Below are positions 1-64,000 of a DNA stretch of 64,000 nucleotides, one piece after another. This DNA comes from Mustelus asterias. Its lineage: Eukaryota. A program made the translations under genes and the position numbers. The notes below the pieces were generated by a model. The model saw nothing but the letters and a program-made list of their open reading frames with translations. It was not told where the DNA came from and did no database searches. The stretch lies in NCBI RefSeq assembly GCF_964213995.1, contig NC_135825.1, forward strand, positions 12,338,001 to 12,402,000, read 5' to 3'. Numbering within the stretch: position 1 is the first letter of the stretch; every line of letters starts with the position of its first letter.

Positions 1-375
1 GTGTGCTCCATGTGCCTATCCAATAACCGCTTAAATGTTCCTAAAGTGTCTGACTCCACAATCACTGCAGGCAGTCCATTCCACACCCCAACCACTCTCT
101 GCGTAAAGAACCTACCTCTGATATCCTTCCTGTACTCCCACCATGAACCTTATAGTTATGCCCACTTGTAATAGCTCCATCCACCCGAGGAAATAGTCTT
201 TGAACGTTCACTCTATCTATCCCTTTCATCATTTTATAAACCTCTATTAAGTCTCCCCTCAGCCTCCTCCGCTCCAGAGAGAACAGCCCTAGCTCCCTCA
301 ACCTTTCCTCATAAGACCTACCCTCCAAACCAGGCAGCATCCTGGTAAATCTCCTCTGCACTCTTTCCAGCCTGT
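1..375 (-). mobile_element. CR1 LINE 3' fragment (C-terminus of ORF2)
   Basis: ORF 62..397(-) contains LERVQRRFTRMLPGL...YEERLRELGLFSLERRRLRGDLIEVYK, the characteristic CR1 ORF2 C-terminal motif. Confidence 0.9.
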
Positions 376-958
376 TTATTTGGTATTTATTTGGCAAATG
401 TCACAATTTCATCAAAGTCAGGGCGGGTTTAAGAATGATCCACCATTTTCTCAAAGCTAATGGAGGAGGCGTAAAAAGCAGCCAATAACTTGTAATTATT
501 TTGATATCTCTTCATTGTCTCAGTTCATTGGCCAGTTTACACACTGTGGTATTTTCAGCAAATTCTGGGTGTTTCTGTTTTCAGCAACAGTGCAGGAAGT
601 GTCAGGGTGAATCACACCTCCCATGATATCAACAACCACACTGAGCGACACTGTCAAAGCCGGACAGTAACTGTCCACAGATCACCAAAGAGGCAGATGT
701 AGAGCTGTGCCTGCTGGAACAAGGAGATCAGCAGCTAAAAGGGATCTTTAGAGCTGGCACAACCAGTGATAGCAGTGGCCAGCTGGGACCTCCATTCTGG
801 AGCTTTCTGAAGGGTGGAATTTCCTGAGGCCTGGCTTGCTACTTTCTTCAATCTTATTTCAATTCCGTATCAGATTTTATTGGATCCGCCTTTCAACATC
901 TCAACAAAGAGCTGGGTGACAGACGATAAATACTGATCGAAACATTGCCAAGATAACA

Positions 959-995
959 ATGTGGATTCTGATTCTTGTCATCTTTTCTCTGCCTG
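959..995 (+). CDS. Receptor gene 1 exon 1: signal peptide (MWILILVIFSLP-G)
   Basis: ATG at 959, hydrophobic 12-mer, phase-1 donor G|gtgagt at 995/996. Joins in frame to exon 3728 to give MWILILVIFSLPGALQA. Near-identical paralogous exons at 55195 and 58235. Confidence 0.9.
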
Positions 996-1691
996 GTGAG
1001 TAAGGGACAAAAATGGATCCCGAGATGATGAGTGTTAGATTAAGTCTAGTGCATGGTTTATCCCGCAGAGATATTTAAATACTTGGAGACATGTAAAGCT
1101 ACAAAAACTCAGCAAAAATAAATTAATGAATTTGTGTGATATTTGTAGCTATTTTGTTGATAGTATTGTACCACAGAAATATTTACCCAGCAAATAGTAA
1201 ACAGCATTATTGATTGTGAATATAAATTAACCTATTTATTTTTGTTAAAAAGCGATATGATTCATATAATTAAAATGCAGAAGCAACACATTTCAGTCCA
1301 GTAAAAGTTAACTTGTTAATGTAGTTTCATGCTCAATATATCCTGGAGACTGGAGGGTTTGATTGGCTCAGTTGTTTGGAGTGCAATGCAGAATGATTCC
1401 AATGGCAGGAGTTCAATCCTCAGAGCGGCTGTGGTAGTTTATGGAAATCTGCCTCCTCACCTTTCCCCATTCCTGTGGAGTGGTGCCCCCCACACTAAAT
1501 GTAACCAATTATCTCTCCCTAATGTTGAGAGATGCCTGTGACCCATTGCAGATTATTGCTCATTGAATTGACTCTGAAGACTGCAGAGGCAACAAAGGCT
1601 CCAGGAAAATATTCCTCAAGTTTGCAATTGTTTCTATTATTTAAATTACATCTGATGAAAGTTTTATCAATCTCTGTCAGTGAGTCTGTTT

Positions 1692-2022
1692 CATAGAATC
1701 CCTACAGTGCACAAGGAGGCCATTCGGCCCATTGAGTCTGCATCAAAGAGCGTGTTACCCATGCCCGTAACGCCACATATTTGCCTCATTAATTTTCTTA
1801 ACCTATACATCTTGGGACAATAAGGGGCGATTTAGCATGGCCAATCAACCTAAACTGAACATCTTTGCAGTGTGGGAGGAAACTGGAGTACCCAGAGGAG
1901 ACCCACACAGAAATAGGGAGAAGGTGCAAACTCCACACAGACAGTCAGCCGAGGCTGGAATTGAACCCGGGTCCCTGGCGCAGTAAGGTAGCAGTGCTCA
2001 CCACTGTGTCAACATGCCACCC
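1692..2022 (-). mobile_element. tRNA-derived SINE (HE1-like)
   Basis: Reverse complement of the SINE seen on + at 52387, 53450 and 61397 (ggtggcac..gtggttagcactgct..ggttcaattcc head; ..gattctatga tail). Confidence 0.8.
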
Positions 2023-2199
2023 AATCACTTGTACATGCTTCGTCTGCTTTGTCCATCCAAGACCTAGTCATTTTCTTCTAATTCTTTAACATTTAACAAA
2101 GTAAATCTAAATTTTCACACCAGCCCCATATTAAATTGATGCTATTATGCTGTCTGCAATGGAATTTTTGATTCATACTGCCAACTCTCCTCCTCAAGA

Positions 2200-2700
2200 T
2201 GAACATTAGAAATAGGAGCAGGAGTTGGCCATTTGTCCCTTTGAGCCTGCTCCATCATTCAACAACATCCTGACTGATCTCCTCAATTCTTATTTCCTGC
2301 ACAATCCCCATACCGCTCGATTATGTTGGTACCAAAAAATTGTATAAATCTCTGTGTTTAATATCCTTCAAGACTGAACATCTAAAGCTCTCTGGGATAG
2401 AAAATTCCAAAGATTTGCAACACCTTGAGTGAATAAAAATCTCATCTCATCCTTCGTGTCTGTCACTTTATTCTGAGACTGTGATCCTGTGATGCAGAAT
2501 GCCCAGCCCTGGTAGGGTGGTACATATATGCTCAAAATGTACCCTGTCAAGCCCCTTCAGAATTGTACACATTTCAATTCAATCACCTTTGATTCTTCCA
2601 ACTGACAGGAAATATGCACCTTGTGGACTCAACCTGTTCCCATCCCATCCCCTTATCCCAGGAACCAGTCTCGGGAATCTTCATTGCACTTTTCCCTGAG
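2200..2700 (-). mobile_element. Degraded CR1 LINE 3' end
   Basis: Minus-strand translation FLFTQGVANLWNFLSQRALDVQS resembles CR1 FFTQRVVxLWNxLP; 3' UTR tail gaacattagaaataggagcagg. Confidence 0.65.
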
Positions 2701-3727
2701 TAATGTGTCATTCCTGGTGCACTGACCTGTGGGGCAGACTGAGGCCCAGATTGCCGTCCCTGGGTCGTGTTCACTGAGTCGGGAAAGGCAATAAAAATGA
2801 GTCGGGACGGGTGACCCGGGAACAAATCCACAGGCTGCTCAGCCCGGAGGTGAGCTGGACACAAGGCCTTTTTCTGTGCCCCAGCGCCATGGTTAATAAA
2901 TAAAATAATGTAAACAATCAAATAATCACTCCGGCCCTGACCGCTCACCAGAGTTTGTCTCAAAGAGTAACTTTCCTCCCCAACGAGTAACTTTCCCCTC
3001 CCAAAGAGTAACTTCCCTCTCCAGAAGGTGTACCCTGGCTGTCCATAAGAATCCACCAAGTTCAGACCTTTTCTTCAATATTCTAATCTGCACATTCCAG
3101 ATTCCACACTCCTGTTCATCCAAAATCCCACTTCAGTCGAGGCAGATGATGAATTTAAGGCAATCCAGAGTTGAACGAATCGCGTGTGTGTGAATGCCAG
3201 CCCGATTGCAGTCCCACTCCCACTCTCCGGGCTTCGAAATTCCAGCCATTCCTGGGATTTTCTCCATGACAGGGAATGTCCAGACCTGGGTGTCAGATTA
3301 ACCTTTCACCTGAAAGACATCACTGAGCTCTGTGAACATGACTGGGGGCAGGAAAATCTGAGCCATCTTGTCCCTCAGTATTACACTGGAATGTTAGTGT
3401 CGGTTTTATACTCCAGTCTCTGGAGTGGGACCTGACCCTGCAATCCACCCATTCAGAGGCGCCAGTGCAAAGCTTGAGTGACAAGGTGACACAATAACAA
3501 TGGCCACTGTACATTAACAAGAAATCATTGTCAGTGAAGGACTTTGGCACTGACAGCACGGCTCTATATTCATGTTTTCATTCATCACAAACCAGAAAGA
3601 GAATGATGAATACAGATATTGGAGAGTTTCCTCTGTACACAGTGGTAAATCTTATTAAAATGTTTCTCTCTGCATTAAGCAGTTATTTACTTGGTCAATC
3701 GCTGAAATGTTGTCTCCTGAGTTTCAG

Positions 3728-4042
3728 GTGCGTTGCAGGCAGAAATGAAATTAACAGGAATTGTGGGAAGATCGATCACAATAAATTGCAAATATAATGG
3801 AAAATACAGACAATATGTGAAATATTGGTGTCAGGGTTGGACTGAACGGTGCTCATATTCAGTGAGAACGGATTATCCAGATGGACGGCGAGGGAGAATG
3901 TCGATCACAGATAACAAGACACAAGCAATATTTGCTGTTACGATGGAGGATCTTCGCCTCGGAGATGCAGGAGGGTACAGCTGTGGTATTGATAAACCTG
4001 GCAAAGATCCAAAGATTGCTGCGGAGCTGCAAATATCTGAGG
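3728..4042 (+). CDS. Gene 1 exon 2: IgV domain V1, CD300/pIgR/TREM-type
   Basis: Acceptor tttcag|3728, donor G|gtacat after 4042. GRSITINCKY...KYWCQGWTERCS...GRMSITDNKTQAIFAVTMEDLRLGDAGGYSCG: B/F-strand Cys, C-strand Trp and the second Cys pair (WCx6C) typical of CD300/pIgR V domains. Confidence 0.92.
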
Positions 4043-4585
4043 GTACATTATTCTCAATGATTTTCTTTATTACTGAAATGTCTGATCCATGTTTTACCCA
4101 CAAGGAAACATTGACAGCTCCGATATCCCGAGGCTCTGCAGCAATGCAGAGTCTGGCAGCCAGAGGGCAGAGATCTGGAAATCCGACTCTTGTGACACAA
4201 ACTCAATTCGTGGCCTGTCCAACATTCTGATCAAAAACTTCAAACATAATCAGACAAACAATTCCTTTAACTATAGGATATTGTGAAATACATTACCTGT
4301 GATTCTCAGAATATTTTCCTGTCTCTGAAATGTATTAAATATCACACTGTCAGATTTTTACAGTCCGGATCAATCCAACAGTCAGACATTAACAAAGTGA
4401 AGTGAGCAGCCAGTTGGCAGTAATTGTACTTGTTGGTTTAGCGCTGAATGGTGGGGCTGTGGGGGTGGGTGGGGGAGCACAGAGAGGGTTACATACACAG
4501 AATTTGACAATATGTTGGGAAGCCAGTCAAACTCCCAACATCCGGATGTATCCGCAATGTGTCAGTTTGTGCTTCTTTCAAATAA

Positions 4586-4967
4586 TGTGGAGATGCCGGC
4601 GTTGGACTGGGGTAAACACAGTAAGAAGTTTAACAACACCAGGTTAAAGTCCAACAGGTTTATTTGGTAGCAAAAGCCACACAAGCTTTCGAGGCTCTAA
4701 GCCCCTTCTTCAGGTGAGTGGGAATTCTGTTCACAAACAGAACTTATAAAGACACAGACTCAATTTACATGAATAATGGTTGGAATGCGAATATTCGCAT
4801 TCCAACCATTATTCATGTAAATTGAGTCTGTGTCTTTATAAGTTCTGTTTGTGAACAGAATTCCCACTCACCTGAAGAAGGGGCTTAGAGCCTCGAAAGC
4901 TTGTGTGGCTTTTGCTACCAAATAAACCTGTTGGACTTTAACCTGGTGTTGGTAAACTTCTTACTGT
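4586..4967. mobile_element. Penelope-like element terminal repeat inserted as a head-to-head palindrome
   Basis: Arms 4618-4792 and 4793-4967 are reverse complements (one mismatch seen), with no spacer. Flanked by the 11-bp TSD CTTTCAAATAA (4575-4585, 4968-4978). Same sequence family at 9949-10155. Contains a ctgaaga..gaaa hammerhead-like core. Confidence 0.8.
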
Positions 4968-5079
4968 CTTTCAAATAAGCCACTGAAAACGCAGGGTGAA
5001 GCTGACAGATTAAAAGTTAACAAATTGGCAAATTTAACAATTAAATAATCCAAAATGGTGAAAGCCCCTTAAAGGGATC

Positions 5080-5612
5080 AAAGAACAAAGAACAGTACAG
5101 CACAGGAACAGGCCCTTCGGCCCTCCATGCTGCACCGATCACATTTATCTATCTAGACCAACCGTTTATATCCCTGTATTCCCTGTTTGTTCATATGTCT
5201 GTCAAGATAAGTCTTAAATGTGGCTAATGTAATTACCTCAACCACCTCACTTGTGAGTGCGTTCCAAGCCCCCACCACCCTCTGTGTAAAAAAGTTCCCC
5301 CGCACATCTCCACTGAACCTTTCCCCAATTATCTTGAACTTGTGCCCCCTTGTAATTGTCATTTCTGCCCTGGAAAAAAGCTTCCAACTGTTCACCACAT
5401 CGATACCTCTCATAATTTTATAAACTTCTATCAGGTCGCCCCTCAGACTCCGTCTTTCCAGGGGGAACAATCTCAGCTCATTCAAACTCTCCTCATAGTT
5501 AATACCCTCCATACCAGGCAACATCCTGGTAAACCTTTTCTGCAATCTCTCCAAAGCCTCCACGTCCTTCTGGTTGTGTGGGACCAGAATTGGACAAGTA
5601 TTCCAAATATTC
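5080..5612 (-). mobile_element. CR1 LINE 3' fragment
   Basis: ORF 5153..5698(-): KDVEALERLQKRFTRMLPGMEGINYEE...RGDLIEVYKIMRG...FFTQRVVGAWNAL. Confidence 0.9.
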
Positions 5613-6014
5613 CAAATGATCATAAAAATCTCCAAGGAAACTTTAAATGTGTCAATCAGTGTGTGATCAAATCCCCCCAGTGAGAGACGAGTTACCAATT
5701 TCAGTCTATTAATCGCTCAGTGAGTGCAATTAGTGAAATCTAACTGTGGCTGCTCGGGTTACTGAGCAAGGGCAGAAGACAGAGGCAATGGGGGAGGCTG
5801 AAGAAGTGACTGGGAAAGATGCCAAGAAGCACTGGAACCTCACTGCTTATTTCTAGCCTGATTGTGTGAAAGGTTTAATATCAGTATTTACAGGTTGTTG
5901 TCTTTCACGAGAATGGTGATAATGTGTATTTCTGGGTTATATTTTGGTGATTGTATCTATCAGATCAGCACGGGTGGTTCTCAGGCTGTTTTATTTTGGG
6001 CTTCAGATGAGGAC

Positions 6015-6651
6015 TGTTGTGGGAAATGTACCACTGAGTCAGGCTTGAAGGTTTCAAGAATACAGTTTTATTTTCACGAAGCTTCGTGGAGAAAGGGCAC
6101 TAACAAGCAGCAAACCTTCTCTCAATGAGACAATAGGAGCAGTCCATCTTTACACCCTTTACACAGTAGATGGACCGGACATCTAGCCATTATCACATCA
6201 TTGTAATCAAGTAGGTGATCGATCGTTAACACATCGTTATAGACAAATACAGACAGACACAGACATAAGCATGTTAACATCGCATTGTTCTATGAATGGA
6301 TACATTTCCTACGTCAGTGACCATCAATGGTTTTAGTTTCAGTCTGTTCATACAGCAATTTACAGTAATTGGTTTTCCTGCAGTTATGTATTCCCGATCC
6401 CACCTGTAGCTAATCTCGTTATCCAACCCTATTGTGCTTATCCTAAAGAGTGCCTCAAACCCTGGCTGGCTTCCTGCAGGATTTGATTCCTGCACGTTTA
6501 ACTTTGAATGACTGTCTGTCCTTTATGTTTTAATCTCAGGTGGCTGTCTGTATTGAAAGTCAATGCCTGTTTAATGTCTCTTTCCCAGGTGACTGTTTGT
6601 GTGCCAGGCAGCCATCTTATGTGTACCCATCTGTATATTTTTCCCACTTCA
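6015..6651 (-). repeat. ERV 3' LTR
   Basis: 637-bp direct repeat of 13666-14293; immediately preceded on the minus strand by the polypurine tract. Confidence 0.95.
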
Positions 6652-6663
6652 GTCCCCACTTTT
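6652..6663 (-). other. ERV polypurine tract
   Basis: Minus strand AAAAGTGGGGAC abuts TGAAG, the start of the 3' LTR. Confidence 0.8.
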
Positions 6664-6704
6664 GGTCGGATTATGAGTTTCACTAATCCTGAGACCAACA
6701 ATTT

Positions 6705-8134
6705 TTATATGTATAATTCTTTGTTCTTCTTCTTTCCTTCTTCGTTTCTTCTGATGTCTTCGGGGATCTTCATCGGGGTTTCTTCTTCGACGTATACACT
6801 GGCTCCTGGCACAATTCTAGTCACCATCACCTTGCAACAGACTTTTAGGCATCCAACAATTAGACACCAGACAATTACAATTGAAATGAGCATGACCAAT
6901 CCATGTAATAAGTAAGATTCCCAGGACCCCCCCACTACCCATTCCAGCCAGTTACTTCCTTTCTTGGGTCCCTGTCTGAAGCTATCAAGTTGTTCTCTGA
7001 TGCTATTGATGACCTGTGTAATGTTATAGGACTCGTCTGTGACATGGGTTCTGCATTTATTGCCTATAATTGTACACACTCCCCCTTGTTGTGCTAACTG
7101 ATAGTCCACTGCATATCGTGTCTGTTGTGCATATAATCTCAGTTCAGCCATTTCGTGGTTAACAGCCTCCAGTGCTTTTGAAGTCCTGTTTCCCAGGACT
7201 GTTAGTCCACAAACAATATGATTCCTATTCTTTGCACTAATCACTCCTGCTGCCCCGCCCCCCCGCCCCGCCCCCCCATAGATAAGGCTCCAAGGAACCC
7301 ATATCCCAGTGAAGATCCTATTGTGCCTGGGGCTTCCCAGTCAGCGCAGCATTCTTTGCTGATAGCCCAAATTACTATTCTCCTCCGAATATGCCACTTC
7401 TGAGGGCATGGAACAGTCAGTGGTCCGATTGTTCCTGCTGCAAAACGGTTTGGGAGGTTTGGTATTTCTATCATGTAAGTACCATTGAAGAGCAACACAT
7501 ATCCCTTCTTAGCCCGGTAACATTTAGTGTCTTGATTATGAGTTTGCTCATATTGCCGGTTGTTCGGTTTACTTGACTCCCCGTTTGATCCCACCACCTG
7601 GTAAGTATCAAATGGGTATGTCCATTTGGCTGAGCTTACGTGAGTTCCATTGCATTGTCCACAAATAAGCTGTTTTCCTGCGGTTATATTCAGACATTTC
7701 TGTTCATCACAAGTGCAAGTAAACTGTCCCTTATTAACCCGACAATGTTGATGGACACACTGTGTCTATACGCAGGAATCATTCTTTGGGACCAAGGCAT
7801 AGGCACATCCCCATCCCTGCCCCGTAAAACAAAGCGGATAGCTTGCAGCATCTGAACAAGCTTTTCCTCCCACCTGTTGGATCTTTGGGGTTTACAAGTC
7901 CCACACATCTCCCCTGTATACTTCTTTTATATTTGCCAATTTGTCCCTTACATGATGTATCTGATGTATCTACAGTATATAAGTCATGAGGGGTTCACCC
8001 AGGGGTGGCTACAAATAGGGCTTCTACCGATTGTGCTAGCGGGTAACATACAGTTCAATTCCCGTGTCCAATCCAGTCAAAGTTACAGTCGCGACAACGC
8101 AAAATAGTACAGTTACATACCCGATTACATACAT
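6705..8134 (-). pseudogene. env: ERV env (frameshifted; SU and TM)
   Basis: Signal-like MYVIGYVTVLFCVVATV from 8134; basic cleavage region HIRRR; fusion-peptide-like GSSLGYGFLGALSMGG; ISD-like QQTRYAVDYQLAQQGGVC; CTIIGNKC(R) as a decayed CX6CC; hydrophobic TM LLHGLVMLISIVIVWCLIVGCL. Confidence 0.88.
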
Positions 8135-8282
8135 ATTCGCAATGATCAAATATCAAACCTAACACTATAATTCATATAATCTTTACAAGTTATATTATCT
8201 ATCACCCTGTGCGCGCCAGTCATTCTTGCTTGCAGTCTTTGCCTGTGTTGAGGAAAGCATTTTCGTTAGTTCATCAATTTAA

Positions 8283-11200
8283 TTACTTATTTGTTCTCTT
8301 GTGTAATTTTAGCTGTGTCCAGTGTTTCCAGACCCCTTTCCCTCTTATGTCTATACAGGCACAGGTGTCTCCACTAATTATAACTTCATATGGCCCATTC
8401 CATTTTGGTGCAAACCCTGGTTTGTCAGGTAATGTTTTTACGAGGACTCGACTTCCCACTGTTGGGACGTCAGGGAGCATTTCAAGCTCTCTCTCTGCGT
8501 CTTTTATTTCCTGATTGTCCTTTACCAATTTGCGCATCCCTTTTAGTTGGGTGCTCAGTTCCAATACATATCTCCTGATTTTATCTTTTAGTGGACCTAC
8601 ATCAGTCCCACCTGTTCTGATGCTTTCGGGTAATTGCATCGCCCGTCCTGTCATTCGCTCATGAGAGGTTAATCCGGTTGTCCGGTTTGTGGTAGCTCTT
8701 AATCTCATTAGTATAGTGGGCAATACGCCTGTCCACATTTTTCCTGATGTTTGTATGGCTTTAGCTAGTGCATGTTTCAGTGTTCTATTCATACATTCCA
8801 CCATTCCAGAACTCTGTGGGTGGTAAGGGATGTGAAATTTTTGTTTTATCCCCATTAATTGGCATACTGTTTTTACCACCTTTCCAGTGAAGTGCGTCCC
8901 TTGGTCCGAATCGATTTGTAGGGGTACACCCCATCTAGGGATTACCTCTTCTGCCAATATTCTAGCCACCGTGGTAGCAGTACAATTTGTAGTAGGGAAT
9001 GCTTCTACCCACCTGGTGAACTGGTCTATAATAACCAGACAATAAGTTTTGCCATGGGATTGTGGTAGTGGCCGTGTGAAATCTATTTGCAGATGTTCCC
9101 TTTGGTCTCGGCTGGTGTCCCATTTAAATTTTATGGGTCTACCAGGGTTGTGTTGCGCGCATGTCATGCATCGGTGACAGTGTCGGGCTATATCTCTTCC
9201 CATTCCTTTCCACCACCATTCCTTTCCTATACTAGTTATCATGACTCTCGACCTACTTGTGAGAGTCCATGGTATAGTTCCAATAAGGTGTTTTGTATGC
9301 ACTCTGGTGCTATTACCTTATCTTCCCGTTTCCAAATGTTATCAGTCCCTTTGGCTGCTCCCTGTGCTTCCCACTTCTCCTTTTCCTCCCTTGGGGTATC
9401 CTCATGTAATTCCCGAATATCTATTTTGTCTCCTGTCTGTTCTGTTGCTGCTATTGGCAGCTCGCCAATTGTCTCCTGTCCTGAGGATCACTGTGCCGCC
9501 CTGTCTGCGGCTTGGTTCCCTTTGAAATTGAACCAGTCCGGGTTATCTCTTCCTGGTTCTTTCTGGTGCGCTTTAATTTTGATTACTGCGGTTTCTCGAG
9601 GTTTCTCGCTAGCTCTCAATAATGCCTCAATTCTTTGCTGGTGCTTAATAGGGGTCCCTCCTGTGGTTATGAACCCTCTTCTTCCCCATGCTGCCATGTA
9701 GTCATGTATGACCCCGAATGCATAGCGACTGTCTGTATAGATGTTTACCGTTTTACCTTCAGATAACTCTAGTGCCTGTGAGAGTGCCACTAGTTCTGCC
9801 ACTTGCGCGGATAGACCTCCGTCAATCCTTTCTGACCTTACTGTCTCTAATTTGTCATTCACTACTGCCCACCCTGTGCGGGGTGATACTTCCACATATT
9901 TGCGTGACCCATCCACAAAAAAGGTCTCCTTGGCTGTTATTAAGGGAACGCATTCCAACCATTATTCATGTAAATTGAGTCTGTGTCTTTATATGCCCTG
10001 TTTGTGAACAGAATTCCCACTCACCTGAAGAAGGGGCTTGGAGCTCCGAATGCTTGTGTGGCTTTTGCTACCAAATAAACCTGTTGGACTTTAACCTGGT
10101 GTTGTTAAACTTCTTACTGTGTTTAACCCAGTCCAATGCCGGCATCTCCACATCATCTCTTTCTGTCGCCATGGTCTTGTGTTACCATGGCGGAATAGAA
10201 CCCTCCCTCATTACTACAATGGATATGGAAGTCCTTATTAGAATCGGGTAATCCTAGTCCAGGGGTTGATATCAGTTCTGTTTTCAGTTTAGTGTAAGCC
10301 TCTTCCTGCTCGGGTCCCCATTCTACAGGATCCAAAGCTGGTTTTCCCCCATTGACTCGTCTTTGTATGGGTTCTGCTAATTTTGCGAACTCTGGGATGA
10401 AACTGGGGCTATAGTTGAATAGTCCGAGCATCTTTCTGACCCCTCTTCCAGTGATGGGTCACGGAATTTGTTGTATTGCCTTCTTTCGGTCCGTTGGCAT
10501 TTCTTTAAGTCCTTGGGATATAAGGCGTCCTCGGTATAGGACCTGTGTTTTCCCGATTTGTGCCTTTTTGGGGCTCACCTTTAACCCTGCGGCTTTTAAT
10601 TCATTCAGTACTAAATCTAAGGCTTCTTGATGTCCTGACTTGGACTCCGAAGCTATCAGGATATCATCTACATATTGTAGGACCGTACTACCCTCTGGCA
10701 GTTCTACCCGGTTCAGGATGTCACTCATTGCTCGATGGAATATAGCGGGGCTGTTGTGGAATCCCTGTGGTGAATGAGTCCAAGTGTACTGCCTGTCTCC
10801 CACTGGAAAGGCAAATTTGTCTTGGGATTCAGGATCCAATGGTAAGGACCAGAATCCATTGGCTACATCCAACACTGTGAATATTTTATGCTCCTGTACA
10901 GTCCATTCAGGATTGTCGAAGGGCTTGCTACAATGGGGTGCAATTTGGACGTGACTTTATTGAGTCCGGTGTAATCTATCGTGAGCCTATAGCTTCCGTC
11001 AGGCTTGCTCACTGGCCATGCTGGGGAGTTAGTGGTGCTTGTGGTTTCTCCCAGAATCCCCCTTTCCACTAACCCTTTAACGATCTCCACTGCAGCTTTC
11101 TCTGCCTCTGGTTTGATTGGGTATTGTCGGTGTGGCTTATGCTCCGGTCCCGGGACCTTTATTGAGTCCGTTTTAGTCAAACCGGTTTCTAACTTCGTTT

Positions 11201-11637
11201 TAGCCCATACTCCAGGGACGGAGGCACAGATGGCTCCAAACCCTCCTGTTTCTAATTCCCAATTTCTGGTGGTGACTGTGGCCACCTTAATAGTTTTGAG
11301 GTGACTTGTAAGTTTCCCTATTCTAGTTTTCTGACCGTCCTGTGTTGGCCAGATTAATTCTCCCTTTCCAGTCTATCAGAATCTCCTTTTCTTTCTTCAG
11401 ATCATTTCCCATTATTGTACCCTCGTTATTTTTGCACACATAAAACCTCATTGGTATGTACAGATTATTTATCTCTACTAAGGTGGTCTCGCTCAGGTAG
11501 GCGGGTGTTTTGTTCTCTCCTATCCCGGTCAGGTAAATCACTTTATTTGTAGTGGGTAAGGGTAGGTCGGTGACAGATATGGACACTCCTGTGTCCACTA
11601 GCATCTCACATTGTCTGCCCCCTACTTGTGCTGACAC
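8283..11637 (-). pseudogene. pol: ERV pro-pol (protease, RT, tether, RNase H, integrase), multiply frameshifted and interrupted
   Basis: LVDTG protease; QYPIKPE, LDVANGFWSLPL, PQGFHNSP and LQYVDD in RT; FFVDGS, AQVAELVAL and NIYTDSRYAFG in RNase H; HCHRCMTC, HLQIDF, WVEAFP, DSDQGTHF, HPQSSGMVE and KWNGPYEV in integrase. Confidence 0.95.
9949..10155 (+). mobile_element. Penelope-like terminal-repeat fragment inserted in ERV pol
   Basis: Matches the arm of the 4586-4967 element and sits between the tether (..DHGDRKR) and RNase H (CVPLITAK..) segments. Confidence 0.8.
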
Positions 11638-11685
11638 GTAAATCCTTCCCTCCTTCTTACCCTTGTGAATGGGGGCTGCAGACCG

Positions 11686-13099
11686 TCAATCTTGCTGACC
11701 CCGGAGGTCCTGTGGTTCCTCCGGTTCTGCTGTGGTCATGGATCGGGTCGGGGGTTTCCCATGCTTATTCCAACACACTGCTTCTGTGTGTCCATATTTA
11801 TTACAGTGGCTGCAATGTTTCCCACTGTTCCCAAATCTGTTCCCTTTCCGTGGAGTCCCGCAATCCCTCGCAAAGTGTCCTTGCCGGCCACAATTGTGGC
11901 AAGTCAGTTTAGACTTTGTTCCCTTCCCATTACTGTAGGCTGCTACTCTTTCCAGCCTTGTTCTTGCCTGGGATTTCTCTTCTCCCGGTACTCCGCAAGC
12001 CCACTCTACCAACTCAGCGTAATCTTGGGACATAATCACTCCCATTTTTAGGATGACCTGGTGAGCACTGGAGAGTCCATCCTTAAAAGCCTGGATGAAC
12101 TCTTGATCCCCTCGACCTGGGTTCCCTTGTCCTGAGCACTCTTGATATATCTGGAACAATTGTTCCCCGTATTCAGAAGCTCCTTCCCATTTTAACTGTT
12201 TTGTTGTGGTAATTCTGCTCCAGTTGGTGGGAGCATTCCCTAATACCCTCTGAATCTCTGCTTTAAACTGGGTGAAGGTTGGGCATCTATCTCCGATGTT
12301 AGGGCGATTGCATGTGTCCACCGTCCCTTGTTATAATCCTGTGCTGGAGGAGCGGTGGGTCCACCTGCTACCTGCCTCCACTTATCCGCTGGACAGGCTG
12401 CCCTGACCAGCTGGTGTACGTCTCTCAGGTGTAATTGGTGTCCTAACCAGATTGTGTCTAATTCTTCCCAGAATTTAGTGTTTGCACTTCTCTCTCACCT
12501 GGGGTGAAGGGTTGATAAGTTGCCTTTGGTCGCGCATTTGTTCCCCCTCGGGGTACTGGCGCTAAGTTGTGTTTTAGCACTTCCCACTCCTCTGAAGGAG
12601 CGGTTGGTCTCTCCTGTGTGGACTCATAAGGAGGTAGAGGAACAGTTTCCCCTCTCCATTGCTTTTCTTCTAAAACCTGGTTTTGCTTTTCCAGTTCCCT
12701 CACTCGGGATTCCAATTCTCTAATCCTTTCCTTATCTTCACTCCACTTCTTAGTAGAGGCGACTACTTGCTCAATTAGACCAGCTAACTCATGTGTTAAC
12801 ATTACTCCTATCTTCTTTGTCTTGTTTCTCTTTTCTTTATCTATCCACTTTCTCTGCTGCTCTAAGGTCTGAGATATATCCCAGCCATCCTTTTGCATTC
12901 TCTTTATTAACTCTTTCCTGTCTGTCATGTAAATTTCAATGAGAGAACCTGCAGGTCCCCTTTTAACTTCATTATCTGCTATTTTGCAGACTTCACTAAC
13001 CCCGGCCACGATTACTCCCTGGTGAAGTGTGCTCTCTACCGTAGGGACTTCGCTACCCCCGGCCACTATTACTACTCTAGCACTGTGTTTCACTACCAT
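11686..13099 (-). pseudogene. gag: ERV gag (frameshifted) with two CCHC zinc knuckles
   Basis: ORFs 12458..13099 and 11686..12321: coiled-coil region, PPY late-domain-like LPPYE, YQPFTPGE, and CHNCGRQGHFARDC plus CSHCNKYGHTEAVC (CX2CX4HX4C x2). Confidence 0.88.
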
Positions 13100-13644
13100 T
13101 ACAGGGTTTCAAGTTATACTCATGGTTTCCACTATTACCACCTCGGCAATGTGCTTCTCCACCGGAGTCCGGTTTAGTTCAGAGTTGATCAAGCTCCTTT
13201 TCCGTCCCGCTTTTCACAACATTGACAGTACAGTTCCCAACTGTCCAAACTTTCATGCAATCAGATGGCAACTCTGCGTTTGTTCACCACGACAGAGTTT
13301 GATGTTAACCGACCTCTGCCACTTATCTCTTTACCCACTTCAATCTCCTGGCCTTCGTGTGGGAGGTTCCTCCTCTTAACAACCGGTCTAAGGCAGGGTT
13401 TTGAGACAGGCACGACCTTGTCCTCTTGTCGGTCAGCACAAGCAACAGTTACTTATCACTATCAGCAGTTAGTACTTATCACTATATCATATACAACAAT
13501 ACTTATTTCTACAAATACCCCTTAAGTTTAACCCCTTAAGTTTAACCCCTTGCAAACTGTATGCTTGACCTTGTCTGACACTCACAGATTCAGTGATCTG
13601 TACCCTGGCTCCGATCGTGGCCAATCGATCTCACCAGTAACAGG

Positions 13645-13663
13645 ATCCATGCTGACTACGCCA
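13645..13663 (-). other. ERV primer binding site, tRNA-Ser type
   Basis: The + strand ..atccatgctgactacgcca closely matches the 3' end of vertebrate tRNA-Ser (..ATCCTGCCGACTACG-CCA). It is separated from the 5' LTR by a 2-nt spacer. Confidence 0.8.
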
Positions 13664-13665
13664 AT

Positions 13666-14293
13666 TGTTGTGGGAAATGTACCACTGAGTCAGGCTTGAA
13701 GGTTTCAAGAATACAGTTTTATTTTAACGAAGCTTTGTGGAGATAAGGCACTAACAAGCAGCAAACCTTCTCTCAATGAGACAATAGGAGCGGTCCATCT
13801 TTATACCCTTTACACAATAGATGGACCGGACATCGAGCCATTATCACATCATTGTAATCAAGTAGGTGATCGATTGTTAACACATCGTTATAGACAAATA
13901 CAGACAGATACAGACATAAGCATGTTAACATCGCATTGTTCTCTGAATGGATACATTTCCTACATCAGTGACCATCGATGGTTTTAGTTTCGGTCTGTTC
14001 ATACAGCAATTTACAGTAATTGGTTTTCCTGCAGTTATCTATTCCCGATCCCACCTGTAGCTAATCTCGTTATCCAACCCTATTGTCTTTATCCTTAAGA
14101 GTGCCTCAAGCCCCGGCTGGCTTCCAGCAGGATTTGATTCCTGCATGTTCAACTTTGAATAGCTGTCTGTCCTTTATGTTTTAATCTCAGGTGTCTCTCT
14201 GTACTGAAAGTCAGTGCCTGTTTAATGTCTCTTTCCCAGGTGACAGTGTGCCAGGCTCTTATGTGTACCCATCTGTATATTTTTCCCCCTTCA
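13666..14293 (-). repeat. ERV 5' LTR (TATA box ~13800, AATAAA ~13720 on minus strand)
   Basis: 628 bp; about 30 substitutions plus small indels versus the 3' LTR by manual count (~95% identical). Confidence 0.95.
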
Positions 14294-15316
14294 AGGACCC
14301 AAGTGACCAATAGCAGCAACTGCCTCCTCCACACAGACCCTGAGCTCCACAAGGCAAAAGAATGAACAGAGACAAGCAGCTCACTGACGGGCAATCCCAC
14401 AACACAGGGAGTACACGTTTCCTGGTCAGCTTCCTTGGTGTGTTGCAACTCCAGTGTCTGAAGAGGCTCATTTAACAAAATTAGGGCCGGACCAGAACGA
14501 TTCTCCAAGACAGAGTGATTCCGTCTGAAATGTGATCGGCGGTTCCAAATCCCACTGGAGAGGCCGGCAGCGTATTGCTGAGTGAGCCACTGCACACACA
14601 CCGATCTGTCACCGCGGAGAGTGGCGCATGCACACTGGCCCCCTCACCGCTAGCCTCCCGATCGCTGGCCATCCCGACCCCCCACAACCATCCAACCACT
14701 GGCCTACCAGAGCTCTCCCGGGCCAGCCCCGATCTCCCCCCACCCAGATGGCCAGCCCTGATCCCCCTCCTCTCTCCCTCTCCCACCGATCCCAGTGCAC
14801 AGTGTCACTGAAAACCCCCCAACTCATTGAGCCCCCAATAGGCCACACCCCCCAGAATGCCACCCACCCACGCTAGCACCACCCACTTTGGAACTGCCTG
14901 GCACCTGGTGGGAGGTGCCAGTATTTGTTTTATTCATTTGGGGACATGGGCATCGCTGGCTGGGTGGCATTTGTTGCCCATCCTGAGAGGTTTGCGAGGC
15001 CATTTCAGAGGACAGTCAAGAATTAACCACATTGCTTTGGCTCTGGCATCACATGTAGGCCAGACCAGGAAAGGATGGTAGATTTCCTTCTTTAACGGAC
15101 ATGAGTGAACCAGATGGGTTTTCCAACAACTGACAATGGTTTCATGGTGATCAGTAGATTCTTAATTCCAGATTTTCTTTATTGAAATCAAATTCCAACT
15201 GCTGCCATGGCGGGATTCGAACCCTGGTCCCCAGAACATTAGATGAGATTCTGGATTAATAGGCGAGCGATAACACCACTGGGCCATCACCTCCCCATGG
15301 GTATATGCATATCTTT

Positions 15317-15470
15317 GGTTGTGGGAGGAAACTGAAGCACCCAGAGGAAAACCACGCAGACACGGGGCGAATGTGCAAACTCCACACTGACCACACAGCC
15401 AATGCTGGAATTGAATCCGGGTCCCTGGCGCTGTGAGGCTGCAGTGCTAATCACTGTGCCACTGTGCCCC
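15317..15470 (-). mobile_element. Truncated HE1-like SINE
   Basis: Reverse complement of the SINE head (gggcacagtggcacagtgattagcactgcagcctcacagcgccagggacccggattcaattcc). Confidence 0.7.
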
Positions 15471-15933
15471 ACTGGGTTGACTGAACAAGCAATCCAATCT
15501 AATCCCACCATCCAGTTCTTGATCCAGAGCTCTGTAGGTTACAGGATCTCAAGATTAATCCATTTTGTTTGATGTAATCAGGCTATCCACCTCTTCCACC
15601 CTCTACCATTCTTCCAGGCAGTGAGTTCCAGACCCTCAACATCCCCCCAAGTGAAATAACCAATCTTCCCAAATCTCCTCTAATCCATTCACCAATTAAT
15701 TTAAATCTTTAGCTCCTGGTTCATGGTCTGATCTGGAGAGCTGCGATGTTCTGATATAATAGTAGACATTGTAGTTCAGGCTGCTTGGAGGATGGAGAGA
15801 TATGGAGAGCTGGATGTGTTGGTGAGATTGCAACATGACTGAACCTGAATGAGAGGTTGATGAGCTGAAATTCACAGAATGTTTGATTTTTAGATGTTCA
15901 CTCAGTTTCTGAATGTTTGTTTCTTTCCCACAG

Positions 15934-16257
15934 AACCGGTGTCTGTTCCTGAACTCAGATTTTTATCACCACCAAATGCCACATGTTCTGGGGGCTCAGT
16001 GTCCGTCTCCTGTGAGTCTGTCCAGGGATCACTTCCCATTCAGTACACATGGTACGAAAATACCACATCTGAAGATTCAAAGACCTCTGACACCAATAAA
16101 CTGGATCTACATTGTCAATCCTTCACACAGCAACATCATCAATATTACTGCACAGCCTCAAATAACCAGGGAGAAAAATCCAGTGAAATGGTTACAGTGT
16201 CAGTGATCCACATTTCAGAGAATGATTGCAGTTACTTAACACAAATCAGCAACATTG
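15934..16257 (+). CDS. Gene 1 Ig C2-type exon C1
   Basis: cccacag| acceptor, G|gtaaat donor, 324 nt, phase 1-1. EPVSVPELRF..GGSVSVSCESVQGSLPIQYTWY..YYCTASNNQG, an FcR-like/CD2-type C2 pattern. Confidence 0.9.
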
Positions 16258-17375
16258 GTAAATATCACTTTGAGCTTCAAAAACCTCAACTAATTTTAAA
16301 ATTAATTTCTGTCTGAATTGCTCACGGGTTTAATTCTATTGGTCGTTCAAAGCAATTGGAATAAAAATAGAGTTGCATTTATTTTTCACTTTTCACAACT
16401 TCAGGTCAGTTTTAAAGTCAGTTCTGGTCACTGCTGGAACTGATTCAGAGCCATTGTTGTGATGTAGGAAGCTCAGCACCAACCTGTGAGCAATAAGCTC
16501 CCTCAAGGAGCAATGTGACCATGAGCAGACAATCTGCTGTCCGACAATTTCTGTTTGAGAGATAAGCTTTCCCCAGGACTGGGGAGAATTCTTTGGACCT
16601 TCTTTGGAATACTGTTCCCCGTGTCGAGTGGGGGCCCCGATGTCTATGGGGTGGGACCTCCTGTCTGTGGGTAGTAGGGGCGGGAGGAGTTTGTGTATGC
16701 ATTGGGGTGGAGACTGTGAATTGGGGGCTTGGGCATTGTTGCTGTGGGGGTGGGAGTGGGAATGCCACAGTGATGGTGGAGATGGGCTGGAGTTGGTCAC
16801 CCTGACCCTTCTGCGGAATAGGTGGAGTGCCCTAACCTTTGAGTAGTAGGATGTTGAGGGGAGGATCACCCTCTATGTGAGAGGTGGCCCCCTTGTTCAC
16901 TGGGGGCTCTGATGTCCACGGGGTGGGGCCTGATATCTGTGGCAGTGTCGGGGTGGGGGGGGGGGGGGTGCGGGAGGGTTTCTATCTGAACGTTCACATC
17001 AACTTTAAAAATGGTGCCCAAATCTCTATGGAGACGGCCTTGCCAGCTCAATCAGGCCCCGCCCCATCAGAGTGACAGCACAGGCCACGCCCCCTGATTT
17101 TTTTGGGACAATGTCTTGGGATCTGGTGGGAAAACCTGGCTGTCTTTCTGGAGAGAAAATCACCAGTTTTCAGTCCCAACCTGACAATTTGCATTTTTTC
17201 TGGAAAGTTCCACCTATGATATTAATGTTCCCAACATCTCAAACAAGGAGGTATTCAATTGCATTGGAAGATGTAATGGAGATTTCTCTGAACACAGTGA
17301 AAATTCCTGTTGAAATAAATCTGTTTGTATTCAACAATTATTTTCAGTTCAATTTTTGACCTGTTGTCTTTTCAG

Positions 17376-17684
17376 CTGCAAGTGCATCGTGGGCAAAAAA
17401 TAATGTAACAGGAGTTTTGGGAAGATCGATCACTATAGATTGTCACTATGACAAATTGTCTCAGTCACATGTGAAATATTGGAGTCGTCAGTGCTCTGTT
17501 TTGGTAAAATCAGACGATCCAGATGGACGGCGAGGGAGAATGTCGATCACAGATAACAAGACACAAGGATTTTTTGTTGTTACTATGGAGGATCTTCACT
17601 CAGAAGATGCAGGATGGTACAGCTGCGGTATTGATAAGCCTGGCCTCCTTTCAATATTTCCTGTAAAGCTACAAATATCTGACG
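17376..17684 (+). CDS. Gene 1 IgV exon V2
   Basis: tttcag| acceptor, G|gtacat donor, 309 nt, phase 1-1, open frame (GRSITIDCHY..KYWSRQCS..EDAGWYSCG). Confidence 0.88.
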
Positions 17685-18431
17685 GTACATTGTTCTCAGT
17701 GATTATCTTTATTACTCTTGACTGAAATGTCTGATCGGTGCTTTATCTGGGAGGAGACATTGGCAGCTCCGATATCCCGAGGCTCTGCAGCAGTGCAGAG
17801 TCTGGCAGCTAGAGGGCAGTTAGCACAATGGTTATGTTGGAGGAATTGTAATTCAGAGGCCCAGAGTAATGATCCAGAGAGATGGGGTCAGATTTATAGT
17901 ACCTTGGACACTGCTCTCCTGGCTAAGAAATTTGTATGGACCCCACTCTTGCTCCCGATGCCTGGACAATAGACCTTGACCACTTCCCAGATACTCACCA
18001 GATACTCACCATCAGCTCACTTCTTCCCCTGTTGTAAATTCCTTCAGCTCATTAAACCTCCACACTCGGTTGAAGGCAGACTCCAGTGCTGGTTGCACTG
18101 AGAATGTCGGAATTTATATTTGCAAAAACAAAGGGATTGGGTACAAAAAGACCATTTCAAGCCAGTTTCCCCAATTAACTGTTCCAGTGGCTGCCAGCGG
18201 ATAGCTTCTATCTCCCAGCTTCCGCCCTTTAGATGAGACTTAGGGGGGGAATTTTCCCATTCCGCTCGCCATGGAAATCGTAGCATGCGGGTGATGAACC
18301 ATGCAAACATCGGTTGACGTCGGGCGAGAGTTTCTGGTCTCGCTCGACCGAAGCAGTAAAATCCCATCCTTAACTTGAAACAGTACTCACACTTAAATGT
18401 TAAATGGTACTTATTGTTAAATGTTAAATAC

Positions 18432-19339
18432 TATTGCTAAATTGAGTAGAGTAATTGTAGATTGTTGTTTGCAAGATTGGAAAATGTGAGGGAAAGTCAT
18501 TGCATGGTCCTTTCAAAAAGTGGTGCTTTTACTGTGCTTAGAGAGTTAATAAAAAATGCAAGTACACATAGAGTGCCCAAAATGAAACATTAGTATCAGA
18601 AGGCCAAGGAGCAGTGTTACCAAGGCAACAGTGTGTCAGGCATTTGAATTATTTGAATTCCTCCAATCAATTTGAATTCGGCACTTAGGTACCAAGAACC
18701 TATTAAATTTAAATCCAATGGTTTTGGCAACCTAGGACCAATCCTATTGTGGGGATATTGATATGCCATCACAGGTATAAAAGGAAGGGGGCAGTTTGAC
18801 AAAAGCAGAGAGCAACTGCCAACTGCCAGAATTAAAGCTCTTAGTTCAGCTCTCAGCTCTGAAGAGAGAGAGAGAGAACTGCTGGCTCTCATCGCCTCAT
18901 TGGTGGCTTAAGAGAAAGCACCATCTCAATAGGGAAGATACCAAAGCGGACAGGAGTTCCAGACAGAAGAATCAACTGAATAGGCCCAGAATATTCCTGA
19001 AGACACCAAACCTGGTTATAATTGTGAGAGTGACCAAATTTTAGTTTGTTAATGAGTGGGAATTGTATTTATCTGAAGAGCATTCCATTCGAATCATGTT
19101 TCATTTGGTTTGTTAACAGTTTAGTTCACTTGTTCATTGTGTGTTAGCCACATAAATTGTTACTTGTGACTTTGGAGACGGTGTCTCGGAGTTATTTTGA
19201 TTTAACCACTGAGAGTTGCGAAAGAGCAGAGCGTAACACTTCACAATCACTTTTACAGATTGTGAGGTGAGGTACTCCTCTTTGAGTGGTTAGGTGTTAT
19301 TTCTCAGCGGGTGGGGGGATCCACCTCTGCTTCATAACA
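18432..19339 (+). mobile_element. Solo LTR in V2-C2 intron
   Basis: 908-bp insertion absent from units 5-7, ends in ..cataaca, 4-bp TSD ATAC, TATA box ggtataaaagg at ~18774. Confidence 0.75.
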
Positions 19340-20369
19340 ATACAAGTACAAACAATGGCCGGAATTTCCCAACCTCATCCGTTGACCAGATTCTCCGGTC
19401 CCGCTGCTGTGAATGGAGATTTGGCTCAGCTCCAAATTCTCAGTTCTCACTGGCAGTGGGGGCAGGTTATTTGATATCAGAGAATTCTGGCCAATATTAA
19501 ATTTTTTGCAAGATATTTAAGCCTTTGTCATCTCAGGAAATATCCACAGTCTATCGCAGGTCACACTCCAATGCTTGTCACTAACTAATCTGCTATCATG
19601 AATATCTGTTCTCCTAGACAGCAATCTATAGATACCACCCACAATCGGCCAAGCTCCCACTGCCATCTCACTCTCTCGAACACTCTCCCTTCCTCCTCAC
19701 ACCCTGGATGAGTTATAGAAATATGGTTAATAATATGAAAGTATTTAATTTTTTGGTCATTCTGAAGGTTAAAGTTGTTAAATATTTTTAAATGTGAAAT
19801 GGTACTCACTGTTAAATGTTAAATACAAATACAAACAATGGCTGGAAAACACCAAACGCGTCCTCAGCTGGAATTATCCAGTCCCGCTGCTGCGAATGGA
19901 GATTTGGCTGAGCGCCAAATTCCCTATTCCAACTGGCAGCAGGGGCGGATCACTCGATATCGGAGATTACAGGTCAAGATTAGATATTTTAGAAAGATAT
20001 GTAAGTCTCCATTATCTCAGCAAACATCCACAGTCTATCGCAGGTCGCACTCCACTGCTTGTGACTAACTAATCTGCTATCATGAATGTGTACTGTCCGT
20101 GACAGCAATCAATAGATACTACCTGCATTCGGCCAAGCTCCCACTGCCATCTCTCTCTCTCTCTCTAACACTTTGCCTTCCTCCTCACACCCTTGTTGAG
20201 GTGTAGAAATATTGGTAATATGAAACTATTTAACTCTTTGGTCATCCTAAATTTAAAGTTTTAACGTTTAAATTTGAAGGTTTTTTTAATTAGAGTCACA
20301 AGTAGGCTTAGATTAACACTGCAATGAAGTTCCGGTGAAAATCCGTCAATGATTGTCTTTTTCCCACAG

Positions 20370-20693
20370 AACCCTTGTCTGTTCCTGAACTTAGATTTTT
20401 ATCACCACCAAATGCCACATGTTTTGGGGGCTCAGTGTCCGTCTCCTGTGAGTCTGTCCAGGGATCACTTCCCATTCAGTACACATGGTACGAAAATACC
20501 ACATCTGAAGATTCAAAGACCTCTGACACCAATAAACTGGATCTACATTGTCAATCCTTCAAACAGCAACATCATCAATATTACTGCACAGCCTCAAATA
20601 ACCAGGGAGGAAAATCCAGTGAAATGGTTACAGTGTCAGTGATCCACATTTCAGAGAATGACTGCAGTTATTTAACACAAATCAGCAACATTG
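20370..20693 (+). CDS. Gene 1 Ig C2-type exon C2
   Basis: AG/GT sites, 324 nt, open frame (ORF 20375..). Confidence 0.88.
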
Positions 20694-21362
20694 GTAAATA
20701 TCACTTTAAGTTTCAAAAACCTCAACTAATTTTTAAATTAATGTCTGTCTGAATTGCTCACGGGTTTAGTTCTATTGGTCGTTCAAAGCAATTTTAATAA
20801 TAATAGAATTGCATTTTTTTTCGCTTTTCACATCTTCAGGGCAGTTTTAAAGTCAGTTCTGGTCAATGCTGGAACTGAATCAGAGCCATTGTTGTGATGT
20901 AGGAAGCTCAGCACCAATTTGAGAGCAATAAGCTCCCTCAAGGAGCAATGCGATCATTTGCAGACAATCTGCTGTCTGACAATTGCTGTTTGAGAATATA
21001 ATAATTCCAGGAGCCGGCTGGGAAGGAACCGCGCTTCTATTGTACAAAATGAAAATAAAAAATCACCACACACCTGTGGGTGACCACAACAGGTCCCAAC
21101 CAGGACTAAAAGATTAATGGACCCTCTCAAGGTCTTGCTTTATAAAGGGCATGGTATACAATCTCAATATGGTTGTCTAATTATCAATCTGCAGGGAGCA
21201 CATATTCAATGATACCAACGATCTCAAACAAGGAAGTATCCAATTGCATTAGAAGATGTATTGGAGAGATTTCTCTGAACACAGTGGTAAATCCTATTGA
21301 AATATATCTGTTTGTATGAAGCAATTATTTTCAGTTCAATTTTTGACCTATTGTCTTTTCAG

Positions 21363-21671
21363 CTCCGAGTGCATTGTGGGCAAAAAATAATGTAACAGGA
21401 GTTTTGGGAAGATCGATCACTATAGATTGTCACTATGACAATTTGTCTCAGTCACATGTGAAATCTTGGAGTCGTCAGTGCTCTGTTTTGGTAAAATCAG
21501 ACGATCCAGATGGACGGCGAGGGAGAATGTCGATCACAGATAACAAGACACAAGGATTTTTTGTTGTTACTATGGAGGATCTTCACTCAGAAGATGCAGG
21601 ATGGTACAGCTGTGGTATTGATAAGCCCGGCCTCCTTTCAATATTTCCTGTAAAGCTACAAATATCTGATG
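21363..21671 (+). CDS. Gene 1 IgV exon V3
   Basis: AG/GT sites, 309 nt, open frame (ORF 21374..). Confidence 0.88.
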
Positions 21672-22416
21672 GTACATTGTTCTCAGTGATTATCTTTATT
21701 CCTCTCGACTGAAATGTCTGATCGGTGCTTTATCTGGGAGGAGACATTGACAGCTCCGATATCCCGAGGCGCCGCAGCAGTGCAGAGTCTGGCAGCTAGA
21801 GGGCAGTTAGAACAATGGTTATATTGGAGGAATTGTAATTCAGAGGCCTAGAGTAATGATCCAGAGAGATGGGATCAGATTTATAGCACCATGGACACTG
21901 CTCTCCTGGCTAAGAAATTTGTATGGACCCCAACCTTGCTCCCGATGCCTGGACAATAGACCTTGGCCACTTCCCGGATACTCACCAGATACTCACCAAC
22001 AGCTCACTTCTTCCCCTGTCGTAAATTCCTTCAGCTCATTAAACCTCCACACTCGGTTGAAGGCAGACTCCAGTGCTGGTTGCACTGCGAATGCCTGAAT
22101 TTATATTTTCAAAACAAAGGGATTGGGTACAAAAAGACCATTTCAACCAGTTTCCCCAATTAATTATTTCAGTGGCTGCCAGCGGATAGCTTCTATCTCC
22201 CAGCTTATGCCCTTTAGATGAGACTTAGGGGGGGAATTTTCCCATTCCGCTCGCCATGGAAATCGTAGCATGCAGGTGCTGAACCATGCAAACATCGGTT
22301 GACGTCGGGCGAGAGTTTCTGGTCTCGCTCGACCGAAGCAGTAAAATCCCATCCTAATCTTGAAAAAGTACTCACACTTAAATGTTAAATGGTACTTACT
22401 GTTAAATGTTAAATAC

Positions 22417-23323
22417 TATTGCTAAATTGAGTAGAGTAATTGTAGATTGTTGTTTGCAAGATTGGAAAATGTGAGGGAAAGTCATTGCATGGTCCTTTCA
22501 AAAAGTGGTGCTTTTACTGTGCTTAGAGAGTTAATAAAAAATGCAAGTACACATAGAGTGCCCAAAATGAAACATTTGTATCAGAAGGCCAAGGAGCAGT
22601 GTTACCAAGGCAACAGGGTGTCAGGCATTTGAATTATTTGAGTTCCTCCAATCAATTTGAATTATGCACTTAGGTCCCAAGAACCTGTTAAATTTAAATC
22701 CAATGGTTTTGGCCACCTAGGACCAATCCTATTGTGAGGATATTGATATGCCATCACACGTATAAAAGGAAGGGGGCAGTTTGACAAAAGCAGAGAGCAA
22801 CTGCCAACTGCCAGAATTAAAGCTCTTAGTTCAGCTCTCAGCTCTGAAGAGAGAGAGAGAACTGCTGGCTCTCATCGCCTCATTGATGGCTTAAGAGAAA
22901 GCACCATCTCAATAGGGAAGATACCAAAGCGGACAGAAGTTCCAGACAGAAGAATCAACTGAAAAGGCCCAGAATATTTCTGAAGACACCAAACCTGGTT
23001 AGAATTGTGAGAGTGAGCAAATCTTAGTTTGTTAATGAGTGGGAATTGTATTTATCTGAAGAGCATTCCATTCGAATCATGTTTTATTTGGTTTGTTAAC
23101 AGTTTAGTCAACTTGTTCATTGTTAGTTAGCCACATAAATTGTTACCCTGTGATTTTGGAGACAGTGTCTCAGAGTTATTTTGATTTAACCACTGAGAGT
23201 TGCGAAAGAGCAGAGCGTAACACTTCACAATCACTTTTACAGATTGTGAGGTGAGGTACTCGTCTTTGAGTGGTTAGGTGTTAGTTCTCAGCGGGTGGGG
23301 GGATCCACCTCTGCTTCATAACA
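22417..23323 (+). mobile_element. Solo LTR copy in V3-C3 intron
   Basis: Same element, position and ATAC TSD as 18432-19339. Confidence 0.75.
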
Positions 23324-24352
23324 ATACAAGTACAAACAATGGCCGGAATTTCCCAACCTCATCCATGGACCAGATTCTCCGGTCCCGCTGCTGTGAATGG
23401 AGATTTGGCTCAGCTCCAAATTCTCAGTTCTCACTGGCAGTGGGGGCAGGTTATTTGATATCAGAGAATTCTGGCCAATATTAGATTTTTTGCAAGATAT
23501 TTAAGCCTTTGTCATCTCAGGAAATATCCACAGTCTATCGCAGGTCACACTGCAATGCTTGTCACTAACTAATCTGCTATCATGAATATCTGTTCTCCCA
23601 GACAGCAATCTATAGATACCACCCACAATCGGCCAAGCTCCCACTGCCATCTCACTCTCTCGAACACTCTCCCTTCCTCCTCACACCCTGGATGAGTTAT
23701 AGAAATATGGGTAATAATATGAAAGTATTTAATTTTTTGGTCATTCTGAAGTTTAAAGTTGTTAAATATTTTTAAATGTGAAATGGTACTCACTGTTAAA
23801 TGTTAAATACAAATACAAACAATGGCTGGAAAACACCAAACACGTCCTCAGCTGGAATTATCCAGCCCGCTGCTGCGAATGGAGATTTGGCTGAGCGCCA
23901 AATTCCCTATTCCAACTGGCAGCAGGGGCGGATCACTCGATATCGGAGATTACAGGTCAAGATTAGATTTTTTAGAAAGATATATAAGTCTTCATTATCT
24001 CAGCAAACATCCACAGTCTATCGCAGGTCGCACTCCAATGCTTGTTACTAACTAATCTGCTATCATGAATGTGTACTGTCCGTGACAGCAAGCAACAGAT
24101 ACTACCTGCATTCGGCCAAGCTCCCACTGCCATCTCTCTCTCTCTCTCTAACACTTTGCCTTCCTCCTCACACCCTTGATGAGGTGTAGAAATATTGGTA
24201 ATATGAAACTATTTAATTCTTTGGTCATTCTAAATTTAAAGTTTTAACGTTTAAATTTGAAGGTTTTTTTAATTAGAGTCACAAGTAGGCTTAGATTAAC
24301 ACTGCAATGAAGTTCCGGTGAAAATCCGTCAATGATTGTCTTTTTCCCACAG

Positions 24353-24676
24353 AACCCTTGTCTGTTCCTGAACTTAGATTTTTATCACCACCAAATGCCA
24401 CATGTTCTGGGGGCTCAGTGTCCGTCTCCTGTGAGTCTGTCCAGGGATCACTTCCCATTCAGTACACATGGTACGAAAATACCACATCTGAAGATTCAAA
24501 GATCTCTGACACCAATAAACTGGATCTACATTGTCAATCCTTCACACAGCAACATCATCAATATTACTGCACAGCCTCAAATAACCAGGGAGAAAAATCC
24601 AGTGAAATGGTTACAGTGTCAGTGATCCACATTTCAGAGAATGATTGCAGTTATGTGACACAAATCAGCAACATTG
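24353..24676 (+). CDS. Gene 1 Ig C2-type exon C3
   Basis: AG/GT sites, 324 nt, open frame. Confidence 0.88.
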
Positions 24677-25344
24677 GTAACTATCACTTTAAGTTTCAAA
24701 AATGTCAACTAATTTTTAAATTAATGTCTGTCTGAATTGCTCACGGGTTTAGTTCTATTGGTCGTTCAAAACAATTTTAATAATAATAGAATTGCATTTT
24801 TTTTTGCTTTTCACATCTTCAGGACAGTTTTAAAGTCAGTTCTGGTCAATGCTGGAACTGAATCAGAGCCATTGTTGTGATGTAGGAAGCTCAGTACCAA
24901 TTTGAGAGCAATAAGCTCCCTCAAAGAGCAATGTGATCATGAGCAGACAATCTGCTGTCTGACAATTGCTGTTTGAGAATATAATAATTCCAGGAGCCGG
25001 CTGGGAAGGAACCGCGCTTCTATTGTACAAAATGAAAATAAAGAATCACCACACACCTGTGGTAACCACAACAGGTCCCAACCAGGACTAAAAGATTAAT
25101 GGACCCTCTCAAGGTCTTGCTTTATAAAGCGCATGCTATACAATCTCAATATGGTTGCTTAATTATCAATCTGCAGGGAGCACATATTCTATGATACCAA
25201 CGGTCTCAAACAAGGAAGTATCCAATTGCATTAGAAGATGTATTGGAGAGATTTCTCTGAACACAGTGGTAATTCCAATTGAAATATATCTGTTGGTATG
25301 AAGCAATTATTTTCAGTTCAATTTTTGACCTGTTGTCTTTTCAG

Positions 25345-25653
25345 CTCCGAGTGCATTGTGGGCAAAAAATAATGTAACAGGAGTTTTGGGAAGATCGATC
25401 ACTATAGATTGTCACTATGACAAATTGTCTCAGTCACATGTGAAATATTGGAGTCGTCAGTGCTCTGTTTTGGTAAAATCAGACGATCCAGATGGACGGC
25501 GAGGGAGAATGTCGATCACAGATAACAAGACACAAGGATTTTTTGTTGTTACTATGGAGGATCTTCACTCAGAAGATGCAGGATGGTACAGCTGTGGAAT
25601 TGATAAGCCCGGCCTCCTTTCAATATTTCCTGTAAAGCTACAAATATCTGACG
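25345..25653 (+). CDS. Gene 1 IgV exon V4
   Basis: AG/GT sites, 309 nt, open frame. Confidence 0.88.
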
Positions 25654-26400
25654 GTACATTGTTCTCAGTGATTATCTTTATTCCTCTTGACTGAAATGTC
25701 TGATCGGTGCTTTATCTGGGAGGAGACATTGACAGCTCCGATATCCCAAGGCTCCGCAGCAGTGCAGAGTCTGGCAGCTAGAGGGCAGTTAGAACAATGA
25801 TTATGTTGGAGGAATTGTAATTCAGAGGCCCAGAGTAATGATCCAGAGAGATGGGGTCAGATTTATTGTACCTTGGACACTGCTCTCCTGGCTAAGAAAT
25901 TTGTATGGACCCCACCCTTGCTCCCGATGCCTGGACAATAGACCTTGACCACTTCCCGGATACTCACCAGATACTCACCATCAGCTCACTTCTTCCCCTG
26001 TTGTAAATTCCTTCAGCTCATTAAACCTCCACACTCGGTTGAAGGCAGACTCCAGTGCTGGTTGCACTGAGAATGTCTGAATTTATATTTTCAAAAACAA
26101 AGGGATTGGGTACAAAAAGACCATTTCAAGCCAGTTTCCCCAATTAACTGTTCCAGTGGCTGCCAGCGGATAGCTTCTATCTCCCAGCTTCCGCCCTTTA
26201 GATGAGACTTAGGGGGGGAATTTTCCCATTCCGCTCGCCATGGAAATTGTAGCATGCGGGTGATGAACCATGCAAACATCGGTTGACGTCGGGCGAGAGT
26301 TTCTGGTCTCGCTCGACCGAAGCAGTAAAATCCCATCCTAAACTTGAAACAGTACTCACACTTAAATGTTAAATGGTACTTATTGTTAAATGTTAAATAC

Positions 26401-27313
26401 TATTGCTAAATTGAGTAGAGTAATTGTAGATTGTTGTTTGCAAGATTGGAAAATGTGAGGGAAAGTCATTGCATGGTCCTTTCAAAAAGTAGTACTTTTA
26501 CTGTGCTTAGAGAGTTAATAAAAAATGCAAGTACACATAGAGTGCCCAAAATGAAACATTTGTATCAGAAGGCCAAGGAGCAGTGTTACCAAGGCAACAG
26601 GGTGTCAGGCATTTGAATTATTTGAATTCCTCCAATCAATTTGAATTCGGCACTTAGGTACCAAGAACCTATTAAATTTAAATCCAATGGTTTTGGCAAC
26701 CTAGGACCAATCCTATTGTGGGGATATTGATATGCCATCACAGGTATAAAAGGAAGGGGGCAGTTTGACAAAAGCAGAGAGCAACTGCCAACTGCCAGAA
26801 TTAAAGCTCTTAGTTCAGCTCTCAGCTCTGAAGAGAGAGAGAGAGAGAGAACTGCTGGCTCTCATCGCCTCATTGATGGCTTAAGAGAAAGCACCATCTC
26901 AATAGGGAAGATACCAAAGCGGACAGGAGTTCCAGACAGAAGAATCAACTGAATAGGCCCAGAATATTCCTGAAGACACCAAACCTGGTTATAATTGTGA
27001 GAGTGACCAAATTTTAGTTTGTTAATGAGTGGGAATTGTATTTATCTGAAGAGCATTCCATTCGAATCATGTTTTATTTGGTTTGTTAACAGTTTAGTTA
27101 ACTTGTTCATTGTGTGTTAGCCACATAAATTGTTACCCTGTGACTTTGGATTCGGTGTCTCAGAGTTATTTTGATTTAACCACTGAGAGTTGCGAAAGAG
27201 CAGAGCGTAACACTTCACAATCACTTTTACAGATTGTGAGGTGAGGTACTCCTCTTTGAGTGGTTAGGTGTTAGTTCTCAGCGGGTGGGGGGATCCACCT
27301 CTGCTCCATAACA
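26401..27313 (+). mobile_element. Solo LTR copy in V4-C4 intron
   Basis: Same element, position and ATAC TSD as 18432-19339. Confidence 0.75.
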
Positions 27314-28059
27314 ATACAAGTACAAACAATGGCCGGATTTTCCCAACCTCATCCATGGACCAGATTCTCCGGTCCCGCTGCTGTGAATGGAGATTTGGCT
27401 CAGCTCCAAATTCTCAGTTCTCACTGGCAGTGGGGGCAGGTTATTTGATATCAGAGAATTCTGGCCAATATCAGATTTTTTGCAAGATATTTAAGCCTTT
27501 GTCATCTCAGGAAATATCCATAGTCTATCGCAGGTCACACTGCAATGCTTGTCACTAACTAATCTGCTATCATGAATATCTGTTCTCCCAGACAGCAATC
27601 TATAGATACCACCCACAATCGGCCAAGCTCCCACTGCCATCTCACTCTCTCGAACACTCTCCCTTCCTCCTCACACCCTGGATGAGTTATAGAAATATGG
27701 GTAATAATATGAAAGTATTTAATTTTTTGGTCATTCTGAAGTTTAAAGTTGTTAAATATTTTTAAATGTGAAATGGTACTCACTGTTAAATGTTAAATAC
27801 AAATACAAACAATGGCTGGAAAACACCAAACGCGTCCTCAGCTGGAATTATCCAGTCTCGCTGCTGCGAATGGAGATTTGGCTGAGCGCCAATTTCCCTA
27901 TTCCAACTGGCAGCAGGGGCGGATCACTCGATATCGGAGATTACAGGTCAAGATTAGATTTTCTAGAAAGATATTTAAGTCTCCATTATCTCAGCAAACA
28001 TCCACAGTCTATCGCAGGTCGCACTCCAATGCTTGTTACTAACTAATCTGCTATCATGA

Positions 28060-28235
28060 GTCCAAAGATGTGCGGGTGAGGTTGATTGGCCAGGTTACAA
28101 CTTGCCCCTTAGAGTCCTGAGATGCGTAGGTTAGAGGGATTAGCAGGTAAATATGTGGGGGTAGGGCCTGGGTGGGATTGTGGTTGGTACAGACTCGATG
28201 GGCCGAATGGCCTCCTTCTGCATTGTAGGGTTTCT
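28060..28235 (+). mobile_element. 5'-truncated SINE unique to unit 4
   Basis: tccaaagatgtgcgg..ggcctccttctgcattgtagggtttct matches the 3' half of the HE1-like SINE; flanked by atga repeats; absent from other units. Confidence 0.8.
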
Positions 28236-29009
28236 ATGAATGTCTACTGTCCGTTACAGCAAGCAACAGATACTACCTGCATTTGGCCAAGCTCCCACTG
28301 CCATCTCTCTCTCTCTCTCTAACATTCTCCCTTCCTCCTCACACCATGGATAAGTTATAGAAATATGGGTAATAATATTAAAGTATTTAATTTTTTGGTC
28401 ATTCTGAAGTTTAAAGTTGTTAAATATTTTTAAATGTGAAATGGTACTCACTGTTAAATGTTAAATACAAATACAAACAATGGCTGGAAAACACCAAACG
28501 CGTCCTCAGCTGGAATTATCCAGTCCCGCTGCTGTGAATGGAGATTTGGCTGAGCGCCAAATTCCCTATTCCAACTGGCAGCAGGGGCGGATCTCTCGAT
28601 ATCAGAGATTTCAGGTCAAGATTAGATTTATTCAAAAGATATTTAAGTCTCCATTATCTCAGCAAACATCCACAGTCTATCGCAGGTCGCACTCCAATGC
28701 TTGTTACTAACTAATCTGCTATCATGAATATCTGCTGTCCGTGACAGCAAGCAATAGATACTACCTGCATTCGGCCAAGCTCCCACTGCCATCTCTCTCT
28801 CTCTCTAACACTTTCTCTTCCTCCTCACACCCTGGATGAGGTGTAGAACTATTGGTAACATAAAACTATTGAATTCTTTGGTCATTCTAAATTTAAAGTT
28901 TTAACGTTTAAATTTGAAGGTTTTTTAAATTAGAGTCACAAGTAGGCTTACATTAACACTGCAATGAAGTTCCTGTGAAAAGCCGTCAATGATTGTCTTT
29001 TTCACACAG

Positions 29010-29333
29010 AACCCGTGTCTGTTCCTGAACTTAAATTTCTATCACCACCAAATGCCTCATGTTCTGGGGGCTCAATGTCCGTCTCCTGTGAGTCTGTCCA
29101 GGGATCGCTTCCCATTCAGTACACATGGTATGAAAAGACCCCGTCTGAAGACTCAAAGATCTCTGACACCAATAAACTGGATCTACATTGTCAATCCTTC
29201 ACACAGCAACATCATCAATATTACTGCACAGCCTCAAATCACCAGGGAGAAAAATCCAGTGAAATGGTTACAGTGTCAGTGATCCACATTTCAGAGAATG
29301 ATTGCAGTTATGTGACACAAATCAGCAACATTG
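29010..29333 (+). CDS. Gene 1 Ig C2-type exon C4
   Basis: AG/GT sites, 324 nt, open frame. Confidence 0.88.
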
Positions 29334-30001
29334 GTAACTATCACTTTAAGCTTCAAACAATTCAACTATTTTTTAAATTAATGTCTGTCTGAATTGCTCA
29401 CGGGTTTAGTTCTATTGGTCGTTCAAAACAATTTTAATAAAAATAGAATTCCATTTTTTTTCGCTTCTCACATATTCAGGACAGTTTTAAAGTCCGTTCT
29501 GGTCAATGCTGGAACTGATTCAGAGCCATTGCTGTGATGTAGGAAGCTCAGCACCAATTTGTGAGCAATAAGCTCCCTCAAGGAGCAATGTGATCATGAG
29601 CAGACAATCTGCTGTCTGACAATTGCTGTTTGAGAATATAATAACTCCAGGAGTCGGATGTGAAGGAACCGTGCTTCTATTGTACAAAATGAAAATAAAG
29701 AATTACCACACACCCCTGGTGACCACAACAGGTCCCAACAAGGACTAAAAGATCAATGGACCCTCTCAAGGTCTTGCTTTATAAAGGGCATGGTATACAA
29801 TCTCAATGTGGTTGTCCAATTATCAATCCGCGGGGAGCACATATTCAATGATACCAACGATCTCAAACAAGGAAGTATCCAATTGCAATAGAAGATGTAC
29901 TGGAGAGATTTCTCTGAATACAGTAGTAATTCCTCTTGAAATAAATCTGTTTGTATGAAGCAATTATTTTCAGTTCAATTTTTGACCTCTTGTCTTTTCA
30001 G

Positions 30002-30310
30002 CTTCAAGTGCATTGTGGGCAAAAAATAATGTAACAGGGGTTTTGGGAAGATCGATCACTATAGATTGTCACTATGACAAATTGTCCCAGTCACATGTGA
30101 AATCTTGGAGTCGTCAGTGCTCTGTTTTGGTAAAATCAGACGATCCAGATGGACGGCGAGGGAGAATATCGATCACAGATCACAAGACACAAGGATTATT
30201 TGTTGTTACTATGGAGGATCTTCACTCAGGAGATGCAGGATGGTACAGCTGTGGTATTGATAAGCCCGGCCTCCTTTCTATATTTCCTGTAAAGCTACAA
30301 ATATCTGACG
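30002..30310 (+). CDS. Gene 1 IgV exon V5
   Basis: AG/GT sites, 309 nt, open frame. Confidence 0.88.
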
Positions 30311-31563
30311 GTACATTGTTCTCAGTGATTATCTTTATTCCTCTCGACTGAAATGTCTGATCGGTGCTTTATCTGGGAGGAGACATTGACAGCTCCGTTA
30401 TCCCGAGGCTCCGCAGCAGTGCAGAGTCTGGCAGCTAGAGGGCAGTTAGAACAATGATCATGTTGGAGGAATTGTAATTCAGAGGCCCAGAGTAATGATC
30501 CAGAGAGATGGGATCAGATTTATTGTACCTTGGAACCTGCTCTCCTGGCTAAGAAATTTGTATGGACCCCACCCTTGCTCCCGATGCCTGGACAATAGAC
30601 CTTGACCGCTTCCCGGATACTCACCAGATACTCACCAACAGCTCACTTCTTCCCCTGTTGTAAATTCCTTCAGCTCATTAAACCTCCACAATCGGTTGAA
30701 GGCAGACTCCAGTGCTGATTGCATTGAGAATGTCTGAATTGATATGTTCAAAAACAAATAGACTCAGTACAAAAAGACCAGTTCAAGCCAGTTTCCCGAA
30801 TTAACTATTCCAGTTGCTGCCAGCGGATAGCTTCTATCTCCCAGCTCATGCCCTTTGGATGATACTTCCATCGGAATTTTACTGCCTCACCCGCCACTGT
30901 ATCGGGACTGGTGTGGGGCAGACTCAAGGGTGTTGACCTTGGGCGGGGTATTTTGGTCTCGCTCATTCGAGTCCATAAAACCCCACCCTCAACTTGAAAC
31001 AGTACTGACACTTAAATGTTAAATGGTACTTACTGTTAAATTTTAAATACAAATACAAACAATGGCTGGAATTCACCAAACTCCACAGCTGGAATCATCC
31101 AGTCCCGCTGCTGTGAATGGAGATTTGGCCGAGCGCCAATTTCCCTCTTCCAACTGGCAGCAGGGGCGGATCGCTCGATATCGGAGAATTCAGGTCGAGA
31201 TTAGATTTTTGGAAAGATATTTAAGTCGCCGTTAGCTCAGCAAACATCCACAGTCTATCTCAGGTCACACTCCAATGCTTGTCACCAACTGTCCATGACA
31301 GCAATCAATAGATACTACCTGCATTCGGCCAAGCTCCCACTGCCATCTCTCTCTCTCTCCAACACTTTCCCTTCCTCCTCACACCCTGGATGAGTTGTAG
31401 AAATATTGGTAACATGAAACTATTTAATTTTTTGGTCATTCTAAAGTTCAAAGTTTTGAAGTTTAAAGTTAAACATTTATTCAATCATTGTCACAAGTAG
31501 GCTTACATTAACCCTGCAATGAAGTTTCTCTGAAAATCCGTTCATGATTGTCTTTTCCCACAG

Positions 31564-31887
31564 AACCCGTGTCTGCTCCCGAGCTTAAATTTCTATCACC
31601 ACCAAATGCCTCATGTTCTGGGGGCTCAGTGTCCGTCTCCTGTGAGTCTGTCCAGGGATCATTTCCCATTCAGTACATATGGTATGAAAAGACCCCGTCT
31701 GAAGATTCAAAGGTCTCTGACACCAATAAACTGGATCTACATTGTCAATCCTTCACACAGCAACATCATCAATATTACTGCACAGCCTCAAATCACCAGG
31801 GAGAAAAATCCAGTGAAATGGTTCCAGTGTCAGTGATCAACAGATCAGAGAATGATTGCAGTTATGTGACACAAATCAGCAACATTG
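31564..31887 (+). CDS. Gene 1 Ig C2-type exon C5
   Basis: AG/GT sites, 324 nt, open frame. Confidence 0.88.
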
Positions 31888-32556
31888 GTAAATATCACTT
31901 TAAGCTTCAGAAAATTCAATTAATTTTTAAATTAATGTCTGTCTGAATTGCTCACGGGTTTAGTTCTATTGGTCATTCAAAGAAATTGTAATAAAAATAG
32001 AATTGCATTTATTTTTTACTTTTCTCAACTTCAGGACAGTTTTAAAGTCAGTTCTGGTCAATGCTGGAACTGATTCAGAGCCATTGTTGTGATGTAGGAA
32101 GCTCAGCACCAATTTGTGAGCAAGAAGCTCCTTCAAAGAGCAATGTGATGATGAGCAGACAATCTGCTGTCTGACAATTGTTGTTTGAGAATATAATAAC
32201 TGCAGGAGCCGGCTGTGAAGGAACCGTGCTTTTGTTGTACAATATGAAAATAAACAATAACCACACGCCTGTTGTGACCAGAACAGGTCCCAACCAGGAC
32301 TAAAAGATTAATGGACCCTCTCAGGGTCTTGCTTTATAAAGGGCATGGTATACAATCTCAATATGGTTTGCTAATTATCAATCCACGGGGAGCACATATT
32401 CAATGATACCAACGATCTCAAACAAGGAAGTATCCAATTGCATTGGAAGATGTATTGGAGAGATTTCTCTGAATACAGTTGTAATTCCTATTGAAACATA
32501 TCTGTTTGTATGAAGCAATTATTTTCAGTTCAATTTTTGACCTGTTGTCTTTTCAG

Positions 32557-32865
32557 CTCCAAGTGCATTGTGGGCAAAAAATAAAATAACAGGAATTTTG
32601 GGAAGATCGATCACCATAGATTGTCACTATGACAAATTGTCCCAGTCACATGTGAAATCTTGGAGTCGTCAGTGCTCTGTTTTGGTAAAATCAGATGATC
32701 CAGATGGACGGCGAGGGAGAATGTCGATCACAGATAACAAGACACAAGGATTATTTGTTGTTACTATGGAGGATCTTCGCTCAGGAGATGCAGGATGGTA
32801 CAGCTGTGGTATTGATCAGCCCGGCCTCCTTTCAATGTTTCCTGTAAAGCTACAAATATCTGACG
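32557..32865 (+). CDS. Gene 1 IgV exon V6
   Basis: AG/GT sites, 309 nt, open frame. Confidence 0.88.
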
Positions 32866-34156
32866 GTACATTGTTCTCAGTGATTATCTTTATTACTCTC
32901 GACTGAAATGTCTGATCGGTGCTTTATCTGGGAGGAGACATTGACAGCTCCGATATCCCGAGGCTCCGCAGCAGTGCAGAGTCTGGCAGCTAGAGGGCAG
33001 TTAGCACAATGATTATGTTGGAGGAATTGTAATTCAGAGGCCCAGAGTAATGTTCCAGAGAGATGGGGTCAGATTTATTGCACCTTGGAACCCGCTCTCC
33101 TGGTTAACAAGTTGGCAAGGACCCCACCCTTGCTCCCGATGCCTGGACAATAGACCTTGACCACTTCCCGGATACTCACCAGATACTCACCAACAGCTCA
33201 CTTCTTCCCCTGTAGTAAATTCCTTCAGCTCATTAAACCTCCACACTCGGTTGAAGTCAGACTCCAGTGCTGGTTGCACTGAGAATGTCTGAATTTATAT
33301 GTTCAAAAACAAAGGGACTCGGTTCAAAAAGACCAGTTCAAGCCAGTTTCCCCAATTAACTATTCCAGTTGCTGCCAGTGGATAGCTTCTATCTCCCAGC
33401 TCATGCCCTTTGGATGATATTTACGTCGGAATTTTACTGCCTCGCCTGTCATGGTATCGGAACGGGTTGGGGCAGACAACGGAAATGTCTGTTGACCTTG
33501 GGCGGGATTTTCCTGTCTCGCTCATTGGGGGCCATAAATCCCTGCCCGAGACTTTAAACAGTACTCACACTTAAATGTTAAATGGTACTTACTGTTAAAT
33601 GTTAAATACAAATACAAATAATGGCTGAATTTCACCGAACCTGTCCGCAGCTGGAATCATCCAGTCCCGCTGCTGTGAATGGAGATTTGGCTGAGCGCCA
33701 AATTCCCTATCCCAACTGGCAGCAGGGGTGGATCACTCGATATCAGAGAATTCAGGTCAAGGTTAGATTTTTAGACAGATATTTTAAGTCTACGTTATCT
33801 CAGCAAACATCCACAGTCTATCTCAGGTCACACTCCAATGCTTGTCACTCACTAATCTGCAATCATAAATATCTGCTGTCCATGACAGCAATCAACGGAT
33901 ACTACCTGCATTCGGCCAAGCTCCCACTGCCATCTCTCTCTCTCTCTCTCTCTAAAACTTCCCCTTCCTCCTCACACCCTGGATGAGGTGTAGAATTATT
34001 GGTACTATGAAACTAATTAATTTTTTGGTCATTCTAAAGTTTAAAGTTTTAAAGTTTAAAGTTAAAGCTTTTTAAAATTTGTGTCTCAAGTAGGCTTACA
34101 TTAACACTGCAATGAAGTTCTGTGAAAATCCGTTCATGGTTGTCTTTTTCCCACAG

Positions 34157-34480
34157 AACCCGTGTCTGTTCCTGAACTTAAATTTCTATCACCACCAAAT
34201 GCCTCATGTTCTGGGGGCTCAGTGTCCCTCTCCTGTGAGTCTGTCCAGGGATCACTTCCCATTCAGTACACATGGTATGAAAAGACTCCGTCCGAAGATT
34301 CAAAGATCTCTGACACCAATAAACTGGGTCTACATTGTCAATCCTTCAAACAGCAACATCATCAATATTACTGCACAGCCTCAAATAACCAGGGAGAAAA
34401 ATCCAGTGAAATGGTTACAGGGTCAGTGATCCACATTTCAGAGAATGATTGCAGTTACTTAACACAAATCAGCAACATTG
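34157..34480 (+). CDS. Gene 1 Ig C2-type exon C6
   Basis: AG/GT sites, 324 nt, open frame. Confidence 0.88.
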
Positions 34481-35150
34481 GTAAATATCACTTTAAGCTT
34501 CAAAAGATTCAACTAATTTTTAAATTAATGTCTGTCTGAATTGCTCACGGGTTTTGTTCTATTGGTCGTTCAAAGCAATTTTAATAAAATTAGAATTGCA
34601 TTTATTTTTCACTTTTCACAGCTTCAGGACAGTTTTAAAGTCAGTTCTGGTCAATGCTGGAACTGATTCAGAGCCATTGTTGTGATGTAGGAAGCTCAGC
34701 ACCAATTTGTGAGCAATAAGCTCCCTCAGGGAGCAATGTGATGATGAGCAGACAATCTGCTGTCTGACAATTTGCTGTTTGAGAATACAATAACTCCAGG
34801 AGCCGGCTGTGAAAGAACTGTGCTTCTATTGTACAAAATGAAAGTAAAGAATTACCACATGCCTGTGGTGAGCACTACAGGTCCCAACCTGGACTAAAAG
34901 ATTAATGGAACCACTCAAGGTCTTGCTTTATAAAGGGCTTGGGATACAATCTCAATATGGTTGTCTAATTATCAATCCGCAGGGAGCACATATTCAATAT
35001 GCCCAACGATATCAAACAAGGAAGTATCCAATTGCATTAGAAGATGTATTGGAGAGATTTCTCTGAACACAGTGGTAAATCCTATTGAAATATATCTGTT
35101 TGTATTGAGCAATTATTTTCAGTTCAATTTTTGACCTGTTGTCTTTTCAG

Positions 35151-35459
35151 CTCCAAGTGCATTGTGGGCAAACAATAATGTAACAGGAGTTTTGGGAAGA
35201 TCGATCACTATAGATTGTCACTATGACAAATTGTCTCAGTCACATGTGAAATATTGGAGTCGTCAGTGCTCTGTTTTGGTAAAATCAGACGATCCAGATG
35301 GACGGCGAGGGAGAATGTCGATCACAGATAACAAGACACAAGGATTATTTGTTGTTACTATGGAGGATCTTCGCTCAGGAGATGCAGGATGGTACAGCTG
35401 TGGAATTGATAAGCCCGGCCTCCTTTCAATATTTCCTGTAAAGCTACAAATATCTGATG
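35151..35459 (+). CDS. Gene 1 IgV exon V7
   Basis: AG/GT sites, 309 nt, open frame. Confidence 0.88.
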
Positions 35460-36743
35460 GTACATTGTTCTCAGTGATTATCTTTATTCCACTCGACTGA
35501 AATGTCTGATCGGTGCTTTATCTGGGAGGAGACATTGACAGCTCCGATATCCCGAGGCTCCGCAGCAGTGCAGAGTCTGGCAGCTAGAGGGCAGTTAGAA
35601 CAATGATTATGTTGGAGGAATTGTAATTCAGAGGCCCAGAGTAATGATCCAGAGAGCTGGGGTCAGATTTATGCAACTGGTTTCCTGCTCTCCTGGTTAA
35701 CGAGTTGGCAAGGACCCCACCCATGCTCTCGGTGCCTGGAAAATAGTTCTTGGCTACTTCCTGGATACTCCCCAGATACTCACCAACAGCTCACTTCTTC
35801 CCCTGTCGTAAATTCCTTCAGCTCATTAAACCTCCACACTCGGTTGAAGTCAGACTCCAGTGCTGGTTGCACTGAGAATGTCTGAATTTATATGTTCAAC
35901 AACAAAGGGACTCAGTACAAAAAGGCCAGTTCAAGCCAGTTTCCCCATTGAACTAATCCAGTTGCTGCCAGTGGATAGCTTCTATCTCCCAGCTCATGCC
36001 CTTTGGGTGATACTTACGTCGGAATTTTACTGCCTCGCCCGCCATGGTATCGGAGCGGGTGTGGGGCAGACAACGGAAATGTCTGTTGACCTTGGGCGGA
36101 ATATTCCAGTCTCGCTCATTCGAGGCCATAAAACCCCGCCCGAGACTTTAAACAGTACTCACACTTAAATGTTAAATGGTACTTACTGTTAAATGTTAAA
36201 TACAAATACAAACAATGACCGGAATTCACTAAACTCGTCCGCAGCTGGAATTATCCAGTCCCGCTGCTGTGAATGGCATTTGGCTGAGCATCAAATTCCC
36301 GATTCCAACTGACAGCGGGGACGGATCGCTCGATATCGGGTGATTCAGGTCAAGATTAGATTTTCAAAAAGATATTTCTGTCTGCGTTATCTCAGCAAAC
36401 ATCCACAGTCTATCGCAGGTCACACTCCAATGCTTGTTACTAACTAATCTGCTATCATGAATATCTGCTGTCCATGACAGCAATCAATAGATTCTACCTG
36501 CATTCAGCCAAGCTCCCACTGCCATCTCTCTCTCTCTCTAACACTTTCCCTTCCTCCTCATACCCTGGATGAAGTGTAGAAATATTGGTAATATGAAACT
36601 ATTTAATTTTTTGGTCATTCTAAAGGTCAAAATTTTATAGTTTAAAGTTAAAGCTTTTTTAAATTCGCGTCACAAGTAGGCTTACGTTAACACTGCAATG
36701 AAGTTACTGTGAAAATCCGTTAATGATTGTCTTTTTCCCACAG

Positions 36744-37067
36744 AACCCGTGTCTGTTCCTGAACTTAAATTTTTATCACCACCAAATGCCTCATGTTCTG
36801 GGGGCTCAGTGTCCGTCTCCTGTGAGTCTGTCCAGGGATCACTTCCTATTCAGTACACATGGTATGAAAAGACCCTGTTTGAAGATTCAAAGATCTCTGA
36901 CACCAATAAACTGGATCTACATTGTCAATCCTTCAAACAGCAACATCATCAATATTACTGCACAGCCTCAAATAACCAGGGAGGAAAATCCAGTGAAATG
37001 TTGAACATTTCAGTGATCAACGGATTAGGGCAGAATTGCAGTTATGTGACACAGATCAACAACGTTG
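36744..37067 (+). CDS. Gene 1 Ig C2-type exon C7 (membrane-proximal, divergent 3' end)
   Basis: AG acceptor, consensus G|gtaagt donor, 324 nt; ends EMLNISVINGLGQNCSYVTQINNV. Confidence 0.9.
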
Positions 37068-37730
37068 GTAAGTGATAGTGTAAACATACGATGTGGTCAG
37101 TGAAATATTTGTTGATGTTTGTCTATACTGGTTGCTGGTTCGCTTCCTAATGTCTCTCTGAATGACTGCAACTGACAAAAATTCACTCTGCTTTGTCCCT
37201 CAACCACTCGGAACAAACTTACTGATTAAAATATTGATTGAAAATATCAGGATCGTAAAATATTCCCCAAACATGTCTAAATGTTGCAGTAATCCCATTA
37301 ATATTAAATAGAACTTGACTGACAAGGTCTCCATTAACCATTCCTGTTCCCATTTCTTGGAGATCAAATTGTGAATAACAATCTTTAGCTGATGACTCTT
37401 GCTTTAGGATGAATGGTAAGGCCCGAGAGTTGAAGAGTTGATGTGAAATGATAGCATCTTAAGAGGTCTCACTTACAAAATGAAAGAATGTCTTACATTT
37501 ACTTTCACAGTCACCTGACTTCTCGAAGCACTTTCCAACCAATGAAATGCTTTTTGAAGCACTGTCACTGTTGTCAGGCAGGAACCAAACACAGCAGCCA
37601 ATTTACACACAGCAAGATCAAAATAATGAACTGATAACATGTTTTTGATTGAGGGATAAGTATCGCTGGGTGATTTGGGATAACGCTTCTGTTTTTTCTT
37701 CAGGAGATCGAGTGCCATCGATCTTATACA

Positions 37731-38066
37731 TCCATAGATTCATAAAATCCATAGAATCTTACAGTGCAGAAGGAGACCATTTGACGCATCGAGTCTCCGC
37801 CAACGTCAATCCCACCCAGGCCTTATCCCCATAATCCCATGCATTTACCCCAGCTAGTTCCCCCTAACACTGAGGGGCAATTTAGCTTGGCCAATCCACC
37901 TAATCCGCACATCTTTGGACTGTGGGAGGAAACCAGAGCACCCGGAGGAAACCCACGCAGACACAGGGAGAATGCGCAAACTCCACACAGCCAGTCACCC
38001 GAGGCCAGATTTGAACCCGGGTCTCTGTGAGGCAGCAGTGCTAACCACTGTGCCACCATGCCGCCC
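37731..38066 (-). mobile_element. HE1-like SINE inserted in an older Deu-type SINE
   Basis: Full-length reverse SINE. The flank at 38070-38245 has ggcagcacctccaacagtgcagcac..tactgcac, typical of DeuSINE-family heads. Confidence 0.7.
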
Positions 38067-39406
38067 ATAGAGCAGGCAGATTGGGGACTCTGTTCAACGT
38101 CCATCCGAAAGGCAGCACCTCCAACAGTGCAGCACTTCCTCGGTACTGCACAGGAGTGTCAGCTTTGATTTTTGAGTCCCGAGAGTAGGGCGAGAACACA
38201 GAACCTTGTGGCTGCAGACACAAGAGTGCTACCAACAGCTGACACCGGCAAAGAATCATTAGAATAGAAGGAAATAGTCTGCTAAATCTATTCAAAATTA
38301 TTAGAGGCTTTGATAAGATAAATTGAGACTTAATTATTTCCAGTAGTGAGTGAATACTGGAGAGATTACAGTTCAGATCATCACAACATGGACAGCGGGA
38401 GAAATTGGGAGAATTTTATTGATGCAAATGATTGTTAAGATATGGATTGCGTTAGAAACAGAATCAATAATAGCTTTCACAAGGGAAGCTAAAAAGGAGC
38501 AGACATTTAGGAGGATTTGGGGAAAAGACACGACAATGGGAGTGTCGCTGTAGACTCGATGGGCCAAATGGCCTCCTTGTGCGCTGCATGGATGCTCTGA
38601 TTCTAAATGGCAAATTATTTCATAGCGATGGAGGGCAATGGACCAAAATTCCTTCTTTGCCGTAAAATTCTATCATCACAAAATGCTGCTCAAAATCTCA
38701 GAATTCCATGTTCTAAACACTGAATTACTCAGTGTTAACATAAACACTAACGATAGTCCTGAATTAATGAGGACTTTAACCAGTTTGAATGTTTAATATT
38801 CAAATATGTCAGTGTCAGAAGGGGCTCAGTTGGTAGCAGCCTGATTTCTGAAACCAATGGGTTGTGAGTTCAAATTCTCCTTCCGAGAAAGGGGTTGATA
38901 TCACTGTACAGCACGGAGATTGCGCTCTGCTGTTGACGGTGCTATTGTCTGGTTGAACTGCTGATCCATGCATCCTTTCAGCTAAATGTAAATGATTACA
39001 TGGCCCTCTTCCAGGAGGAATAGGCAAATTTTCCTGGTGTCTTAGAGACCCTCATAACATTTAAGAAGTATTTAGATGTGCACTCGTGATGCCAAGGCAC
39101 ACAAAGCTATGGGCCACGTGCTGGAAAGACAATTGTGTTTGACTGGCATAGACACGATGGGTGCTACCTCCCTCACTGCACAGTGGATGTACCTACACCA
39201 CATGGACTGCAGCGGTTAAAGAAGTATCTCATGACCAGCTTCTCAAGGGCAATAATTGCTGGCCTAAACAGCGACACCCACATCCCAAGAAGAGCCGCTC
39301 CCTCAACGTGGTTCTCCCTCAGGTCGAGGTGCCACTTGACAATGTGACTCTCTCGGTTCATGACAGTGAAAATGAGGCTGATCTGAATGCTGTTTCCTTC
39401 TTTCAG

Positions 39407-39485
39407 TCGGACCTGAAAATTCTTCTGAAGTTTTAACAGTATCGCCAACACATTCGTCAATTCCAAACTCCAAACCTGCTGAAAG
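39407..39485 (+). CDS. Gene 1 stalk exon (VGPENSSEVLTVSPTHSSIPNSKPAE-S)
   Basis: ttccttctttcag| acceptor, AG|gtacac donor. Ser/Thr/Pro-rich. Phase 1 in, phase 2 out, which matches the TM exon. Confidence 0.8.
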
Positions 39486-41139
39486 GTACACTGTTTTTAT
39501 TGTTAGTGTTTAAATGACATGGCTTCTGTGTGAGTGATTAAATCCTCTTTAACAACTTTGGCGTGAGGATGGATGTCATTTATTGTCCTGGGCCAGTCAC
39601 AGAGCAGCAATCATTGTTGGATTGCCACTCCGCTCGAAGCTTTCCACCTTCGACTCAGCTCCACATTTCTTGCCTGATCTTCCAAGTCCAGATTCTCCAG
39701 AACTGTGGAGCGCAGTGTCCCTCAGAGAACTCCATCGCAACTCAGTAGGACCACAGGTGGGTCGGGTGAACGATGGATCGGGAGACAGGTGTATCGATGT
39801 GTTGGTAGTAGGAGGCAATGGTGGTAGGTGGGTGAGAAGACAGATGAGTGAGGTCATAGGTGTGTGAGATGGGTAGGGTTGCAGATAGGTGAGGTGGTAG
39901 ATGGGGAGGGTGGCAGTTGGGTGTGGTAGGAGGTTGATGAGGTGGTAGATGAATAGGATGGTAATCGGGTCAGGTTGGCAGGGGTAGCCTGGTTTGGGGG
40001 CTAATCAGATTTGGACCTTGGGTAAGCTAGTGGTGGGTGCAAAGAGTAGCCTGTGAGAGTAATCAGATTGGCTCAGGTTGTGGCGTCGTCACAAGGTCAG
40101 ATGGGATAGTCGGGGTGTGGGGTGATAGTTGGTGTGGCAAGCGGTTCATCAGAGGATTGGGGGGACTCCAGGGGGTCAGTGTGATTATTCGGGGGTCAGT
40201 TCTGTGATTACCCAGGGATGAAACTAGATTCTTTCAGTCTAACATTTCCCGGGTAACTATCCAGTTAAGCCCCATGGAATTGTTTGAAGTGTCTGACTCT
40301 TACCCAGAGCTGAAGATTTTCTCAGAGGGACCCAGGGAACAGCAGAATTGTCCGTTGGAAGTTCCAACGTCCCAGGCAATTCCCATGGAAGTCATCATGT
40401 TGGGTCATCTGCAGGGTCCTGACACACATCTTGGGTCATATGTCCAGTCTCTGATGATCCGGGAAACTGGGCATCATTTTTCAATATCTCTCAGATCAGA
40501 AACCTTGGCGGGATGTTGTTGTGTTCGCTTCATAATGAAAGTGCGAGTTTTAAAAAGGGTTGATTTGATGTGATATCATTAGGGTGCGTGCTCAGGCTGC
40601 TGTGTTACTGTCAGTTTTGTACTTGATGTAGTGCAGAGAGCAGCTCTTCAATAATTCCTGTTGTGTGCTTGCTTGAATCTACGTGTGCAAACCAAGTCTT
40701 TTCTTTTCCTGTTAAAACCCACAACTCCTAACATAGTTGGGACATACAGAAAGAGCAGAAATTGTTGTCCAATGTAAACACGGAGGTTACAATGGTGATG
40801 AGGAGAAAATACCAACTAAACATCAAAATGATGAAAAAGCTGCTGGAAATACGCAGCAGGTCACTTCTTATCTACAGAGAAAGCAGACAAGGAGATCTTT
40901 CAAGAAATGGCTAATATTGATCTGGTCAAAGTTCACTGCTGTTTTTGAGATTTTGCTGTGTGCAAATTGGTTGCCACATCTCCCATATCACAACAGTGGC
41001 AGTTGTCTAAAAATACTTCCCAGATTGTAAAATTCTTTAGACCATCCAAAGGTCATGAAAAGTGCTGTAAAATTTCAAAACCCACTTCCTTAAACAAATG
41101 GCCAAGAATCAATTGTGGCAGGAAACAAAGGATGATTGT

Positions 41140-42080
41140 TGATGTCTGTTTTTGTGACTGGAAGGCTGTTTCCAATGCTCAGTGCTCGGTCCCCTGCTTT
41201 CTCTGGCATATATTAATGATTTAGATGTAATGTAATGAAAATTACCAATGCAGTAGATAGCGAGGAGGATTGCTATCGGCTGCAGGAAGATATCAATGGA
41301 CTGGTCAGGTGGGCAGAAAAGTGGCAAATGGAATTCAACTCAGAGAAGGGTGAGGTGATGCATTTGAGCAGGTCAAACAAAGCAAATGGTTAGACAATAA
41401 ATGGGAGGATACTGGGGGATATAGAGGAAGTGAAAATCCTTGGAGTGAATGCCCAGAGGTCCTTGAAGGTAACAGGACAGGTCGATAAGGTGGTTAAGAA
41501 GGCACATGGAATCCTTTCATTCATTAGCCAAGGTATGGAATTTCAGGTCAGAAAGGTTATGCTGGAACTATATAAAATATGAGTTAGGCCATAACTTGAG
41601 CACTGTGAGCAGTTCTGGTCACCTCATGACAAAAAGGATGTATCAGAGAGGGGACTTACAGGGATGTTGCCAGGACTGGAAAATTGCAGCCAAGAAGAAA
41701 ACATTGGTCGGCTGGGGTTGTTGTCCTTGGTTTAGGGGAGAATTGATTGAGATGGACAACATTAAAAGCAGCCCAGATAGAGTGGGCGGGAAGGACCAGT
41801 TTACTTTAGCAGAGAGGTCAGTGACTCGGGAGCATAAATTTAAAGAAATTGGTAGAAAGATGGGAGGAGAGATGAGGAAAAGTGTTTTCACCCAGAGGGC
41901 TGCAGATTTCTGAAAGGGTGGTAGAGGCAGAAACACTCAACTCATTTCAGAGATGTCTGGATAATCTGCAGGGCAATGGACACAATGCTGGAGAATGGGA
42001 CTGCACTGGGGGGCCGGTTTTTAGACACAACAGACATGATGGACCAAGTGGTCACTTTCTGTGCTGTAAACTTTCTATGA
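41140..42080 (+). mobile_element. Degraded CR1 LINE fragment
   Basis: LQEDINGLVRWAEKWQMEFN and SVTREHKFKEIGRKMGGEMRKSVFTQR resemble CR1 ORF2. Confidence 0.8.
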
Positions 42081-42124
42081 TTGTAAAGTCCAACACTGCT
42101 CATTTCCTATTCTCTGTGTCACAG

Positions 42125-42213
42125 TCTGATTTACATTGTGCTCGGGGTGCTGGGGGCCATTCTTGTGGTGTTCGCTGTTTCTCTACTTTTGTACCGGAGG
42201 CGAATCGACAAGG
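42125..42213 (+). CDS. Gene 1 transmembrane exon (SLIYIVLGVLGAILVVFAVSLLLYRRRIDK)
   Basis: cacag| acceptor, G|gtgagt donor; about 23 hydrophobic residues with no charged residue, followed by an RRR stop-transfer. Confidence 0.9.
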
Positions 42214-43192
42214 GTGAGTTTCTGTTTCTCCTGAATCATTTTGTTATATTACAATCATTTTCTGAAGAATATAAAGAGAACCTAATTTGCTGCAATCAAC
42301 AAACATCTCTGATTCTGGTATCCTGCACATTCTAACATAGATGTATTCAACATGGAAGAATATTGAAGTTGTTCCTGTTGTTTGGAAATAACAAATAACC
42401 CTGTGAACTCTGGAGAAAGTGAAACTCAACATGGGTTTAGAATGATAGAGACCATAAGACAATAAGAAATAGGAACAGGATTAGGCCATTCAGCCCATCG
42501 AGTCTGCTCCGCCATTCAATGTTTAAGACCAAGGGCGGGATTGTTTTGGCCGTGTCCACCCCAAGATTGGAAGTTCCCGTCTAAGGTCAACGGACCTTTT
42601 AAATTGTCCGAGAAATTCTCTGTCCCGCCTGCTACGATTCACAATGTGGACGGGATGGGAAAATTCCGCCCCAAGTCATTTCTTTGCTTAGCTCTGTGAG
42701 GGAAATCTTTCAGTGATCTTTCAGTGTGACAGCCTGGTTCCCCAAGCTCCCAAAAATCTATCCAGGTCTGACTTGAGTGCACTCAATGGTGGAGCATTCA
42801 CAGCTCTCTGCGATGGAGAATTCCAAAGATACAGAACTTTCTGTAATCTCGCCCAATCTCAGTAAATGGGCCCACGCTGTGCTCTGAGACTGTGACAGAT
42901 TTAAGGCAGAGATCGATAGATTCTTAATTGGGAAGGGGATCAAAGGTTGTGGAGAAAAGTCGGGAGAATGGGGTTGAGAAACTTATCAGCCATGATTGAA
43001 TGGTGGAGCAGATTCGATCGGCTGAATGGACGAATTCTGCTCCTATATCTTATGGTCTTATGGACTCTGTGTTCTAGATTCCCCAGTCAGTGGAAACATT
43101 TCCTCAATATCTGCCCTGTGAAGTCAATTGAGATTTTCTTTTTCAATGAGATCATCGCTCATCCTGCTGAACAGCAGAGAATATCGGCTTGG

Positions 43193-43462
43193 TGTGGTAC
43201 CATTGCCCCTTTATTGCGCAATTCTTCAGGGGCCATGTGACTGGGCCGTAACCAATAGAGTGCAAGTGCACCAGCCTATCGGGAGCCTACCGGGAGCGAG
43301 GGCATGCAGCCCGGGGGCTGGAGGCTATTGTTGAAGCCAGGACATTGTTAGGAGTCGGCCTGTATCGTTGTGCTGTTAAACCCTTCATTGTATTGAGTTC
43401 TTCGCAATCAATAAATCCTTTAGTTTGTAACTTACCACATCGAGTTGCCTCGAGTTATTACA
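43193..43462 (+). mobile_element. Short solo LTR
   Basis: TG..CA ends, internal aataaa, near-TSD CTTGG/CCTGG; interrupts a CR1 remnant. Confidence 0.55.
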
Positions 43463-43765
43463 CCTGGTCGACTCAATCTTTCCTCATAACACAATTTCCG
43501 TATCGGGAATTAACGCTGTGAACCGAGGGTGGGTATGTCCTACCTGGAGCCAAAACCTACAAACAGCACTCCAGGTGTGGCCTCACCAATTCCCCATTTT
43601 ATACACAAACCCCTCTGCAGCAAAAGAAAACAACCCATTTGCCTTTCTTTCAATGCTAATCAATGTGGGGCCATGTACCCTGCAACACATGTTCAGTTCA
43701 GACATTCTAAGCATATCTACCATTCCAATTCAAGCCTTTTCAATGTTAACATTTTCATTTTTCAG

Positions 43766-43818
43766 ATACAAATGACATAAGCCACGGAAGAGACAACAAT
43801 AATCTTATTGACAATCAG
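43766..43818 (+). CDS. Gene 1 cytoplasmic exon (DTNDISHGRDNNNLIDNQ)
   Basis: tttttcag| acceptor, CAG|gtgagg donor; phase 1 in, phase 0 out, linking the TM and last exon in frame. Confidence 0.8.
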
Positions 43819-44440
43819 GTGAGGAGATGAAGTGTGAATTCTCTGACTAATGTCTGGAAATTTTCAAACCTGGATGATATCGAATTGACAGGACTGAAAC
43901 AGGCCATTCAGGCCAACTAGTCCATGCTGGATTTGATGCTCAACACAAGCCTCCTCCCATCCCTCTTTATCTAACCAGACCAGCATCAGCTTCTGTTCCT
44001 TTCACTCACATTTGCTTCTGTAGATTTGCCTTAAATGTATTGATGCTATTTAACTGAACTGCACCTTGGACTGGTTCCAATCTTTAATCTCATTGGATGG
44101 GCATAAAGGGAGATAGACCTTGGCTTTACCGTCAGAAATGAGACCTCGTTAATTATTGCATCCCAACTTTGGATTTGATTTCATTTTTCAGTTTACACTC
44201 TCGTATATTCCTGTAAAGTCTTAGGTATTACTGCCAAAACAGAACAAAACTTCAGAATAAGAAAATGCTATCAAACGCTAACGAGTCCATCTGTTGTGTG
44301 ATGAGAGTTGGCTTTGCTGTAACATCACCCATCGTGTCCCGAAGCTCTGGAATCCTCTCTGTCTAATTCATCACTTCATTATTCCTTTAAGGCATTCCTT
44401 AACATGTCTTTGCCTTAAACCTTTGATAGATTTTGGTCAC

Positions 44441-44718
44441 TGTGGTGAACCATAGATGGTTACCACTATGGGTACTTGCACATATGTTACTCTTGTTACT
44501 GTTGGGGTTAGGGTTTGGGTGTTCTACCTGTTATTATTGTTTATGTGGTACACTCCGTTCGGCTCCGCCTTCTTACAGGAGTATAAAGGTCACTGCTACT
44601 TCCTAGTAGCCCTTAGTCTGGGATAGTATTGTTAAGTCGTGTGCTCCAATCTTGTTGTGAATAAAAGCCTTTATTCCCGGGTACGTCCTAGCCTCCCATG
44701 TGAATCAATCGCGCATCA
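44441..44718 (+). mobile_element. Short solo LTR
   Basis: TG..CA ends, perfect 5-bp TSD GTCAC (44436-44440, 44719-44723), TATA gtataaagg at 44581, AATAAA at ~44660. Confidence 0.8.
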
Positions 44719-46309
44719 GTCACCTTCACTGATATCTCCTTCCTTGGTTTAGTTTCTGTCTTGGGGCATTTTACTATGTTGAAGGCTCCAAATAAATGTA
44801 GTTCTTTGTGTTAAATATGGACGTAGCTAATTCTAATTTAGGTTCGCTGCTGGTTCTACTGTGAGATAGTAACATGAAAGATGCTATCATTCTGAAGGGA
44901 TTAGCATCATTGAATGCAGTAGTGTTCCCCTGTGAATTAATTACAACACAGTTCACTGGGAAACTGCTGTGAAGATGTTTCAGTGCAGCTCCCACACTTA
45001 CAGATGGACAGCACACACAAGCTGCCCAAGAGACAGAGGGGGAGAACTCTGATAATCACAAGCTATAACAGCAGGCGTGGATGTTTGGATGGTGTAACCA
45101 TATAGGCACACCTCGTTAGTAGTTAATCATTATAATTAGACAAGCATATAGAGGCTATAACTGGTTAACGATATTCAACTAACATAAATGAAGTAATCAG
45201 AACTATTCGCTGTAATTGGATATCAATGAGTTCTGAACAAATGTTGACTTGTGATTGGTGTATGAGAATTATATGTAAGATACACAAAGATAGAATGGTG
45301 CATGCCATGTACCAGTACGCCACCTTGTGGGAGGCAGACTTCCTCGCTAAAGGGTGAATAAAGGCCGATTTAAAACCCCAAAATCTTCATCTGGTCTGTC
45401 GAGGGTGCGAAGTATAATTTCGCTAGATGGCAGCAAAATGCCATATCACATTCTGCCTTGGAAAATTAAAAACTTAAGGCGAGATTCAGCAGGCTGGGCC
45501 TCTCTTTGATTAACGATCTGATTGAGATCATCAAGATTTAGGTAGAGATAACAAAGATGTTTCCACTTGCAGGCAAGACCAAAACCAGTGGCCATAAATA
45601 GTGGATAGTCATTAATAACAGGTAGTGGTGTCGTGGTATTGTCACTGGGCTAGTAATCCAGAGACCCAGGATCATCCTCTGGGTATCTGGGTCCAAATCC
45701 CACCAAGGCAGAACTCAATAAAAATCTGGAATTAAAAGTCTAATGATGATCATGAAGCTATTGTAGATTGTTGTAAAAACCTATTTGGTTCACTAATGTC
45801 CTTGCGGGACATTTCCCTTAGGAAATCCGCTGCCCATACCTGGCCTGGCCTACATGTGACTCATAAATGCTCCGTGAAATGGCTGAGCAAGCCATTCAGT
45901 TCAATTAGAGATGGGCAACAAATGTTGGCCAACCAGTGACGCCCACATCCCATGTGTGAATCAAAAAGGTGAATCTAACAGCAAATTCAAGAGAAACATC
46001 TTTACCCAGAGTGTTCAGAATGTGGAATTTTCCACCACAGGGAACAGTTGAGGTAAACAGCTGAAATACATTCAAACAGAAGCTGGATAAGCACATGGGA
46101 AGGAAAGGATTTGAATGTTATTTTGATGAGATTAACTGGACAGGTTTATGTGGAGTTGGGACAAATGATGTGTTTCACCGCTGGAGATAGATTATCTCAT
46201 GTTGTGATCACTTGTAAACTGATTTGCAATGATCTAGAAATCGATTTCTCCACAAATCACCATTCAAGTTAAATGGAAATAAATTGGATCGTTATTTTTT
46301 ATATTGCAG

Positions 46310-46444
46310 CAATTGGCAGTTGTAGAAGAGAGCATTGTGTATGCCAGTGTAAAGCGCAATCGAGGGAACTCAGCAGAAACACGCAGCGAGCTAACTGTCC
46401 GGTTCATTAACAATGAGGATGGAGTCACATATGCAACACTGTAG
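46310..46444 (+). CDS. Gene 1 last coding exon with two ITIMs (IVYASV, VTYATL*)
   Basis: tattgcag| acceptor; QLAVVEESIVYASVKRNRGNSAETRSELTVRFINNEDGVTYATL-stop. Both motifs fit (I/V/L/S)xYxx(L/V). Confidence 0.88.
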   Translation, partial: QLAVVEESIVYASVKRNRGNSAETRSELTVRFINNEDGVTYATL

Positions 46445-46824
46445 ATTCAAAAGAAATTGTCAGCCTGAAGAGGTGAGAGGTCGAGGCACTCGGTTAACAA
46501 TGAGGATGCGTCAAGGTTCAATGATAGCTCCCAAAGAACAACACACAAACTTTGACGAATCTGAAATGGCAATATATGCTAACATAACTCATTAAGAAAA
46601 GTATTCATGTCGAGCACGTGATGAATATTATTCCTTCCTACTTTGCAATTAAATTTCATCTGCGATGAACTGTCCACAAACTTATTTTGTCAATTCGTCT
46701 GTGCTCTCTGAGTTGTTCCCTCCAGTTTTACTGCTGCTGCCAATTTGGTTTCATTGTCATATTCAATCAGTTAACAATGAGCTCCCGGTTCGGATTCCCT
46801 AGAAATAATAGATCCATTGGTGGA

Positions 46825-47853
46825 CGTTTCCCAAAATTATTTGGACTCTGGACTGGTTCCTACAGATTGGAGGGTAACTAATGCAAGCCCACAAAAAGCA
46901 AGGTAGAGGGAAAACAGCGAACTATAGGCCACTGAGCCTAATGTCAGTGCTGGGGAAGTTGCTGGAGTCCATTTCATAGCTCAGCATTTCACAGCTCAGC
47001 ATTTGGAAGACAGTGGTATAATTAGACAAAGTCAGCATGGATTTACAAAGTGGAAATCATACTTGACGAATCTATTGGAATTCTTTGAGGGTGGAACTAA
47101 TAGAGTTGACAAAGGAGAACTGGTAGATGTGGTTTATTTCGACTTTCCGAAGGGTTTCGGCAAGGTCTCACACAGCTGACTACTGTGTAAAGTTAAGGCA
47201 CATGGGATTGAGGGTCGTGTCTTGTGATGGATAGAAAGCTGGTCCGCAGATCGGAAGCAAACAGTTGGCATAATTGGGTGTTTTTCCAATTGGCAGGCAG
47301 TGATTAGTGGGGTACCGCAAGCATCTGTGTGAGAATCCCAACTATTCATGTTATATATTAACGATTTGGAAGAGGGAACTAAATATATTATCTCCAAGTG
47401 TGCAAATGATTCAACGTTGGGTGGGAGGGTAAGCTGTGAGGAGGATGCAGAGATGCTTCAGCATAATTAGACAGGCATGGCAGATGCAGTATAATGCAGA
47501 TAAATTTGAGGTTATCCACTTCAGCAACAATAATAGAAATGTGACACTCCACTACCTTTAAGAAATGTTTTTAAAAAAAATCATATTCTCTGCAGTTTGT
47601 GAGCCGGCCTTTTGTTTTTGTTGTGGCACCAGCTGCCTGCTTAGAAGTCCTTTTATTGCTGCGTAAGTGGGTTAAATGAGGTTTTGTTTATTTTTACTCT
47701 AGGTCTAATTCATTTTCTGGCATTTTACGATCTTTTGAAGTGTTGTGGGAAGATTGATTGACAAGTAAAAGTCAAATGGTTCCTCCACAGAGAAATCCAA
47801 GGATTCACTTTCAGTCTTGGGTGAGAAGGTGTTTTACTTCAGACTGGCTGCAG

Positions 47854-47894
<41 letters not shown>

Positions 47895-48810
47895 CCTCGT
47901 GTTTTGAGAAGCTGTTCCAGCTTCAAGCTTGTCCGTGCTGTGTCAAGAAAGTTGCAGAATCCAACCAAAGGACTAAGTTCCAGCATCAAGTGAACATTGT
48001 CATTTTCTGTGCTAAACTTGTGGCAGGAGCATGTTTTGAAGGAGTTTGTTGTATTGGAACAGTGCATTTAATTGGTAAGATTGATACAATGTCACGGTTG
48101 TTTTTATTTTCTTGTTTGCAATTGGTAAAAGTTTTTGCTAATTTTCTTTTTAAGTGTTAACTGTATTCTTAAATAAACTTTGTTTGATAAAAGCTCCCTT
48201 GGGAGTCATTTGAATCATACTTGAAGTGAAACGTCTCATGCTTACCCTCGCCAAATTCAAATCCAAAACGTATTGTCCAAGCCGACTTCAGAAAATACCT
48301 TGGAGTTTCAGACCTGGATTATAACAGGAAGGCAGCTTATTATTCACATGGGTGTAAATTGAGAGAGGCGGATACTCAGCAGTACCTTGGTGTCCTCATG
48401 CATCAGTCACTGAAAGTGAGTGCGCCGGTACAGCAGGCAGTAAAGAAGGCAAATGGTATGTTGGCCTTCAAAGCAAGAGGATTTGAATATCGGAATGTGA
48501 ATGCTTTGCTGCAATTGTATAGGGCGTTGGTGAGGCCACACCTGGAGCATTGTGTGCAGTGCTGGTTTCCTTATCTGAGGAAGGATGCGCTTGTGATAGA
48601 GAGAGTACAACAAAGGTTTACCAGGCTGACTCCTGTCGGAAGAGGAGACGCGAAGTCCGTTAGGATTATATTCATTGGCGTTTAGAAGAGTGAGAGGGAA
48701 ACCCATAGAAACTTTTAAAATTCTAACAGGGTGAGACAGGGTAGATTCAGAAAGAATGTTCTCATTGGTGAGGGAATCCAGAACTCGGGGTCATGTTTTC
48801 AGGATAAGGG
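46825..48810 (+). mobile_element. CR1 LINE fragment interrupted by a solo LTR
   Basis: RT-like NYRPLSL..SQHGF..VDVVYFDF and later LLQLYRALVRPHLEHCVQ; continuity is broken by 47540-48326. Confidence 0.85.
47540..48326. mobile_element. Solo LTR with internal (CT)n microsatellite
   Basis: tgtgac..ataaca ends, near-TSD GAAA/GGAA, aataaa at ~48172; splits a CR1 copy. Confidence 0.7.
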
Positions 48811-48939
48811 TCTCTGGATTACTAGTCCAGGGACAATACCACAACGCCACTGCCTTTCAACTAAAAGCTGAAAACACAGCAAATTGGTGAAAAAAATAAA
48901 AATGGGGGGGAATTGAGAAAAGAACAGTTATTCAGATTG

Positions 48940-49790
48940 GAATAAGATAGAAAGTGATATCCCACAAGAATCAGGACGGAAATCACTGTTAATTATGATG
49001 TACATAAATAATTGGACTTGGGAATAAGTAACCCTATGAAAATGTGCAAGTTCTGCCAAAATTGAGTGTGTGGCTGTCACTGAGGCAGAGTATAACATAA
49101 TACAGAAATCGATTAGAAAACTTGCAGACTGGGCAGGTAAGTAACAAATAAAATTTCCTCCAGATGAATGCAAGATGATGCACTTTGAAATAATAAACAA
49201 TCTCTACCTTAGACAATAAGCTTCTGAAATGAGTGAGAAGGGCAAGAAAATCTAGAGATATAGGTTAACAAATAATTAGGAGCCATCCAACTGGTCAGCA
49301 AAAAAATTAAAGTGTTGACAAAGCATTGAGATTTCATTCTAGTGGAATCAAATTCAAAAGGAGCCAGGTTATGTACAACCTTAGTTAGACTGCACTTACA
49401 GCACCTTGCACAACTCTGGTGTCCGGACTGTAAAAATGACAAAGAAACACTGGAGAAAGTACAAAAAAAGATTGACAAGGATGTTTTAGAATTGGGATGG
49501 TGCAGCCACAGGGAAAGATTAGACAGGTAGGGTAGTTTTCATCAGGAAAGGGAAGATTCAATGGAGACATGACAGGGATCTTTAAAATGCTGAATCGGTT
49601 GGATTGGATACCTGCGAAGAAAATACTCCCATTTTTGGGTGGCGATTAACGCAAGATAGTTACCAATACATCCGACAGGGGAATAAGGAGCAATAACATT
49701 ACTCAGAGAATGATGATAGACTGTGGAGCTTTCTGCCACAAGAGACTGAGGCAAATAGTTTTGATGCTTTTAATAGTGAAGTAGGTGATT
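48940..49790 (+). mobile_element. Old degraded CR1 fragment
   Basis: LCTTLVRLHLQHLAQLWCPDCKNDKETLEKVQK resembles CR1 LYKTLVRPHLEYCVQFWSP..D...LERVQR. Confidence 0.65.
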
Positions 49791-52386
49791 TTGTCAGAGA
49801 AAAGGAAACAGAAAGGTGAGGGTGCACGGTAGCACAGTCGGGCGGCACGGTGGCACAGTGGTTAGCACTACTGCCTCACAGCGCCAGGGACCCGGGTTCG
49901 ATTCTGGCCTTGGGTCACTGTCCGTGTGGAGACTGCATGTTCTCCCCATGTCTGCGTGGGTTTCCTCCGGGTGCTTCACAACAATCTTCTGATTAGAATG
50001 AGGAAGCAGAATTATAGACACCAATCCCAGCCTCCTTCTGCACTGTCGGGATTTTATGAGAAAGATAAGCTGTAGATAGAATGAGAGTGGGCTCCTGTGG
50101 ACTATAAAAATAGATGGACGGAATGGGCTGTTTCTGTGTTGTACGTCTCATGTAATACTATTCAAATTCTTGCTAGTGTTTCTAAGTGCGTGTAGTTTTA
50201 CTCATTGTCATCGGAGAGCATTCTTTTCAAACAGGTACAGCTTGTTTTAGTCTGAGATTCTCATTGAACTATTTTAAATGGATGTACAATTTGAGCATTT
50301 ATCTGCTAAAACTAAAACTGCGGTTTCACTGTATCTTTATGTTCATGAGGATTGATACACGGCACGTTATACTCTAAATGTTACAAACAAATAAAATGCA
50401 ATGATAATATGAGCAACTATAACTTTGTCAATACAATGAGTACAAACAAAGCACTACAACAATAACTTGTATTTAGAAAGTGCATTTACCTGCCCAGAAC
50501 TGAACACAATGGATGACTAACCAATGCTTCATAAAGGTGAAGCATCGCTTCTTTGTTTTTGTAACTCTGTCCCTCTATCAATAAACCCAAGGATCTGAAA
50601 TGTGTTTTTCATTAACAATCTTCTCAGCTTGTCCTTCCACCTTCACTCATATACGCAGTGGAGCTGTCAAACGGTGTCGGTGAATACTGTAAAACCCTTC
50701 ACTAAACAACTGGAAAAAATGTCTTGCATTTATCAGTGCCTTCGCCTCAGAACATCCCCAAGCACCTTACTGCCAGTAACGTACTTTGGAAGAATAGCTG
50801 CAGGAAGCACAGTAGTCAATTTGTGCACAGCAAGATCCCACAAAGTGCAAAGTAAAATTGGTGAATTTTCTCCTTCCGTCCGCCACAGGAATAGTAACGG
50901 GTGGGGGGCAGACCATGGGAGGATCCGTTGACCTCGGGGTGGGATTTTCCGGTTTTCATGGCGAGTGCGGCTGGAAAATCATGCCCATAATCACCAGATA
51001 ATCTGTTTCTCGGCGATGTTGATGGAGAGATAAATCTTGGCCAGGGCACCAAATTGGCCAAGATAACGTCTACATCGATAAAGGTTACAGTGAAGAATGC
51101 TAAGATTCAAAGCTGTTCAGCCAACAACTTCCAGCTTGATCACTGTGTGAAACTAGACAATCGAGAATAAAGCTCCCAGTGTGAAACATGCAGCTCTGAT
51201 AAAGTACATTCAACCACAAGTATTCAGAGTGAAACTTTATTTCCTCTGAAGGCAGAGTGTCTTTCTCTGAAGGCAGGAACTTTCGCAGTAAAATATTGAT
51301 CGCAATATTTTGTAAAGAGAATTAATTTATCCGACCTGTGAGCAGGAATGGTGAATTTTATTCAGGAATGGTAAATGCTGTTTTTTTATAATTACTCTGG
51401 AGTTCTGCGATGAACACCACTGGAAAACCCCAAACTCACTGAGAGAGACACTGGGGGGCTGATTTCACCAGAATTTGGCAGATTCTTAGTTCCAGTGAGA
51501 AATCTCCAAATCTTACCAAAAAAGAAACGGGGCGGGGGGGGGGGGGGGGGCGGGGAGGGGAGGTGAGGGGGGGTGGGGGTTGGACGGGGGGGGTGGGGCT
51601 CAACCCATCGGCAAAGCCCGGTTGCACTGAGCTCGGGGTGCCATGTTTAAACGGCACTCTGACCAGATGAAAAAACCTCCGCCTGCCCCTCCCCCGCTAT
51701 GAGCTTCTCACTGGGGTCCACCCCAGCACTGCCACCTGGCACAGCTTGGCACAGCCAGGTGGCCCTGCCTGATTGGCATGGTGCCAACCTGGCATTGCCA
51801 ACATGTGCCAAGGGTATGCCAGGGGCATTGCCAGGCCACTGCCTGACCTTGTGCCTCTACCCCCAGAGCTGTACTCACCTTTACACCCCTGAAGGATGTC
51901 CCCACAACAGGTTCATGTCTGGGTGAAGCTGTCGTAAATCCTGCCAGTCAATATCTGTGGAGAGGGGTGTTTAATTACATGGAAATATTCTCAAATGCAG
52001 GAGAAGTTATTTCCAATTGCATTTCATTTTGACTGATGTTACAATCACTTGACTGTGGAGGAAAAAAGTAGCAATTACAACATAACTTGATAGAACTGGA
52101 CATGAAAATTCATTTCGTTACAAATGGAAATTGATCACATCTCCTGCTTTGTTGGGGTTCTGTTTACAGCTATTATAATATCCATAACCACCCCATGAAA
52201 CACCAGAGACAATCACATTAACCTGATCAGAAAACACTTCCTGAAAGCCTTGCAACTGAAACTTCACCGTCTGAATCATGGACGTTATCTTTCAGGAGGT
52301 CAGGTGATGAAGGATATAACTGGAACCAATCTTTACCTGCTTTTATAAGTATTACAAAGTTGTAGATTACAAACAACCCAATGAAT

Positions 52387-52705
52387 GGGGCAACAAGGTG
52401 GCACAGTTGTTAACACTGCTGCCTCACAGTGCCAGGGAGCCGGGTTCAATTCCGGCCTCGGGTTCTTCTCTGTGTGGAGTTTGCACATTCTCCCCATGTC
52501 TGCATGGGTTTCCTCCGGGTGCTCTGGTTTCCTCCCACACCCAAAGAAGTGTGAGTTAGCTTGATTGGCCATGGAAAATTGCCCCTTAGTGTCAGGGGTA
52601 CTAGCAGGGTAAATATATGGGGATAGAGTCTGGGTGAGATTGTGGGCGGTGCATACTTGATGGGCCAAATGGCCTCCTTTTGCACTGTAGAAATTCTATA
52701 ATTCT
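52387..52705 (+). mobile_element. HE1-like SINE
   Basis: tRNA-like A/B boxes (ggtggcacagttgttaacac; ggttcaattcc) and an attcta tandem tail. Confidence 0.8.
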
Positions 52706-53449
52706 ATGAATAGCGTTTTAAAATGTTTCCATGGGGTGTGGGTATTGCCGGCAAGGGCAGTATTTGTTACCCATCCCCTAATTGCCCAAATAGCAAAACA
52801 GGTCATTCATGTTACTGTAGATCTGGAATCAATAGAGGCTAGACCAGGTAAGGGTGGTGGATTTCCTTCCCTGAAGTATTCTCTGCATAAAATATTTCCA
52901 TAGTATCAACTTAGCAAGTGCTTGCCAAAGAAGAAGTTACTCATTGATTTCAAGGGAAATTAAAACCAGTTTCACCCCCGCTGTTTGTGGTGGAGTTTAC
53001 TTTCTCAGAACAGCATATTTTGTACCGTCACCGAGATTCTTGATTGCTTGGGGCATAAATGAACCATGGGTGTTGATTTTTGAATTTCCACAGCAGGGTG
53101 GGAGCGAGAGAGAATCCCTCGGACACCCATCCCCTACAGCAACAGTGGGGATGACTTGCAGTAATATTACTGCAATTACTACTACAGATTAAGGGGTCTT
53201 TATTTGTGAATCTAATAAAGTAGGAAATATTTCTGAGGGAATGGAAGAATAATTTTAACTGTCCAAATGTTTTCTTGTGTGTTTATATTTTTCTTTTGTT
53301 GATAAATGTAGTGAATTAATATTTAAAATCCCAAAAAAGTATTACCAGAATCTGTGGCTCCTGACTTCAGTATATGTGTCTTCTTGTAGCAAAATACAAA
53401 AGGAAAATGGTTGTGATAGCTTGCAAAGTTTCTTTTCAGGATTTGGTTT

Positions 53450-53737
53450 GCGCGTTGCCAGGGACCCGGGTTCAATTCCGCCCTGAGGTCACTATCTGTG
53501 TTGAGTTTGCACGTTGTCCCCGTGTCTGCATGGGCTTCTGCGTGGGTGCCCCGGTTTCCTCCCACACTCCAAAGATGTGCAGGTCAGGATGATTGGCCAT
53601 GCTAAATTTCCCCTTAGTATCAGGGGAACTCGCAAGGTAAATACATGGGGTTACAGGGATAGAGCCTGGGTGGGATTGTTGTTGGCGCAGGCTCGATGGG
53701 CCAAATGGCCTCCCTCTGTACTGTAAGGATTCTATGA
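53450..53737 (+). mobile_element. HE1-like SINE, slightly 5'-truncated
   Basis: gccagggacccgggttcaattcc..ggcctccctctgtactgtaaggattctatga. Confidence 0.8.
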
Positions 53738-55070
53738 CATTTAGCTCCTGCCAGATCATAACAGATAGAAGAGGCACCAAGTTACTCCACTAGCTGCCTA
53801 TCCATTGATGGTGAATGGGGAGGTTCAAACCAACATTACTCTTGTGGATGGGCTGTAGTTTGCACCTGCAGTCTCCTCTCAGGGCAATGTAAATGATGGC
53901 AGCAACTTCTCCAACCCTCTGCCGGTGCCTGTTGTATCCAATGAGGCTGTGATGACTGAAGAGATCCCAGCCATGGCACTGGGATCTCCCACCCCAACAG
54001 GGCCTGCACAGGCTCCACTGGCCAACAGGGGGCTTCCAAGCTTATCAAGACCACAGGGCATCAGAGTCAGCAGGTTATCCCCAATCTAGGGAGCCACCAG
54101 GACAGAATGTTGGCAAATGGAAATTTAAATCACTCTGATCACCATCATCGACTCTGGGTATAGCCTGTCCCACCGGCAGGACAGACCCAGCAGATGTGGC
54201 AGCAGCACAGCGGTGTAACAGTCTGGAGGGAGTTAACCTGGGTGTCCACAATATCAGCTCTGCACACCTTTGATTGTGGTATTGCACTTCCACTTCTGCA
54301 TGTGCCTGCCAAACAAAAAATTGCGAGGTGGCGCGATGATGTTGCCCTCCAAACATAATCGCGTGCCATTCCTTGGGTGATCAGGAGTGCCACACGCCCA
54401 CTTCCAGAGCTCAAAATTCAGGTCAATGTTTAAGCAATGTGTCATTCACCAGGATCATTCATCGCCATCGATGTCATGGGAAATACACGGCCCCATGTCA
54501 CAGGACGTTGAGTTGTTGTATCCTCAATTTGGAATTGAGTCCTCCTCCCAGTTACTCAATCACAGTTTCCTTTCACCCAGAGCCTTCTCTCTGTGCATTG
54601 AGATCCTTTCCTGACTGAATTCTGCCTCAGAACGTGTGTGTGGATAAATGGAGCAGGGGGTGTTCTTCTGCTGCACATCAAGGAGCTCAGATCTCCTCAC
54701 CCTGACAGGATTGTTACTCTGTACGAATAACAAGATTCACATTCAGCAAATCAGAACAAAATATTAATAAATCTCCATGTTCCATTCGTGAAATAACTCA
54801 CATCAGGAAAAAAATACTTGTTTCACTGAGGAGTTGATGGAATGTTAATAACAATGGAGGAGGGCATGTTCTAACTCCCCTCACTATTAATTATAAAGCT
54901 TTGCTTGGGCCAATATTATCCATAGGCTCTGACTTTCAAACACCTTGTTTCCACAATTTTACATTCGTTCAACAATAATTACTTTCATTCTTCTGCTAAA
55001 TATAACTGACAGAACTTCAGGTTCTGAGGAGCCAGATTTTGTGAAGAGGCTGATTGTGGTTTCATGACCC

Positions 55071-55096
55071 GACTTCCTGCTATTTTCTTCCTCATT
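55071..55096. promoter_or_regulatory. Candidate ETS/PU.1 sites upstream of leader 2 (conserved at 58111-58136 upstream of leader 3)
   Basis: ACTTCCTG and CTTCCTC (reverse GAGGAAG) cores retained in both duplicated promoters about 100-120 bp before the ATG. Confidence 0.4.
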
Positions 55097-55194
55097 TAAA
55101 TTTCAGATACAATTTATATTTAACACTTATTTCACCGTGAGACACAGGAGCTGGGTGACTGACGACAAACACTGATCTGATCCCCAACAGAACA

Positions 55195-55231
55195 ATGTGG
55201 ATTTTGATTCTCCTCATTAGCTCTCTGCCCG
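55195..55231 (+). CDS. Paralogous receptor leader exon 2 (MWILILLISSLP-G); orphan or alternative first exon
   Basis: Same 37-nt length, phase and gtgagt donor as 959-995; no Ig exon found before the next leader. Confidence 0.7.
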
Positions 55232-55844
55232 GTGAGTAACAGCCAGAGCTGGATAGTCAGATAATCAGTCTTAGTTTAACTCTAGTCTACAGCTTATACA
55301 GCAGAGACGTTTAAATATTTAGCGGCAGGGCATGGATAGCCGGAGAATTCCAGAATCTGTATCTGGCCAGCCATTTTTCAGGCTCAATAGGCATTCTATG
55401 TCATCGAAGAGACAAGACCCCACATGATAATCTGGTAAGTATAATAAATATGAACATGAATAATTGGAAATTTTCAAAGCTGTATGATATAGAACTTGCT
55501 GAGAATTTACAGCAGGAATAGGCCATTCAGCCACCTGCTCGATGCTGGTCTTAAGCTTCATTTGAGTCTCCTCCCACCCCTCTCCATCTCAAACTATCTC
55601 CATATCCTTCTGTCTCTTTCTCCCTTGTGTGATTATCTGGCCTTCCCTGTAGTGCAGTAATGCTAAATGACTCAATTTACAGGGAAGGGATAAAGAATTC
55701 AGGAGAAACATCTTTACCGAGAGAGCGTCACGATATGAAATTCATTACCATAAAAGGTTAATTGAAGGAAATAGCATAAATACATTCAGGGGAAACTGAA
55801 TAAATAGTTGAGGGGGGGAAAGAAATAGAAAGGGGTTAGACAAA

Positions 55845-56610
55845 AAGGGGAAGGCTTTGCGGATGACACAAAGCTGGGTGTGGAGGGTGAGCTGTGAGGA
55901 GGATGCAGAGATGCATCATTGTGATTTGGACAAGTTGAGTGAGTGAGCAAATGCATGGCTGGTGCAGTGTAATGTGGATCAACGTGAGGTTATCCACTTT
56001 GGTAGCAAAAACAGGAAGGCTGATTATTATCTGAATGGCTATTGATTGGGGGAGGGGAATGTGCAACAAGACCTTGGTGTCCTTGTACACCAGTCGCTGA
56101 AAGTAAGCAAGCAGGTGCAGCAAGTGGTAAAGATGGCAAATAGTATGTTGGTTTTCATAGCAAGAGGATTCGAGTGCAGGAGCAGCAATTTAAAGTTTAA
56201 AGTTTATTTATTAGTGTCACAAGTAGGCTTACATTAACACTGCAATGAAGTTACTGTTAAAAGGAATGTCTTGCTGCAGTTTTACCAGTCTCACTTGGTG
56301 AGACCATACCTGGATTACTGTGTGCAGGTTTAGTCTCCTTATCTGAGGAAGGATGTTCTTGTTATGGATGGAGTGCAGCTAAGGTTAACCAGACTGATTC
56401 CTGGGATGGCGGGACTAACAAATGAAGAGAGATCGAATTGGTTAGGATTCTAATGGCTGGAATTTAGAAGAATGAGGGGGAAATCGCATAAAAACCTATA
56501 AAATTCTAACATGACTAGACAAGATAGATGCATGAAGGAATTTCCCAATGGTGGGGGTGTCCAGAACCAGGGGTTAGAGTCTAAGGATACGGGATAAACC
56601 ATTTAGGGCT
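55845..56610 (+). mobile_element. CR1 LINE fragment
   Basis: QQDLGVLVHQSLKVSKQVQQVVKMANSMLVFIARGFE, CR1 ORF2; contains a short nested repeat at ~56190-56258. Confidence 0.85.
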
Positions 56611-58234
56611 GAGGGTTAACCAGCTTAATATTCTCATTGTTTGAGGAAAGTGTCATTCTCCAGCCTCACTCATCGCCAACTACATCTAGGGAAATACACA
56701 GCCCCGTGTCAGGGAGTTGAGCAGAGGTATCCTTACATTGGAATTGAGTCTGCCTCCCAGTTACTCAATCACAATTTACTTTTGCCCAGAGAATTTTCTC
56801 TGTGAATTGAGATACTTTTCTGCCTGAAATCTGCCTCATAATTTGTTTGTGGATCTGATACATGGAGCAGCGAAGGTTGTTCTACTCCATATCAGGTCTC
56901 CTCACCCTGACAGAATTGTTGCTCATCACCAACAATAAGATTGAGATTAAGCAAATTAAAACAAATTATCAATTAAACTTAATATTTAAGTGATTTTCAT
57001 AAAAGCTGTTGTGGGGCTGTTTTTGCTCAATCCTTTATCTTGCTGGAGACTTTGTTCCCTTCAAGTAGCCAGACCAGGTTTCAGAGTTTTAAATCACCTG
57101 TTTATTGGTAGCTATAGTAAGAGCCATAGCACTCCAGCTAGTGGCAAGCCAGAGCCCTGAATGCACAAACAGATATATTTCCAGTTTTGATTACAAATAA
57201 TAAACACATACCAATCAGAAGTATGCATTTCTATAGGAGTTATTTCTGTCCACTCACAACCATGGATTAAGGTTACATCATACATGAGATACAAATGTTA
57301 AAAACCAGTCACAACCTTTGTATATTATCCAATCCATGTAAAAGTTTGAATATGCGAGGTGACCCTTGCACATTGTCCTTAACACCCAGTTTATGTCTAT
57401 ATTTGTGGATATCAATTACCTCTCCCATGTCCAGATATCTGACTTAATGAATTCTCTCAGACAATGTGCTCACCTTGAAACTGGAAAATCCCACCCGAGT
57501 TCAACAGACCTTTCCATGGTCCGAATCTTTGTCCACTACAATTCCCGTGGCAGGTGGAATGGGAAAATTTGCCTCTATGAGTCTTAGATAGATAAACAAA
57601 CCGAGACTCTAGTGTCGTCTCCCTCTGTTATTTGTAGGCCCTTTAGTTGTCTGGACAGGCACTCATTGTTTTCTCATCTGTCAGGGTTGCCCTCTGTGAG
57701 GTTTTCTGCTTGAGAACTGACATCTAAAATTATGTCCTTGAATCTTTACTTGCAGCTGGCAGGAGTTATGATTTTCTGCTAAGCTTAGTTATTAAACCCT
57801 TTAACTGAACATGACTATTATTATAGCCACTAACCCTCTTCAAATCAAAAATACTTGTTTTACAGAGGGGGACGTGGACTTTTTATAAGATGGAAGGGGG
57901 CTGGCTCTAACTTGCCTCCTAATTCGGTGGGAATAATTAACTTGTTCACCATTTTCCATCTATTCTAACTTTTTATGACTGTTTCATTGTTCAGGATTTT
58001 ATATTCTTTCAATGCAAGCTGGTGTAGTTCTTTTGTTAGAGGTGACTAACAGAAATTCAAGATCTTACGGGCCAGATTTCATCATCTGGATTACTGAGCT
58101 TTCATAACATAACTTCCTGTTGTCTTCTTCCTCATTTAAATTCCTTCTACAATTTATATTTTACACTTATTTCAATGTAAGACACAGGAGCTGGGTGACT
58201 GACGACAAGCACTGATCTGATCTCCAACACAACG

Positions 58235-58271
58235 ATGTGGATTTTGATTCTCCTCATTTGCTCTCTGCCTG
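58235..58271 (+). CDS. Paralogous receptor gene 2 exon 1: signal peptide (MWILILLICSLP-G); rest of gene presumably beyond the window
   Basis: Homologous to 959-995, including the 5' flank (gagctgggtgac.gacga) and continuing intron-1 similarity. Confidence 0.82.
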
Positions 58272-58382
58272 GTGAGTAACAGCCAGAGCTGGATAGTCAG
58301 ATAATCAGTGTTAGTTTAACTCTAGTCCACAGGTTATACGGCAGAGATGTTTAAATATTTGGAGACGTGTAAAGGCACAAAA

Positions 58383-58723
58383 GGCGGTTTTGTGTTGCAG
58401 TGGGTAGAGTCTCTGTATCTGAGCCTGAAGCTCCAGGTTCGAGTCTTGCTCCTGCTATTGATGGGAATGGAAGGTGGGTTCTAACAAGGCCAAACAGTTT
58501 GATTATCGACCTGAAAACTGTTCCAATACGCTGAAGGCAGGTGGTAAGAGGGAGAGATACTCAGTCAGCAATGTCTTGATGTGGAGTGATGTCCCTCATG
58601 CTATAGTCTCTGACTTTAGGCTTGTGACCAGGACCAGGAAGGACAAGCTATTGGAAACAGACACACACATTTGCTTTGTCTGCCTCATGTATCTCCAGAT
58701 TTGGGAAGTCTCCTAAGTCTAAT
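58383..58723 (+). mobile_element. tRNA-derived SINE (different family)
   Basis: A/B-box head (gcagtgggtag..ggttcgagtc), 9-bp TSD GGCACAAAA (58374-58382, 58724-58732); absent from the homologous intron of gene 1. Confidence 0.75.
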
Positions 58724-59649
58724 GGCACAAAATACTTCGAAAATATAAATGAATAATATTTATGATGTATTGTATCTCCTCGTGAATATGTTAGCACAAC
58801 ATGCATACATTCACCAAATAAAGTAAATTGCATTATTAATTGCGGATAGGAAATTCAGGATAATTTAATTTAAAAAAATCTAAGCAAGCTATACTTAGAA
58901 ATGGAAGCTGTTTTTAATTGGTAATTGTTTGAAATTGTGTGCGGGGAGGTTTCACATTCTCACTTGTCCCGAAACCATAAAATCCCGCCCGAGGTGAATG
59001 GAGCTTCTCACTGTCTGCCCGTCGCCCGCTCCGATTCCCGTGGCGGGCGGGACGGTAAAATTCCAGTGGTTATCTGTTGTGCAATACACACTGAAAACTG
59101 CATAAAACTGGTAATAATCCTACAAACAGAACATGTCTCGCATTTGCAACTGTTTCTGTTGTTTAACGTACAGTTGATCAGATATGATTTTATGAACTTC
59201 TGTCAGTGACAATGCTCCTCTTTCGCAGACAATTCGTTCATAGTCATCTTCCTAATATTTTTCTTTTAATTCTTTAACCTTATTAAACTGGATTTCACTT
59301 TTCACTCCTGCCCATTTTAACATTATCGAATACTACATGGCAATGGAGTTTTTGATCAACATTATCTACTCTCCACCATTTAAAATTGGTCTATTTTCTA
59401 ACTAGCGATGACAAACTCTCTCTTCTTGAATTTCAACTCAACTTGACCAAAATTCCCAGCATGCTTGGTTGTCAATCTTAACAATTCTCATTGTTGCTGT
59501 TGCCATTGGCTACATGGCTACAATCCCTACTCTTGATCCTAGAGTGTGAAGAGAATTGGATCATAAATTGGATCAAATTCCTTCTCACAGGTTAGTCTTA
59601 AACAATGAGCATATTCTCATTATTGTATCCTTGCAAGTAACTAAATTTT

Positions 59650-61851
59650 CACCTATGTAACATCAATTCCATGTTCAACTGTTGAGATCGCTCTATTCAA
59701 TTTAACAAACTGAATCATAAATAATATTAAATAAATTAAAGTACACAATGTTATTAACACTTCAACATGAGACATTAGACAAATCCATGGATGAATCTGC
59801 ATATTTGTACGCCAGTCCCATAAATCGTTCCACCAGTTAGTCCTTTTGATTGGTCTATTTTAATCTCCCCAGTTCTTTGAGCCACTTTAGTAAAAGTTTG
59901 ATCGGCATCAGCAAATTGCATCTTAATTTGTATCAGATTCTCTGGTAAAAGCTAAGTATTAGTGTCATATTTTTCAAAATAGTTACCCAATGTCCCTTTA
60001 AGATCATCTGTAACATTAAAAGAAACTTCCTCTTTCTTATGTATATCAATGAATTCCATACAGCCTATTCCAGCTGGTATTCGAGTTTTAAAGCAAAAAG
60101 TAGCATTGGTCATATTACATATTAATGTACCATATCGATATTCCTTCAGTCAGGAAGTAACACAATATTCTCTTATAAGCTCCCCTTGTAATATTTGTAT
60201 CAAGACTTTTAGCTTCAATTGTACAATCTAACTTCACATCTGCTTTAAAACTACATAAAGCCTCTTCATTAGAATGTATTGGGTAAGGACACATAATTAT
60301 TTCATCTGTTTGTTGACATTTATTAAGATTAGTATCTACTAATCTACCCCTCTTCTCAACTGCTTATGGGAAGATATCATGATACCCTATCCACATGTCC
60401 TTTTCAATAACTCTTACAGTCTCTACTTAAACCAACTTCATCTATTGGAATTTTTGGAATCCCTAAAATCATTCCTCAGGCTTTTCCTAGGACTCCTCGA
60501 CAATTGTTCTCAAACCAAACTCTACTCAGCTGTTAAAATTGACAACTTGATATATTCGGATGTCTCCCTCCATGAATCAAATATTCTAACTGTACATTGT
60601 TAATCCAAGACGGAACCTTTCCCTGGTTAACTTGTTCAAGATTCTACAGAAGTTGTTTTATCATCCAGTTGCCATAAATACTACACAGAGTCCTGTCCTG
60701 CTGTCAGACATCAGCTGTTATTTTTCTTTTAATACGTTGATTTATAGTCTGAGCATGTCCTTCTGATATTGTGACCATATAGTTATCAACTTGATTTTCA
60801 ACTAACTCCCCTTTAGTGTTCAATTGATCATTAGCATTTATGTTAGTTAAAATCTGTTTGATCTTTTGTGTTAAAATTCTTAGTTTATTATCCAAATTGA
60901 CTAGATCAAGTGTTTTAACAGTCGACATGCTCACACCGCAGGCTGTTGCTAAGTCATTGAAAAATTCCCTTTTTTGCTGACTATTTGATTGTAAACCTAC
61001 TTCCCTTTCACTATTCCCTGTCTCTTGTTCTAACAACTTCTGAGTCAAAATGAAAACACAGTTCCCCAATTTGAGAAGGACACCATTCTGGTTGTTGAAT
61101 CCCAGTTCCATCTAACACTTCAGGTATTAATTCATGATGGACATTTTGTATAGAATTTTACCAGCTTCCTCCATAACCAACCCATTTTGTGGTCCTGAGG
61201 TTACTTTAGGACAAGTGTTCACTACAGGTGTAGGTATTGTTGTAGGAGCTACACTAGGTTTAGAAGTGGGAGGTTTAGGTTCTCTCTTTACGTGATCAAA
61301 AACGTAATAATCATCTTCTTTAAGTGATTCCCTGCGAATATCCCTATGTTCATTATCATAAGAAATACCCCAAATTACCCTCTTTAAAACTATTGGTACG
61401 GTGGCACAGCGCTTAGCACTGCTGCCCCACAGCGCCAGGGACCTGGGTTCAATTCCCGGCTTGGGTCACTGTCTGTGCGGATTCTGCATGTTCTCCCCGT
61501 GTCTGCGTGGCTTTCCTCCGGGTGCTTTGGTTTCCTCCCACAGTCAAAAGATGTGCAGGCTAGGTGGGTTGGCCATCCTAAATTGCCCCTTAGCGTCAGG
61601 GGGACTAGCTAGGGTAAATGCATGGGGTTATGGGGATAGGGCCTGGGTGGGATTGTGGTCAGTGCAGACTCAGTGGGCCAAATGGCCTCCTTCTGCACTG
61701 CAGAGATTCTATGATACCCCTTCCATTTTGAGGAAAACAGGTTTTACATAGAATCGCAAAATGTAAACAGGATGGAGATGACAAGATAAAACAACTTTAA
61801 TCTGTGTCAGATTGGATTTGAATCATGTCACAGTAGGAGCTGTTTTACCAT
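59650..61851 (-). pseudogene. env: Degraded viral class I fusion glycoprotein (F-like env) gene
   Basis: Manual translation across stops and frameshifts: signal-like KLFYLVISILFTFC, GPQNGLVMEEAGKILY, cleavage QQKR|EFFNDLATACGVSMSTV, heptad repeat, QGKVPSWI, Cys-rich CQQTDEIIMCP..C..DCTI..YCVTS..C..FCF, WWNDLWDW and a TM segment. Confidence 0.75.
61397..61714 (+). mobile_element. HE1-like SINE inserted in the env remnant
   Basis: Full-length SINE from gtacggtggcacagcgcttagcac to gagattctatga. Confidence 0.8.
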
Positions 61852-62857
61852 CTGACAAAAGAATCTCCCACACATTAATATTCTCATCCGAATATTATCA
61901 ACACATCAAATTCAACCCGTAAACGTCCATTTTCATAACATCCCACTCTCTGTGGAGTAAAGCATAGATCTCCCAGCTGGTCTTCAGTATGTTCATCTCA
62001 AAACACCACCTCCCACGATAATGCATTGATCACCGATCCAAGAAGAATGATTTCCATAAAGAACTCCATCTAAAAACACTCTATAATAGAATCAAGGTTG
62101 TACCTGCTATTATGTCCAGTCTACAACCAGTTCCTAATTTGAACTATTTTAATTTCCAGAAACAGTTGATATACGATGTTTACCAGTTTATGGAGATATT
62201 AATAAGTCAGGACTTTCTTGATATTTGTGAAGAATCGGATTGGGATGATAACATCTCTGGTGAGGCTAAAAGATTTTCCCTCGGAAACCAAGCCTCAAAG
62301 CTAAACCTGAGATGACTAACAATTCATAGGATTAAACCCTTGCAGACTTATTAGTAAGCTACAATTAGAGAGTAAATACACCCCCTACCATAATTCACAG
62401 AGATCCGCACATGGAAGATGAGCCAAACTATCAACTTACATCAAACAATAAAAGCATTGATAAGGTGTTAAAACCAATACTTCACTGATAATTTGTCTAA
62501 ACAAATGAAAATATGTAGGACGATGATGGCTACCAATCAAAAACCATCAAAAATAACATAAGCTACAAGCGTTATTAAAACACAGATCCAAACTACCAAA
62601 ACAAACAGAATGAAAATCAGTTCTTGGGCATCAGAAATGATTAATCCTGGTGAACAGGAATCATCTCATCATTTGGAACTTGCCCAATCGTATCATTCTT
62701 CACCAGATTTCCCTCGTCCTGAATTTCTACAATCTAAACACCTGTTAGCTCATCACTTGTCCCCTTGTTCACATCGAGGGATCTAACTAAACGATTTTGC
62801 TCATCTCATACCCAAGCGAGCTTCACTGATCCCTGTGACAGGGTTGATGCAATATCA

Positions 62858-62965
62858 GACTATCTGTCTGATTATCTGTCCGATTATCTGTCTGATTATC
62901 TGTCCGATTATCTGTCTGATTATCTGTCTGACTATCTGTCTGATTATCTGTCTGATTATCTGTCT
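62858..62965. repeat. Minisatellite, 9 x 12 bp (GAYTATCTGTCY)
   Basis: Direct reading; produces the DYLS/QTDN/RQII repeats in the ORF track. Confidence 0.95.
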
Positions 62966-63164
62966 GCAAAGTCTGCATTGGTGAAGAATCAGATGGAGAA
63001 GAATCAAACCAAAAGAAAAGGAACGAGCATATGGGCCACATGTTTTCAACACAACACGATATTGATGATTATACTGAGTACTATATACCTTCATTTGATT
63101 TACATGATACCATCCAGTCTTTCCAGAATCCATTAACACCTTCTACACAGATGGACTCATCTTT

Positions 63165-64000
63165 AGAACATATAACATTCCAGCGCAGTACAGGCCCTTC
63201 GGCCCTCGATGTTGCGCCGACCAGTGAAACCAATCTAAAGCCCCTCTAATCTACACTATTCCAATATCATCCATATCTTTATCCAATAACCAGTTGAACG
63301 CTCTCAACATTGACGAGTCCACCACTGCTGCAGGCAGGGCATTCCACGCCCTTACTACTGTCTGAGTAAAGAACCTACCTCTAACATCTGTCCTATATCT
63401 CTCACCGCTCAATTTAAAGCTATGTCCCCTCGTGCTAGCCAACACCATCAGAGGAAAAAGGCTCTCACCATCCACCCTATCTAATCCTCTGATCATCTTG
63501 TATGCCTCTATTAAGTCACCTCTTAACCTTCTTCTCTCTAACGAAAACAACCTCAAGCCCCTCAGCCTTTCCTCATACGATTTTCCCACCATACCAGGCA
63601 ACATCCTGGGAAATCTCCTCTGCACCCTTTCCAACACTTCCACATCTTTCCTATAATACGGCGACCAGAACTGTACGCAATACTCCAAATGTGGCCGCAC
63701 CAGAGTTTTGTACAGTTGCAGCATGACCTCCTGGCTCCGAAACCCAATCCCTTTACCAATAAAAGCTATCACACCGTATGCCTTCTTAACAACCCTATCA
63801 ACCTAGGTGCCAACTTTCAGGGATCTATGCACATGGACACCCAGATCCCTCTGTTCATCCACACTACCAAGTATCTTACCATTAGCCCAGTACTCTGTAT
63901 TCCTGTTACTCCTTCCAAAGTGAATCACCTCACACTTTTCCGCATTAAACTCCATTTGCCACCTCTCAGCCCAGCTCTGCAGCTTATCTATGTCCCTCTG
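63165..64000 (-). mobile_element. CR1 LINE 3' part (runs off the window)
   Basis: ORF 63251..63772(-): LYKTLVRPHLEYCVQFWSPYYRKDVEVLERVQRRF..RGDLIEAYK. Confidence 0.93.

Follow-up and report, generated by a model that had tools for sequence, protein, structure and literature searches.

A fourteen-Ig-domain receptor gene of the MDIR family in Mustelus asterias, read as a likely tip sensor on an accordion-like spacer

The window, a stretch of 64,000 nt from the Mustelus asterias genome, carries a predicted receptor gene between positions 959 and 46444 (Table 1). The 19 rebuilt exons, separated by GT-AG introns throughout, join into 4,830 nt that encode 1,609 aa and end at a single terminal stop. 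The product consists of a leader, seven V-C2 pairs of Ig domains, a stalk, a TM without charged residues, and a tail with two ITIM-consensus motifs (IVYASV, then VTYATL, the C-terminal end of the protein). Exon set, frame and layout agree with those given in the earlier note. All 14 Ig exons are of phase 1-1, and the predicted ectodomain contains 26 sequons. At V1, use of another acceptor that lies 6 nt further upstream (exon start at 3722 instead of 3728) would give 1,611 aa, and a matching 'PVSG' junction is used by the NCBI model and by skate MDIR3/5. Beyond the stop of the last exon lies what is left of a third tyrosine motif, now out of frame (about 46557–46592), and an ATTAAA is found downstream at 46648. 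The endogenous retrovirus in the V1-C1 intron lies outside the receptor coding part.

Table 1. Exons and other features of the receptor gene (positions within the window).
Feature	Position	Strand	Remarks
Leader exon (ATG, most of signal peptide)	959..995	+	N-terminus identical in NCBI model P0001
V1, tip V, CD300 type, with C-C' cysteine pair	3722..4042	+	CD300LF 79 bits; second acceptor 3728
Broken endogenous retrovirus in V1-C1 intron	6015..14293	-	LTRs 93.7% identical, 5-bp target duplication
C1, FCRL D4-D9-like C2	15934..16257	+	exon model, domain comparison
V2, internal V subtype, lone C' cysteine	17376..17684	+	exon model, subtype comparison
C2 (second C2 domain)	20370..20693	+	exon model
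V3, internal subtype	21363..21671	+	exon model
C3	24353..24676	+	exon model, skate MDIR match
V4, internal subtype	25345..25653	+	exon model
C4	29010..29333	+	exon model
V5, internal subtype	30002..30310	+	exon model
C5	31564..31887	+	exon model
V6, internal subtype	32557..32865	+	exon model
C6	34157..34480	+	exon model
V7, internal subtype	35151..35459	+	exon model
C7, membrane-proximal, most divergent C2	36744..37067	+	exon model, C2 comparison
S/T/P-rich stalk exon	39407..39485	+	without the cysteine present in most family stalks
Uncharged TM exon	42125..42213	+	exon model
First cytoplasmic exon	43766..43818	+	exon model
Last coding exon, two ITIM-consensus motifs and stop	46310..46444	+	exon model

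In the NCBI annotation the gene is represented by two models, one called 'titin-like' and the other partial, with the break between C6 and V7. The leader, stalk, TM and tail exons of all mapped cluster genes find no match in 4043–39200, and the splice sites at the break, the C6 donor and the V7 acceptor, correspond to those found in the other units, which argues for a single gene. Separate leaders for V2–V7, whose exons begin with a signal-peptide-like end, were considered and rejected, as there are no leader matches within the array. Contigs from 4 of 10 runs (two other organisms, two studies), of guessed RNA nature and with repeats dominating the tables, were aligned to 28900–46600 at 82% likeness, and the 15 joints listed, of a set with 732 more, included no C-to-V or other exon joint. 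Contig pieces from one of these organisms, in one study, start at the V7 and last-exon acceptors (35150, 46307–46308), a weak hint of spliced RNA from a relative.

On sequence comparison, the gene is a member of the shark MDIR (modular domain immune-type receptor) family. The C3 domain is 63–66% identical to clearnose skate MDIR3 (ABC86797.1) and MDIR5 (ABC86800.1), and V7-C7-stalk-TM-tail, compared as P0081 (identical to the last 329 aa of the receptor model), is colinear with MDIR3 (161/331 identical, 49%, E 3e-98). In domain trees (without an outgroup, the V tree only a quick one), domains group by genus, repeats included, and MDIR3/5 fall in a skate clade. The sequence matches, from comparisons of the kind proposed in the earlier note, place the gene with the MDIRs. 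The V and C2 types, the V-C alternation, the homologous TM and ITIM tail, and the existence of charged-TM members in a multigene family are common to the clearnose skate MDIRs (MDIR2, MDIR3) and the M. asterias family, for which ITIM and Arg-TM genes are mapped in the same cluster. The receptor differs in having 14 Ig domains (five in MDIR3, four in MDIR5), in repeats built from a galeomorph-specific internal V without the C-C' pair, and in a tail cut down to two tyrosine motifs. MDIRs reportedly have one to six Ig domains, according to Cannon et al. in 2006; the 14 found here exceed that range, which is descriptive rather than diagnostic and is exceeded by database relatives as well. The family and its V-C alternation are known, and the locus adds a long-array variant.

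Long arrays are not confined to this gene. There are 55 C2 matches on one 0.7-Mb stretch of contig C25; the sequence covered excludes C25:12.16–12.24 Mb. Two sister ITIM genes of the cluster carry 6 and 11 units, respectively, and units per gene range from 1 to 11 (2 to 22 Ig domains, about tenfold). Long arrays recur in skates and rays, and thorny-skate models reach 18–19 Ig domains, with arrays of 9 and about 10 units. The long database models P0006, P0007, P0008, P0010, P0011, P0019 and P0125 were not counted at full length, being adjacent-gene fusions (internal TM or long insert), and P0002 and P0003 probably join exons from tandem gene copies. An exceptional status for the seven-unit architecture, which the earlier note had called unusual, is not supported, V-C alternation being usual in this family and arrays of 6, 9, about 10 and 11 units existing in this genome and among thorny-skate models. 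The earlier note had named an architecture both common and described as grounds for refutation; such arrays are common, and no description of long-form MDIRs was found in the literature, where Cannon 2006 and Cannon 2010 may already mention longer ones.

Within the array, exons and introns have diverged differently. The aligned V and C exons contain no indels in 633 columns, where 9.3 would be expected from the introns (29 gap events in 1,974 columns, possibly over-counted, many being single bases), a deficit with a Poisson P of about 1e-4. Unit-to-unit p-distances are 3.4–6.5% for exons and 7.0–10.3% for introns. Both results uphold the earlier view that the 14 Ig exons stayed free of stops and frameshifts while the introns gained indels, and point to purifying selection on the frame. 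Selection at the amino-acid level within the window is weak, at dN/dS values of 0.44 and 0.61 with binomial p values of 0.053 and 0.092.

The closest single solved domain to V1 is CD300LF (79 bits, E 1.7e-21), and the best solved relatives of the repeated V are CD300 and pIgR domains. CD300LF and CD300A share the extra cysteine pair with V1, and the CD300 or CMRF35-like family likewise has paired ITIM and charged-TM forms. CD300 receptors have one V domain and no C2, whereas the receptor here has 14 Ig domains including C2. Like it, pIgR is a chain of related V domains, and is the top whole-chain PDB match by sequence and fold; its individual domains score at most 31 bits against V1, and its ectodomain is V-only, with no C2 and no ITIM pair. 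The CDR1 loop of pIgR D1 has a role in polymeric Ig binding. It is two residues longer than that of V1; V1 and V4 both show the two-residue gap and different residues, neither V type having the pIgR-D1 CDR1 length. Siglec-1 and CD22 raise an N-terminal V-set binding domain on many spacer domains, and CD22 signals through ITIMs, but their V family is different, their stalks are C2-only, and the C2 match to CD22 d6-d7 is weak (E 1e-6). The C3 domain resembles FcRL5 D4-D9 (17.5–33.7 bits on six domains; whole-chain E 2.5e-42) and not D1-D3 (3.5 bits at most), and FcRL5 is absent from the matches listed for the V domains against solved structures. FcRL5 is also long and ITIM-bearing, with tip binding domains on a flexible run of repeated C2; D1-D3, described in PMC12757038 as the IgG-binding domains, have no counterpart here, where V domains are interleaved with C2.

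The seven V domains are of two kinds. Only V1 has the CD300-type C-C' cysteine pair; V2–V7 form a distinct internal subtype that has lost the first cysteine of the pair and kept the lone C' cysteine. In six other galeomorph genera, too, this subtype, with its 4-residue deletion and lone cysteine, is found behind a C domain, the lone cysteine being conserved in seven shark genera. This cysteine may be stapled to the unpaired one of the C2 before it: a 5-Cys C adjoins a 3-Cys V at 25 junctions, but a 4-Cys V at 28. Selection also differs: V1-type tips (6 distinct of 8 found) have a dN/dS of 1.77 (codon bootstrap 1.07–3.64) and internal V exons (23 distinct of 24) one of 0.53 (0.33–0.92), at equal dS (about 0.07). 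Codon ML across paralogues gave omega 1.73 for the tip type and 0.44 for the repeated V, separate values being favoured over a shared one (LRT 14.0, p 2e-4). The repeated V is under purifying selection (p 3e-5); tip omega above 1 is not significant alone (p 0.096 by ML), and it is weakened by the small number of sequences (six), by their shared history and by gene conversion. The BC, CC' and FG loop regions, which make up 26 of the 106 columns of the tip, hold 11 of its 16 most variable columns by our count.

The best reading is likely that of a tip sensor on an accordion-like spacer, a multivalent binder being less likely. On balance, the gene probably encodes an inhibitory receptor whose one ligand-sensing domain, V1, is held far from the membrane by a six-module internal V-C2 spacer. 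Unequal crossing-over of a 2.6–4.7 kb V+C unit would add or remove modules with the frame kept, because every Ig exon is phase 1-1, and would have produced the 1 to 11 units of the cluster, independently in different lineages. V1 may bind a variable ligand, e.g., a pathogen surface or a self marker mimicked by pathogens, Src-family kinases would phosphorylate both ITIMs, and activation would be damped by SHP-1/2 or SHIP. As activating partners, the reading has the nearby Arg-TM, short-tail genes with the same tip type; two of the six types are found on such genes. If extended, the glycosylated stalk would measure up to about 55 nm and would lift the tip beyond the glycocalyx. An extended rod is a tentative prediction, as the AlphaFold2 model of V1-C1-V2-C2 (pTM 0.39, low-confidence linkers) weighs against a firm claim, and a fold search with it gave only low TM-scores. 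A lengthened inhibitory receptor can lose inhibitory strength if its activating partner does not match it in size (PMC3001952). This weighs against the spacer, since no mapped Arg-TM gene exceeds three units. Skates may fall outside the spacer reading, as internal V domains of their long forms retain the cysteine pair.

If the array were drifting near-neutrally by unequal crossing-over, with frame and fold kept and the symmetric exons often skipped, the seven-unit form would be minor or tolerated. This is rather unlikely, though the spread of unit number within one cluster, the weak within-window selection, the 11-unit sister (one V exon of which holds two stops) and the loss of the third tyrosine motif from the tail are consistent with it. 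It is opposed by the lack of exon indels and by the recurrence of long arrays in skates and rays. In a sub-case, the NCBI split would represent a secreted 12-domain form and a short membrane form, but the stretch that closes the 12-domain model (about 34800–34900) is intronic and occurs in sister arrays too.

It is unlikely that the internal V or V-C modules each bind one copy of a conserved, repeating ligand (polymeric IgM, lipid arrays and glycan lattices being examples), with unit number setting the inhibition threshold. The low omega of the repeats also fits a conserved ligand bound many times, their closest solved relatives and the conserved lone cysteine are compatible with binding, and an avidity-type reading of Ig exists for FcRL5 (PMC12757038). 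The internal V has nevertheless lost the C-C' pair, both V types lack the pIgR-D1 CDR1 length, the C2 resembles non-binding FcRL5 domains, and fast amino-acid change is seen only in the tip type. The earlier note had proposed avidity-based binding by a multivalent array, and this part of its reading, like the exceptional architecture, is not supported; the single ITIM-bearing gene with CD300/pIgR-type V, C2 and a long ectodomain is borne out by the rebuilt exons and domain matches.

An assembly artefact, with reads of a shorter gene or of two haplotypes piled into seven units, is highly improbable: five 37-kb copies elsewhere in the cluster score identically for C exons, but no two V or C exons of the window are identical (98.7% at most), introns are 7–10% apart, and the long matches between units, at 89–97.5% identity, go with insertions peculiar to single units and with nested duplications, which shows that the array is not assembly stutter.

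The MDIR family has long been known but little studied. A 2026 review (PMC13337447) treats Ig sensing in cartilaginous fishes without pIgR, FcR and FCRL genes as an open question. It is quite improbable that the missing antibody receptors of sharks are the long MDIRs, as chimaeras that combine V domains of CD300/pIgR type with C2 domains of FCRL type and whose unit number, fixed by accordion-like gain and loss of exon pairs, tunes how far they reach and how avidly they bind polymeric IgM or immune complexes; if true, this would answer how these fishes sense Ig. The rebuilt model corrects the annotation, in both the divided gene and its 'titin-like' name, and the cluster offers candidate sensors of Ig or pathogens for sharks, in which reviews describe Fc receptors as absent. 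At this locus, a paired-receptor cluster, frame-safe duplication of exon pairs goes with an about tenfold range of ectodomain lengths, and amino-acid change is focused at the tip; this makes it a natural setting in which to ask if the length of a receptor tunes inhibition.

Six-frame translation of the window placed seven V-set exons (V1–V7) in alternation with seven C2-type exons (C1–C7) on the plus strand. The 19-exon, 14-Ig-domain frame proposed in the earlier note, with an uncharged TM segment and two ITIMs, was rebuilt: a leader, 14 Ig exons, a stalk, a TM and two tail exons are all joined at GT-AG sites into 4,830 nt, which code for 1,609 residues and end in the only stop. The Ig exons are phase 1-1 in 14/14 cases, and the ITIMs read IVYASV and VTYATL. 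The start of V1 probably lies 6 nt upstream of the site first chosen. ITIM 2 is followed by an immediate stop and a frameshift that remove an ancestral third tyrosine motif (window 46445–46600); the stop position is a glutamine codon in one paralogue. There are three cysteines per internal V (V2–V7) and five per C2, and the unpaired ones could form inter-domain or inter-chain bonds; the stalk lacks the cysteine that most family stalks carry. AlphaFold2 gave four beta-sandwiches for V1-C1-V2-C2, with an extra C-terminal strand in each C2 (pLDDT 74, pTM 0.39, a model that does not fix the relative domain arrangement).

The NCBI annotation divides this locus into XP_078098060.1 ('titin-like'), which spans the leader to C6 and terminates in intron sequence, and XP_078098061.1 (partial), identical to the last 329 residues of the 19-exon model. 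A single gene is the simpler reading, because splice sites at the split point match those of the other units and nothing inside the array matched a leader, stalk, TM or tail exon. No transcript spanning the units was observed.

A search with the C3 exon, which matched an NCBI model from Mustelus asterias at 100%, returned 130 longer proteins with E values of 1e-8 or lower, with only sharks and rays among the 120 matches listed. C3 is 66% identical to clearnose-skate MDIR3 and 63% to MDIR5, and the last unit, TM and tail align end to end with MDIR3 (49%, E 3e-98). CD300LF (79 bits) comes closest to V1, which carries a C-C′ cysteine pair of CD300 type; on every domain of two pIgR chains V1 scores at most 31 bits, and it lacks the longer CDR1 of pIgR D1. 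The C2 exons match FcRL5 domains 4–9 but not domains 1–3; in FcRL5 itself, IgG is bound by D1–D3 and D4–D9 are flexible (PMC12757038).

DNA identity is 94.8–98.7% among V2–V7, only about 75% between these and V1, and 89–98% among C1–C7. Exons carry no indels (9.3 expected) against 29 gap events in 1,974 intron columns (P about 1e-4), and differ less between units (p-distance 3.4–6.5%) than introns do (7.0–10.3%), so the frame is kept by selection or exon homogenisation. Within the window, dN/dS is only marginally below neutral for V2–V7 (0.44, p 0.053) and C1–C7 (0.61, p 0.092); for C1–C6 alone, p is 0.015. A near-neutral accordion in which exons are often skipped heads the alternatives but is improbable.

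The retrovirus in the V1–C1 intron has LTRs 93.7% identical, a 5-bp target duplication, and zinc-knuckle, RT, integrase and TLV_coat/HR1-HR2 env pieces spread over several frames. Frames near the right end of the window look like a decayed gene of another retroelement; two scanned pieces of them had no Pfam match. The V exon following the two further leaders lies beyond the window (C25:12408588).

Features of the window and of the surrounding MDIR cluster (contig C25)
Feature	Position	Strand	Basis or remark
Sister ITIM gene, 11 V-C units (22 Ig exons)	mapped stretches L016–L023, C25:12019882-12081459	+	cluster mapping
Pair of additional MDIR leader exons, within a 500-bp duplication	window 55184-55239, 58224-58279	+	
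Broken endogenous retrovirus, V1–C1 intron	window 6015-14293	-	LTRs (6015-6651, 13666-14293) and domain pieces
Fragmented frames	window about 59650-61470	-	resemble decayed envelope/fusion gene
12-bp tandem repeat, 8.8 copies	window 62861-62966		

At least 55 C2 matches in the genome lie at C25:11.87–12.58 Mb; 598 kb plus the window were mapped, leaving out 12.16–12.24 Mb. Both strands carry genes. Their V-C unit counts are 1, 1, 1, 2, 6, 7 (the present gene) and 11 for the ITIM type, and 1–3 where the TM has an arginine and the tail is short. The 11-unit sister has two adjacent stops in its third internal V exon, and is therefore a pseudogene or dependent on in-frame skipping. At C25:12.11–12.27 Mb, a 37-kb unit is present in five copies with equal C-exon scores, of which the outer ones were retrieved; either the segment duplicated very recently or the assembly is over-expanded.

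Among distinct exons of the mapped cluster, excluding those with stops or cut by stretch borders, dN/dS was 1.77 for V1-type tips (n = 6, bootstrap 1.07–3.64), 0.53 for internal V (n = 23), 0.63 for C (n = 43) and 0.72 for canonical V exons of other types (n = 13), with dS about equal in tips and internal V. dN exceeded dS in 15/15 tip pairs, which are not independent. By codon ML, omega was 1.73 for tips (not significantly above 1, p 0.096), 0.44 for internal V and 0.76 for C, and tips and internal V differed (LRT 14.0, p 2e-4). Variable tip columns concentrate in the BC, CC′ and FG loops. V2–V7 share a four-residue deletion taking out the first cysteine of the C-C′ pair; C domains are followed by this subtype in Cetorhinus, Carcharodon, Stegostoma, Rhincodon, Chiloscyllium and Hemiscyllium as well. 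The module is therefore an old internal one, multiplied in Mustelus.

Most likely, V1 senses a variable ligand. It would stand on a glycosylated spacer made up of repeated modules (the predicted protein has 26 sequons), about 55 nm if extended, at an estimated 4 nm per domain, and inhibition would run through the two ITIMs and SH2 phosphatases, the route established for ITIMs. Array length could change by unequal crossing-over without breaking frame, since the exons are symmetric. The multivalent, avidity-based binder of the earlier note ranks next among the alternatives and is also improbable. An artefact is highly improbable, as the array units are too diverged for assembly stutter.

V-C alternation is the rule among relatives in other species, and long arrays occur in sister genes and skates, making the architecture less exceptional than first thought. 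Long forms elsewhere are predicted models rather than cDNAs, and 7/15 screened for internal breaks proved to be fusions or to contain long inserts; among the unbroken ones are models from thorny skate (18 and 19 Ig domains), sawfish and Mobula (8) and little skate (10, without a TM). In domain trees built from the window and 19 chosen proteins (76 C rows and 84 V rows, with few columns and a quick V tree), repeats cluster with those of their own genus or of near relatives, a pattern pointing to independent expansion on several occasions or to concerted evolution. The 2006 MDIR paper reportedly gave a range of one to six domains. No description of long forms was found in MDIR, CD300 and pIgR literature, including that on shark, skate and cartilaginous fish, in a search reaching few subscription papers. 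The observation is real; the MDIR family was already known, first described in 2006 (as cited in PMC3031540), and the long variant is the new part.

Two of the six tip types are carried by Arg-TM genes, a layout expected of paired receptors. Size-matching of inhibitory and activating pairs matters in NK cells (PMC3001952); there is tension with this, as the longest forms are inhibitory and the mapped activating forms short. Cartilaginous fishes are stated, in PMC4016189 and PMC13337447, to be without pIgR, FcR and FCRL homologues, and for this reason it is worth asking whether the present receptor binds Ig.

Follow-up and report, generated by a model that had tools for sequence, protein, structure and literature searches.

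A seven-unit V–C2 array in a shark modular domain immune-type receptor gene, likely built by unequal crossing-over

PMC3031540 describes the MDIRs, or modular domain immune-type receptors, as a multigene family whose members vary in domain number and are activating or inhibitory. In clearnose skate, MDIR3 (ABC86797) is arranged V-V-C-V-C and MDIR5 V-C-V-C, and their inner V domains start VSGA(V/L)WA; in MDIR3 these are read in order. Here we analyzed a stretch of 64,000 nucleotides from the shark Mustelus asterias (NC_135825.1, positions 12,338,001 to 12,402,000; hereafter the window). By sequence similarity, the gene in the window is a shark MDIR with CD300/pIgR-like V and C2 domains. Its NCBI model P0001 aligned with skate MDIR3 over about 425 aa at 55–57% identity (E 2e-155), and a family-profile search retrieved both MDIR3 and MDIR5. 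The skate receptors are alike in their CD300/pIgR-like V and C2 domains, in modular order and in a near-identical leader, and MDIR3 also has a tyrosine-motif tail. Consistent with the varying domain number of MDIRs, sister genes hold 1–11 units in the cluster map, and the window gene combines two ITIM-type motifs with an uncharged membrane span. It differs from the skate MDIRs in size (seven units, and 11 in a sister gene, versus four to five domains), in its shortened tail, and in its inner V domains, a shortened W-S subtype found here only in galeomorph shark models.

Among mammalian receptors, CD300 has one V domain and pIgR has V domains only. CD300/pIgR gave the best PDB matches by sequence and fold: V3 matched pIgR, CD300, NKp44 and TREM, and a fold search returned only pIgR and general Ig chains. 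V1, a V-set domain with YWC...C, retains the second C-C′ cysteine pair of these proteins, whereas the inner V domains V2–V7 lack one cysteine of the C-C′ disulfide; unlike in CD300 and pIgR, V alternates with C2 in the window gene. Its ITIM-type tail resembles that of inhibitory CD300. We consider it fairly probable that this MDIR gene arose from a two-unit ancestor and is spliced mainly in order, which would yield an inhibitory receptor whose long repetitive stem carries one variable tip.

Exon map of the window gene

Joining 19 exons in sequence gave a product of 1609 aa with one stop, at the very end (Table 1); canonical donors and open frames were found in 19 of 19 exons. The first-pass annotation had assigned phase 1-1 to all Ig exons, and this was confirmed in 14 of 14, the seven V and seven C exons each being open and divisible by three. 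Ig exons, as a rule, have this phase. The ITIM tail that it had described is present as well, with two motifs of this type. V2–V7 are each 309 nt long and lie directly 3′ of a TTTTCAG acceptor. V1 has two in-frame acceptors, so placed that the exon starts at 3722 after GAG or at 3728 after CAG.

No leader homolog was found between 996 and 55147, and no membrane exon lies between units; a separate gene per unit was therefore rejected. The NCBI annotation mislabels it, splitting it into two models, P0001 and P0043, under the name 'titin-like' plus a partial model. In NCBI models P0001 and P0075, the exons are joined in order.

Table 1 Coding exons and other features of the window gene (positions within the window)
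Feature	Position	Strand	Remarks
Leader exon MWILILVIFSLP	959..995	+	Phase-1 donor; no copy in array interior
Intron block before V1	3617..3721	+	Homologous to block before every V exon of cluster
V1 exon	3722..4042	+	First-position type, both C-C′ cysteines; Pfam V-set
Provirus-like insertion, V1–C1 intron	6015..14293	-	LTRs 6015–6651 and 13666–14293
C1 exon	15934..16257	+	First-C type, both flanks
V2 exon	17376..17684	+	Inner type: 4-residue deletion, W-S instead of W-C
C2 exon	20370..20693	+	Hybrid flanks
V3 exon	21363..21671	+	Inner type
C3 exon	24353..24676	+	Hybrid flanks
V4 exon	25345..25653	+	Inner type
C4 exon	29010..29333	+	Hybrid flanks
V5 exon	30002..30310	+	Inner type
C5 exon	31564..31887	+	Hybrid flanks
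V6 exon	32557..32865	+	Inner type
C6 exon	34157..34480	+	Hybrid flanks
V7 exon	35151..35459	+	Inner type
C7 exon	36744..37067	+	Terminal-type C exon
Stalk exon	39407..39485	+	Phase 1 in, phase 2 out; also in NCBI model P0043
Transmembrane exon	42125..42213	+	Hydrophobic stretch without charged residue
First cytoplasmic exon	43766..43818	+	
Last coding exon	46310..46444	+	IVYASV (46334) and VTYATL (46424), then stop TAG (46442–46444)

Origin of the array and of the inner V exon starts

The first-pass annotation had also noted that about 100 nt before each inner V exon are homologous to the leader–V1 intron. Indeed, the 105 nt before V2–V7 are 70–77% identical to it, whereas random pairs averaged 49%, with a 99th percentile of 57%. 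The 128 nt 3′ of the V exons are even more alike (82–83%), indicating that the homology belongs to a block spanning the whole V exon. The same flanking block occurs at first-position V exons of other subfamilies; together with the downstream flank, this rules out upstream intron homology as a special trait. The near flanks of the inner V exons differ by means of 0.064 and 0.044, versus 0.09–0.18 in distant intron, a conservation equally consistent with gene conversion and with splice-regulatory elements.

The flanks of C2–C6 are of two kinds: upstream they are of last-C type (0.85–0.91), downstream of first-C type (0.84–0.88). Such hybrids suggest that a two-unit ancestor underwent unequal crossing-over, by which the seven V–C2 pairs were likely built. 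In an old duplication, a first-type V exon, N-terminal codons included, would have been placed behind a C exon along with ~100 nt of the intron at either end. This V copy would then have lost four residues and one disulfide cysteine, and mispairing of the two similar C exons would have repeatedly copied a segment that begins in the 3′ part of C, takes in the inner V and ends in the 5′ part of the following C. In the inner V, three to four initial codons would now be a drifting linker ahead of an A strand formed by LWA. V1 would be the likely recognition site, diversifying between genes, and the inner units would likely set reach or avidity.

Across 662 kb, all 30 inner V exons sit after a C exon and none of the 30 directly follows a leader, against 20 leader-like exons in the same interval. 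Multi-unit RefSeq models may be fusions of neighbors, as P0002, P0003 and P0005 are by the cluster map, and such models did not serve as sole evidence. Concerted evolution within one gene was rejected: in a tree of the 30 inner V exons, no branch sets the window units apart from the rest, the tree being of poor resolution, with 5 of its 25 inner branches starred.

V2–V7 differ from each other by 2–11 of 103 aa (89–98% identity), with a pN/pS of 0.43; the corresponding values were 0.53 for 26 inner V exons and 1.52 for V1 of six sister genes. In these six genes, introns are 95–99% identical and V1 exons only 87–90%. The 10 genes of the subfamily agree at 99–100% in their leader region. By these measures, V2–V7 are under purifying selection and V1 diversifies between genes.

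The starts of V2–V7 had been given as A(P/A/S)SA(L/S)WA followed by KNNV, equivalent to GALQA of V1. The first part stands, with (A)ASASWA, (A)PSALWA in four exons or (A)SSALWA; KNNV does not follow in V6 (KNKI) or V7 (NNNV). V1 does have a counterpart, but the V1 acceptor that shares homology with those of V2–V7 is found 6 nt farther upstream (TGAG/TTTCAG/G), so that the equivalent peptide is VSGALQA. LWA (query residues 4–6 of V3) aligns with I4-F5-G6 of mature pIgR chains in PDB, and hence only the first three to four residues of the inner V are signal-tail equivalents. In two AlphaFold models of low confidence (mean pLDDT 44.6 and 55.5), L-W(-A) belongs to a strand, with coil just before it. 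Taken with the alignment, these models suggest that LWA forms the A strand of the domain.

Among the 30 inner V exons, where counts are small and the copies non-independent, 13 distinct variants fell in the first 20 nt versus 76 in the other 289 nt (p=0.007), and the first 20 nt did not differ in variation from flanking intron (p=0.29). Nine of the variants in this segment are nonsynonymous and three synonymous. LWA itself has four single nonsynonymous variants, so constraint on the A strand is invisible at this time scale. Of 21 first-type V exons, 20 carry SGA, a place at which the 30 inner V exons show six different triplets, and inner-type V starts in other sharks read DPNV, DPNL, GSTV or GSGV. 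Preservation of the tail by selection was rejected on the variant counts. The idea that the tails were retained as a cassette-diversity system was not upheld: they vary like intron DNA, V2–V7 are near-identical, and in skate MDIR3 the inner V domains start alike and are read in order. The tails thus read most likely as leftovers of copying, not diversity machinery. Under the (-3,-1) rule, proline in APSA would disfavor cleavage before A or L on a leader–inner V product; V1 spliced from its second acceptor (LP-GAL) would be disfavored equally.

Splicing and alternative readings

Leader-to-Vn and Cn-to-stalk joins are in frame, as had been proposed, since every V and C exon is phase 1-1 and divisible by three. 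In-frame skipping, including leader-to-inner-V, probably occurs at some level, much as it does elsewhere in genes with symmetric Ig exons, with no dedicated choice system.

Regulated skipping of whole units (leader–Vn, Cn–stalk and inner pairs) might tune ectodomain length or avidity between 1 and 7 units, not specificity. We judge this rather unlikely. Besides the in-frame joins, it is favored by automatic RefSeq models showing Ig-exon skipping in eight relative genes, with leader-to-V2 in one of the eight (isoforms X1/X2 of a Heptranchias gene, models P0058/P0081/P0082), and by the conserved ~100-nt V flanks. The first V1 acceptor, moreover, is weakened to GAG in the window gene (CAG in most sister genes) while the inner acceptors are consensus, and in one sister gene two stops interrupt an inner V, so that this exon would have to be left out to give a full-length protein. 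The tally of isoforms covers 30 hand-picked model pairs, gene identity being inferred from identical shared sequence: 11 pairs, from the eight genes, differ by whole Ig exons; P0025/P0078, P0091/P0108 and P0116/P0166 were dropped as probably different genes despite Ig-sized gaps; and the remaining 16 differ in tails, starts or few residues. However, the skips are mostly of single exons (V in six of the eight genes, C in two), and one leader-to-C skip disregards the tail logic. In the Heptranchias gene, V1 and V2 are the same over the first 30 residues, where short reads may be misplaced, and length already differs between genes at the DNA level. It seems quite unlikely to us that, in long-array shark MDIR genes, regulated leader-to-inner-V joining and unit skipping would equip different cells with receptors of 1–7 units (or as many as 11) and exchange the V1 tip, which evolves fast, for a V that is conserved and disulfide-reduced, as a splice-tuned switch of length and specificity with one inhibitory tail.

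Alternatively, the window gene could be decaying or only partly transcribed, its array a by-product of an unstable cluster. The 8.3-kb provirus-like insertion, with LTRs 93.7% alike and a 5-bp target duplication, is absent from the sister locus L061. Together with the weakened V1 acceptor, the shortened tail, a stalk Cys replaced by Ser (GPENSS versus GPENSC or GPENPC in sister models), the split NCBI annotation and several sister genes without a membrane exon in the cluster map, it would suit such decay. Nevertheless, all exons are open with canonical donors, the inner V exons show the low pN/pS given above, the insertion is antisense to the gene, and the tail stop is common to three long-array genes with both motifs retained. 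We therefore hold decay to be distinctly improbable.

A choice of the Dscam or protocadherin kind, in which the leader is joined to a single V cassette out of seven, so that N-terminal specificities differ while the ITIM tail stays constant, is feasible in frame, and the retained N-terminal codons and the one leader-to-V2 model agree with it. We find it very improbable: the cassettes are near-identical, under apparent purifying selection and short of a conserved cysteine, and their tails drift. Neither did the likeness to clustered-exon loci survive, for the V exons alternate with C exons instead of being clustered, no leader per cassette was found between 996 and 55147, and MDIR3 has the same anatomy, read in order. 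An assembly artefact can be discounted almost entirely, since, long and highly similar as the repeats are, and almost identical as the four 2-unit sister genes G–J are, the window units differ by 3–10%, have unequal periods (3987, 3982, 4657, 2555 and 2594 bp) and are in some cases nearest to units of other genes.

Comparison with known systems

A literature search, with subscription journals mostly outside its scope, found no published account of such arrays or their splicing. Dscam1 and the clustered protocadherins likewise have tandem similar exons before a constant tail. Unlike them, the window gene has no clustered alternatives at one position and no promoter or leader per exon, and its inner V exons are near-identical. 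Regulated leader-to-Vn splicing, if true, would add splice-based receptor tuning to the immunity of cartilaginous fish.

An MDIR array grown from two units and spliced mainly in order, the reading that we favor, would be a clean example of change in shark innate receptors, in which the tip diversifies between genes and the stem extends from 2 to 7–11 units by unequal crossing-over. It would be of use to comparative immunologists and invokes no new mechanism. CR1 with its long homologous repeats, LPA with kringle IV-2, and DMBT1 are genes with intragenic copy-number variation of exon blocks. In these genes, ectodomain length likewise changes via unequal crossing-over of an exon–intron block; their domains are unrelated to those of the window gene, in whose cluster variation in unit number is known between paralogs.

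Identity and layout of the receptor gene

The window contains a single plus-strand gene, and ordered joining of its exons yielded 1609 residues with the C-terminus ...IVYASV...VTYATL-stop. The stop directly after VTYATL (window 46442–46444) is common to three long-array genes (6, 7 and 11 units); one two-unit gene reads past this position to another tyrosine motif. V3 matched Pfam V-set and the chains of pIgR, CD300, NKp44 and TREM, and the C exons matched Ig_2/Ig_3. The NCBI model P0001 (Mustelus asterias, labelled "titin-like") follows the exons of this gene in order, starting at the leader and reaching C6 before a spurious end, and P0043 represents V7 through the tail. A profile of the family picked up MDIR3 and MDIR5 of skate, entries that we take to be cloned cDNAs, and MDIR3 showed 55–57% identity to P0001 across about 425 residues. 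The domain orders are V-V-C-V-C in MDIR3 and V-C-V-C in MDIR5, and their inner V domains start with VSGA(V/L)WA; such a start is therefore shared by named members and is a trait of the family. By the tests run, the gene is an MDIR (modular domain immune-type receptor of cartilaginous fish) and works like one. Passages of PMC3031540 describe MDIRs as a multigene family of receptors, activating or inhibitory, that resemble CD300, TREM and pIgR.

Features mapped in the window
Feature	Position	Strand	Basis
Leader exon	959–995	+	exon map
V1 exon	3722/3728–4042	+	exon map
C1 exon	15934–16257	+	exon map
Six more V-C pairs after C1	V2 from 17376 to C7 end 37067	+	exon map
Stalk exon	39407–39485	+	exon map
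Membrane exon	42125–42213	+	exon map
Two cytoplasmic exons, 3' of membrane exon		+	exon map
Provirus-like element	6015–14293	-	LTR pair 93.7% alike, 5-bp target duplication

The provirus-like element, antisense within the V1-C1 intron, retains broken gag, protease, RT, RNase H, integrase and env-like pieces (Pfam), and its site is empty at the sister locus L061. The same intron contains a palindromic repeat (4582–4971), with a partial copy (9949–10156) inside the pol region of the element. An AT-rich minus-strand stretch (about 59500–63250), in which the open frames are broken, is probably another mobile element; it includes a 12-bp tandem repeat (about 62860–62965). Every inner V (V2–V7) has an unpaired Cys and every C exon (C1–C7) has five; Cys pairing between domains may occur, the structure models being too weak to tell.

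Start and origin of the inner V exons

All Ig exons (14/14) are open and of phase 1-1, A(P/A/S)SA(L/S)WA was read at the start of all six inner V exons, and the 105 nt before them are 70–77% identical to the pre-V1 intron (random pairs, 49%); the sequence facts of the first-pass annotation are therefore real. The inner start pairs with V1 in another register than the one given there: the V1 counterpart of the inner acceptor is an AG lying six bases 5' of the acceptor chosen there, which makes VSGALQA (V1) and APSALWA (inner V) the peptides that match. The V1 acceptors (3716–3727) are in-frame, tandem and 6 nt apart, with VS in or out; the first is weakened to GAG in this gene, and both are used in RefSeq isoforms of several relatives. 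The 128 nt 3' of the V exons are likewise 82–83% identical. The homology thus forms a block surrounding the exon, with background identity reached farther out on either side, and the same block was found around first-type V exons of other subfamilies.

The proposal that inner tails are retained as signal-peptide tails was not borne out. Across 30 inner V exons, 13 distinct variants fell in the first 20 nt and 76 in the remaining 289 nt (p=0.007); the rate in the first 20 nt did not differ from that of the flanking intron (p=0.29), the counts being small and the copies related to each other. Codon changes there comprised 9 nonsynonymous and 3 synonymous. Computed without four near-identical copies, the mean pairwise difference was 0.084 for the tail and 0.042 for the remainder of the exon, against 0.09–0.18 for distant intron. 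LWA aligned to I4-F5-G6 of mature pIgR, and in two AlphaFold models, both weak (mean pLDDT 44.6 and 55.5), L-W(-A) lies within a strand and the residues before it are coil. LWA itself shows four single changes among inner V exons, which counts against reading it as an A-strand behind a drifting tail. SGA is kept in 20/21 first-type V exons, at 69% mean protein identity; the inner type starts with APSA in M. asterias and with DPNV, DPNL, GSTV or GSGV in other sharks. A leader-inner V product would probably still be targeted because the hydrophobic core sits in the leader exon; this gives no indication of the purpose of the tail.

Typing of the C-exon flanks against a two-unit sister gene gave first-C flanks both upstream and downstream of C1, and a last-C upstream flank and 3' end for C7. 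C2–C6 are hybrid, with last-C upstream (0.85–0.91) and first-C downstream flanks (0.84–0.88), the trace expected of unequal crossing-over within two similar C exons. Such an exchange would copy the piece holding the inner V; all inner V exons would then share tail, phase and flanks because each copies one exon. Their tree is shallow and weakly resolved, and some units are closest to units of other genes.

V diversity and exon skipping

Inner cassettes as a source of V diversity found no support: V2–V7 differ pairwise at 2–11 of 103 residues, with pN/pS of 0.43 (0.53 for 26 inner V), versus 1.52 for V1 of six sister genes. The V1 exon of sister genes is 87–90% identical and its flanking introns 95–99%. 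Diversity lies between the V1 exons of different genes rather than among the inner V exons.

We compared Ig-exon content in 30 hand-picked RefSeq model pairs from relatives, which are automatic models on near-identical repeats. Whole Ig exons differed in 11 pairs, from 8 genes: inner V was skipped in six and inner C in two, and the leader was joined to C in one and to V2 in one (Heptranchias, where V1 and V2 have the same 30 starting residues). These models point to skipping of symmetric exons in general; the leader-inner V join is included in this skipping, which is not built around it. A regulated splice-tuning system in MDIR arrays retains a low probability. Alternative exons commonly have conserved flanks, and the sequence adjoining inner V exons is conserved to the same degree as the exon, leaving room for regulation; gene conversion accounts for this equally well. 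Room is also left by the 11-unit sister gene, in which one inner V (G000:C25:12044424, L019) carries two adjacent stops; these may reflect obligatory skipping or decay. At L008 (G000:C25:11931394), NCBI P0005 joins the first V straight to an inner V over an intact C exon.

The genomic cluster and known systems

Own-genome search gave 81 candidates, of which 60 were V-like matches; 59 of these 60 lie within 11.87–12.78 Mb of contig C25. Mapping of 662 kb of this region located 20 leader-like exons along with 51 V exons, of which 30 are of the inner and 21 of the first type. A C exon precedes 30/30 inner-type V exons and a leader directly precedes 0/30. Same-subfamily sister genes have 1, 2 (five copies), 3, 6, 7 (the window gene) or 11 V exons. 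The five two-unit genes lie in tandem ~37 kb apart (G000:C25:12100000-12272000); four are almost identical, membrane and tail exons were mapped in only one, and the chimeric NCBI models P0002 and P0003 are fusions of them. The next gene has two leader exons in tandem, at window 55195–55231 and 58235–58271, and its first V lies past the end of the window; one sister gene likewise has two leaders.

In the inner type, a four-residue deletion takes out the first C-C' cysteine. Pattern search of 170 fetched proteins found 28 inner-type V domains, N-terminal only in P0043, which is 5'-partial and lacks a leader. Models of Carcharodon, Cetorhinus and Hemiscyllium likewise have inner-type V after C1, so its internal position probably dates back to the galeomorph ancestor.

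The gene adds to the known MDIR receptors; among the papers searched, no account of MDIR arrays of this kind was found. The suggested clustered-exon architecture fails on two testable Dscam/protocadherin features, divergent alternatives per position and an own promoter or leader per exon. In how its length changes, the gene is like the repeat blocks of CR1, LPA and DMBT1.

Follow-up and report, generated by a model that had tools for sequence, protein, structure and literature searches.

The window analysed here, a stretch of 64,000 nucleotides from Mustelus asterias (NC_135825.1, positions 12,338,001 to 12,402,000), carries on its minus strand the degraded core of an envelope gene at 59656-61393, comprising a Pro/Thr linker, an F2-like segment, a cleavage site, an F1/TM-like subunit and a short tail. 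Three-frame translation of that strand gives an intronless path of 576 codons that runs from 61393 to a stop at 59658-59656. Seven stops lie within the path, against 47.6 expected by chance at the local composition (TGA at 60706, 60478 and 60152; TAG at 60646 and 59954; TAA at 60535 and 60366), and five frameshifts fall near 61148, 61050, 60425, 60170 and 59852. Because the path was picked by homology and frame, its homology scores are stronger evidence than the stop count. Individual shark relatives are collinear with the fossil in tblastn and reach 61315. A profile of 25 natural relatives (alignment A2 minus its four window rows), run against six frames of the whole window, matches only 61249-59689, in successive frames, with a best score of 225 bits (iE 5e-68). 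The degraded gene of roughly 600 codons proposed in a first-pass annotation of this DNA is borne out by these matches, and they support the locus as a real shark fossil of an env gene of endogenous viral origin.

With seven stops, five frameshifts and a SINE insertion, the window copy is dead and unable to make protein. The annotation had attributed several TGA stops to decayed CGA codons; three of the seven are indeed TGA, while the remainder are two TAG and two TAA. The CpG observed/expected ratio is 0.31 at the fossil and 0.39 window-wide, and the stops are not confirmed as mainly a product of CpG decay.

Features of the fossil gene

From the linker onward, the fossil matches the element order of a class Ib fusogen. 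The Pro/Thr-rich linker (61208-61279, minus strand, as are all parts of the gene) ends in a Cys-Pro motif common to relatives, one of which (P0020) matches 61315-60941; in intact relatives this linker connects an N-terminal Cys-rich domain with the fusion core. The predicted start of the core, an F2-like strand and the next segment, lies at 61050-61195 in two frames and corresponds to profile positions 179-253, each piece scoring 19 bits. The out-and-back frameshift pair near 61148 and 61050 places the first ~20 residues of an annotated 135-aa open reading frame off-frame. A putative KR cleavage site (60973-60968) and presumed fusion peptide follow at 60900-60973. The fossil has KR without the full R-X-K-R found in an intact relative, and the peptide behind it, annotated as an N-terminal fusion peptide, is weakly hydrophobic. 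The next stretch, at 60640-60900, is HR1-like by virtue of a long helix in a relative's model. The long heptad repeat claimed for the fossil is not borne out by its own sequence: periodicity is not significant in any of four windows (p 0.23-0.89), and only for the intact relative does the model predict long helices. A helix/strand core with a Cys-rich region occupies 60050-60640, as placed by tblastn, the profile and structure alignment of the relative. At 59656-59950 the gene closes with an HR2-like stretch, a Trp-rich membrane-proximal segment, a TM helix, a short tail and the stop; the single strong TM lies at about 59760-59704 (KD 2.59). The Pro/Thr-rich, Cys-rich, Trp-rich and TM elements are all present and in the order first described. 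The labels F2, HR1 and HR2 are presumptive. Also as first described, a six-frame scan of 59000-63200 reveals neither CX6CC nor any ISD-like motif.

A SINE insertion of 324 bp (61394-61717), which we take to be a shark SINE, cuts the gene, and the remnant begins directly after it on the minus strand; the window holds eight other matches to this element at 73-88%. The insertion went unnoticed in the first-pass annotation. The minus-strand DNA beyond it (61718-63160) may be a longer SU, an accessory ORF or unrelated sequence. This interval yields no match to the relatives' profile and no Pfam match below E 0.4 in six frames, and searches upstream of the SINE with the N-termini of four relatives, as well as with two integrase tails, yield nothing significant. 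The start and signal peptide annotated at 61851 are rejected as unsupported: the site lies upstream of the SINE, between stops, and has no match among relatives. Other start or signal-peptide candidates, at 62069 and 63042, are unproven. A tandem repeat of 12 bp x 8.8 occupies 62861-62966; following the ATG at 63042, one of its minus-strand frames translates as a series of N-x-T sequons. The minus strand of 61718-62700 is rich in T (35-38%), in contrast to the A-rich env core (36% A), and this interval contains a very hydrophobic 19-mer at 62620 (KD 3.39).

On its 5' side the element is bounded by the 3' part of a LINE (63165-64000, minus strand), presumably CR1-like. Beside the LINE end, at 63083-63142 on the minus strand, are possible last codons of an integrase: a W-x-H-x-x-Q-[LM]-K motif at 63112 whose sole other copy in the window is the integrase end of an endogenous retrovirus (ERV) at 8330. 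This resemblance is suggestive only, as the pattern is loose, is expected 0.3 times per window and was chosen after both sites had been seen. No LTR pair is present in 57000-64000, no RT or gag is recognised at the locus, and no long repeat or Rfam family is found near it; the remainder of an LTR-gag-pol-env element would fall past the end of the window. Directly downstream of env, a degenerate repeat (59143-59377) is 70-75% like 1621-2193, where it is also split by a SINE; this repeat may be a DNA-transposon remnant, with no significant Pfam match. Elsewhere the plus strand carries a tandem array of host exons (3721-4230 and about 15900-37100) in which a V-set and a second Ig domain repeat about every 2.5-4.5 kb (Pfam V-set 4e-11, Ig_3 2e-7); we assume it to be CD300/pIgR-like.

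A shark family of probable envelope genes

Among 1.84 billion representative proteins, phmmer finds 19 matches to the fossil env (best 9.6e-38). All 13 that carry species names are from sharks, namely Scyliorhinus torazame, Mustelus asterias, Pristiophorus japonicus, Heterodontus francisci, Chiloscyllium punctatum and Rhincodon typus. A profile search returns 26 matches, of which 24 are named, again all sharks, and adds C. plagiosum. The family is carried by both shark superorders, Squalomorphii and Galeomorphii, and the host guessed at first, a cartilaginous fish, agrees with every named relative. These proteins are annotated as uncharacterised or hypothetical throughout, and no informative Pfam match was obtained among the relatives scanned, the fossil pieces or the six upstream frames. 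Because Pfam finds no match, the shark family would escape envelope screens which, like that of PMC4422223, depend on similarity to a known Env.

The family spans sharks and includes intact, recent copies in one species. M. asterias has five env-family loci, with intact copies of 701-714 aa. Two of these, XP_078074422.1 (714 aa) and XP_078084570.1 (701 aa), are 99.4% identical and lie on different scaffolds, of 140.6 and 168.2 Mb, a pattern to be expected of an element that was mobile recently. C. punctatum has 17 gene models of the family. Intact relatives overall measure 699-722 aa, have an ordinary N-terminal hydrophobic start and place about 75 aa, with no insert, between the first strand of the core and the cleavage site. 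One of them, P0026, shows the full order of signal peptide, cleavage site, fusion peptide, HR1, Cys-rich domains, HR2 and TM; it has one CXXC in its N-terminal domain and neither ISD nor CX6CC. Two intact members of 722 aa (P0048 and P0049) are encoded on contigs whose lengths, 9139 and 8984 bases, are about that of a provirus.

From the Pro/Thr linker to the TM, the fossil is collinear with XP_078074422.1/XP_078084570.1, Heterodontus XP_067888393.1, Scyliorhinus GCB82951.1 and chiPu_0018518. The window copy differs from these relatives in being broken and in its divergent subclade, to which no intact protein among the matches belongs; beyond the linker, its upstream DNA has no counterpart in them. 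A tree built from 22 of 29 rows, after removal of seven that were short or unlabelled, places the window copy with Scyliorhinus, Heterodontus, Chiloscyllium and some fragments (support 97/96), apart from the Mustelus-type envelopes. The tree is used only to show this separate subclade because it is unrooted and has long branches. Over compared columns, the fossil is 38-63% identical to its own subclade and 23-30% to the rest, including ~28% to the Mustelus-type envelopes.

Predicted fold

Structure prediction was applied to an intact relative, ~28% identical to the fossil over compared columns, rather than to the fossil itself. The model of the whole protein is of low confidence (pLDDT 53.7, pTM 0.28), and a core-only model is worse (pLDDT 42.2). 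In Foldseek searches of the PDB, the first 13 listed rows for the whole model are foamy Env and the hMPV, measles and RSV F proteins (best E 0.012), with foamy Env at the top, and F or foamy Env fills 17 of the 35 listed rows. For the core model this rises to 35 of 36 listed rows, with RSV F best (E 3.1e-3) and both RSV and hMPV above foamy Env. These row counts are not independent because many chains derive from few proteins, and no PDB match reaches E 0.001 with either model. Among the predicted viral structures of BFVD, three matches pass that value: a water-strider virus glycoprotein (2.4e-4), a myriapod virus glycoprotein and a torovirus spike. A fish paramyxovirus F0 comes next, within the top four. 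The Env models of WDSV and WEHV1 appear at BFVD ranks 9 and 13 (E 0.03 and 0.06); their place among F-like neighbours hints that epsilonretrovirus Env may also be F-like.

Alignment to F-type cores by VIA is confined to residues 307-426 of the relative. Foamy Env gives Z 5.7 (rmsd 3.1, 113 residues), hMPV Z 5.5, and RSV and measles Z 5.0; the set as a whole (113-122 residues, rmsd 3.1-4.4, Z 5.0-5.7) is tied and lies below the level of trust (Z < 8). A wide unbiased VIA search is uninformative, with generic coiled coils on top (best Z 6.5). Ig-like matches of the relative's N-terminal domain are disregarded (Z 2.5-3.2, pLDDT under 50). ESM Atlas features offer a lead only: Gypsy/Baculo_F clusters come first for P0010 residues 20-520 (0.88-0.90), with PF00523 at 0.86 for part of P0010, and P0026 gives a PF00523 cluster at 0.91 and foamy Env at 0.87, in a search that skipped four families and had a low recognition value (1608 against 2300). 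Against the PDB, phmmer of the fossil returns only short weak matches (best E 0.025). A weak sequence match to foamy Env with profile A1 (E 0.026) is not reproduced with profiles A2 and A3.

Since F and foamy Env lead the ranks although the models are of low confidence, an F-like fold for the family is likely, not proven; we consider the chances good on the strength of these models. The annotated F-like viral envelope is upheld to this extent by fold. At the level of Pfam it is not, as PF00523 matches neither the fossil pieces nor the 19 relatives nor intact P0026.

A working protein can be pictured from intact XP_078074422.1 (714 aa), with a mechanism modelled on known class Ib fusogens (PMC11468914). 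The signal peptide would lead Env into the secretory pathway, where cleavage at R-x-K-R by a furin-type protease would release the fusion peptide for insertion. The N-terminal Cys-rich domain of about 130 aa, carried on the Pro/Thr linker, would bind a receptor. A trimeric coiled coil would form as HR1 extends, and the fold-back of HR2 would merge the membranes, with neither ISD nor CX6CC involved. Membrane fusion by intact family members is a prediction by analogy.

Probable polymerase backbone and origin

The comparison element is the window's full ERV (6015-14293, minus strand), which has 637-bp LTRs at 93.7%, two CCHC-type knuckles, a separate RNase H, an integrase and an ISD-type env. Its primer-binding site presumably resembles tRNA-Ser. 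By bit score its RT is nearer to the top MLV/foamy-type entries (79-82) than to Ty3 (57-59), the best PDB match of its integrase is PFV, and the best Pfam match of its env is Ebola-like HR1-HR2 (4e-8). Ebola-like ectodomains are described from cartilaginous-fish retroelements as sister to those of filoviruses in the available text of PMC11521997. Within the ERV pol, an inverted copy (9949-10156 against 10282-10496, about 95%) marks a local rearrangement in the RT/tether. The two envelopes in the window are unrelated, as first proposed: hhalign gives a probability of 1.4% between the F-like family and the ISD-type env. The end of the family's HR1 aligns over 23 columns with the ISD region of the other env (window 6708-7340 in this comparison), both reading Q-Q-G-x-x-C; this is probably chance.

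A link between the family and a pol gene comes from the Chiloscyllium protein chiPu_0018518 (P0027), in which 75 aa of integrase tail precede an F-like env. These 75 residues are 41% identical to the integrase tail of the window ERV (E 1e-15); the match scores 65.9 bits, and none of 200 shuffles exceeds 27.7. P0027 is a single automatic gene model from another subclade than the fossil and could join two neighbouring elements. The first-pass annotation had proposed a search for intact copies linked to pol and LTRs; intact copies are found, and among 47 relatives P0027 alone shows a pol piece beside the family env. A word-index search of proteins of 1251-3570 aa, a weak negative, yields no Pol-Env fusion.

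An integrase tail 41% identical to that of an ISD-type ERV suggests envelope exchange on a related retroviral backbone, and two envelope classes on related pol backbones is the simplest reading of this sequence match. The backbone likely belongs to a canonical retrovirus that shares the pol lineage of the window's ISD-type ERV, and not to loki or Gypsy, which would imply envelope exchange in shark retroviruses. Taken together, the locus is a dead copy of a shark-wide gene family that probably provided the Env of an endogenous retrovirus, with an F/foamy-like predicted fold, a likely canonical retroviral backbone and an implied history of envelope exchange.

Two already described groups, foamy-like (spuma) viruses and WDSV-like epsilonretroviruses, might instead have supplied this Env in sharks. 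The foamy Env ranks above, the A1 match, the Atlas value for P0026, the WDSV and WEHV1 models and the PFV-like integrase of the window ERV all point this way, and a start near 63042 would give about 1000 codons, the size of foamy and WDSV Env. One study reportedly describes a cartilaginous-fish foamy virus. Against this origin, the intact relatives are only 699-722 aa with an ordinary hydrophobic start, no foamy Env Pfam match is obtained for the fossil or relatives, RSV and hMPV overtake foamy Env with the core model, and the extra domain lies before the core, whereas the foamy receptor-binding domain lies inside it (PMC11468914, available text). We regard this origin as unlikely. The literature searched describes no family of F-like envelopes from shark ERVs; the cartilaginous-fish foamy paper, Repbase/Dfam or supplements could contain one.

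A second alternative is the env of a lokiretrovirus, or of a near sister group, overlooked in sharks by the published screen. The layout fits the description in the available text of PMC7947760, the Foldseek signal is F-like, and the divergent subclade of the fossil (97/96) could have its own pol, the backbone being unseen at the locus. Lokiretroviruses are defined by their RT, and the same text reports them in about 120 ray-finned fishes and in none of six chondrichthyan genomes, four of which (C. punctatum, C. plagiosum, S. torazame and R. typus) carry the F-like env family. Marks of a lokiretrovirus are an RT within the loki clade, a tether plus RH and a CGIN1-like integrase. Despite that wide occurrence in ray-finned fishes, no named non-shark protein is among the 19 and 26 matches, and PF00523, which matches Loki-Str Env at 2.2e-7 (PMC7947760), matches nothing here. 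A missed loki element is therefore quite improbable.

An envelope-bearing Ty3/Gypsy element of errantivirus type is less plausible still. Gypsy/Baculo_F clusters are the top Atlas features for P0010 residues 20-520, and F-type env is widespread in invertebrate errantiviruses according to the available text of bioRxiv 10.1101/2023.10.26.564294. Neither PF07253 nor PF12259 matches the fossil pieces, the 19 relatives or intact P0026, and, as indirect evidence, the integrase tail linked to env in one relative matches an ERV whose RT is of retrovirus type, whose RNase H is separate and whose env carries an ISD. On these grounds the "loki-like or env-bearing Gypsy" assignment of the first-pass annotation is not supported. 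A non-retroviral insertion copied from a mononegavirus F mRNA, or else a host membrane-protein gene in decay, to which the lack of an LTR or recognisable pol at the locus and the RNA-virus glycoproteins among the best structural neighbours would lend themselves, is highly improbable given the many dispersed, near-identical intact copies, the integrase link, the intronless path and the absence of any convincing cellular Pfam family for the fossil or relatives.

Implications of the family

Interest in the preferred reading, a shark env family on a canonical retroviral backbone, lies in the family, as the window copy has no function of its own. Four scenarios for the origin of retroviral Env are listed in PMC7947760, and independent Env acquisition by loki and canonical retroviruses is preferred in PMC9040795. 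An F-like Env family that spans sharks, has intact copies and is linked to a pol lineage also found with ISD-type Env would directly test both envelope exchange and an ancestral F-type Env. It is possible, if rather doubtful, that sharks carry an undescribed, recently active retroviral lineage with a compact class Ib Env, an N-terminal receptor-binding domain carried by a Pro/Thr linker and the pol lineage of the ISD-type ERV. If so, an F-like env would sit on a pol lineage that elsewhere uses an ISD/filovirus-type envelope, and a single group of shark retroviruses would have swapped envelopes of both classes. Canonical retroviruses other than foamy viruses would then also have F-type Env, perhaps as an ancestral trait, and it would not be an independent loki acquisition.

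Comparison with known envelopes

Among known systems, gamma-type Env is set apart, since the fossil and P0026 have neither ISD nor CX6CC in TM and give no TLV_coat or Ebola-like Pfam match. Errantivirus Env shares only a resemblance in Atlas features. WDSV and WEHV Env, described as fish retroviral envelopes lacking gamma-type hallmarks (PMC9967133, available text), resemble the shark env in that respect and in weak fold matches; these matches are not significant, and the WDSV/WEHV models measure 1159-1317 residues against about 700.

Lokiretrovirus Env is likewise a vertebrate retroelement Env with an F-like layout, which the available text of PMC7947760 gives as signal peptide, R-x-K-R, fusion peptide, coiled coil and TM. 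Its R-x-K-R site is present in an intact shark relative, while the fossil has KR only. The shark env is set apart from it by description, in lacking a PF00523 match and in occurring in a group where the survey reports no loki-positive genome. Paramyxovirus and pneumovirus F (PF00523) share with the shark env the order of elements, the best fold ranks and a short, uninterrupted F2-like segment before the cleavage site. Unlike F, the shark env has an extra N-terminal Cys-rich domain and a Pro/Thr linker, goes unmatched in Pfam and forms a multi-copy genomic family linked to integrase.

Foamy Env, which has the F fold and is a class Ib fusogen (PMC11468914, available text), resembles the shark env in the predicted F-type core (Z 5.7, rmsd 3.1, 113 residues), in furin-type cleavage and in the lack of ISD and CX6CC. 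It differs in size, at about 990 aa against about 700, and in its leader-peptide TM, which is absent from intact shark relatives. The foamy receptor-binding domain is inserted inside the core, between N-SU and C-SU, whereas the extra domain of the shark relatives precedes the core. If the proposed lineage is real, its Env architecture differs from those of both foamy Env and paramyxovirus F.
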